Origin: an uncultured Candidatus Peribacteria bacterium
GTDB lineage: Bacteria > Patescibacteriota > Gracilibacteria > UBA1369 > 2-02-FULL-48-14
DNA: 36,838 nt
Assembly (NCBI GenBank): GCA_964533115.1
Contig: CAZHKJ010000001.1
Location: forward strand, 1-36,838
Direction: 5' to 3'
Below are positions 1 to 36,838 of this stretch, piece by piece. Within the stretch, counting starts at the first letter, position 1. The number at the start of each line of letters is the position of its first letter. Under the pieces are notes generated by a model, which worked only from the letters and a program-made list of their open reading frames with translations, searched no databases and had not been told where the DNA came from. Made by a program: the position numbers and the translations under genes.

Positions 1-1
1 C

Positions 2-3000
2 TTTTTTGCGAGCCTTTTGCCCATGGCTCCCCTCACGGAGGCGCTTCAGATTGTAGGGAGTGAAGCCATCTTGAACGAAAACCCGGGAGGAGGGCTTTCA
101 GAACTGCGTGAAGTCGATGCTCTAGAGACCCGCTATGGGCTGGTCGCCATTTTAGTGGATGAAAATACATGGAAAGGAGTCAGCAGTAGTTCCGGCCCTT
201 TCTCCTTTTTGGGGAACACCGCTTTATCCAACTCCATTGTAACCTATGCACAGGATCTTCAATCGGCACTTCCTTGGACCAAAACCATCATTCTGACTGT
301 TTCAGAAGAAGATGGCCCCCCTGAGATTCAAAAACTGCTGGAGCAATTTTATTATGAAGGCAATCCAAATGATTCAGACCCTACAAAACTCACTGGAGTT
401 GTATTGATTGGTGACGTGCCCTTGCCCGTGGTGAACAAAAAGGGCTACCGCTTCATTTCCCTGCTCCCCTACACCGACTTTGAGGATCCTTCCTATGTCT
501 TTGATGAGACCACTGAAGATTTCCTGCCCAATCTTGGAGCTCAAGACTTGCAGGCTGAAATTTGGAATGGAGTGATTGTTCCTCCTGTAGATGGCCAAGA
601 AGGGATTGATCTTTTGGCTTCCTATTTCCAGAAAAATCATGCTTTTCATCAGGGTGAGGAGGAGTACACAAGCTTTAATCAAAAGAGCTTTATTGCTGAT
701 TTTGTAACAGAAGCTCACACTTTAAATGCGGTCTCTTTTGATGCCTATACTCGCTACACCCAGCTGTGGGAAGAATTTGCTTACTCTCGCTACAGCAACG
801 ATTTGGTGGAAGATGTTTTCACTCAAATGCAGAGCACCATCGACGCGGGCGATCAGTTGGACAACGACTTTGATGGACTCTATGACGAAGAAGCTCTAAA
901 TGGAATCGACGATGATGGAGACGGACTGGTGGATGAGGACATTGGCGATGGATTTTTTGGAATTGATAATGATGGCGACTGTTGGGCTCTTCCTGAATTC
1001 AGTCGTGACAGCAATGGAGATGGGACTCCTTGCAGTGGAGGCGTTTTAAACGCAATGGGAGATGATTGGGAGGAACGTCCCGATAATGGCGTGGATGAAG
1101 ATGCTTTTAATGACAATAATAACGATCGATATTGGGTGCTCCCCATTATTCCCACCGGAAGCGAATGGGAAGACCGTTTGGTGGATGAAGATCCTCCCGG
1201 AGATAGTAATGGAGATGGCTGTGCGGGGATTTGTGGAGTAGATGATAATGGAGATGCGCAGGATAGTGATGGAGATGGTTACGTGGATGGACTGGAGAAA
1301 GTTTTGGGAACCGACCCTTACGATGACCGCCGCCCCTGGGCTTCGATTAAAGTCTTCACTAATGGAACGGGGAATCCATGGTCTTCCTTGCTACCGGGTG
1401 ATTTTGCTACTGCGGAAGAAGCCACGGCTTGGTGGGCGGAAGGCTTCACCGATCAATTTTATTGGGGTTTATACGAAAGCCCCACTTGTATGAGTGGGGG
1501 TGTTTATCGTTCCGAATGGGATGATGATGAAGATGCTTTGTGTGAGGAAGATGGATCCACGGAAGATCGTTTATGGGCCGATGTGTATGGAAGTCCTTAT
1601 CCTGGAGTCTGCGCCTACAACGATGCCGATTGTGACGGACAAATTGATGAAGATCCCATTGGATTACAATCTCGGGGGCTTTTTGAAGATTTGCCTGACC
1701 TACAAGCTCGCTCTATTCTCCAGGGTTTAACAAAAAAATATGCGGAACTCTTTGCTCAACCTCAAGGGGTTTGGAATCGCTTGGTGAATAACACGGGGCG
1801 ATACGAAGCTCAAGTACTGCAGTCCGATGCTAGTGTCCAGAATGATTATGACACTCCTGTGTCTTTAATTTCCAAAAAAGATGCCTATACCATTCAGATT
1901 CTTAGAAGTTTTAATGATCGTTTTGAAAGTCTCACTCAAGAGTTGATTGAGGATGAAGATTTAGCCCTAGAAATTCCTGTGATCGGCCTCTTGGAAATCG
2001 CTGGATCTTACACGGTTACCATTGAAAACTCAGATGGTGAGCTGGAAGAAAGCGAGGCCCTTGCGGTGTGTGATCCCGGCCTCAATAGCGATAATGCTGA
2101 TTCTTGTTTGCAATTTTTAAACTCCGGTTCAAATGACCGTGCACTGGGGAGCAGTATGCCCCATGATTCTGTTTCAGAATTTGTGGGGAAGAATGCGGTG
2201 GAAGATGTGTATGTCGCCGGTCAGAATTGGAGTGAAGTGGAGGATGTTCGAGAGTGTAGCTTGTTTGCCGGTACTTATGAAGAAGGTGGGCAATTGGCTC
2301 AATTCAATACCATGTACAGTAGTGATCAAGCGGATTTAAATTTGGGAGAGGTGAAAGAAATTAAAAACTGCGTGCCTGAATTTGCCAGTTATTTGGGCGA
2401 TATTCCCGAGCTCTGTAGTACGGCGACTGCGTACGGAGATATTCGTGACCTTGGAGGGGCGATTTCGGCGGAAGAAATCGTCAATCGCTTTGGGGGGGAT
2501 GTCGACACTTATGCTTCGGCTTGGGAAGTGGGCCCCGAAGCGTGTTATGAATTTAGAGAGTTCAAAACCTATGATGTCTATTTGTCTATTCATGGAGATT
2601 TTAACGATTGGCTCAGTGAAAAATTGCGTAAATTTCGTAAAAATACCGATGGTTCCGATGCCGAATATGAGGAGTTTTTAGAAGAGGTGGAAGAGAAACG
2701 TAACAGTTATGGCACGCGGCCCGATGAAGTGACTTTACGTAAAAATTTTAGTGAATTGGATATTTTCTCAAAAGACCCCAGCATTACTTATACGGTCGTC
2801 GATATGATGAAGGATTTAGGCTACAGCGCAGCCAGCAATGATGATATCGACACTTTTATTGCCTTGTATGATGGGGACCTTATCACCATTGATGATCCTC
2901 AATATGGCAGCGGAACCGAAAACATTTCCCGCTTGGAACTGATTTTGTATCGTGCTTACGTGACGGAAGATGGAGAGTCTTTTAGCTTTGATAAGGAGGA

Positions 3001-6000
3001 AGCCAAAGTCCTTTCTTCGATCTATTTACACAATGAGCCACGAGACGTGGTGCTCAATGCCATGGCAGAAACTCAGGCTTCGCCGAATATCCCTGTGGAT
3101 GCCACTCGGCGCATGGTCTTTATCGATCAATCTTCGACGGCACAAACTTTGAATTTTATTGATGTTTTTGAAGCTGAAAATCTAGAAGATGTGGAAGCTC
3201 AGCTCAGTACTTTAGCCAACGCCGTAGAAAACATTGAGGGTGCTTCCAATTTAGGAGGGGAGGTGGAAGATTTTATGGATGAAATCAATCTGGATCAATT
3301 GAGCGATGCTTTAAATTGGTATCGGATGAGTATTGATGAAAAACACAGTTATATTTTGAGTCACTACTTGGGCGATGACGAAGCCGTTTCATCCAAAGCT
3401 CGTGACGGATACGAAATGGCCTACATCATTGCCGATGGGAGTGCTGATGAAATCATGTTTGCTTTCAATGGAGACTCTAAAAACATGATCGAAGGAGATT
3501 TGGAATTTAAATATCCAGATGAGTTGGAGAGAGCCCTGATTCTTGCTGACGAAGAAGATGAAGCCAGTGAAGCCGCTGAAAGCATCAGCTCCCTGAGCAA
3601 CACCACTCCCATTGAATTGAAGGATTGGTTCCCTGCGGTGGTGGAATGGGTGGATGAGATCAAAGACTCTAGCAATCGGCTCACGGCCTATGGCGTTAAT
3701 GGGGCCACTTGTGGAGATAGCTCTGATTTTTCTTCTCAAGCATCGGGAGATTTAAATAGCGATGGAGTTCCTGACGGAGCGGAGTCCAGTGTAAGCCTTA
3801 AACTCAGCAGCGAGGATTTCAATACGCTTCAGCCCAATGGTGATGTCTATACGGTTAGCGTGAGCGCGCTGAATGGAGAGGGTTCTCTCAATTATTATGA
3901 CTCTTATACGGAAGTCAGTTTAGAAATTGTTTCTGGGGAAGACAGTATCTCCATTGGAGGAAGCCAAGTTTTGCCCCTCAGCGGTGGGATTGCTACTTTT
4001 TCTTTATTCAGTCTTGATCCAGGCTCTTTTAGCCTACGAGCCACCCTCGTGAATCGTAGCGATATTTATGACTCAAATACTTTAAGTGGAAGTGTGGTGG
4101 AGAAAATCATTAAAGTGACCAGCTTTGTTCAAGAAACGATAAGCAGTGAGGTGGTCAATAATGAACCCAGTTCGCGTATTGAAGTCAAAGATTCGTTCGG
4201 CTCCATTGTTGCTGTTTTGGACCCCGAAACAGGGGCTCTGGATTTACGTGAGGCCATTGCCGTTTTAAAAGAAGCCACTCCTAGCCTCCCCACCCGGATC
4301 AGCATTCAAAGTACGGAAGGAGAAATCTACAGTGTTTTCTTTCTTATCCCTAGTGAAAAAAGGGTTTCCATTGGAGATGGTTTTGCGGGTGTTTTTGTGA
4401 ACACCGTAGCCGAGAATGCAGGCACTGCGCTGGCGGAAAATGGCATCGCCCTGGAAGTGGACGGGCTAGAAATGGGCCTTGTGACGGGCCTAGGGCAAAT
4501 AGCGTTAGCGGAAGGCTACCGTTTAGCCTTTGAAAATCCGGAAGAAATCAACTTGTATGCCCCGCTTAGGATTCTAGATGCGGAAGCTAACCCTTTATTC
4601 ACCGTAGAAATTAAAGATTCCTTTACAGAAGGCTCTTTAGTGCCTGCTTCGGATCTTTATGAAGACTATTTTTCTTTAAATGAAAATCCCCGCTTTAGTG
4701 CTAGGCTCCTCAAGATCTTTGAGCTGCCCAAAGCGTGGGCGGAAACAATGATTGCAGATACGGATAGTGATCTTTTAGATGACTTGGAAGAATGGCTTAT
4801 TGGCACTGAGTACCGCACCGCCGATACGGACGGGGATGCTTACAAAGACGGCGAAGAGATTTTTTCAGGTTATGATCCTTTATCTGGGAATGGAGAAAAA
4901 CTGTTCACTGATATCGATGCCAGTCATGTGGCTTATTATGATTTGGCCAGCTTGTATGTGCGTGGCGTGATCAAAGGTTATCAGGATGGAAGCTTTAAGC
5001 CGGATAATCCTATCACTCGTGAAGAATTTTTGAAGATTGATCTTGGAGCCATTTGTAAAGCTTGTGATAACTATGAATCGACTTATGAAAATGCCCTGCT
5101 TTCCCTCTACAATCAAGACCCTTTCCCGGATACCAATTTCAATCCAGAATTGCTGGCTTGTGTGGCCGAAGCAAAGACCTCTGGTATTGTTTCGGGTTAT
5201 GCGGGCGGTGATGCAGTGGGTTACTATCTTCCCACTCAAAACATCAGCCGTGCCGAAGCCACTAAAATCTTAGTAGAAACGGCCGGGCTGCCGACTCGAA
5301 CTCCCTCTGCGGATGAAGCTTGGTATGCCGGTTATGTCGAAACGGCTCAGTCCTATAAGCTCTTCCCCGATGGAGTCAGCCCAACAACAGAATGGTTGGG
5401 GGCTGCGATTACTCGTATGGAATTCGTGATGATGGCGGTGAATTTGGTGGAAGCAAAAGATTGTCGAGCCGTGGACAGTGATGCGGATGGACTGAGTGAC
5501 ACGGAAGAGACGGTGCTCTTTGGAACGGATCCTCAAAATCCCGATACTGATAATGGAGGCATAAACGATTGGGATGAAATGGTTCGAGGAACGGATCCAC
5601 TCAATAGCACTGATGACTTCCCTATTCCTGCGAATAATCTGGACTCAGAAGATTTTTCAAACTATGGCGCTTATGACCACTCGCCCGGCCTTTATTCTGT
5701 TTCAGATCAAGCGGATTACGGCAGTGTTTCGAGCACGAGTGGAGTCCTTTCCACTGAGATGAATCTTTATACTAGTGAAGTGGCTGCTGATGGACGTTCT
5801 ACACTCATGGTGCGCGCGGAAATTCGTGATCAAAATGATGATATTTATGTGGACGACAATAGCAGTCAAATTGAATTTATCCTTTCCAACGATGAGTATG
5901 GAGTTTTGGAGTCCAACACCGTTTTGGTTCAAAATGGAATCGCCGAAACAAGTTTTCTTTCCAGCCAAAATGCAGGCGAGCTCACGATCTCCGCTCAATT

Positions 6001-9000
6001 GGTTTTTGGGTCTCTTCCCTCCAATGACCAAGCTATTCACGTGTATGCGGGGGAGCCGGCTCGAATCGAGATCACCAGTGAATCTACTGTGCTGCCCATT
6101 GGAGGAGATAGTTTTTCAGACGCTCAGGTCACCCTCTACGATCCTTACAACAACCTCGCTAATTATGGCTCGTATTCCGTGACTTTTGAAAGTGAGGATC
6201 TTGTTTTACTGGGTTTGAAAGATGAAGATGCGAGCATCCCTGGAATCCAGATTACTGTGCAAAATGGTCAAATCCCATTCCGAATTTTATCGGATCTTGA
6301 AGAGGGTTTAGATACCGTGACGGTTTATCTTACCGAGCAACCGGATATCTCTGATCGTCTTAGCATGGAAAGTATTGAAGGTATGCGTTTGCTCGTGGAG
6401 CTTTCCGATCCTTATATGTTTGCGGGGAGTGCTGGAACCCAAGCCGTACAAATCCAAGTCGTGGATGCTCTGGGCTTGCCTGTTTCCGATTTTCAAGGCG
6501 AGGTGAGCGTAGGCCTGAGTGATGCTGATTATGGGACTGTTGATCAATCCACCTTCTCCTTGATTTCTGGGCAGGGTACTACGGTTCTCACTGCAGGCAC
6601 TCTGGCGGGCACCGGCTCTATTTTAGTGGAAAGCATGGGAATGGAAACGGGCAGTAGCCCTTTGGAGGTGAAGCCAAGTGATACGGTAGAACTACGCATT
6701 CGCACCCAGGATGGAGCCACACGACTTAAGGCGGACTCTGTTCAGAAATTTTATGTGGAGGCCTACGATGCCTATGGAAATCTTGTGAGCACGGATAGCA
6801 GCACTTCCGGGACCTTACGCCTCACGGAAGCTACAGCTCCCTACGGAACCCTGTCTCGAAATTCCTTTGTTTTAAACCAAGGTCAGGCGGAATTTTCGGT
6901 GCTTTTGGGCACTGTGAGTGGTTTACTGAATATTGTGGCTTCCTCTAGTGGAGTGACTGCGGGCACCTGGGGGGGCGAGGTGAATTATTTTGTGACGGGC
7001 GAAGAAATGAAAGAGGTGAATCCTCAAATGCTTTACGCCAATGTTTTAGGGGCGGCCTTTGGCGATGTTACCCAAGAAGACTACATCGGAGGTTGGATGC
7101 TTTTTAATGGAAAAACTCAAGCTGTAAGTAGTTTGGTTTCTGAGCCCTTGCCTAAAAAACCCATCGCTAGCGTGGATGCTGAGGGAACCATCAGTCTTGC
7201 TCAGGATGGTTTGATTGCCCAAAGTGTAGTGGGAGCGGGGTCCAGCTTACCCATGGTCCTACAGTGGCATGCTTACCCCGAACAACGGCTGATGGCCGAA
7301 CTCTTTTTTGTTCTTGGCGAAGAGGAAGAAAATCCTGGTTTTAATGCTGTTTTAAGCAGCAGTGATTCGGCTTATGTTTTGGAAGAGCAAGAAGGAGCTT
7401 CCTACGTACTCAAAGAAGATTCGGTAGTTATTGCTCGCATCCGTGCCGATGGACAAATCGTTTTACTCGATTCCAGTTATTATTTGGTGGGGAATGACTA
7501 TGCCTCAGGACTGAGTTTGGCGCTCATGAAAAACACTGAAGCCATTTTACGAGTGGACTATGCTCTCCCTCAAGAAGATGTCACCTTGCTGGATAAAGAT
7601 TTTAATCTTGAGAACTGGTCCACCTTGAATCCCGGGCTTTATGTGAAATCCAGTCCACATAGTGAATTTGATTTTATGTATACCCCTACGGGCAATAGCT
7701 CTAATAACCCTCAAGGGCTTGTTTTGACCGATCCCAATGCGCTCTTACCGGAGGACTTACGGCCTTCTATGGGATACACCACTTTGGATAATGCTGAAGA
7801 AGATGGAACGGTTGGATTTGAAGGTGAAAATAAAAATATGCTTCTATTCAGTGCGGGGAATACAGCGGGTGATTCCAATCGATTTTATGTTTCTGAAGTC
7901 GGCATTCTACTCGGAGATCCCAGCATTCAATTGCCCACAGAAAATGAACTGAACTCTCTTGGTTTCACCGACGATATCGGTAGCACCGTCTATGCCGGAT
8001 CGGAAGACATTTTTGGCATGGTGGACATCGATTATAATGGAGATGGGCAGATGGATGTTTTGCTCGTTTACGAAGATGGGCGCATTGAAGTTTTGCAAAA
8101 TTATGAGTCCCCCAATCGATTGAATGCTCGAGGTGCCTTACTCCAGATTGAAAATGGGATTCGTTCTATTGATAAAGGAGATTTTAATGCGGATGGCTTA
8201 AGCGACTTGGTGATTGTGACTGAGGAATCATGTTATGCGGAAGAAATGTGTTTGTACTTGTACGAAAATATTGGAGGAGGCTTTGTGGCTCAGAATCTGA
8301 GTTTTAATGAGATCAATGCGCAGCCCGAGCAAGTGGAAGTTATGGATCTTAATAATGACGGCTATGACGATTTGGTGCTTTCGGATGTGGATATGCAGCT
8401 CTACGTCGTTTGGAATAGCGAAGGGACTTTATCAAGCGTGGATAGTATTGAAAATTTTGGTTTGAATGTGGATGGCTCTCAAAATTTATACGCAGATCTT
8501 GCTGTTTATTATGATGGATTAAGTGGAGGTTCTGTTTCTTTGAGCGTCCCTTCCCGCTCCGAGGATGAGCTCTTCTCGAGCCTTGGATTTGCTCACGCCA
8601 ATTCAGCTTCCGTCAACTCTCTTTTACGTGTGGAAAAAACCATGAGTGATTCTAGTGGAGGTCGGGTCAAAATGGACGATACTTTGAACGTTGAGCTCCG
8701 TTTGAGCAATCTTTCGAGTGCTAGCATCAATGAACTTTATTTCTCAGATTCCATTGGCTCTTTTTTTAGTTTTAATCCCGATGGCTTCACTTGTTCCTCT
8801 TGTGAGGGGATTGATTTGAGTTCCGCTGAACTAGTGGATGGAAATGCCACTCGCCCGTTTATTTATGGCCCTTTTAATCTGGCTGCGGGTTCAGAAGTGA
8901 GCTTCAGCTATCCATTAAGCGTAGCAGAGCTTCCCACGCTTTCCCTCATGGTTGGAAATGATATTTATTCCGATTATGTGGATGATGACTATGCGGACAT

Positions 9001-12000
9001 TGGGGTTTCTTTGGAAGGAAACGGCTCGGGAGAACTGATTGTTTTTTACTCGGATGGGACTTATGAGGAAACTTTGGAAGAAGGCCTGTTCGGGACTGGC
9101 CTTGGAGCTCAAATCATAGAGCACGTGAATTATGAGCGTAAAAATTATTCTTCTTCCAACCCCGACTATGAAGAAGCCTATGACACCACGCAAGCCAGTC
9201 CCCTGGAAGATGCGGATGGCGATGGGATCCCTGACTTTATGGGGGGCATGGATGAAGAATTAGGAGTTCCTGTCCCCAACACTGGCTATGACATTGTCTC
9301 TGAAGTTTTGGGCGGAACGGATGAAGATAGCAATGGCTATTACTCGACCGAAGAAATGTTCAGCAGTGATAATGATTCCGATAATGACGGCCTTTACGAT
9401 ACAGTGGATGACTTTGAGGCTCTTGGGAATTTATTGCTCGATCCGAGTTTGGATTTTGAGCTTGAAGAGGATGAGGTCTCCCTCAGTGAGGAGGGCCTTG
9501 AACTGGAGCTTCAGTTGGAGATTTTAGATGAGAGTATTGCAGGTTTAACCGATGAGATTGAAGATATTGTTTCGATGTTCAGCTGTAACGGGGCTTGCTT
9601 GGCCTTGCCGGGAAGCGTTGCCTTTTTGGCCCCCGGTCCCTACCACGATCCATTTACGGGAGCGATTCTTGGCTTTGACCCAGGTACGCCTATTTTTGGA
9701 TTAATGCCCTATCCTCCCACCTTTGTTTGTACCGGGCAACAATGTTATGGCGCTCAAGCGATGCGTATGTATCTGGCCCCCACCACCACGTTAGGCTTAG
9801 GTTTAGCCGTCTGTGTGGCTCCTTACCCGGTTGGAAAATGCTGGGCTTTCAATATTCCTCTCTTACAAGTTTTGAGTGTTTGTGATGCCCTGAATGGATT
9901 TATTGCCGATGGCCTTTCCAAGGCCAATGCTTTTGCGACTTCCGGTACGAGCATCGCTTTTCAGGCGAACAGCATGAGTAGCTCCGGTACTAATCCCAGT
10001 GGTTTATCAAGTGCGCTCCTAGGCAACTACAGCCCTCCTAGTTCGGTCAATACCAATATTCAAGTGCCTGGCTTCCCCTCTGTCTTTACCGAATGGTGGA
10101 GAGCTCAAAAAGAAGAGTTCTTCAAAATGATGGATTTGCCGGACCTGACCTTTATTTACCCCGATCCCAGTAGTATTGGCTCTAACTTTAACGATGTTCA
10201 ACTGGATCAAACGGCTAAAGTTGAAGAGCTTCCCAACGGTGTTTTAGGTTTAGAATCTGTTTTAAACTATGTGCATGCTCTTCCTCTCATTGATGTAAAA
10301 CCTGAAAAAGTATACGTTCATTATCCTGCTATAACGGATGAGGAAATCTTATTGATTCAGCAAGATTTCGGCGCTTGGGTCCAAGATACCAAAACTAAGT
10401 GGGGCGTTTTTAAAGAACAATTTGAGCTGAGAAAAGCCAAAAATGAGGTGAGTGCGGCTGAACAAGAAATCTTTAATGAACTGGAAGCCACGGTGCAAGA
10501 AGCAATCACCGCTGTGGAAGCGAATATGTCTATATTAGAGAGCTATAAAGAAGTCCCCTATGAACTTCTTGAGCTGCGTAACATGCAAGCGGAATACGCT
10601 AAAGTGATCATTTGTTACTTAGACGCTATTCTAGATTTTACGGCAATTTATCTCAATGAAAACATGCAGAGGATTGAAGCTTGGGCTCAATTTGTTGTTG
10701 ATTTGCGTGAAATTGTGGATGGCTGGCAATTACTGATTGATCTGTCGGCTGACTTTATGGACTCCTGTGATAAATGCACCAATCAACGTTTCAGTGGGCT
10801 TCAATTGCTGTTCAGTTTGTTTGTCTTCATGCCCGAATTCCCCGTGGTTGAATTGCCGAAATTGCCTGACATCGTTGTGGATGTTTCTCACATTCAAGCG
10901 GGGGTCGATATTGTTTGGCCCGACCTTCAATTTATACCCGATCGTCTCAATATTCCTGAGCTCCCTCGGCTCGAATTCCCTGAAGCTAGCCTCAATACCG
11001 ATTTGAACGTAGACCTAGATATTACCATTCCTTTGCTTCCGGAATTTGATTTTGATCTTGAACTTCCCGCTCTACCTCCACTCACTCTACCCCAACTTCC
11101 CAGCTTACCTCCTCCTCCTGCCGTTCCTGAGCTGGATCCCAGTTTAGAGGCTTCGCTCAATGTGGCTAGCTCTGTTTTACGCCTGGTTTGTATCATTCGT
11201 GCGGGGTTCATTCCCACCGATGAAATGATGCTCAAAACACGTATCGAAGAAATCACCGAGCGGCCCGGGGGCGTTGTCCTTCCTTCCGACATTGCGACTA
11301 CGGTTGAGTGGCCTGCTTTTCATTTCGATTTCCTCAAACGTGTAGAAGTCACCACCTATTTGAATTTGAATGCCAATTTCTCCCCCTTATTTGATCTTGT
11401 TCAAAATTTTGCTGAGCAAACGGAATCTTTGAGTACAGATTTCACAGGAGGCCTAGGTGGAGACTTACAAGATTTAGCGGATGTTCTGGAAGCTCTGTCT
11501 GCTCCCACTCAAAACATTGACCTGGAACTTGATGTAGAAGGAAATGTGGAAATTGAAACCAATGATTCTAATGAGGAGACCAGCTCCCTTGACCCTGCCA
11601 TGCAAGTGGCTGCTCAATACATTAATGATCCTCTTGTAGCGGAGCGTTTAATGGCTTTGCAAAAAATGATGGAAACGCTGCAAGTGGAAGTGGATGATTG
11701 GGCGGAAACTCTGCCTGAAGACATCACTTTGGTGGCCACGGAGCGTGAACTGACCCCCGATGATCCTTTGCTTCATCGTTACGATTCCATTGCCCTTGAA
11801 GGCAACTTAGACTCTGAATTTTTGAGGAGTATTTCGGGAACTCCACTAGAAGGAGTCGCTCTTTTGCGTGATTCTTTGCTGAGCTATGTTGACGATTTTG
11901 AAGATGAAAATGCGCGCTTGGCTCATATGGACGACCTTTCTTTCTACAATGCCATTTCAAGCCGTTCAGTAGAAAGTCCTACGGTATTTGCCAGTGATTC

Positions 12001-15000
12001 AGCGGAGGGCTATTCCACGGCAACGGAATGGAACTTGGGGGCGGATTTAGAAGCTCTTGAGGGTTGGTATTCTGACGACCTGATTCTCGCTTCTGAATCG
12101 GACTTGCCTAGTCAACTGGAAGGAATCAATTATGGAGGCGAGGTTCAAGCCCTCAATAATGGCTTTTATCTTTATGATGCTGAAGAGAGTGTGAGTACTC
12201 GTTTAACTCAATACACTCAAGAAGCCAATCAAAGTTCTCATATTTTGTTTATGGATTTAGATGGAGATGGAGATGAAGACGTGGTTTATTCCATGGGTTC
12301 GGATGTTTATATTAAAGAAAATCACACTGAAGAAGCCAAGCTTGCTTATGTGGTTGAAGATCCTGGCTTTGCCTCATTGAGCGAGCTTGTCCCTGAGGAG
12401 GATAATATGAAAAATCTTCAATTAGGCCGTAATGAATATGAAGAGGTGGCTTGGTCTTTCCGTTCGGAGGACCGTGCGGTGGGTTATGACTTTTTCCTTT
12501 ATGATTCTTTGGATGCTCAAGAAGTCGACCCTGACTCAAATGTGAAACAACTTCTGCTCTTAACGAATGCCCATCCTTCCCCGCTGGACTTGGCAGAGAT
12601 TCCTGACTCGACGGAGGTTCCCCTTCCGGATTTTTCGATCAGCCGTCTGGTCGCTACTGACGTGAGAGGAGATGTGATATTAAAAAATGCGATCAGTCGA
12701 GTGCTCATGTCCTCCAATGGAGAGATTGAAATCGCTGAAGCCATCACTCTTCAAACGACGGAATCCTCACGCTTTACTCTCACTCGTGGAGATTCAGATC
12801 TTTCTTTTGATGTGCCAGCTTATACGGTTTTAGAATTTGGGGCTACTCAGGATCGAACGATTCGCTTAGAAAGTGGCGAAGCCTTTTTGCTGGATAACTC
12901 TGTAATATTGGACGAACAAAATTTGGAGGAAGGAATGATGGTGCTCCCTCAAGAATTACTTTCTTTGGAAAGTACTCGTGCGGAGGCTCTGCTCCAAACA
13001 AGTGAAGGTGCCCTGATCGCTCTTGATAATGAAGAGAGCTTTGTGATGGATCAACTTCTCAATCCTCAAAACCCTACCGCTCAAGTGGAAATTGGCAACG
13101 GGGCGTATTATGTAACAGGTCGTGCTCTTTATGCGAATGGAACGGCCTCCACCCTCTCCGATAATATTTTATTGAACCCTCAAATTTGCAGCGATAAATC
13201 TGCTCCTTTTGTGATTGTTAATAATGGCAATACTAGTGTCGACTTGGCCATTTATTCCACCATGACTTTATCCGCAGAGGATTCTTTTGATAGCGACAGC
13301 CAAATCATTGATGCGTACTGGGATTTAGATTCCCAAATAGATGCGGATGGCGATGGTATTTTGAACAATGATGAAGAAAGAATTGGCCTGAGCGCCGAAG
13401 TCGGGCCTTACGACAACCTGGATCCTCGCACGGTTACGGTTTACCTCACCGATGCGGTTGGCAACCTGGCTAGCTCAGAAATAACGGTGAATGTTTACGT
13501 GCCCGAACTTGAAATCATCGATGCCACCTCTACTTTGGTGAAGGGAAATACCAGACCAGCCAGTCCGAATCTTCCCTTCCATCTCATTCGAGAACGTGAC
13601 GGTGCCCTCACGGATCTTGGATCTTATATCACGGATGAGGAAGGACAATTTGAATTGATGATGGAAGACAGTACGCTGATTGCCATTTATGATCCTAGTG
13701 GAGCCGTGATTGCCGAGTTCAATCCTCAAACCAAACAAATCCTTGTTCGTGATGAGGCGTATGAAGTGACTGCCCTTGCGGCGGACTCCAATTGGCCTTC
13801 GCATTTAATGGTCTACGAAAAAAGCACCGGTATTGTTATGGGGAGTTTCATTTTTGTAACCGAAAGTGGTTTGCCCATCACCCGTTTAGGGGAGCCCCTT
13901 GCGAACTATGATTTGAGTAGCTTCAATCGTTTGAGTGTCCACTCCGTGAGCGACTCCGATGGCTATGAGTTTAGTCTCAATTCCATCACGGCTCGGGATG
14001 AGGAAGGGGCTTTGGATTTACTCATCACCAATAATGGAAACATCAATATTTTTGATGACCGTTATTCACTCAAGCATCGTGAAGCAGATTCTTTAGAGGA
14101 GCATCTGATTTTAGAAATTTATGATGGAGAAACTCTGGAGCTGGAAATCTGGCCCGGTAGCGCTTTGGATCTTTACCTAGAAAGTACGGATGACTTAGCC
14201 CTGCCCGATTCCGTTCTACGAGGTCCATATGATTCTTTGTCGGCCGATACTCGTTTATACTTCGAAGACATTGCTGTGGATGATCCTTTGTACGAAGACA
14301 TTGCTGAATTGGTGGAGAGAGGCGTGATTGAAGGCTATGAGATGGATGGAGAGTCTTACTTCAAACCTGATAACGACATCAATCGTGCAGAATTCGCGAA
14401 AATCATTTTGAATATTCTTTGTATTGTCGCACGTGATGAAGCTTATTTGTCTCCTGCCGCCTTCAGTGACATTGGCGATCCTGAATTATGGTATTACCCC
14501 TATACCAAAGAGGCTTCTTTAGGAGGCTTAATCACGGGTTACTTGGGTGAAAAAAATGCCAATGGATTAGCTCCTTTCAAACCTGGAAATACCATCACTC
14601 GTGCAGAGGCCGTTAAAATCATGATTGAAGCTCTTGAACAACAGGGCGCTATCACGCTCCCCACCGACTTGTATGGCGAACCTTGGTATGAACCTTATAT
14701 CGAAATCGCTCAAGATCTTAGCCCTTATTTAACGGATGAATTCACCAGCGGCAATGCGACTTACATTTTAACACCAGAAGAAGCTGCGGCGCCCAATAAA
14801 ACTTTGACTCGTTATGAATTTGTAGAAATGAGTGTACGTGTTCTTCAGGCTTATAATTGTTTTGCCTTAGATAGCGACAAAGATGGTCTCTTTAACTATG
14901 AAGAAGAAACTCTTCATGGCAGCGACCCTTATAATCCAGATACGGATGCGGGAGGAGTGGATGATGGAACAGAAGTGACTCGTGGCAGTGATCCTTTAAA

Positions 15001-15211
15001 CATTGCAGATGATTTTGAAGATGCGATGAGTGAACTTCTTCCTGGTATTTATGCCGTGAGAGAAACGTGTAGAATCTGCCCCTGCCCTTCACAAGTGGAC
15101 TGGAAAGCGGATCTATTAACGGGAGACTCTATTTTTGCTATCATCCAAGATGAACTCGATCGTATTTTTGAAGTCAGCAACACGGTTCAAATAACTCAAC
15201 CCACGCCATGA
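2..15211 (+). CDS. Giant multidomain cell-surface/adhesin-like protein, 5'-partial (at least 5064 aa)
   Basis: Frame 2 has no stop from nt 2 to the TGA at 15209-15211. The ORF track starts it at TTG 17, but the five codons upstream are also open and the visible N-terminus has no signal peptide, so the true start probably lies outside the window. It contains SLH, TSP3-like, Big/PKD-like and FG-GAP motifs (listed as sub-features below). Confidence 0.9.
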   Translation, partial: FFASLLPMAPLTEALQIVGSEAILNENPGGGLSELREVDALETRYGLVAILVDENTWKGVSSSSGPFSFLGNTALSNSIVTYAQDLQSALPWTKTIILTVSEEDGPPEIQKLLEQFYYEGNPNDSDPTKLTGVVLIGDVPLPVVNKKGYRFISLLPYTDFEDPSYVFDETTEDFLPNLGAQDLQAEIWNGVIVPPVDGQEGIDLLASYFQKNHAFHQGEEEYTSFNQKSFIADFVTEAHTLNAVSFDAYTRYTQLWEEFAYSRYSNDLVEDVFTQMQSTIDAGDQLDNDFDGLYDEEALNGIDDDGDGLVDEDIGDGFFGIDNDGDCWALPEFSRDSNGDGTPCSGGVLNAMGDDWEERPDNGVDEDAFNDNNNDRYWVLPIIPTGSEWEDRLVDEDPPGDSNGDGCAGICGVDDNGDAQDSDGDGYVDGLEKVLGTDPYDDRRPWASIKVFTNGTGNPWSSLLPGDFATAEEATAWWAEGFTDQFYWGLYESPTCMSGGVYRSEWDDDEDALCEEDGSTEDRLWADVYGSPYPGVCAYNDADCDGQIDEDPIGLQSRGLFEDLPDLQARSILQGLTKKYAELFAQPQGVWNRLVNNTGRYEAQVLQSDASVQNDYDTPVSLISKKDAYTIQILRSFNDRFESLTQELIEDEDLALEIPVIGLLEIAGSYTVTIENSDGELEESEALAVCDPGLNSDNADSCLQFLNSGSNDRALGSSMPHDSVSEFVGKNAVEDVYVAGQNWSEVEDVRECSLFAGTYEEGGQLAQFNTMYSSDQADLNLGEVKEIKNCVPEFASYLGDIPELCSTATAYGDIRDLGGAISAEEIVNRFGGDVDTYASAWEVGPEACYEFREFKTYDVYLSIHGDFNDWLSEKLRKFRKNTDGSDAEYEEFLEEVEEKRNSYGTRPDEVTLRKNFSELDIFSKDPSITYTVVDMMKDLGYSAASNDDIDTFIALYDGDLITIDDPQYGSGTENISRLELILYRAYVTEDGESFSFDKEEAKVLSSIYLHNEPRDVVLNAMAETQASPNIPVDATRRMVFIDQSSTAQTLNFIDVFEAENLEDVEAQLSTLANAVENIEGASNLGGEVEDFMDEINLDQLSDALNWYRMSIDEKHSYILSHYLGDDEAVSSKARDGYEMAYIIADGSADEIMFAFNGDSKNMIEGDLEFKYPDELERALILADEEDEASEAAESISSLSNTTPIELKDWFPAVVEWVDEIKDSSNRLTAYGVNGATCGDSSDFSSQASGDLNSDGVPDGAESSVSLKLSSEDFNTLQPNGDVYTVSVSALNGEGSLNYYDSYTEVSLEIVSGEDSISIGGSQVLPLSGGIATFSLFSLDPGSFSLRATLVNRSDIYDSNTLSGSVVEKIIKVTSFVQETISSEVVNNEPSSRIEVKDSFGSIVAVLDPETGALDLREAIAVLKEATPSLPTRISIQSTEGEIYSVFFLIPSEKRVSIGDGFAGVFVNTVAENAGTALAENGIALEVDGLEMGLVTGLGQIALAEGYRLAFENPEEINLYAPLRILDAEANPLFTVEIKDSFTEGSLVPASDLYEDYFSLNENPRFSARLLKIFELPKAWAETMIADTDSDLLDDLEEWLIGTEYRTADTDGDAYKDGEEIFSGYDPLSGNGEKLFTDIDASHVAYYDLASLYVRGVIKGYQDGSFKPDNPITREEFLKIDLGAICKACDNYESTYENALLSLYNQDPFPDTNFNPELLACVAEAKTSGIVSGYAGGDAVGYYLPTQNISRAEATKILVETAGLPTRTPSADEAWYAGYVETAQSYKLFPDGVSPTTEWLGAAITRMEFVMMAVNLVEAKDCRAVDSDADGLSDTEETVLFGTDPQNPDTDNGGINDWDEMVRGTDPLNSTDDFPIPANNLDSEDFSNYGAYDHSPGLYSVSDQADYGSVSSTSGVLSTEMNLYTSEVAADGRSTLMVRAEIRDQNDDIYVDDNSSQIEFILSNDEYGVLESNTVLVQNGIAETSFLSSQNAGELTISAQLVFGSLPSNDQAIHVYAGEPARIEITSESTVLPIGGDSFSDAQVTLYDPYNNLANYGSYSVTFESEDLVLLGLKDEDASIPGIQITVQNGQIPFRILSDLEEGLDTVTVYLTEQPDISDRLSMESIEGMRLLVELSDPYMFAGSAGTQAVQIQVVDALGLPVSDFQGEVSVGLSDADYGTVDQSTFSLISGQGTTVLTAGTLAGTGSILVESMGMETGSSPLEVKPSDTVELRIRTQDGATRLKADSVQKFYVEAYDAYGNLVSTDSSTSGTLRLTEATAPYGTLSRNSFVLNQGQAEFSVLLGTVSGLLNIVASSSGVTAGTWGGEVNYFVTGEEMKEVNPQMLYANVLGAAFGDVTQEDYIGGWMLFNGKTQAVSSLVSEPLPKKPIASVDAEGTISLAQDGLIAQSVVGAGSSLPMVLQWHAYPEQRLMAELFFVLGEEEENPGFNAVLSSSDSAYVLEEQEGASYVLKEDSVVIARIRADGQIVLLDSSYYLVGNDYASGLSLALMKNTEAILRVDYALPQEDVTLLDKDFNLENWSTLNPGLYVKSSPHSEFDFMYTPTGNSSNNPQGLVLTDPNALLPEDLRPSMGYTTLDNAEEDGTVGFEGENKNMLLFSAGNTAGDSNRFYVSEVGILLGDPSIQLPTENELNSLGFTDDIGSTVYAGSEDIFGMVDIDYNGDGQMDVLLVYEDGRIEVLQNYESPNRLNARGALLQIENGIRSIDKGDFNADGLSDLVIVTEESCYAEEMCLYLYENIGGGFVAQNLSFNEINAQPEQVEVMDLNNDGYDDLVLSDVDMQLYVVWNSEGTLSSVDSIENFGLNVDGSQNLYADLAVYYDGLSGGSVSLSVPSRSEDELFSSLGFAHANSASVNSLLRVEKTMSDSSGGRVKMDDTLNVELRLSNLSSASINELYFSDSIGSFFSFNPDGFTCSSCEGIDLSSAELVDGNATRPFIYGPFNLAAGSEVSFSYPLSVAELPTLSLMVGNDIYSDYVDDDYADIGVSLEGNGSGELIVFYSDGTYEETLEEGLFGTGLGAQIIEHVNYERKNYSSSNPDYEEAYDTTQASPLEDADGDGIPDFMGGMDEELGVPVPNTGYDIVSEVLGGTDEDSNGYYSTEEMFSSDNDSDNDGLYDTVDDFEALGNLLLDPSLDFELEEDEVSLSEEGLELELQLEILDESIAGLTDEIEDIVSMFSCNGACLALPGSVAFLAPGPYHDPFTGAILGFDPGTPIFGLMPYPPTFVCTGQQCYGAQAMRMYLAPTTTLGLGLAVCVAPYPVGKCWAFNIPLLQVLSVCDALNGFIADGLSKANAFATSGTSIAFQANSMSSSGTNPSGLSSALLGNYSPPSSVNTNIQVPGFPSVFTEWWRAQKEEFFKMMDLPDLTFIYPDPSSIGSNFNDVQLDQTAKVEELPNGVLGLESVLNYVHALPLIDVKPEKVYVHYPAITDEEILLIQQDFGAWVQDTKTKWGVFKEQFELRKAKNEVSAAEQEIFNELEATVQEAITAVEANMSILESYKEVPYELLELRNMQAEYAKVIICYLDAILDFTAIYLNENMQRIEAWAQFVVDLREIVDGWQLLIDLSADFMDSCDKCTNQRFSGLQLLFSLFVFMPEFPVVELPKLPDIVVDVSHIQAGVDIVWPDLQFIPDRLNIPELPRLEFPEASLNTDLNVDLDITIPLLPEFDFDLELPALPPLTLPQLPSLPPPPAVPELDPSLEASLNVASSVLRLVCIIRAGFIPTDEMMLKTRIEEITERPGGVVLPSDIATTVEWPAFHFDFLKRVEVTTYLNLNANFSPLFDLVQNFAEQTESLSTDFTGGLGGDLQDLADVLEALSAPTQNIDLELDVEGNVEIETNDSNEETSSLDPAMQVAAQYINDPLVAERLMALQKMMETLQVEVDDWAETLPEDITLVATERELTPDDPLLHRYDSIALEGNLDSEFLRSISGTPLEGVALLRDSLLSYVDDFEDENARLAHMDDLSFYNAISSRSVESPTVFASDSAEGYSTATEWNLGADLEALEGWYSDDLILASESDLPSQLEGINYGGEVQALNNGFYLYDAEESVSTRLTQYTQEANQSSHILFMDLDGDGDEDVVYSMGSDVYIKENHTEEAKLAYVVEDPGFASLSELVPEEDNMKNLQLGRNEYEEVAWSFRSEDRAVGYDFFLYDSLDAQEVDPDSNVKQLLLLTNAHPSPLDLAEIPDSTEVPLPDFSISRLVATDVRGDVILKNAISRVLMSSNGEIEIAEAITLQTTESSRFTLTRGDSDLSFDVPAYTVLEFGATQDRTIRLESGEAFLLDNSVILDEQNLEEGMMVLPQELLSLESTRAEALLQTSEGALIALDNEESFVMDQLLNPQNPTAQVEIGNGAYYVTGRALYANGTASTLSDNILLNPQICSDKSAPFVIVNNGNTSVDLAIYSTMTLSAEDSFDSDSQIIDAYWDLDSQIDADGDGILNNDEERIGLSAEVGPYDNLDPRTVTVYLTDAVGNLASSEITVNVYVPELEIIDATSTLVKGNTRPASPNLPFHLIRERDGALTDLGSYITDEEGQFELMMEDSTLIAIYDPSGAVIAEFNPQTKQILVRDEAYEVTALAADSNWPSHLMVYEKSTGIVMGSFIFVTESGLPITRLGEPLANYDLSSFNRLSVHSVSDSDGYEFSLNSITARDEEGALDLLITNNGNINIFDDRYSLKHREADSLEEHLILEIYDGETLELEIWPGSALDLYLESTDDLALPDSVLRGPYDSLSADTRLYFEDIAVDDPLYEDIAELVERGVIEGYEMDGESYFKPDNDINRAEFAKIILNILCIVARDEAYLSPAAFSDIGDPELWYYPYTKEASLGGLITGYLGEKNANGLAPFKPGNTITRAEAVKIMIEALEQQGAITLPTDLYGEPWYEPYIEIAQDLSPYLTDEFTSGNATYILTPEEAAAPNKTLTRYEFVEMSVRVLQAYNCFALDSDKDGLFNYEEETLHGSDPYNPDTDAGGVDDGTEVTRGSDPLNIADDFEDAMSELLPGIYAVRETCRICPCPSQVDWKADLLTGDSIFAIIQDELDRIFEVSNTVQITQPTP
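134..655 (+). other. Alpha/beta region resembling the gingipain (peptidase C25)-like fold; catalytic residues not identified
   Basis: The pattern YGLVAILVDE ... EIQKLLEQFYYEG ... LTGVVLIGDVPLPVV ... LLPYTDFED ... DFLPN ... EIWNGVIVPP resembles the C25 layout (LLvGD..iP, sD..Y, pd..vGR.p). This is similarity by eye only, and no clear His/Cys dyad is visible. Confidence 0.3.
842..1657 (+). repeat. Asp-rich calcium-binding-type repeats (DxDxDG / IDDDGDGLVDED class)
   Basis: Repeated motifs include DNDFDGLYDEE, GIDDDGDGLVDEDIGDG, GIDNDGDC, DSNGDGTPC, GVDEDAFNDNNND, LVDEDPPGDSNGDGC, GVDDNGDAQDSDGDGYVDGLEKVLGTDPYDD and DADCDGQIDEDP. Confidence 0.6.
4757..5617 (+). other. TSP3-like repeat, three SLH domains, then TSP3-like repeats (wall-anchor module 1)
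   Basis: DTDSDLLDDLEE..TADTDGDAYKDGEE is followed by three SLH-like units: FTDIDASHVAYYDLASLYVRGVIKGYQDGSFKPDNPITREEF, FPDTNFNPELLACVAEAKTSGIVSGYAGGDAVGYYLPTQNISRAEATKIL and AWYAGYVETAQSYKLF...AAITRMEFVMMAVNL. These are followed by DSDADGLSDTEETVLFGTDPQNPDTDNGGINDWDEMVRGTDPLNSTDD. Confidence 0.75.
5768..6960 (+). repeat. About four tandem bacterial Ig-like (Big_1/invasin-type) domains
   Basis: There are roughly 95-100 aa units with a recurring pattern: AADGRSTLMVRAEIRDQNDD...VQNGIAETSFLSSQNAGELTISAQ; DSFSDAQVTLYDPYNNLANYGSYSVTF...VQNGQIPFRIL; AGTQAVQIQVVDALGLPVSDFQGEVSV...LISGQGTTVLTAGTLAGTGSILVES; and DSVQKFYVEAYDAYGNLVSTDSSTSGTL...LNQGQAEFSVLLGTVSGLLNIVASS. A further Big-like unit lies at about 3770-4070. 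Confidence 0.6.
8021..8425 (+). repeat. FG-GAP/VCBS (integrin-alpha-like) repeats
   Basis: Motifs are VDIDYNGDGQMDVLLVYEDGRIEVLQN, GDFNADGLSDLVIVTEE...LYLYENIGGGF and VMDLNNDGYDDLVLSDVDMQLYVVWNSEG. An additional unit, FMDLDGDGDEDVVYSMGSDVYIKEN, lies near 12250-12320. Confidence 0.65.
9572..11290 (+). other. Unassigned hydrophobic, Cys/Pro/Gly-rich central module with helical and Pro-rich segments
   Basis: The module starts SMFSCNGACLALPGSVAFLAPGPYHDPFTGAILGFDPGTPIFGLMPYPPTFVCTGQQCYGAQAMRMYLAPTTTLGLGLAVCVAPYPVGKCWAFNIPLL. It continues with a helical stretch, a TM-like segment GLQLLFSLFVFMPEFPVV (about 10790-10850), the tract LPALPPLTLPQLPSLPPPPAVPELDP, and then VLRLVCIIRAGFIP. It matches no domain family I can name. 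Confidence 0.5.
13199..13504 (+). other. PKD-like Ig domain
   Basis: SAPFVIVNNGNTSVDLAIYSTMTLSAEDSFDSDSQIIDAYWDLDSQIDADGDG...RTVTVYLTDAVGNLASSEITVNVYVP follows the PKD pattern (D.DG.I..Y.WD...DG ... V.LTVTD..G...V.V). Confidence 0.45.
14261..15013 (+). other. Three SLH domains followed by TSP3-like repeats (wall-anchor module 2)
   Basis: The SLH-like units are FEDIAVDDPLYEDIAELVERGVIEGYEMDGESYFKPDNDINRAEFAKIIL, FSDIGDPELWYYPYTKEASLGGLITGYLGEKNANGLAPFKPGNTITRAEAVKIMI and EPWYEPYIEIAQDL...KTLTRYEFVEMSVRVL. They are followed by DSDKDGLFNYEEETLHGSDPYNPDTDAGGVDDGTEVTRGSDPLNIADD. Confidence 0.75.
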
Positions 15212-15798
15212 CTTTTGAACGCTTCCAAGAACGACTCTTCCAGATTGGCTTGCTGGCTCTGATCTTTTTATCGGGGTTTTTATGGACTTCTGCAGAAGAG
15301 AGCGATACGGAAGCACCGGCTGAAAGCTTCACCGCAGAAGATTATGCCTGTGCTCAAGCCGTCGTTGCCGGAGGTGAAGAACTCATGGAAGCCTATTTTG
15401 TTTTTTTAGATCAGTATTTTAAAATCGATACTCCTTCCAGTGAACAGCTTGCGGATACTATGACTTTTTATCGTTTTGTGGAAGATAGTATTTATAATTT
15501 ATACACTCAAAATGCCCAGCTGTCCGGCTCGGATAAAACTCTTGGATTTGCGGGCCAAGAATTAGCCGTTTGCCGACAAAAACGCGATGAATATCTCTTA
15601 GTGGCTCAAACGGCTCTTTACAAGCAGGTGATGGGCTCTGCGACCTATAAGACCACTTTCCAATTTGTAGATGGACTTAAAATCATGAATGAAAATCTTG
15701 CTGCTCTTTCCACTGTTTTTCAGGAAACTTTCCCCGGCCAGTTCATTCAAATGGACAACGGCCTACAATGTTATGCTAGCCAATGCATCACTCAATGA
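15208..15798 (+). CDS. Secreted helical protein of unknown family (tail gene A, 196 aa)
   Basis: Its ATG at 15208 overlaps the giant gene's TGA (ATGA). The N-terminal hydrophobic segment LFQIGLLALIFLSGFLWTSA looks like a signal peptide. The protein has four Cys and ends GLQCYASQCITQ. Confidence 0.8.
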   Translation: MTFERFQERLFQIGLLALIFLSGFLWTSAEESDTEAPAESFTAEDYACAQAVVAGGEELMEAYFVFLDQYFKIDTPSSEQLADTMTFYRFVEDSIYNLYTQNAQLSGSDKTLGFAGQELAVCRQKRDEYLLVAQTALYKQVMGSATYKTTFQFVDGLKIMNENLAALSTVFQETFPGQFIQMDNGLQCYASQCITQ

Positions 15799-16406
15799 AA
15801 ACTTTTTTCTTTAAATACGGCCGTTTTTTCCTCCTCGCTTTTGCTCTTGGTTTCCTGATGCCACGTCTTCAATCGGTTTCACTAGAAGCCAATAGTTTTG
15901 ACTATAATGGCTCAGCGAATTTAGACGATTTGATTGTGGGCTACCATCTTCAAATGAATGCCATCACCAATGAATACATTGAACGATTGATGACGAGTGA
16001 GGATCCGAATGTGCTTTACCCTTCCGATGCCGACTCCTGTAATGCCGATAACTTGTCTACTTTTTGTTTAGCGAATGAACTCAACGAAAATTTAATCGCC
16101 TTTGAAACAGAGCTTGTAGCGAGAAAAGATGGTTTGGAAAACCTGTCTGGATCTTTGGAAGAAGCCCTTTCTCAAGCCAATCAGCAGGAACTCGTGATTC
16201 AAGAACAACGACAAAATGCTGAGGATGCTTTGGACCTTACTCTTGCCATCTACAACCAAATTCAAACCGTATACCCGCTCCATAAAGAAATGGAAAACTT
16301 CCGTGATGGTCTGGAAAGCTTTCGGGATCAATTGGCACTCCTTCGGGATGTGATTGAAATCTACCCTTCTAAATTTAACGGTGCGACTACCGCACATTGC
16401 AAATGA
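15795..16406 (+). CDS. Secreted helical protein of unknown family (tail gene B, about 203 aa)
   Basis: The preferred start is ATG 15795, which forms an ATGA overlap with gene A's stop at 15796-15798; the track's start at 15783 lies 12 nt upstream in the same frame. The signal-peptide-like N-terminus is MKTFFFKYGRFFLLAFALGFLMP. The protein has three Cys and ends GATTAHCK. Confidence 0.8.
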   Translation: MKTFFFKYGRFFLLAFALGFLMPRLQSVSLEANSFDYNGSANLDDLIVGYHLQMNAITNEYIERLMTSEDPNVLYPSDADSCNADNLSTFCLANELNENLIAFETELVARKDGLENLSGSLEEALSQANQQELVIQEQRQNAEDALDLTLAIYNQIQTVYPLHKEMENFRDGLESFRDQLALLRDVIEIYPSKFNGATTAHCK

Positions 16407-18184
16407 GACAATTCTCTCTTCTTATTATTGGAGTATTGGTGAGTGCGGGGCTTGGGCTGACGCTTGGAAAAATGAGCTATGCCGTGAGCTCTTCCGAAAC
16501 TTTAATTGACGCTATGTTTGAACAAGCGGATTTGGCTAAGAATAGCTCTAATGATTTAAATGAATTGAAAAATCTGGCTAAAGAAAAAACCGCCTTTCAA
16601 AATCTATATTTATTGATGTTCCAAAATGTTTCAGAAGGGGCATCGGATGCCGCTTTAGAAGAACTCATGACTCGTTTACAAAGTAAAAAACGCTCCGCTT
16701 ATTCAAAAAAAGAATTGGCGGAGATTGTTCTTAATGGAAGTCTGGTGCCCATTTTAGAACGCCACAATTTACTCGCCGAAGAAGCCAGTAATGGTGAAAA
16801 TCTCTTGAACGATGCTGAAGCTCAAGCTTTAGCCAATGCTGAATATGAAGATTTTATGGCTGCCAATCCAGGCATTGTTTCGGTAGAGGCTTTTATGGAT
16901 TGGTATTATGCCGAATATGTACAGCCCGATATTTTATCTTCTAGCGATGCCAATCCCATTCCCACCCAAGAAGAAATTTTAAGAGAATACAATGAGTTAC
17001 TTGAGCTTTATCAACGTGAATTGCAACTCCAAAGAGATTACCGCATTGCGGGTTACGAGGCTTTGGCCACGGAAATTTTTTACAATGGTGACTTGAGTGA
17101 TTCTGCTGGCATTGATCTTTTGTATGATTTGGATTTGAATCATATGCTTTTATTTGGCGAGCCGATTAATTACCCGGATCGCAGTGGTGAAAACGCTGTT
17201 GAGCTGAGTGCTGAAGAAATCCCTCTTGAATCCGTTGTCCTTTCCGAGGAAAGCATCAATCCTTACACTTGCTACGAGGATTCCATCCAAAGTGCTCTGG
17301 ATGCTTTTTATGCTCAAGACGAGCTTCCTAGCACAGCGCCTTCGTCTGAAGATTTTGTTGTTCAGTATCCTGCTTTTGAGGAGGAGGTGGAATCGGGGCC
17401 TCGCGCAGAAGTCGCTGAAGCCTTTAAAACTTTAGATGGATTTTTGACCCAAATTCAAGGCAGTACGGGAGATTGGTCCCGCTCGCTCCCTTGTTCAGAA
17501 GTATTCTGTGTGACGGTCGAATTCGTGGAGGAAAGTGAGGACCCGAGCCTAGCGTATGAAACAACAGACAATTGTATTGCTTGTCATATTGTCTATATCA
17601 ACAAACGCATGACAGAAACCTTAAGTTACAGCCTCGTTCCCGGAAAGGTTTCCATGAATGTTTTTGAAGATGCTACATGTAAAGACGCCGGCAAAATCGA
17701 TTTTGATCTCAATATTTTTACCGTTGCTATGCCTATCCAGCTCGATCCGGGCGATGATATTGACGAAGGTCCTGCTCAATCGATTGAAGATCTTAAAAAA
17801 ACTTTAGTGGCTATTGGAGCCATTTCATCTCCAGGCTCTTCACAATATGAAAAAAGTTTAGAAGATCTAGAATGTGAAAGCATCATCAATCTTCAAGATC
17901 TCTCCAATAGCTCCAGTACTTTGGATGCTGCTCTTCAAGCCTGCCGAGAGGCCAGTGAAAGAATTGAAACAAATACCCTTACCGCCATTGATGAATCCTT
18001 ATTTGAGGCCCAGCACTCCAATGTGACTACTTTATATGAGCAAGTCTCCGTAGAACTTTCTCAAATGCTTTTGATGTTTCGGAACATGCAAATGGGAATG
18101 AACGGTCAGGGTGGTTTTAAGGGCACTTATTCTATAGAAGGTGCCCCTATCCCCAGTTTAAGCTCTAAACAATATTGTCTATGA
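16403..18184 (+). CDS. Secreted protein of unknown family (tail gene C, about 593 aa)
   Basis: The preferred start is ATG 16403, in an ATGA overlap with gene B's stop at 16404-16406; the track uses TTG 16397. The signal-peptide-like N-terminus is MRQFSLLIIGVLVSAGLGLTLG. The N-terminal half is helical and acidic and the C-terminal half is Cys-rich. It has nine Cys and ends SSKQYCL. Confidence 0.8.
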   Translation: MRQFSLLIIGVLVSAGLGLTLGKMSYAVSSSETLIDAMFEQADLAKNSSNDLNELKNLAKEKTAFQNLYLLMFQNVSEGASDAALEELMTRLQSKKRSAYSKKELAEIVLNGSLVPILERHNLLAEEASNGENLLNDAEAQALANAEYEDFMAANPGIVSVEAFMDWYYAEYVQPDILSSSDANPIPTQEEILREYNELLELYQRELQLQRDYRIAGYEALATEIFYNGDLSDSAGIDLLYDLDLNHMLLFGEPINYPDRSGENAVELSAEEIPLESVVLSEESINPYTCYEDSIQSALDAFYAQDELPSTAPSSEDFVVQYPAFEEEVESGPRAEVAEAFKTLDGFLTQIQGSTGDWSRSLPCSEVFCVTVEFVEESEDPSLAYETTDNCIACHIVYINKRMTETLSYSLVPGKVSMNVFEDATCKDAGKIDFDLNIFTVAMPIQLDPGDDIDEGPAQSIEDLKKTLVAIGAISSPGSSQYEKSLEDLECESIINLQDLSNSSSTLDAALQACREASERIETNTLTAIDESLFEAQHSNVTTLYEQVSVELSQMLLMFRNMQMGMNGQGGFKGTYSIEGAPIPSLSSKQYCL

Positions 18185-19263
18185 AGAAGCTTTTGATCGT
18201 TGCTGCTTTCACTTTTTCAATAGGCTTTGGCATGCCTTTATTGCTAGCTCATGCGGAGGATGAAGCTTTGGTTGATGCCCAAACTTGCTTGGGAGGATAT
18301 TATTCATTTCTGGTGAATGTACGAACTGAGAATATGCGTGCCGAAACGGTAAAAGATTTTTTTAGCATGGGGTACTGTCAACTCAATGACATCATTCAAT
18401 TGGATGAAGAGTTGAACGTGCTTCGGGATCAATTCCGTTCGGCGGCCTCCAACTGTCAGGATACGAATGCCTATCAAGAAGATTATCGGCGTATTTTAAT
18501 GGAACAGTATTTTGTGCGTCATGTGCAAAACACCCGTTCGGATGTGATTAATGAAATAGATTCCGAACAGTTAGCGGATTTAACCGAAGAGAAAATGGCC
18601 CTTTTGTGGGAGGACATGCTAGAGAAATTTGTGAAAGAAGAGAACTATGTGACGGAAGAGCTGCTGGAAGATTATTTCGCTGTTTGGATGAGCAAATATG
18701 AAGACCGCTTGATTCAATACCGCCTCTGTGAAGAGGGGGCCTGGGCAGAACTTGAAAGCACTTGGCAGGATTTTATAGAGTCTACCCAAGAGTTGAGCGA
18801 GGTGGCAAAGGGTATAGATGACACCTTTAAAAATGCCGATAAAGACTCTTCTTTCAAAGAAATCTTTGTTCCTAATGTGACGGTGGATGCAGATAATGAG
18901 ATGACCAGCTTTGGCGGTGCGATTCAAAATGCATGGGAATACATGCAAAGTGAAAAAGAGAAACAAGAAAGCAAGGTCGAGGCTCCTTTGGATGTTTCTG
19001 GGCTAAGTGAGCTTGGCCTCGTGACCTATGAACAAGCACTTTTTAACCTAGGACAAGCTTCCAATGTTTATGCTATTGAACTAGCGGGGGCAGACCGTAT
19101 GGCACGCTACAAAGTCCTTTATGGGATGGGTGGCTCGCTTGCTTCAAGCAATATGCAAGGCACCCTTATGCAATTGAATTCTATTTTAACCGAAGTGAAT
19201 ACCAAAGACCTTCCCAACATCACTATGGGTGCCGCTACGATTTCAGATCGCCAGTGCCGATAG
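18181..19263 (+). CDS. Secreted helical protein of unknown family (tail gene D, about 360 aa)
   Basis: The preferred start is ATG 18181, in an ATGA overlap with gene C's stop at 18182-18184; the track uses TTG 18175. The signal peptide is MKKLLIVAAFTFSIGFGMPLLLAHA. It has five Cys and ends GAATISDRQCR. Confidence 0.8.
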   Translation: MKKLLIVAAFTFSIGFGMPLLLAHAEDEALVDAQTCLGGYYSFLVNVRTENMRAETVKDFFSMGYCQLNDIIQLDEELNVLRDQFRSAASNCQDTNAYQEDYRRILMEQYFVRHVQNTRSDVINEIDSEQLADLTEEKMALLWEDMLEKFVKEENYVTEELLEDYFAVWMSKYEDRLIQYRLCEEGAWAELESTWQDFIESTQELSEVAKGIDDTFKNADKDSSFKEIFVPNVTVDADNEMTSFGGAIQNAWEYMQSEKEKQESKVEAPLDVSGLSELGLVTYEQALFNLGQASNVYAIELAGADRMARYKVLYGMGGSLASSNMQGTLMQLNSILTEVNTKDLPNITMGAATISDRQCR

Positions 19264-19289
19264 CGTACTGAGTGAAGCAGTTATTCCTT

Positions 19290-19311
19290 GTTATATGAAA
19301 AAATTTGCGCC
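19290..19311. repeat. Left arm of an inverted repeat flanking a small gene
   Basis: GTTATATGAAAAAATTTGCGCC is the reverse complement of 19595-19618 except for a 2-nt difference in A-run length (6 A versus 8). Confidence 0.85.
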
Positions 19312-19586
19312 TACTTTTTATAGTTTTTAAGCCACCAATTTTTAAAAAATGGCACCGTTAATGTTGAAAGTAAAAATCCCAATGTTGGCACGATTGCATT
19401 GATAAATGGATTGCCTAAATTGGAAATGAAGAAAAATATGACGATTACAAAGTATGTAAGGACTAAAATGAGTAACTTCCTACTCCAACTTGTTTCCCAA
19501 GCTTTGTCAGCTTCAACACGTTGATTACGAGCATTGATTTTATCTATCTCTGATTTTAGTTCTTCAATTGAAGTCATATTTTTCAT
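19311..19586 (-). CDS. Small membrane protein with an N-terminal coiled coil and two TM helices
   Basis: The 91-aa ORF has a charged helix (SIEELKSEIDKINARNQRVEADKAWETSW) followed by two hydrophobic spans (LLILVLTYFVIVIFFFI and AIVPTLGFLLSTLTV). From memory it resembles a widespread uncharacterised small-membrane-protein family; this is unverified. Confidence 0.6.
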   Translation of the reverse strand: MKNMTSIEELKSEIDKINARNQRVEADKAWETSWSRKLLILVLTYFVIVIFFFISNLGNPFINAIVPTLGFLLSTLTVPFFKNWWLKNYKK

Positions 19587-19594
19587 TGATTATT

Positions 19595-19618
19595 GGCGCA
19601 AATTTTTTTTCATATAAC
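19595..19618. repeat. Right arm of an inverted repeat flanking a small gene
   Basis: GGCGCAAATTTTTTTTCATATAAC is the reverse complement of 19290-19311, apart from the 2-nt homopolymer indel. Confidence 0.85.
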
Positions 19619-19623
19619 TCTAC

Positions 19624-19797
19624 TTAACGAGAAAGCAAAGAGAAGAACGTGTATTTTTTCTTGAGTCCGGCGGGTTTTTTAGCTTTGACCTCTACTTCGA
19701 CGGATTCCCTGGCCATGTTCAGATCCACCATACAATAAGGACAGAGTTCTTTTTTGAGAGAGATGAGTTTACCGCAAGAGAAACAATTGAAGAGCAT
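19624..19797 (-). CDS. Small zinc-ribbon protein (57 aa), absent from the ORF track (shorter than any listed ORF)
   Basis: Hand translation gives MLFNCFSCGKLISLKKELCPYCMVDLNMARESVEVEVKAKKPAGLKKKYTFFSLLSR. It has a CxxC-x10-CxxC arrangement, its ATG is the first in the open frame, and it is 174 nt including the TAA stop. Confidence 0.4.
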   Translation of the reverse strand: MLFNCFSCGKLISLKKELCPYCMVDLNMARESVEVEVKAKKPAGLKKKYTFFSLLSR

Positions 19798-19826
19798 GGA
19801 AGGCGTGGAGGGGGATTAGGGCGATT

Positions 19827-19997
19827 TTATTGCGTTTGATTTTGGAGGAATTTCTCGAGATCTTCTTCACGGATTCGATAGACCCGACCAAACTTGATGC
19901 TTTGAAGCTTCTTTGCCTTAATAAATTTAAGGACCGTGAGGTGGTGAAGCTGAAGCACCTTTGCGACCTCTTCTGGAGTCATCAGTCGCGATACCAT
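19827..19997 (-). CDS. Excisionase/Xis-family (MerR-like HTH_17) DNA-binding protein (56 aa), absent from the ORF track
   Basis: Hand translation gives MVSRLMTPEEVAKVLQLHHLTVLKFIKAKKLQSIKFGRVYRIREEDLEKFLQNQTQ. This matches the pattern LTxEEVAxxLxVSxxTVxxxIxxGxLxAxKIGRxxRIxxxDLxxFL. An in-frame stop sits immediately upstream of the ATG. Confidence 0.7.
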   Translation of the reverse strand: MVSRLMTPEEVAKVLQLHHLTVLKFIKAKKLQSIKFGRVYRIREEDLEKFLQNQTQ

Positions 19998-20020
19998 TTA
20001 ATTTTGTTTAACTTGGCACT

Positions 20021-20170
20021 ACTTTATAATGCTTAGATTTACTTTGCAATATAATTACGAGCTTTTCTTAATTTTATAAAAATTAATATAGCTTTATTGT
20101 GTTTTATATTTTTTAATTACAGTTCATTATATTTTATTATACTTTACTATGCTTTATTATACTTTAAATA
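20021..20170. repeat. AT-rich degenerate 10-bp phased direct-repeat array (consensus about RCTTTAYTAT)
   Basis: Consecutive 10-mers read actttataat, gcttagattt, actttgcaat ... gctttattgt, gttttatatt ... attttattat, actttactat, gctttattat, actttaaata. The array lies directly upstream of the Xis-like gene, which starts at 19997 on the minus strand. Confidence 0.6.
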
Positions 20171-20259
20171 GCCTCTCTAGGCCCATTCCTTAAGAATCAA
20201 GCTTAAGGTGTTTCACCTTAAAAAACGGGCACAAAAAGCTCTCCCCTTAAGAGAAAGTG

Positions 20260-20275
20260 GCTCCTCGATAGGAGC
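20260..20275 (-). terminator. Possible weak intrinsic terminator after uvrA
   Basis: On the minus strand, GCTCCT-atcg-AGGAGC is followed by CACTTTCTCTT. It has a 6-bp stem and lies 3 nt after the uvrA stop. Confidence 0.3.
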
Positions 20276-20277
20276 AT

Positions 20278-23130
20278 TTATATCCCCATCTTTTTCAGCC
20301 ATTTCCCTGTGTAGGAAACGTCTGCTTTTTGAGTGAGCTCCTCTGGAGTTCCACAAGCCACTACGGTCCCTCCCCCGTTTCCTCCATCTGGACCCATGTC
20401 AATGAGGTGATCGGCACATTTGATCAGGTCAAGATTGTGTTCAATGACCACCACCGTGTTCCCTGCCTCAACGAGCTGTTGAAGTACCTCCACTAAGCGA
20501 CGTACATCGTCAAAATGAAGCCCTGTCGTGGGTTCATCCAAAATGTAGAGTGTTTTCCCGGTGGACCGTTTTGATAGCTCTGTAGCGAGCTTAATACGCT
20601 GCGCTTCTCCTCCCGAGAGAGTCGTTGCCGATTGCCCTAAGTGCACATAGCCCAATCCTACTTTAGAAAGAGTGACAAATTTGTTCTTAATGGCGGGGAT
20701 GGCATCAAAAAATTCAAGAGCCTCATCCAAAGTCATCTCTAAAACATCCGCTATTGTTTTCCCACGATAGGTCACCTCGAGAGCCTCTCGATTGTAACGC
20801 TTTCCTTTACAAGATTCACAAGGAACATAGACGTCGGGCAAGAAATGCATTTCAATTTTTTTGAGTCCGTCCCCTTCACAGGCTTCGCAACGCCCTCCTT
20901 TCACATTAAATGAAAATCGGCCTGCTTTATAACCACGAAGACGAGCTTCGGAGGTCTGAGCAAAAAGCTCCCGAACATCGGTAAAGACTCCTGTGTAAGT
21001 GGCTGGGTTCGAACGAGGTGTTCGACCAATAGGAGACTGGTCGATGTTGATGATTTTATCGAGATGCTCAATTCCACGAATTTCACGATGAGCTCCAGCC
21101 TGCGCTTTATTCCGATTGATGACTCCCGCTACTTTTTTAACTAAAATTTCGTTCACAAGAGTGGATTTACCTGAACCGGATACGCCCGTAACACAGGTCA
21201 GAGTGCCTAAGGGGAAGCGTACATCTACATCTTTTAAATTGTGTTCTGTTGCGCCTAAAACTTCCAGATATTTCCCATTCCCTTTGCGACGCTTTTTGGG
21301 CATGGGGATTTCTTTTTTTCCGCTCAAATATTGCCCCGTCACCGAGTTGGGGTTGTTCATGACTTCTTGGGGCGTACCTGCGGCGATCACTTGTCCTCCG
21401 TGCTTCCCTGCTCCAGGCCCAATATCCAAAAGATGATCGGCTGAAAGCATGGTGTCGATGTCATGTTCCACTACAATCACGGTATTTCCTAAATCTCTGA
21501 GCGTTATGAGGGTTTGAATCAGTTTTTCATTGTCGTTTTGATGGAGTCCAATGGAAGGTTCGTCCAAGACGTAGAGCACTCCCACGAGGTGTGATCCAAT
21601 TTGAGTGGCGAGACGAATACGTTGCGCCTCTCCTCCCGAAAGAGTGTTGGCTGCTCGGTCCAAAGTTAAATACGTCACTCCCACATGATGTAAAAAACTC
21701 AAGCGAGAGTTGATTTCTTTAATGATGGGGTCTGCAATCGTGCTTTGCATCGTACTCAACTTTAACTTTTGGAAAAACTCTTGTGCTTCTGCAATAGAAA
21801 GCGCGGTGATGTCCGCAATGGATTTACCTTGGATTTTGATGGATAAGATTTCGGGTTTGAGCCGTTTCCCGTCACATTTTGGACAAAGCAAAATCCTCAT
21901 GAATTGTTCAATTTTGTTCCGAATGTAATCGGAGTCTGTTTCTAAAAAGCGGCGTTCCAAGTTAGGGATCACTCCTTCAAATTTGGTTTGGAATTCTCCT
22001 TTTGAGAGCCCATCGCCTGAAGCCACTTTCACCTTGTAACGATCTTCCCCTGTTCCATACAAGACTAAATTCAGCTCTTTTTCGGTGAGTTTTTCAACGG
22101 GGACATCCAAAGAAAACCGGTATTTTTTTGAAACCTCTTCCAAAATATTCCCATACCACGTCATATGAGAGGAGGTTTGAGACCAAGGCAAAATAGCCCC
22201 TTCCGATAAACTGAGTGTGCGATTGGGAAGCACTAATTCCGGGTCAATTTCCAGTTTGGTGCCCAGTCCATGACACTCTTCACAAGCGCCATGCGGACTG
22301 TTAAAAGAAAAGTTGCGAGGTTCGATCTCGGTTAAACACACTTCAGGATGATCTTCACAAGAAAAATTTTCTGAGAATTTTTGTACTTCTCCCGTCTCAT
22401 TATCCAGGATCATCATCACTCCTTCTCCGTGTTTGAGAGTGATTTCAATGGAGTCCGCCATGCGTGTTCGCTCATTGTTTTCTGCCTCTAATTTCTTCAC
22501 CACTAAACGGTCCACCACGGCTTCAATATTATGGACCTTATTTTTATCCAGCTTTGGAAGCTCTGTTATTGGGTAGACCACCCCATCCACACGCACACGC
22601 ACAAAACCCTCTTTTTGTATCTTTTCTAAAATCGCTTCATGTTCTCCTTTTTTCCCATTCACGAGAGGCGCAAGTAAAATGATGCGTCTCCCCTCCTCCA
22701 TGGCCAAAATGTGATCCACAATCTGAGAAGGCGTTTGCCTTACGATGGGTTTATGACACTTAGGACAATGGGGGGTTCCCACTCGCGCAAAAAATAAACG
22801 AAGATGGTCGTAAATTTCCGTAACCGTGCCCACCGTGGAGCGAGGGTTACGAGGAGCGGTTTTTTGATCAATAGAAATCGCAGGAGAAAGTCCTTCTATG
22901 GACTCCACATCCGGCTTATCCATCACTCCCAAAAATTGTCGAGCATAAGTACTCAAAGATTCCACATAACGACGTTGCCCTTCCGCATAAATGGTATCGA
23001 AGGCTAGTGTTGATTTTCCCGAACCGGAAAGTCCCGTCACAACGGTCAATTTGTCGCGTGGAATTTCGACATCAATATTCTTTAAATTGTGCATTCGAGC
23101 TCCCTTCACAATGATTTTATCCGCGTGCAT
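20278..23130 (-). CDS. uvrA: Excinuclease ABC subunit A (UvrA)
   Basis: The 950-aa protein has two ABC ATPase modules ([28 protein letters not shown] and [15 protein letters not shown]), the LSGGEAQRI signature twice, and Cys4 zinc modules ([31 protein letters not shown]). Confidence 0.97.
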
Positions 23131-23139
23131 TCAAAACAG

Positions 23140-23167
23140 GTTAAATTTAAAATTCCAGTGCCTGGAA
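23140..23167 (-). terminator. Possible intrinsic terminator or attenuator after efp
   Basis: On the minus strand, TTCCAG-gca-CTGGAA is followed by TTTTAAATTT. It lies only about 22 nt upstream of the uvrA ATG, so it may be leaky. Confidence 0.35.
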
Positions 23168-23213
23168 GTTTAACAGCTCAAATGGATTTGAGCAAGGGAC
23201 TAAATCCTAAATA

Positions 23214-23783
23214 CTACTGCTCATTCGCGCGTTCAACGTATTCGCCCGTTTCTGTGTTGATACGAATCAGGTCGCCTTCTTCAATGAACAAAGGGACGTT
23301 CACCATAGCTCCTGTTTCCACTTTTGCAGGTTTACTGCCCGCTTGAGCGCGATCCCCACGAACACCGGGATTGGTTTCTACCACCTTCAAAACGACTTTA
23401 GGAGGTAGTTGAATAGATATGGGCTTTTCATTGTAAAGTAAAGCGGTCATTTCTTTTCCGTCTTGTAAGAAACCCACCATGTCCCCCAGCTCTTCCAGTT
23501 TGAAACTGAATTGTTCATAAGAATCCATGTCCATGAAATAGGCCTCTCCCGCATCCTTATAGAGATATTGAACATTTTTACGAGCTACATCCGCCAAATC
23601 AAAACTTTCTCCTGCAATGAAAGTCTTTTCCATGACGTTTCCATTGATGAGATTTCTCATTTTGGTGCGCATCACCGGTTTACGCTGAGCCGTACGCATA
23701 AAAGAGTTATTGATGATTTGATAAGGAGCATTATCGATATTGATAACGACGCCTACTTTGAGATCTGTGATGGATTGAGCCAT
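23214..23783 (-). CDS. efp: Translation elongation factor P
   Basis: The 189-aa protein has the EF-P layout: DLKVGVVINIDNAPYQII, RTKMRNLINGNVMEKTF, and the C-terminal VETGAMVNVPLFIEEGDLIRINTETGEYVERA. Confidence 0.93.
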   Translation of the reverse strand: MAQSITDLKVGVVINIDNAPYQIINNSFMRTAQRKPVMRTKMRNLINGNVMEKTFIAGESFDLADVARKNVQYLYKDAGEAYFMDMDSYEQFSFKLEELGDMVGFLQDGKEMTALLYNEKPISIQLPPKVVLKVVETNPGVRGDRAQAGSKPAKVETGAMVNVPLFIEEGDLIRINTETGEYVERANEQ

Positions 23784-23830
23784 AAAAAGGGTTACGTTGC
23801 CCGTCTATTCTAAGGGTTTTCTGATTTTTC

Positions 23831-24745
23831 TCAATAGTTTTGCTTCTCTGCGAATTTCTTGCCAAACAATTTCAACAAACTGAATCGATTCCAAATCGCA
23901 TGATGCCAGTGCTCCTTAGAATAATCCCCGGCCAGCTTCCCATAAATTTTGAGATTTTCTTTTTTGCCGAAGAGATAGTCGAGGAAGCCATAACCAATCA
24001 CCAGGAATGGAACCATGAAGAAAGTCAGACTCATTTCAAGGAGGATGTTGAAGAGTCCATGAAGAAAGACGGCCAAAAACAGCCCTTCCGTAATCTTTTC
24101 GGTGGCAAAAATACGGTTTTTCTTGAGATGAAAAATCTTATGCAGAGCCTCTATAATCGGGTGCCTCTTTTTTCGTAGTTCCTCAGACCACACCGGATCC
24201 GCGAAATAAGCGATGCCATAATAGTAACCGTAAACCCCCGAGAAAAGCACGTGAGCAAAAGTAGAAAAGATGGCTCTGAACACAAAGGAGATCATGAGGA
24301 TATCTGTCCCCTGATATTCCCAGATGTAATAAAAGTACAAAATATTCTCAATGAAGGCGAAGCCCAAGGCTGACATGATTGAAAATTCAATGGCATCGTC
24401 AATGTTGCGGAAAAATCCTTTGTCCACTTTGCGCACGACTAGATTTTTCATATATTCCTCAATCACTCCAACAAACATGAAGGCAAGAATCACTCCCAGT
24501 GGCAGATAAAGATGAGGAGTGAAGGCAAAAACGTCCGTTTGGAGCTGATCGGTATAGCTGAATATATTGATATTTGGAAAATGATTCCAACTCCATTTGT
24601 ACAAGAGGATAGGAACGACTGACGCTATTCCCAAAAGAAAGGTTTCTAAGGCTTTAGGCCGATAAACAGGATTTTTTTGATAGAATATATGCCCCCAAAC
24701 CAGGGCGGGCACAGAAGCGAGTAGTATTGAAATGAGGATCTGCAT
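23831..24745 (-). CDS. PrsW-family intramembrane metalloprotease
   Basis: It is a polytopic membrane protein with the motifs GVIEEYMKNLV, ALGFAFIENILYF, FSTFAHVLFSGVYGYYYG and LHGLFN. I prefer the internal ATG at 24745 (MQILISILLASVPAL) over the track's 24820, because a near-consensus promoter lies between the two. Confidence 0.75.
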   Translation of the reverse strand: MQILISILLASVPALVWGHIFYQKNPVYRPKALETFLLGIASVVPILLYKWSWNHFPNINIFSYTDQLQTDVFAFTPHLYLPLGVILAFMFVGVIEEYMKNLVVRKVDKGFFRNIDDAIEFSIMSALGFAFIENILYFYYIWEYQGTDILMISFVFRAIFSTFAHVLFSGVYGYYYGIAYFADPVWSEELRKKRHPIIEALHKIFHLKKNRIFATEKITEGLFLAVFLHGLFNILLEMSLTFFMVPFLVIGYGFLDYLFGKKENLKIYGKLAGDYSKEHWHHAIWNRFSLLKLFGKKFAEKQNY

Positions 24746-24770
24746 GAAGGGCTTTAGATGCAATTTTGTA

Positions 24771-24799
24771 ATTGTAACATAAAAATTACATTTTAACAA
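24771..24799 (-). promoter_or_regulatory. Sigma70-like promoter for the PrsW-like gene
   Basis: On the minus strand, TTGTTA is followed by a 17-nt spacer and TACAAT. The -10 box ends about 25 nt upstream of ATG 24745. Confidence 0.45.
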
Positions 24800-24843
24800 G
24801 CATGGCATGGCTGAGTTCAAGAAACTAGCGCGACGCCCTCCAT

Positions 24844-25917
24844 CTATTTATGAACTTGAAGCTTTGCCTGTTCTACCTGATAGATTTTTGCTCCTTCCAA
24901 TCCCTCCAAATGGGCCACAGAAGTCGTGGTAAGAATACTTTGATGATTTTTAAGCAATTGGCCTAAATATTCCTGGCGGAGATGATCTAGCTCAGAAAAA
25001 ACATCATCCAAGAGGAGTAAGGGTTTCTCTCCACTCACCTCTTCCATGTAGCCGATTTCCGCCATTTTTAAAGCCAATACGGCGCTTCTGCATTGTCCAC
25101 GAGAACCACATTCTTTCAGAGATTTTTTGTCCAACAAAAGCGTAAAATCATCTCGATGAGGTCCCAAAGAAGTCGATCCGCTGCGAATGTCTTGATCCCT
25201 TACCGAAATGAGGCGTTCTTCAAAGCGATCTTTATGAGAGTGATAATCGAGCGTTAAGCTTTCTTTTTTTCCGGTGAGAGCCTCATGATCTTTCTGAAGA
25301 TTTGCGCTTAAAAAATCAATAAAAGCTTTTCGTTTGCCCCAAATTCTATAGGCTTCTTCCGCAAGCCGCGCATCCCACAAGTCCAGTTCCCAAGTTTGGG
25401 CGCGCTGCATTTGGATGTTTTTTAAGAGTGCGTTTCGGTGGTTCAGAATACGTTGAAATTGGCTGAACGATTCTACATAGCCTAGGTTGAGCTGGAGCAA
25501 AAGTCGGTCCAAATACTGCCGACGCTCCGAAGGGCTTCCGGTGATCAAATCCAGATGATCCGGGGTAAAAAGAACAACTTGCAGTGTCCCCAAGAAATTC
25601 TTGGGTGTGGCGACCTTGTCTCCTTTTTTCAGTTTTTTCATCTCCGGAGAACGTTGCAAAAAGATTTCCAAATCCAGCTCTTTGCCTTTTTCTTCTACCG
25701 TCCCCTTAATCCTTCCGTAAGGATGATCCCAATGTAGAGCTTCTATACTCCGATGCGAGCGAAAAGATTTTCCTAAAGCCAAAAACGCAATGCTCTCCAA
25801 GAGATTTGTTTTGCCTTGGGCGTTCAGTCCAATCAAAATAGTCAGATTCGCCTCCAAATTCAAATCCAGCGTCGTGTAGTTACGAAAAGCTTCGAGTTGA
25901 ATGCGCTTCAGTTTCAT
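24844..25917 (-). CDS. recF: DNA replication and repair protein RecF
   Basis: Motifs are MKLKRIQLEAFRNY, the Walker A GLNAQGKTNLLESI, and LLLDDVFSELD. I prefer ATG 25917 over the track's 26010, which would overlap the divergent SDR gene. Confidence 0.92.
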   Translation of the reverse strand: MKLKRIQLEAFRNYTTLDLNLEANLTILIGLNAQGKTNLLESIAFLALGKSFRSHRSIEALHWDHPYGRIKGTVEEKGKELDLEIFLQRSPEMKKLKKGDKVATPKNFLGTLQVVLFTPDHLDLITGSPSERRQYLDRLLLQLNLGYVESFSQFQRILNHRNALLKNIQMQRAQTWELDLWDARLAEEAYRIWGKRKAFIDFLSANLQKDHEALTGKKESLTLDYHSHKDRFEERLISVRDQDIRSGSTSLGPHRDDFTLLLDKKSLKECGSRGQCRSAVLALKMAEIGYMEEVSGEKPLLLLDDVFSELDHLRQEYLGQLLKNHQSILTTTSVAHLEGLEGAKIYQVEQAKLQVHK

Positions 25918-25960
25918 GAGGAGCTCGTGATTAAGTCTAGCCCTTGAGGAAATCGATCCG

Positions 25961-25966
25961 TATAAT
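25961..25966 (+). promoter_or_regulatory. Perfect TATAAT -10 box 6 nt upstream of the SDR start codon
   Basis: The sequence is ccgTATAATagggctATG. The ATG is at 25973, and no convincing -35 box is visible. Confidence 0.35.
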
Positions 25967-25972
25967 AGGGCT

Positions 25973-26704
25973 ATGCTGAATTTTTTAGAAGGGAAAACCA
26001 TTTTTATCACAGGCTCCTCACGTGGGATTGGTGCGGTTACCGCTCGTTTAGCTAAAGCCTATGGGGCAAACGTGATTTTGCACGGGCGGGAGGAAAGTCC
26101 CTCTCTTTTGAAGCTGTCCGAGGAGCTGAATTCTCCTTATTTTGTTTTTGACGTTTCCGACTCCAAAAGTGTGGAAAAAGTCATCAAGAATATCCTCAAA
26201 AAATACGCCGCTGTGGATGCTCTTGTGAATTGTGCCGGCATCACTAATCCGCATTCCATTTTAGATGCCACCGAAAAAGACTGGCTGGATGTTTATAAAG
26301 TGAATGTGCTGGGCACCGCCAATGTTTGCAAATTTTTTGCTCCCGCCATGAAAGAAAGAGGCCGTGGCCGCATCGTGAATATCTCTTCCATTCGTGCTTA
26401 TGACTCCACTACGGGACGAGGTCCCTATTCGGCTTCTAAAGCGGCTATTCTTAACTTGACCACCGTGCTCGCTAAGGAATTTGCGCCCGAAGTTTGCGTC
26501 AATGGGGTTGCCCCTGGTTATACACGTACGGATATGAGCCAGGGATGGGGACCCAAACAATGGGAAGAAGCCCATCAAGCCCTGCTGGGACGTATTGCTG
26601 AACCTGAAGAAATCGCCGAAGTCATTCTATTTTTATGCAGTGATCGAGCTAGCTTTGTTACCGCTCAAACTTTTTTGGTGGATGGCGGAGTGACGGTGGC
26701 GTAG
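25973..26704 (+). CDS. SDR-family oxidoreductase (FabG-like)
   Basis: It has the Rossmann motif ITGSSRGIGAV, LVNCAGI, the catalytic motif YSASKAA (YxxxK), and PGYTRTDM. Confidence 0.88.
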   Translation: MLNFLEGKTIFITGSSRGIGAVTARLAKAYGANVILHGREESPSLLKLSEELNSPYFVFDVSDSKSVEKVIKNILKKYAAVDALVNCAGITNPHSILDATEKDWLDVYKVNVLGTANVCKFFAPAMKERGRGRIVNISSIRAYDSTTGRGPYSASKAAILNLTTVLAKEFAPEVCVNGVAPGYTRTDMSQGWGPKQWEEAHQALLGRIAEPEEIAEVILFLCSDRASFVTAQTFLVDGGVTVA

Positions 26705-26712
26705 GGGTTAAT

Positions 26713-27198
26713 ATGAATTCGATGAATAAAGATCACTCTTCAAAAATACAATGCTACAAAAAAGCCCAAGCGGGAGAGTGGGCCACCTTTTCTTGTGGGA
26801 TTGCTTCTTTAAAAAGTCTACTCAGTTTTTGGGGCATTGAAACCCCAGACTTGGACAAATGGATGGATGAGGCGGTAACGCAGGGCGTCGTTAAATCGAC
26901 AACGGGATTCCAGTGGAAGAAAGCGCAAAAATGGGGCGAAAGAATGGGCATCCAGATGGAATATTTTCACGAAATGAATAGGAACAAACTTATCCCCTTT
27001 TTACTGGAGCAACCGCTCCTCATTTCCATTCAAATCGAAAACCTAGGGGGACATGTAGTGGTCTTAGTTGGACTGAACGATGAAACGGAAAGTAGAACTT
27101 GGACTTACTACGACCCAGAAACGGGGGGATTTGAGAAGATTTCTGATTCGATATTCACAAAAATCTTCAGAGGACATGTGATGAGAGTTCTAAAGTAG
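26713..27198 (+). CDS. Stand-alone papain-like (peptidase C39-like) cysteine peptidase domain protein
   Basis: The candidate nucleophile is in ATFSCGIASLKSLLSFWG and the candidate His is in GGHVVVLVGLND...YYDPETG. At 161 aa the length fits a single C39-like domain. Confidence 0.5.
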   Translation: MNSMNKDHSSKIQCYKKAQAGEWATFSCGIASLKSLLSFWGIETPDLDKWMDEAVTQGVVKSTTGFQWKKAQKWGERMGIQMEYFHEMNRNKLIPFLLEQPLLISIQIENLGGHVVVLVGLNDETESRTWTYYDPETGGFEKISDSIFTKIFRGHVMRVLK

Positions 27199-27206
27199 CT
27201 GATCAT

Positions 27207-27686
27207 TTAAATCTCGATCTCAAACTCTTTGATCACTTCGCAATTGCCTCCGACCCACACTTTTTCTATGGTTCCATCTGTGGTTTGAAGTTTAACAATT
27301 AAGCGGCTTGGTTTTCCCATCTGATGACCTTGGTCAAAAGCAAGATGCTCTAAATCCTTTCCATTTAATAATCCGTGCTTAAAAAGATAAGAAGCTAGAG
27401 CGCCCGTTGAAGTGCCTGTTGCCGCATCTTCGTCTTCCGTAATATCAGGAAAAAAGTTGCGAGAGAAAGCAATCGAATCGGCATTGAAGGACTCTAGAGT
27501 AAAAGCATGAAGGAGATTTTCTTTCTGACTCACGGTTCTTCCCAAATCCAAGTCTATTTTTATAGATTTCATGGTATTCAAATCTTTAATGGGGACTAAA
27601 AGCGTGGGGAAACCTGTTGAAACCCATTCAATGGGAAGCCCAGGCATCAAGTCGTCCTCAGTCATATTAAGCGCCTTCAAAATCAT
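27207..27686 (-). CDS. PhzF-family isomerase-like protein, C-terminal domain fragment
   Basis: Motifs are WVSTGFPTLLVPIKDL, EDAATGTSTGALASYL and VWVGGNCEVI. Its ATG overlaps the TGA of the upstream fragment. Confidence 0.7.
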   Translation of the reverse strand: MILKALNMTEDDLMPGLPIEWVSTGFPTLLVPIKDLNTMKSIKIDLDLGRTVSQKENLLHAFTLESFNADSIAFSRNFFPDITEDEDAATGTSTGALASYLFKHGLLNGKDLEHLAFDQGHQMGKPSRLIVKLQTTDGTIEKVWVGGNCEVIKEFEIEI

Positions 27687-28069
27687 TTCTTTATTTGCGA
27701 CACTAGAAAAATGGGCAAAGTCTGTTCCATGATGACCCTGTCACCGTCTACCTTAATGGCAAGTAAGCCTGCCAAAGTTTCTTGGCAAGCTTCCGGTTGA
27801 GTGAAAACACCTTTATTTTGGAGCAAATAACGAGTAGCCAGCGTAGCGTGCCCACATAAAGGGACTTCCGTAGTTACCGTGAAAAAACGAACCCGATAGT
27901 CTGCTGTGCTAGACTTCATGACAAAAGCTGTTTCAGAGTAGCCCAAACGATAAGCGACGTGCTGCATTTGTTCAGTTGTGAGCAGATTGGCATCCAATAC
28001 CACTCCAGCAGGATTGCCTCCATTATGCCCACCCACAAATGCATTGACCTGAAAAACTTGGATTTTCAT
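27683..28069 (-). CDS. PhzF-family isomerase-like protein, N-terminal domain fragment
   Basis: The sequence reads MKIQVFQVNAFVGGHNGGNPAGVVLDANLLTTEQMQHVAYRLGYSETAFV...RFFTVTTEVPLCGHATLA. I prefer ATG 28069 over the track's 28087. Confidence 0.7.
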   Translation of the reverse strand: MKIQVFQVNAFVGGHNGGNPAGVVLDANLLTTEQMQHVAYRLGYSETAFVMKSSTADYRVRFFTVTTEVPLCGHATLATRYLLQNKGVFTQPEACQETLAGLLAIKVDGDRVIMEQTLPIFLVSQIKK

Positions 28070-28269
28070 ACGTGCAGTATAGCACAAAAATATCTATTTT
28101 ACGCAGGCAAGTATCGTTCTACAAACTCTCTTTTTATAGGGTCGAGTTCTGGTCCGTTTAAACCACAATTGTTTTTGATTGTTTGAACTGTCTGTGTATC
28201 CGAGATCTCCAAACGGCCCTTCAGCTGGACCATTTCAAACAACTCGTGTGGAAGGACCGTACATATACA

Positions 28270-28968
28270 TCAAGATCGTTTCATCAAGGCGCCATTCGGT
28301 AGCTCAAATTCAACTCTGGAAATATCAGGCACATCTCTCCTAAATATTAAAAGTTGGGATGGAGGGACATCGAATATATTTTTTCTCAGATAATCCTCCA
28401 TGGAAAGCCCCGAGCCGAATTCATGATGTAGTGCGGCTAGATCCGTATGATTTGTTACAATACGACTGGGGTGGTTAAGATTATAAGCTTCATTAACGCC
28501 CAAAGCATGATCCAAAACACAGGCGTTGAAGCTCTCTCCGTAGACCCGGCAACGGGTGCTTGTGGGATCCATTGCAAATCCTAAATGTGCGAGTCGCCTA
28601 TCGATGTAGCTATTTTTTATAGCGGAATCTTGATCGTAGAGCTGCCTTGAGGCTGCAAAGAAACGCCCTTTAAGCTGTTTTTTGAAGTAATACAATGGCC
28701 CATATACATCGAAACTTTCACCTTCTTCAAATCCTTTTATAAAATGTTGTTGGAAGGCTGCAGGGTGACGGACGACTTTTAATTCTCCAGAAGAAAACAT
28801 CATACAGTCATTTTGTTCGACTTGCGAGACCACTTCTAATAGCCCTTTGAAATACGCCCTATAAGTAGGGAGAAATTGCTTCGCAGGTGGAACGACTAAC
28901 CCATTCATCGAAAAACCAGGATGAACCAGAACATGCAGCGTCTCAATGGGTTTTAGTGCGGGGGTCAT
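28270..28968 (-). CDS. Hypothetical protein; possible isochorismatase-like (cysteine hydrolase) fold
   Basis: This 232-aa ORF shows weak pattern matches: TLHVLVHPGF (cf. LLVxDxQxxF), LKGRFFAAS (cf. KxRYSAF) and RVYGESFNACVLDHALGVNEA (cf. lxGxxtxxCVxxTaxdA). The usual Asp appears to be replaced. Confidence 0.25.
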   Translation of the reverse strand: MTPALKPIETLHVLVHPGFSMNGLVVPPAKQFLPTYRAYFKGLLEVVSQVEQNDCMMFSSGELKVVRHPAAFQQHFIKGFEEGESFDVYGPLYYFKKQLKGRFFAASRQLYDQDSAIKNSYIDRRLAHLGFAMDPTSTRCRVYGESFNACVLDHALGVNEAYNLNHPSRIVTNHTDLAALHHEFGSGLSMEDYLRKNIFDVPPSQLLIFRRDVPDISRVEFELPNGALMKRS

Positions 28969-29024
28969 AGTAAATCTACTTTAGCACATTTAGCTGGATT
29001 GTAAAGCAGAACGCTTGACGAAAA

Positions 29025-29052
29025 TTGACAAATACTAATTTCTTTATATAGA
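29025..29052 (+). promoter_or_regulatory. Candidate sigma70-like promoter for the aminotransferase-like gene
   Basis: TTGACA (29025-29030) is followed by a 16-nt spacer and TATAGA (29047-29052), about 50 nt upstream of ATG 29102. Confidence 0.3.
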
Positions 29053-29101
29053 TTTAAATTGATGCTGCAAAACTGCATTATTATCGCTTAACTTCCTAGA
29101 G

Positions 29102-30601
29102 ATGCCTTTGGCACCCCTGGGAATTGGTAAGCGAGTTTTTTTAATATTAATTTTCATTTCTATGGCTGTACCAGAAAACGTAGGAAATTCTGACAACGGG
29201 ACCCCTGCAATCCTTCGAAGTGGCCAAGAAGAACTAATCCTTGTACATGATATGAGGCAAGTGCGCGAAGCACTGCGCAGACTGGTGCTTCCAGACGACA
29301 CTCAATTCCCTTCAACTATTGCACCCGGAATACGCCGCGCCGTTACACTCCATCAAGGGCCTGAAGATTTATATGGGCATACTCCATTCACAAATCTGAA
29401 TGAACCAGACGCTACTGTTTTACCTAAAGGCAGCTTCCTTAGAATAAGTCCCCTGAGAGAAACATTAGAGCCTGTGACACCGGGCAGACTTTGGAAAACA
29501 TTGAAAGGGGATAGCCACGCTGAAGATTGCCCTGGTGTAGAAAAACCCCTCACCCCTGACGACTTAAACAGGGTACTACTTCCCTTTGAACCTTTTACCT
29601 TAGATCATCAAGTGAGGCTTGAATTTCAAGAAGGAAGATGGCGTACAGTCGTACTTCCTGAAGGACAAAGCCCGCACAGCGGCTGGGAACTTGGAAGACA
29701 CTATGCAGGAGGTGCCATCACGGGCATGCGCGGCAATCGATTTCAAGACGGCATTTTCCTTTTTAGACCAAACGAACACATGAATCGCTTTGAAAGAGAC
29801 ATGGCTCGCATGCGTTTCCCCGGAGCTAATCGAGAGGTACTGGAGCCCGCCCTTGCCATCTTTTTGGAGGCCAATGCTAGATGGATACCCTCCACCGACG
29901 GTGTGAATTATTTTTATGTACGGCTCGTGGGAAGCCCGAGCACCAGCGGCATTCGTATCACAGGACCTGAACGTGAAATCTTATTCAAAGGAAGTCCTGT
30001 GGGTCCTTATATGCCACCCCTAGTCAAAGCCGCTGTGGCACCCGGAGTGCGTCCTGTCCCCCAAGGCTTAGGAGATGTAAAATCGACGCTCAACTACGAA
30101 GGACCCGCACAAGTTTTACTCAAGCATGCTCCCAAAGGAACACGTGAAATGCTCTTCCATAATGAAATAGGTGTTCAAGAGGGCCTCTCCGCCAATGTAG
30201 CTGCGGTCTATTACCTCCCTGGTGGCGAACGTCTGGTGGTCTTCCCTGAAAATAGAGATCTATTACCGGGCATTATGAGTCGTAGTGCAGAGGCACTCTT
30301 AAACAGCCAGCGAGGTTTTAGAACGGAACGTCGCCCTTTGCCACTTCAAGAAGCTGTTCAAGCGAACGAACTGCACTTCCTAGGTACTGCCGCACTAGTC
30401 ACCGAAGCCATGGAACTTAGGGCTCAAGCTCAGTTCGATAAAACAGGTCAACTCACCCAAGAAGGCGAGGTTATCTTCAAAAGAGATCGCGTTGGCTACG
30501 GTGAGGTGGGGCAATGGCTTTACGACCAATTTAGACTCATCCTAAGACGCTCCGACCAAACCCTCGAAGTCGCTCGCAGCTGGATGCAACAAGTGGTTTA
30601 A
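29102..30601 (+). CDS. Class IV (branched-chain/D-amino-acid/ADC-lyase fold) PLP-dependent aminotransferase-like protein with an N-terminal extension
   Basis: The segment HYAGGAITGMRGNRFQDGIFLFRPNEHMNRFERDMARMRFP resembles the IlvE stretch HYGTSVFEGIRCY..VVFRHREHMQRLHDSAKIYRFP. Other matches are FYVRLVG, the candidate catalytic Lys in DVKSTLNY, VQEGLSANV, and LLPGIMSRS (cf. LPGITR). The true start is uncertain; in-frame ATGs also occur at 29162 and 29252. Confidence 0.7.
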   Translation: MPLAPLGIGKRVFLILIFISMAVPENVGNSDNGTPAILRSGQEELILVHDMRQVREALRRLVLPDDTQFPSTIAPGIRRAVTLHQGPEDLYGHTPFTNLNEPDATVLPKGSFLRISPLRETLEPVTPGRLWKTLKGDSHAEDCPGVEKPLTPDDLNRVLLPFEPFTLDHQVRLEFQEGRWRTVVLPEGQSPHSGWELGRHYAGGAITGMRGNRFQDGIFLFRPNEHMNRFERDMARMRFPGANREVLEPALAIFLEANARWIPSTDGVNYFYVRLVGSPSTSGIRITGPEREILFKGSPVGPYMPPLVKAAVAPGVRPVPQGLGDVKSTLNYEGPAQVLLKHAPKGTREMLFHNEIGVQEGLSANVAAVYYLPGGERLVVFPENRDLLPGIMSRSAEALLNSQRGFRTERRPLPLQEAVQANELHFLGTAALVTEAMELRAQAQFDKTGQLTQEGEVIFKRDRVGYGEVGQWLYDQFRLILRRSDQTLEVARSWMQQVV

Positions 30602-30807
30602 CTCATCAAGATAAGGTGGTCAAACGCGTACCAGGATCTGTAACTAGTCGGTTGATTTAATCTTCACCAACAATGATGCAACCCGTATAAGAGATGCCGA
30701 AAAACCTTATTCTAGAAGCCCTTAGTCTTTGGAGTTGCTCCATAAACGCTATTAAAACCTTTATTCAGGAGCAGGACTCAAGATCAGAAAGTCCAAACTA
30801 TTAAACT

Positions 30808-31257
30808 TTAATATAGTTCATTGAGGGTGTCACAAGCCCCGTCATTGTCGCGGTCTAAGTCGTGGATGTCGCCAGCTCCAATAGAAAGGCAATAGTTGTA
30901 AACTTGATTGGCTTCGTACCAGCTGGAAAAGTCACCGCAGTTGTAAGCATTGTAGGAACAAATATAGCTCGGAGCTTCGGGCTCAGGTTCTGCTTCAACC
31001 ACAGGGGACACATAGACTGGCTCGTCAACAACGGGTTTTGACTCTACGTAACTAGAGTAGCTTTCAATTTCGGGGGTGCTTTCTTCAACGGTTGTGGTCT
31101 CCTCAGTAGTCACAGAAGTCTCAGCGAGGGGTTTTATTAAATCACGAGCTTCTTCAGCAATCGGTTCTGTACTTTCTTCAACAAGCACTTCCTGACTGGA
31201 GAAAGAAGGAGGGGGATCAAGAGTAACTCCTGCTCCGATAAAACTTCCAACGAACAA
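30808..31257 (-). CDS. Excalibur calcium-binding domain protein; the N-terminal membrane/signal segment appears frameshifted (see 31281-31391)
   Basis: The C-terminus NCGDFSSWYEANQVYNYCLSIGAGDIHDLDRDNDGACDTL matches the Excalibur motif (C...DRDxDGxAC). It is preceded by an acidic Glu/Thr/Pro-rich linker. The track's start is a TTG, and the frame stays open upstream to 31323 with no ATG. Confidence 0.65.
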   Translation of the reverse strand: MFVGSFIGAGVTLDPPPSFSSQEVLVEESTEPIAEEARDLIKPLAETSVTTEETTTVEESTPEIESYSSYVESKPVVDEPVYVSPVVEAEPEPEAPSYICSYNAYNCGDFSSWYEANQVYNYCLSIGAGDIHDLDRDNDGACDTLNELY

Positions 31258-31692
31258 AGCTCCAGACGCTTTAGCGATGGCTAAACGAGAGGGAGTTTGC
31301 CAAACACTTTCGTGAATAAGGCAGGATTAACCATTCCAATAGCGAAGAGGAAAGGAGCGCAAAGGAAGACGAGAAGGAATAGATTTCCCATGACATGAGA
31401 TTAGCACCCTAAGGCTAGTCAAGAAAACAAAAATAAAGGGATAAGGGAAAAAGATGGTAGACGACATAAGATACAAAACCAAATAATCCTACCATCTGAA
31501 AGAGAACGGAACTATATTTGGAGCCACACTATAGAACCTTTTCACTATAGTCATTCGCCCATCTTGGGACGGTCTCGGTGAAATTTGTACTTAGCGGCGA
31601 GTTCATCTCTGTGTTTTCGTCTGGGAGATTCCATGGTGATTGGGGTTAGGTCTATATTAAGCTATTACCTTATCTAGTTTTAGGGGATCACC

Positions 31693-32424
31693 TCACTGCT
31701 CAGGAAACTGATTCCAAGTGATTTCAAATAGATTCGCAAACATTTGATGAAAATAAGGATTTTTGATGCAGATGCAGATGGTTTCCTCTTTTGTCTCAAA
31801 AAGGGTGACTTTTCCATCGTAGATGAGACATGTTGACTCAAAAAAACGGTCTTTGGGCAGGAATCGGATTTCTCGGAAAAGTTTTGAGTCTTTCCGCTTC
31901 ATTTTTTTAGTTTCTTCTGTTTCTTGAACCAAGAGTCGGGCAAATATTTTATTTTTTATTCTTTCCTTAGTCCACTCGGTTTCACGCTTAGGGTCGATGC
32001 CTTTTAACAAGCCATCTAGATTCGTCCAAGCACTGACCATCGCAGGTTTCGTTTCCAAAATATCTTCGTACATTCTTCTGTAGCCTTCCGCTCCCTCGTA
32101 ATAAGCAATATCAATCGAAGCCGGAGGTGTTTTAATCGAAGTGTTAATCATGTCGATTAAATGTTTGGCGGCATCAAATTTTTCTTGTTCTTGAATCAGG
32201 ATTTTATTTGGATCATCAATAGCGAAGTATTTTAATGGGCCTTTTTTGAAGCTATAAACCAAATTTCTAGCTTCAAGTCTATCTAAAGCGGCATAGGCAG
32301 TGGGGCGTTTGAGTCCACTCAGCCTCGATAAAGTCGAAGGGAGAGCGGTCCCCAAATTCAGCAAAACCAAATAAACAGCTGCTTCTGTTTTTGAGAAACC
32401 AAGTTTATAAAGCTCTTCTCTCAT
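31693..32424 (-). CDS. TrmB-family HTH transcriptional regulator
   Basis: The N-terminus LYKLGFSKTEAAVYLVLLNLGTALPSTLSRLSGLKRPTAYAALDRLEARNLV matches the TrmB winged-helix pattern. The 243-aa length fits TrmB with a C-terminal effector domain. Confidence 0.8.
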   Translation of the reverse strand: MREELYKLGFSKTEAAVYLVLLNLGTALPSTLSRLSGLKRPTAYAALDRLEARNLVYSFKKGPLKYFAIDDPNKILIQEQEKFDAAKHLIDMINTSIKTPPASIDIAYYEGAEGYRRMYEDILETKPAMVSAWTNLDGLLKGIDPKRETEWTKERIKNKIFARLLVQETEETKKMKRKDSKLFREIRFLPKDRFFESTCLIYDGKVTLFETKEETICICIKNPYFHQMFANLFEITWNQFPEQ

Positions 32425-32469
32425 GAGTTTAATTTATCAGCTTTATTGGGGATGCTCACCCTCAAAAGC

Positions 32470-32504
32470 TTGACTTGTGCTTATTATTATGTCACAATAA
32501 TAAG
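32470..32504. promoter_or_regulatory. TTGACT -35-like box followed by a perfect 9-bp palindrome (candidate operator)
   Basis: TTGACT lies at 32470-32475. CTTATTATT (32480-32488), a 7-nt spacer, and AATAATAAG (32496-32504) form a perfect inverted repeat. The site is in the divergent region between the TrmB-like gene and the small ORF/leuS. Confidence 0.45.
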
Positions 32505-32527
32505 ATTTCACCAACAAAATACACCCT

Positions 32528-32725
32528 ATGGATGCCTTCAAAAGCCTTTCTCAAAAGACCAAAGTGATGATTGTTTCGAGCGCGATGTTTTTGCTCACCC
32601 TGTCTATAGGAGTTTTAGTCTTTGGGAGTGAAGCCTTAACCAGTGAAAATTCTTTGATTCATAGCTTGAAGGGTAGCGTCCAGGCAGATATGCTCTACAG
32701 CACGCCAACCGAAGCGCATCATTGA
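32528..32725 (+). CDS. Possible small single-TM membrane protein (65 aa)
   Basis: The ORF has one hydrophobic span, VMIVSSAMFLLTLSIGVLVF, and lies downstream of the palindrome/promoter-like site. I recognise no homology. Confidence 0.3.
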   Translation: MDAFKSLSQKTKVMIVSSAMFLLTLSIGVLVFGSEALTSENSLIHSLKGSVQADMLYSTPTEAHH

Positions 32726-32814
32726 TTTATTCAAACAAGATCGTCGATCCCGTATTTTTGATTGATTCTTTGAAGCCGGCAAAGGTATGATTTTTTCGTC
32801 CTTTCGCCCTCATT

Positions 32815-35211
32815 ATGTCTGAAAAATCTGCTCGTGAACGTGAACAAAAATGGCAATCCAAATGGAAAGAGTGGGCGCTTTATAAGCCCAATTTGGATCA
32901 TCCAACGAAGCCCAAATACTACAATGTAACCATGTTCCCTTATCCTAGTGGGGATAAGCTGCACATTGGACATTGGTACAACTATGCCCCCGTAGACACA
33001 TGGGGTCGTTTTATGCGCATGAAGGGCCACGAAGTATTTCAGCCCATGGGTTTTGATGCTTTTGGACTTCCGGCAGAAAACTATGCGATTAAAACAGGGA
33101 TTCATCCCGCAGAAACCACTCGCAAAAACATCGATCAGATGAAGACTCAAATTGCGGCGATTGGAGGGATGTTTGATTTAGATCTGAATCTCGAAACCGC
33201 GGCTCCGGACTATTACAAATGGACTCAATGGATCTTTCTTAAACTCTATGAAAAAGGGTTGGCGTATCGTAAAGAGGCTCCCGTGAATTGGTGCCCCAGT
33301 TGTATGACGGTCTTGGCTAATGAGCAGGTGGACGATGGTAAGTGTGAACGATGTAAAACGCAGGTGGTTCAGAAGAATCTACGGCAGTGGTTTTTTGCGA
33401 TTACAAAATATGTGGATCAATTACTGGATTATGAGGGGTTAGAATGGCCCGAAAAAACGGTGCTCATGCAAAAGCATTGGATAGGAAGGAGCGTGGGAAA
33501 TGAAGTGGATTTTCGAATTCAAGGAGAAGAAGGAAAGACCATCCGTATTTTCACCACTCGCTTCGATACCATTTATGGAGCCAATTTCGTGGCTATTGCG
33601 CCGGAACATCCTAAGCTCATGGATTATCTCACGGAGGAGCAGCGCGCAAAAGGAGAAGCTTACGTGGAGGAGACTCGCAAAAAATCGGAACTGGATCGTC
33701 AAATAGGGGATCGGGAAAAAACCGGCATCTTCACAGGATCTTATGCCATCAACCCCATGAATGGCAGCGCAATGCCCATTTACGTCGCTGATTTCGTTTT
33801 GATGTATGGAACAGGTGCGGTCATGGGAACTCCCGCCCATGATGAACGGGATTTTCAATTCGCAAAAGCGATGGGTTTGCCCGCTCCTCAAGTGATTGTG
33901 GCTGAAAAAGGGGCTCCTTATGAAGAAGATATAAAAGAGTGGAAAAATTCCCTTTCTGAACATGGATTTTTAGTGAACAGCGGCCCTTACACAGACATGA
34001 AAAGCGAAGAGGCTTTGAAGCTCATGACTGAGCAAATGGAGCGTGAAGCTTGGGGCAAAAAAGTCGTCCAAATCCGTTTGCGGGATTGGTTGATCTCTCG
34101 TCAGCGATATTGGGGCGCTCCCATCCCCATCATCAATTGTGAGGAATGTGGAGAAGTTCCTGTTCCTGAAAAAGATTTGCCCGTGGTGCATCCTCATGTG
34201 GAAGATTACGTCCCTAAAGGAACCTCACCTCTTGCCTCTGCGCTGGATTTCGTGAACACTCCTTGTCCCAAATGTGGAAAACCCGCAAAACGAGAAGTAG
34301 ACACGATGGACACCTTCGTGTGCAGCAGTTGGTACTTCCTTCGCTATCCGGATGCTCAAAACAGCCAGGAAGCTTGGAGTAAAGCCCGCGTGAACACCTG
34401 GCTCCCGGTAGACATGTATATTGGAGGGCCTGAGCACGCCTGCATGCATCTTCTTTATGCTCGATTCATTCATCGAGTGATGCACGACCTAGGCTATGTG
34501 GACGCGAAAGAACCTTTTAAGCGTTTGGTGCATCAGGGAATGATCACCAAAGATGGAGCCAAGATGAGCAAATCCAAAGGCAACGTGGTGAGTCCGGACG
34601 AATTTGTGGAAAAATATGGAAGCGATGTCTTCCGAATGTATTTGATGTTTATGGGGCCCTTTAGTGAAGGGGGAGATTGGAATGATCGTGGCATTACGGG
34701 AGTCGCCCGTTTTGTGGATCGTTTTGCTCGGGCCATGTCCGTGGAAGGGAGCGGAGAGAGCATGGATAAGCCTGTTCATCAAGCGGTGGCTCGTGCCAGC
34801 CAATCGATGGAAAACATGAATTTTAACACCGCCATTGCGGCACTTATGGAGCTCACCAATGAGGTGGTTAAAACCCCTCTGAATAAGGGCCAAAAAGAAA
34901 TGGTGCTCAAAGTGCTGGCTCCCCTTGCCCCTCATCTTGCGGAAGAAATATGGGAAGAGCTCGGTCATGATCATAGCATTTTTAATGAATCATGGCCTGT
35001 GCCTAAAGCGGAGTTTCTTGTGAACGACACCCTCACCTATGGTATTCAGGTGAATGGAAAGCTTCGTGGCACGGTTGAACTTCCCGCTTCATGCGGTAAA
35101 GACGACGCGCTCGCTGCCGCTCGCGCCAATCCTAATGTATCGAAATACCTGAGCGCCGGAATCAAGAAAGAAATCTTCGTTCCAGGAAAGATCATTGGTT
35201 TTGTGGTCTAG
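32815..35211 (+). CDS. leuS: Leucine--tRNA ligase
   Basis: The 798-aa protein has the class I HIGH-region motif PYPSGDKLHIGHWYNY, FDAFGLPAENYAIKTG, the Zn-binding motifs CPSC...CERC, and KMSKSKGN. Confidence 0.97.
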   Translation: MSEKSAREREQKWQSKWKEWALYKPNLDHPTKPKYYNVTMFPYPSGDKLHIGHWYNYAPVDTWGRFMRMKGHEVFQPMGFDAFGLPAENYAIKTGIHPAETTRKNIDQMKTQIAAIGGMFDLDLNLETAAPDYYKWTQWIFLKLYEKGLAYRKEAPVNWCPSCMTVLANEQVDDGKCERCKTQVVQKNLRQWFFAITKYVDQLLDYEGLEWPEKTVLMQKHWIGRSVGNEVDFRIQGEEGKTIRIFTTRFDTIYGANFVAIAPEHPKLMDYLTEEQRAKGEAYVEETRKKSELDRQIGDREKTGIFTGSYAINPMNGSAMPIYVADFVLMYGTGAVMGTPAHDERDFQFAKAMGLPAPQVIVAEKGAPYEEDIKEWKNSLSEHGFLVNSGPYTDMKSEEALKLMTEQMEREAWGKKVVQIRLRDWLISRQRYWGAPIPIINCEECGEVPVPEKDLPVVHPHVEDYVPKGTSPLASALDFVNTPCPKCGKPAKREVDTMDTFVCSSWYFLRYPDAQNSQEAWSKARVNTWLPVDMYIGGPEHACMHLLYARFIHRVMHDLGYVDAKEPFKRLVHQGMITKDGAKMSKSKGNVVSPDEFVEKYGSDVFRMYLMFMGPFSEGGDWNDRGITGVARFVDRFARAMSVEGSGESMDKPVHQAVARASQSMENMNFNTAIAALMELTNEVVKTPLNKGQKEMVLKVLAPLAPHLAEEIWEELGHDHSIFNESWPVPKAEFLVNDTLTYGIQVNGKLRGTVELPASCGKDDALAAARANPNVSKYLSAGIKKEIFVPGKIIGFVV

Positions 35212-35711
35212 CGGACTTCCAAATGAGGGCCGTTAAGTTCCATGCGAAAGCGAGTGGAATAGCTGCCACTGTCATCTTCAAGCACGGTGGAGAGTTCGAT
35301 GGTGTTTCCTGCACAGTTCGCGCTTCCGAAACAAAGATCTCCCGAAGGCGGGAAATAATAAACCTCCCATTCGTCGCTGATTTCAATGTCTTCATCAAAA
35401 TCATAGACTTCAATCACTTGCTCTAGATTCTCACTGTAGGCAATCAGTTCAATCCCGTAATTGTTCAGCGCCAGAAGATAATATTCTGTCGGCTCCGTGC
35501 CTTCAATCAGCACCGTGGAAAGCGACCTGGATCGAGCCTCTTGGAAGATTCGTACGATGTTATTCACATGCGTGTCGTAGCGCACTTTCAAATTCAATTG
35601 TTGGTAGCTCAAAACCAATGCGGTCGTAATGATCGCAATGATCACCAAAACAATCATGAGTTCAATGAGAGTAAAAGCGGGTCTTTTTTGGGCCAATCCT
35701 GGTGTTTCCAT
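35208..35711 (-). CDS. Type IV pilin/pseudopilin-like protein (prepilin-type N-terminal cleavage/methylation domain)
   Basis: The leader METPGLAQKRPA is followed by FTLIELMIVLVIIAIITTALV. There is a C-terminal Cys pair, CFGSANC. Confidence 0.85.
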   Translation of the reverse strand: METPGLAQKRPAFTLIELMIVLVIIAIITTALVLSYQQLNLKVRYDTHVNNIVRIFQEARSRSLSTVLIEGTEPTEYYLLALNNYGIELIAYSENLEQVIEVYDFDEDIEISDEWEVYYFPPSGDLCFGSANCAGNTIELSTVLEDDSGSYSTRFRMELNGPHLEVR

Positions 35712-35800
35712 GGGAAAGGGAATGGACGAAGAAGTACGGAAGAATGCCTAATCACTCTAGCAGAGTTGCACCATCAACAAAATGGAATTAGGATGAAGGC

Positions 35801-36496
35801 ATGTCCCACGCCACCCCTCCTCGCCGCTTTCGGTCTCGCGCGGCAGAGTCCATGATCGAGACGTTGATTGCTATTACGGTTTTGGTTTTATCGACCACGG
35901 CAGCTCTTTCGATGCTTCGTACCGCCCTCAAAGGGAATCAAATCATTGGGGAAAAATTGGTGGCTATTCAGTTGGCCATGGAAGGCTTGGATGCCATTAA
36001 AAATATCCGCGACACCAACTATCTGCTTTTTCCTAGCGACACCGATAATTGTTGGAATCGGCTCAACGCCAAAAAACTTTCAGATTGCACCAGCCCCTCT
36101 ACGCCCGCCAATACTATTTATGACGGACAAACCTACTATCTCACGCGGAATTTGATTGATGCCCCTCTGTTCAAATGGTCCATGAGTTTGGCCTCCGGGC
36201 CAAGGCCGGGGGGAATGAATTTCTTCTCCATCGACACCACAACGACCATGGATTCCGCCACCGAAAATGCCACTCTTTACGCGGATTGGCGCAGCGCATC
36301 AAATGCTGATTTTACCAGTTTATTCCCCACCTCTTTTGTACGTACCGTGACCATTGATTACGATCCTTTAGACAGCAACGGTGTGGATCAATGCCCTACG
36401 GATGAGTGTTTTTCTGCAGACGTAAAGGTGGAATGGCGGATCAACGGCTTGATTCAGTCCGTTACTTTAACCCGTATTTTCTCCAATGTTTTTTAG
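35801..36496 (+). CDS. Minor-pilin-like (PilV-like) protein with an atypical leader
   Basis: The basic leader MSHATPPRRFRSRAA is followed by ESMIETLIAITVLVLSTTAALSML, which has Glu at position +5 if cleavage follows Ala-Ala. Next comes AIQLAMEGLDAIKNIRD, typical of PilV/GspI-like proteins. Two Cys pairs are present. Confidence 0.6.
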   Translation: MSHATPPRRFRSRAAESMIETLIAITVLVLSTTAALSMLRTALKGNQIIGEKLVAIQLAMEGLDAIKNIRDTNYLLFPSDTDNCWNRLNAKKLSDCTSPSTPANTIYDGQTYYLTRNLIDAPLFKWSMSLASGPRPGGMNFFSIDTTTTMDSATENATLYADWRSASNADFTSLFPTSFVRTVTIDYDPLDSNGVDQCPTDECFSADVKVEWRINGLIQSVTLTRIFSNVF

Positions 36497-36776
36497 AAAT
36501 CTCAAAAAGAAGCGGGCATTCACTCTGGTTGAGCTCCTCATTACGCTCACTATTTTTTCGATTGTTGCGATTATTTCGATGACGGTGCTCATCAATGGGC
36601 TGCGTTCGGCCAAAAAAATCCAAGCTCAAGTCTTTTTATACAGTGAAGCGCAAGCCATCATGGACATGATCGCCCGAGAGATTGAACAGAGCACGGTGGA
36701 CTATGAAGCGTACTACGCAAATCATTCAGCCAGTTATCACCAAGCTTTTTTTCTATCCAGTCTTTCCACAATGTGA
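36486..36776 (+). CDS. Prepilin-type N-terminal domain protein (PilW-like); possibly continues past 36776 after a frameshift
   Basis: The leader MFFRNLKKKRA is followed by FTLVELLITLTIFSIVAIISMTVL and EAQAIMDMIAREIEQS. It overlaps the preceding gene by 11 nt. Confidence 0.75.
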   Translation: MFFRNLKKKRAFTLVELLITLTIFSIVAIISMTVLINGLRSAKKIQAQVFLYSEAQAIMDMIAREIEQSTVDYEAYYANHSASYHQAFFLSSLSTM

Positions 36777-36838
36777 CGAGTGGAACGGCTGTATCAGGGA
36801 GCGTTTCACCTGTGAGGGTGGACCGAACAAGAGCGTGC

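What the first reader, a model, noticed from the sequence alone, without database searches (positions are those of the whole stretch)
2..15211. One uninterrupted ORF of at least 15.2 kb (5,064+ aa) fills 41% of the window and is still open at the 5' edge
Frame 2 has no stop from nt 2 to the TGA at 15209-15211. The visible N-terminus has no signal peptide and the upstream codons are open, so the gene is larger than what is seen here. The product is a mosaic of adhesin and wall-anchor modules: Asp-rich Ca-binding repeats, SLH, TSP3-like, Big/PKD-like and FG-GAP. These are interspersed with long stretches (for example about 1700-3700, 7000-7950 and 11300-13150) that I cannot assign to any family. 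Genes this large are rare in bacteria, and this one sits among ordinary housekeeping genes in what looks like a streamlined genome.
Basis: partly seen in the sequence, partly recalled or inferred. Interest (0 to 1): 0.75.

Follow-up and report, generated by a model that had tools for sequence, protein, structure and literature searches.

The report
Giant wall-anchored surface protein gene
The 15.2-kb reading frame is a real, almost complete gene for a ~555-kDa secreted, cell-wall-anchored surface protein of a tiny symbiotic (Peribacteria-type CPR) bacterium; it belongs to a large but uncharacterised family of similarly huge proteins, so it is typical for this lineage rather than a one-off oddity.

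Summary
Observation confirmed: frame 2 is open from nt 2 to the TGA at 15209-15211 (5,069 codons). No other frame in this span holds an ORF longer than 135 aa.

The gene is not much larger than what is visible. The window starts inside the signal peptide, and orthologs show only about 21 codons are missing.

The product is acidic (pI 4.05). Pfam recognises about 16% of it: TSP3 Ca-binding repeats, two SLH triplets, invasin/Big_1-like Ig domains and an FG-GAP propeller. The rest matches no Pfam, NCBIfam, PHROG, PDB sequence or Foldseek entry.

It is still not an orphan. An exhaustive HMMER search finds 422 cluster representatives, mostly 3,500-6,000 aa single ORFs with the same module order, a Cys/Pro-rich core and a C-terminal CxxCPC tail. 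The closest genomes are Candidatus Peribacteria MAGs, which use the standard genetic code.

The gene heads a conserved five-gene block with four secreted proteins that each carry a conserved Cys near the C-terminus. In orthologs it lies directly downstream of a type IV pilus assembly cluster.

Best reading: a Sec-exported, SLH-anchored host-contact or envelope fibre. The attachment function is inferred, not shown. Verdict: real, a new member of a known kind, moderate interest.

The parts
2..15211 (+). Giant ORF: 5,069 codons plus TGA. The visible product is 554.5 kDa, pI 4.05, net charge -671. About 21 N-terminal codons lie off the window's 5' edge.
   Evidence: colinear with orthologs
2..43 (+). 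C-terminal part of the Sec signal peptide (aa 1-14, FFASLLPMAPLTEA). The cleavage site after TEA is inferred.
   Evidence: Alignment with full N-termini of L002, L003, L009 and P0002-P0007
119..871 (+). Family-specific N-terminal alpha/beta domain (aa about 40-290), with invariant motifs YGLVAILV, GDVPLPVV.K.G, PYTDF and YF.KN. No known family or fold.
   Evidence: Found in 122/162 family sequences; 60% mean column identity; no PDB profile hit; AF2 pLDDT 52.7 and Foldseek not significant
848..1681 (+). Asp-rich, Cys-containing Ca-binding repeat region (aa about 283-560; DNDGDG/TSP3-like). Variable in length between orthologs.
   Evidence: TSP3_bac at aa 421-440; DxDxDG motifs; teneurin-4 match to the DNDGDG motif, E 0.78, not significant; large indels in A1
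1679..4696 (+). Unassigned region (aa about 560-1565) with no Pfam, NCBIfam or PDB match. Conserved among closer relatives only. By eye, aa 1240-1360 looks Ig-like; this was not verified.
   Evidence: module counts 50/162 and 17/162
4694..5620 (+). TSP3 - 3xSLH - TSP3 module 1 (aa about 1565-1873), an internal duplicate of the C-terminal module. TRAE-like motifs: TREE1672, SRAE1749, TRME1804. This module is absent from orthologs L009 and L003.
   Evidence: SLH 57.6 bits against a cutoff of 20.8, TSP3_bac 36.1 bits; duplication up to 56% identity; motifs; absence in L009/L003
5699..6991 (+). Array of Ig-like domains (aa about 1900-2330; Invasin_D3/Big_1-like).
   Evidence: Invasin_D3 E 4.4e-7 and 2.1e-4, Big_1 E 3.9e-4, all below gathering score; weak internal repeat 2147-2218 vs 2248-2322
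6989..7921 (+). Family-conserved region with no known domain (aa about 2330-2640).
   Evidence: 119/162 family sequences; no Pfam hit
7919..8491 (+). FG-GAP / integrin-alpha-like beta-propeller repeats (aa about 2640-2830). One of the best-conserved segments.
   Evidence: FG-GAP_3 67 bits in 3 stretches, FG-GAP 32.7 bits; integrin alpha hits with the family profile; 57-63% identity to five close orthologs, 38-41% to two distant ones
9539..11491 (+). Family-defining Cys/Pro-rich core (aa 3180-3830). Motifs: C.GGC...P, APTTTLGLG.A.C, IPGFP..EW, DLPD..IYPDP, SCDKCTNQR, PKLPDIV.D.S.IQAG..I.WPD, LP.LP.LPPPP..P. Includes a confidently predicted long helical hairpin (aa about 3430-3590).
   Evidence: 422 relatives in the exhaustive HMMER search; conservation map from 127 sequences; no PDB sequence or profile hit in the core; AF2 pLDDT 64.5 overall and 80-91 in the hairpin; Foldseek PDB and BFVD best E about 1 and 0.3
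11489..14236 (+). Unassigned family-conserved region (aa about 3830-4745). Contains one weak FG-GAP-like repeat at aa about 4055-4095 and a PKD-like stretch near aa 4400-4480 (weak).
   Evidence: (105 and 122 of 162)
14234..15016 (+). 3xSLH - TSP3 module 2 (aa about 4745-5005); the duplicated block begins near aa 4770. TRAE-like motifs: NRAE4794, TRAE4866, TRYE4936. Universal in the family and the most conserved segment; the likely wall anchor.
   Evidence: SLH 47.9 bits, TSP3_bac 22 bits (below the 25-bit cut-off); PDB SLH proteins SpaA 6cwc and Sap; 129/162; 41-68% identity to all orthologs; motifs
15014..15208 (+). Conserved C-terminal tail (aa about 5005-5069) with a CxxCPC motif (ETCRICPCPS...GDSIFAIIQDE). 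No known family.
   Evidence: Same motif in L002, L003, P0013, P0014 and most full-length members; 97/162
15208..15798 (+). Downstream gene 1 (196 aa), secreted. Its start overlaps the giant gene's stop (ATGA). Conserved C-terminal CYAxxC.
15783..16406 (+). Downstream gene 2 (207 aa), secreted, with a conserved penultimate Cys.
16397..18184 (+). Downstream gene 3 (595 aa), secreted. Has a conserved Cys cluster and a penultimate Cys.
18175..19263 (+). Downstream gene 4 (362 aa), secreted, with a conserved penultimate Cys. Last gene of the conserved block.

Best explanation
This is one genuine, essentially complete gene (about 5,090 codons, with about 21 missing at the window edge) from a Peribacteria/Peregrinibacteria-type CPR bacterium that uses the standard genetic code. 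It encodes a roughly 555-kDa, very acidic protein.

Proposed mechanism:
1. The protein is exported by the Sec pathway through an N-terminal signal peptide. The peptide is shown by homology; cleavage is inferred.
2. It is held non-covalently on the cell's own wall by a universal C-terminal SLH triplet and, in this organism, by a second, duplicated internal SLH triplet. The domains and their TRAE-type binding motifs are shown; binding to a pyruvylated wall polymer is inferred from what is established for SLH domains.
3. It therefore projects outward the N-terminal alpha/beta domain, Ca-binding Asp-rich/TSP3 repeats, Ig-like domains, an integrin-like FG-GAP propeller and a family-specific Cys/Pro-rich core with a long helical hairpin. 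Together these would form a long, Ca-stiffened envelope fibre that contacts other cells or the host. The attachment function is inferred from domain types, lineage biology and genomic context.
4. It is made together with four conserved secreted proteins that each carry a conserved Cys near the C-terminus. Their genes overlap head to tail with it, and they probably form a complex with it, perhaps by disulfides to the CxxCPC tail (speculative).
5. In orthologs the block lies directly downstream of the type IV pilus assembly genes (PilB-like, PilC-like, pilin), pointing to a shared cell-contact apparatus. The synteny is shown; functional coupling is inferred.
For: Gene reality: a 5,069-codon open frame, full-length colinearity with orthologs, and 422 family representatives, 237 of them at E<=1e-30, most 3,500-6,000 aa.

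Single-ORF status: shown in L003, L009 (complete 1.31-Mb chromosome), L020 and 12 of 13 informative GTDB loci.

Signal peptide: present in all full N-termini.

SLH: above Pfam gathering score in both modules, matches to solved SLH wall-binding domains, and TRAE-like motifs in all six repeats.

Other modules: TSP3, Ig-like and FG-GAP.

Conserved architecture: mapped by modules on 162 sequences.

Gene block and synteny.

Taxon: the closest loci are Candidatus Peribacteria MAGs. Standard code.

Literature: Peribacteria genomes encode large extracellular proteins thought to act in attachment (PMC4736985). Giant membrane-localised (inferred) proteins of the CPR predator Vampirococcus are thought to mediate host recognition (PMC8080830). 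Peregrinibacteria is named first among the bacterial phyla most enriched in >5,000-aa proteins, all uncharacterised (PMC11573180).
Against: No experiment and no expression data were available. About 84% of the protein, including the best-conserved core and the N-terminal domain, has no recognisable family or fold, so the real activity could lie there and be something other than adhesion. Both AF2 models are of low or moderate confidence (pLDDT 52.7 and 64.5). The wall ligand for SLH (pyruvylated SCWP, CsaB) was not checked in this genome. In L003 and L009 a terminator-like hairpin precedes the giant gene, so it is probably not co-transcribed with the pilus genes. The most distant family member (L019) lacks the pilus and four-gene context. 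The upstream pilus cluster is not visible in this window.
Confidence: 0.6

Rival explanations
1. It is mainly a structural envelope component, a giant S-layer or S-layer-associated scaffold that builds or spaces the cell surface, rather than a host-binding adhesin.
For: SLH triplets are the hallmark anchor of S-layer proteins, and the best PDB matches are S-layer proteins SpaA and Sap. Architecture is strongly conserved and the gene sits at one fixed locus in the loci examined. [quoted passage not shown]
Against: Typical S-layer proteins are 40-200 kDa with one terminal SLH triplet and a self-assembling lattice domain. This protein is 555 kDa and carries integrin-like, Ig-like and Ca-binding modules typical of adhesins. 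There is no evidence of lattice-forming domains.
Confidence: 0.2
2. It is a dedicated partner of the neighbouring type IV pilus/T2SS-like machine. Either it is a pilus-associated adhesin, or its passage through the wall depends on the pilus/pseudopilus, with the four small secreted proteins acting as adaptors.
For: Deeply conserved order PilB-like, PilC-like, pilin, giant gene, four small genes in L002, L003 and L020. A similar adjacency of giant genes to T2SS/T4P-like loci is reported in Omnitrophota (bioRxiv 10.1101/2023.11.21.568195).
Against: The giant protein and the four small proteins have ordinary signal peptides, not class III (N_methyl) pilin leaders. A terminator-like hairpin separates the pilin gene from the giant gene in L003. 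The distant member L019 has no pilus genes nearby. Synteny alone may reflect a conserved chromosomal neighbourhood next to the rplJL genes.
Confidence: 0.12
3. The long frame is an artefact: a misassembly, a collapsed repeat, or several genes fused by sequencing errors. Alternatively, it is a decaying pseudogene.
For: One ortholog (L002) has an in-frame TAA. A PhzF-like gene elsewhere in the window is split by a frameshift, so indel errors or gene decay exist in this assembly.
Against: Colinear at 42-43% identity with independent orthologs along the full length. There is only one internal duplication and it is also present in orthologs. Hundreds of single-ORF relatives of the same size exist. 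Amino-acid conservation throughout indicates purifying selection.
Confidence: 0.02
4. It is a giant contact-dependent toxin-delivery protein (Rhs, teneurin or polymorphic-toxin-like), with the unassigned regions forming a shell or effector.
For: Great length, a teneurin-like Ca-binding DNDGDG motif and a very weak PT-TG hit (E 0.12).
Against: No RHS/YD repeats or toxin domains in Pfam. The C-terminus is conserved across the family instead of polymorphic. No immunity-like small gene follows it; the four downstream genes are conserved secreted proteins.
Confidence: 0.03

Closest known systems
Large or giant extracellular proteins of CPR bacteria (Candidatus Peribacter riflensis large exported proteins, PMC4736985; Vampirococcus lugosii giant membrane proteins of 1,392-4,163 aa, PMC8080830)
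   Same: Same lineage type (CPR episymbionts or predators with about 1.3-Mb genomes). Signal-peptide-bearing, very large surface proteins with integrin/FG-GAP, PKD/Ig and DUF11-type modules, proposed to mediate attachment. Such genomes also carry type IV pili.
   Different: The Peribacter proteins described in detail are a different, Cys-rich set (about 1,655 aa, 7% Cys; this protein has 0.8% Cys). This roughly 5,000-aa family, its Cys/Pro core, its CxxCPC tail and its five-gene block are not described in those papers. Homology to the Vampirococcus proteins was not tested.
SLH-anchored surface proteins of monoderm bacteria (Bacillus anthracis Sap, Paenibacillus alvei SpaA)
   Same: Three tandem SLH repeats with TRAE-type motifs. 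Sequence matches to the solved SLH domains 6cwc, 3pyw and 6bt4.
   Different: Those proteins have one N-terminal SLH triplet and are about 10-fold smaller. Here the triplets are internal and near the C-terminus, and one is a lineage-specific duplication. The wall ligand in Peribacteria is unknown.
Giant genes of Omnitrophota (West-Roberts et al., bioRxiv 10.1101/2023.11.21.568195)
   Same: Giant genes in small-celled, probably predatory or symbiotic bacteria. The N-terminal regions largely lack identifiable domains. They lie near T2SS/type IV pilus-like loci.
   Different: The Omnitrophota proteins are described with C39/S8 peptidase domains and are followed by PilZ genes. None of this is seen here; the window's C39-like gene at 26713-27198 is a separate small gene 11.5 kb away. 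Different phylum. No sequence comparison was done.
Repetitive giant adhesins secreted by T1SS (LapA/SiiE/Bap/RTX type)
   Same: Giant, acidic, Ca-binding, Ig-like-domain-bearing surface proteins used for attachment.
   Different: Those consist of long arrays of near-identical tandem repeats and have a C-terminal T1SS signal. This protein is essentially non-repetitive, with one duplication of about 240-310 aa, has an N-terminal Sec signal, and has no T1SS genes nearby.

Membership tests
Unnamed giant-protein family of Peribacteria/Peregrinibacteria (as delimited here) | Colinear module order: signal peptide, N-terminal alpha/beta domain, Ig array, FG-GAP, Cys/Pro core, C-terminal SLH triplet, CxxCPC tail | tested here: met
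   Module mapping on 162 sequences and full-length alignment with 7 orthologs
Unnamed giant-protein family of Peribacteria/Peregrinibacteria (as delimited here) | Core motifs (C.GGC, APTTTLGLG, IPGFP, DLPD..YPDP, SCD.C.N.R, PK(L/W)PD, LP.LPPPP) | tested here: met
   All are present in the window at aa 3194-3712; near-invariant in a 127-sequence alignment
Unnamed giant-protein family of Peribacteria/Peregrinibacteria (as delimited here) | Followed by four conserved secreted genes of about 195, 215, 600 and 350 aa | tested here: met
   Window 15208-19263. Same in L003, L004, L006, L007, L009, L010, L013, L015-L018 and L020 (cut by the contig end)
Unnamed giant-protein family of Peribacteria/Peregrinibacteria (as delimited here) | Preceded by a PilB-like, PilC-like, pilin cluster | not testable with these tools
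   The window starts inside the gene and the source contig was not found in any collection. The cluster is present in L002, L003 and L020
SLH-domain cell-wall-anchored proteins | Tandem SLH repeats above the Pfam gathering score | tested here: met
   PF00395 at 57.6 and 47.9 bits against a cutoff of 20.8, at aa about 1635-1820 and 4754-4950
SLH-domain cell-wall-anchored proteins | TRAE-type ligand-binding motif in each repeat (established for Sap and SpaA; from my own knowledge) | tested here: met
   TREE1672, SRAE1749, TRME1804, NRAE4794, TRAE4866, TRYE4936
SLH-domain cell-wall-anchored proteins | The genome makes the ligand (pyruvylated secondary cell-wall polymer; CsaB) | not testable with these tools
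   Only 36.8 kb of the genome is available, and it contains no csaB-like gene
T1SS repetitive giant adhesins (RTX/LapA/Bap type) | Long arrays of tandem repeats | tested here: not met
   Chunked self-BLAST finds only one duplication and one weak Ig repeat
T1SS repetitive giant adhesins (RTX/LapA/Bap type) | Adjacent T1SS genes and no N-terminal signal peptide | tested here: not met
   The family has an N-terminal Sec signal. No ABC/MFP/TolC genes are nearby
Rhs / polymorphic toxins | RHS/YD repeats and a variable C-terminal toxin with an immunity gene | tested here: not met
   No such Pfam hits. The C-terminus is conserved family-wide
Integrin-alpha-like FG-GAP beta-propeller proteins | FG-GAP repeats forming a seven-bladed propeller | tested here: inconclusive
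   Three FG-GAP_3 stretches (67 bits) and profile hits to integrin alpha propellers. The blade number was not established.
Code-25 (UGA=Gly) Gracilibacteria/Absconditabacteria genes | In-frame TGA at sense positions, with genes fragmented under table 11 | tested here: not met
   No TGA in 5,069 codons. Housekeeping genes are intact under table 11. TGA terminates genes at ortholog-matched lengths

The most novel reading that the evidence does not exclude
The giant protein, its four partner proteins with conserved C-terminal cysteines and the adjacent type IV pilus genes together form a lineage-defining host-contact organelle of Peribacteria. In this reading the fold-less Cys/Pro-rich core, with its long helical hairpin and moderately hydrophobic conserved segments, is not a passive spacer. 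It would be an active element that engages or breaches the host envelope, for example as a conduit or membrane-inserting device for nutrient or DNA acquisition. That would make it a new kind of bacterial cell-cell interaction machine.
Probability: 0.12. Interest if true: 0.8.

Novelty: new member of a known kind. Interest (0 to 1): 0.42.

Why it matters
CPR bacteria make up a large share of bacterial diversity and appear to live attached to other cells, yet the molecules that mediate contact are almost unknown outside Saccharibacteria. This gene takes up about 1.2% of a roughly 1.3-Mb genome and is conserved as a single frame across hundreds of sequence clusters. It keeps a fixed neighbourhood of pilus genes upstream and four secreted partners downstream. 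That cost implies an important function. Delimiting the family, its invariant core motifs and its gene block gives concrete targets for metaproteomics, cryo-ET and antibody work. It also flags about 4,000 residues of conserved sequence with no known fold. In practical terms, such genes should not be dismissed as assembly errors, and fragments of them are currently labelled only 'SLH domain-containing' or 'repeat protein' in databases.

Tried and rejected
1. Whole-protein self-BLASTP gave 'no internal repeats'. This was an artefact, because off-diagonal hits are culled inside the full self-hit. Chunked BLAST revealed the SLH-module duplication.

2. The source contig could not be found. Exact look-up of the 196-aa neighbour found nothing, and EF-P matched only a 926-nt Logan contig. 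Scans of genome contigs and metagenome contigs with the N-terminal 600 aa found nothing. The true upstream sequence of this window therefore remains unseen.

3. The word-indexed homolog search performed poorly for this family. A 5,000-aa query timed out, the 1,200-aa central query gave 3 hits and the 651-aa core query gave none. The exhaustive HMMER search found 422.

4. Code 25 (UGA=Gly) was considered because homologs are labelled Gracilibacteria. It was rejected.

5. A gingipain/caspase-like (clan CD) reading of the N-terminal domain, suggested by the 'VVLIGDVPLP...HG' pattern, was dropped. The His is not conserved (N in the window, Q in P0007) and there is no Cys partner, PDB profile hit or Foldseek hit.

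6. Transmembrane helices in the core: no 19-residue window reaches a Kyte-Doolittle mean of 1.8 (maximum 1.68), and AF2 shows soluble-type helices.

7. A phage origin found no support. PHROG hits come only through the SLH region, and BFVD Foldseek was not significant.

8. Alignments A3 and A4 were too divergent for the pattern-based locus finder. A 3-sequence alignment worked.

9. Rfam and tRNA scans of the window found nothing. The promoter/terminator scan around the operon end was uninformative.
Full report

Yes. Translating frame 2 from nt 2 gives 5,069 sense codons before the first stop, TGA at 15209-15211. Frames 1 and 3 hit stops within 20 codons. No ORF in any other frame inside this span exceeds 135 aa. 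G+C is about 45% along the whole gene with no compositional break.

The visible product is 554.5 kDa, pI 4.05, with net charge -671. It is rich in Asp, Glu, Ser and Leu and poor in Lys and Arg.

**2. Genetic code and assembly integrity**

The first homologs were labelled Candidatus Gracilibacteria, and some Gracilibacteria read UGA as Gly, so I checked the code. Three results point to the standard code:
- UvrA (950 aa), LeuRS (798 aa), EF-P, RecF and FabG are all intact under table 11, and TAA, TAG and TGA are all used as stops.
- The giant frame contains no TGA at all.
- The next gene starts at the ATGA overlap and has the same length (196 aa) and the same C-terminal CYAxxC as its ortholog.

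The closest genomic relatives are Candidatus Peribacteria/Peregrinibacteria MAGs, a CPR lineage with the standard code.

Misassembly is very unlikely. The protein aligns colinearly with the ortholog in L002 over its whole length: 42% identity over 2,104 columns and 43% over 3,124 columns. It also aligns colinearly with seven full-length relatives in a multiple alignment.

**3. The 5' end**

Full N-termini of relatives are classic signal peptides:
- L002, read from the upstream in-frame ATG: MQKCTPWHIRLISSVIISSMLMGVAPVSE
- L003: MPLHSTHFFKRSFAALVLISLLSTILPINPIVEA
- L009: MRPHHSTHRIKRLVIKGFLLTFLSSLLPMGQVASA
- P0002 to P0007 are similar.

The window's first residues, FFASLLPMAPLTEA, align with the end of the hydrophobic core of these peptides. 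The invariant YGLVAILV motif follows at the same distance.

So only about 18-22 codons are missing. In L009 and L003 a terminator-like hairpin with a T-run lies just upstream of the gene.

**4. Anatomy**

Pfam recognises only about 16% of the protein:

| Domain | Position (aa) |
|---|---|
| TSP3_bac repeats | 421-440, about 1825-1870, about 4957-4979 |
| SLH | about 1635-1820 and 4754-4950 |
| Invasin_D3/Big_1-like Ig domains (below gathering score) | 1921-2013 and 2143-2218 |
| FG-GAP_3 | about 2670-2800 (67 bits); weak repeat near 4055-4095 |

NCBIfam gives nothing. PHROGs hits only through the SLH region. PDB sequences match only SLH.

My first self-comparison suggested no repeats at all. 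That was a BLAST culling artefact. Chunked BLAST shows one real duplication, aa about 1565-1873 against about 4770-5005 (TSP3, 3xSLH, TSP3; up to 56% identity), plus a weak Ig repeat. Otherwise the protein is non-repetitive, unlike RTX/Bap-type giant adhesins.

All six SLH repeats carry TRAE-type motifs. No segment reaches transmembrane-like hydrophobicity.

**5. It belongs to a large family of giants**

I ran an exhaustive HMMER search with aa 3151-4350 against 1.84 billion cluster representatives. It found 422 relatives at E<=1e-3 and 237 at E<=1e-30. The best 148 have a median length of 4,148 aa, and many are 5,000-6,000 aa.

Mapping the window's modules onto 162 family sequences shows a conserved order:
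1. signal peptide
2. N-terminal domain (122/162)
3. optional SLH module 1
4. Ig array
5. conserved unknown region (119/162)
6. FG-GAP (115/162)
7. core A and core B (129 and 151 of 162)
8. two conserved unknown regions
9. C-terminal SLH module (129/162)
10. CxxCPC tail (97/162)

The identity profile shows which segments are best conserved: the N-terminal 200 aa, the FG-GAP segment, the core (aa 3200-3800) and the C-terminal SLH module. SLH module 1 is missing from L009 and L003, so it is a lineage-specific duplicate.

Sources name these proteins only 'S-layer homology domain-containing protein, partial' or 'uncharacterized repeat protein (TIGR01451 family)'.

**6. The core and the N-terminal domain have no known relatives**

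A 127-sequence alignment of the core shows near-invariant Cys and Pro motifs. In window coordinates they are:
- C3195..C3199..P
- APTTTLGLG.A.C
- IPGFP..EW
- DLPD..IYPDP
- SCDKCTNQR
- PKLPDIV.D.S.IQAG..I.WPD
- LP.LP.LPPPP..P
- C3730..G.IP..E..LK..IE..T.RP

A family profile searched against PDB hits only the flanking propeller, SLH and (weakly) PKD parts.

AF2 with 31 sequences gives pLDDT 64.5. It predicts a confident long helical hairpin (model residues about 251-411, which is aa about 3430-3590), beta elements and a disordered Pro-rich stretch. Foldseek finds nothing significant in PDB or BFVD.

The N-terminal domain profile has no PDB hit. Its AF2 model is a low-confidence alpha/beta sandwich (pLDDT 52.7) without a significant Foldseek match.

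**7. Orthologous loci**

It is not met.
- L003 (4,350 aa), L020 (4,832 aa) and L009 (4,815 aa, on a complete 1,306,353-bp Peribacteria chromosome) are single ORFs.
- In 12 of 13 informative GTDB loci the frame is open across the whole fetched span of at least 4,800 codons.
- Exception 1: L002 has a single in-frame TAA, at the position equivalent to window aa about 2036 inside the Ig array. It gives 2,009 + 3,050 aa in the same frame.
- Exception 2: the apparent split in L005 abuts a masked N-run, so it is an assembly artefact.

**8. Genomic context**

Four genes follow the giant gene at 15208-19263 (196, 207, 595 and 362 aa), with overlapping or abutting starts.
- Each has a signal peptide and no Pfam, NCBIfam or PHROG match.
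- They are 1:1 orthologs of the four genes after the giant gene in L003 (30-37% identity) and are not detectable paralogs of each other.
- Their cysteine positions are conserved, including one within the last 1-9 residues.
- ORFs of matching sizes follow the giant gene in L004, L006, L007, L009, L010, L013, L015-L018 and L020.

After them the window, like L003, has uvrA, prsW and recF on the opposite strand.

Upstream, L002, L003 and L020 all show the same order: rplJ, rplL, two unknown genes, a PilB-like ATPase (T2SSE), a PilC-like platform (T2SSF) and one or two pilins; the giant gene follows directly in L003 and L020, and after one more 271-aa gene in L002. By synteny, the window's 5' edge therefore falls just after a type IV pilus assembly cluster.

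The most divergent member examined (L019) has a different context: a VirD4-like gene upstream, and L11, L1 and another SLH protein downstream.

**9. Interpretation**

Shown:
- a real, near-complete gene
- a Sec signal by homology
- two SLH triplets with binding-type motifs
- Ca-binding, Ig-like and integrin-like modules
- a conserved family, gene block and synteny
- Peribacteria affiliation and the standard code

Inferred:
- The protein is exported and tethered to the cell's own wall polymer by the SLH modules. The C-terminal module is the universal anchor.
- It extends as a Ca-stiffened fibre that mediates contact with other cells.
- The four partners with conserved C-terminal cysteines assemble with it.
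- The whole acts together with type IV pili.

This fits what is proposed for large extracellular proteins of Peribacteria (PMC4736985) and for the giant membrane-localised (inferred) proteins of the CPR predator Vampirococcus (PMC8080830). It also fits the listing of Peregrinibacteria first among the bacterial phyla most enriched in >5,000-aa proteins, all without functional assignment (PMC11573180).

The Cys-rich Peribacter proteins described in that genome paper are a different set (about 1,655 aa, 7% Cys).

The main rival readings are a structural S-layer-type scaffold, or a dedicated partner or substrate of the pilus machine. An artefact or a polymorphic toxin is very unlikely.

**10. Verdict**

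It is neither substantially truncated nor an isolated curiosity. It is a new member of a known kind, the giant surface proteins of CPR symbionts, and belongs to a large, well-conserved and so far undescribed family.

What is worth following up is the roughly 84% of the protein with no known fold, especially the invariant Cys/Pro core, and the conserved five-gene block next to the pilus genes. Interest is moderate (0.42).

Noticed in passing
window 15208-19263 (+): Four consecutive genes (196, 207, 595, 362 aa) with overlapping or abutting starts. All have signal peptides and no Pfam, NCBIfam or PHROG match. Each ends with a conserved Cys within the last 1-9 residues (QCYASQCITQ, AHCK, QYCL, RQCR). 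They are 1:1 orthologs in L003 and are not detectable paralogs of each other. ORFs of matching sizes follow the giant gene in more than 10 other loci.
   Followed up: partly
window 27207-27686 (-) and 27683-28087 (-): A PhzF-like gene is split into two ORFs in different frames with an ATGA overlap (Pfam profile positions 1-122 and 134-275). It is either a frameshifted pseudogene or a sequencing indel.
   Followed up: no
L002 16028-16030: The ortholog of the giant gene in GCA_943357165.1 carries one in-frame TAA, giving 2,009 + 3,050 aa in the same frame. It sits inside the Ig array, at the position of window aa about 2036. The 2,009-aa product cluster has 19 member sequences, so the stop looks real in that population. 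It could be a nonsense mutation, a two-piece gene or readthrough.
   Followed up: partly
window 35208-35711 (-), 36486-36776 (+), 26713-27198 (+): Two pilin-like genes with N-terminal methylation motifs lie about 20 kb downstream of the giant gene. A small stand-alone C39-like cysteine peptidase (161 aa) is also present.
   Followed up: no
L003 9870-10000; L009 1-70: A terminator-like G+C hairpin followed by a T-run lies immediately upstream of the giant gene, after the pilin gene in L003. This suggests the giant gene has its own promoter and is not co-transcribed with the pilus genes.
   Followed up: partly
L019 (GCA_964509985.1, CAZDZQ010000010.1) 7214-28544: The most divergent family member examined (P0153, 4,990 aa) lacks the CxxCPC tail and the usual neighbours. 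It sits between a VirD4/TrwB-like coupling-protein gene and rplK, rplA and a second 726-aa SLH protein.
   Followed up: no
L005 about 12650-12800: The apparent frameshift that splits the ortholog in this MAG coincides with a masked run of N, so it is an assembly or masking artefact and not biology.
   Followed up: yes
window aa 1565-1873 (nt 4694-5620) vs L009 and L003: The internal TSP3-SLHx3-TSP3 module is absent from two orthologs (L009 and L003) but present in the window, P0016, P0017, L002 and P0022. It is therefore a lineage-specific internal duplication of the universal C-terminal anchor module.
   Followed up: partly
window 24844-26010 (-) and 25973-26704 (+): The RecF-like ORF (GTG start as listed) and the FabG-like ORF overlap divergently by 38 nt. 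The recF start is probably further downstream than the mechanical ORF call.
   Followed up: no
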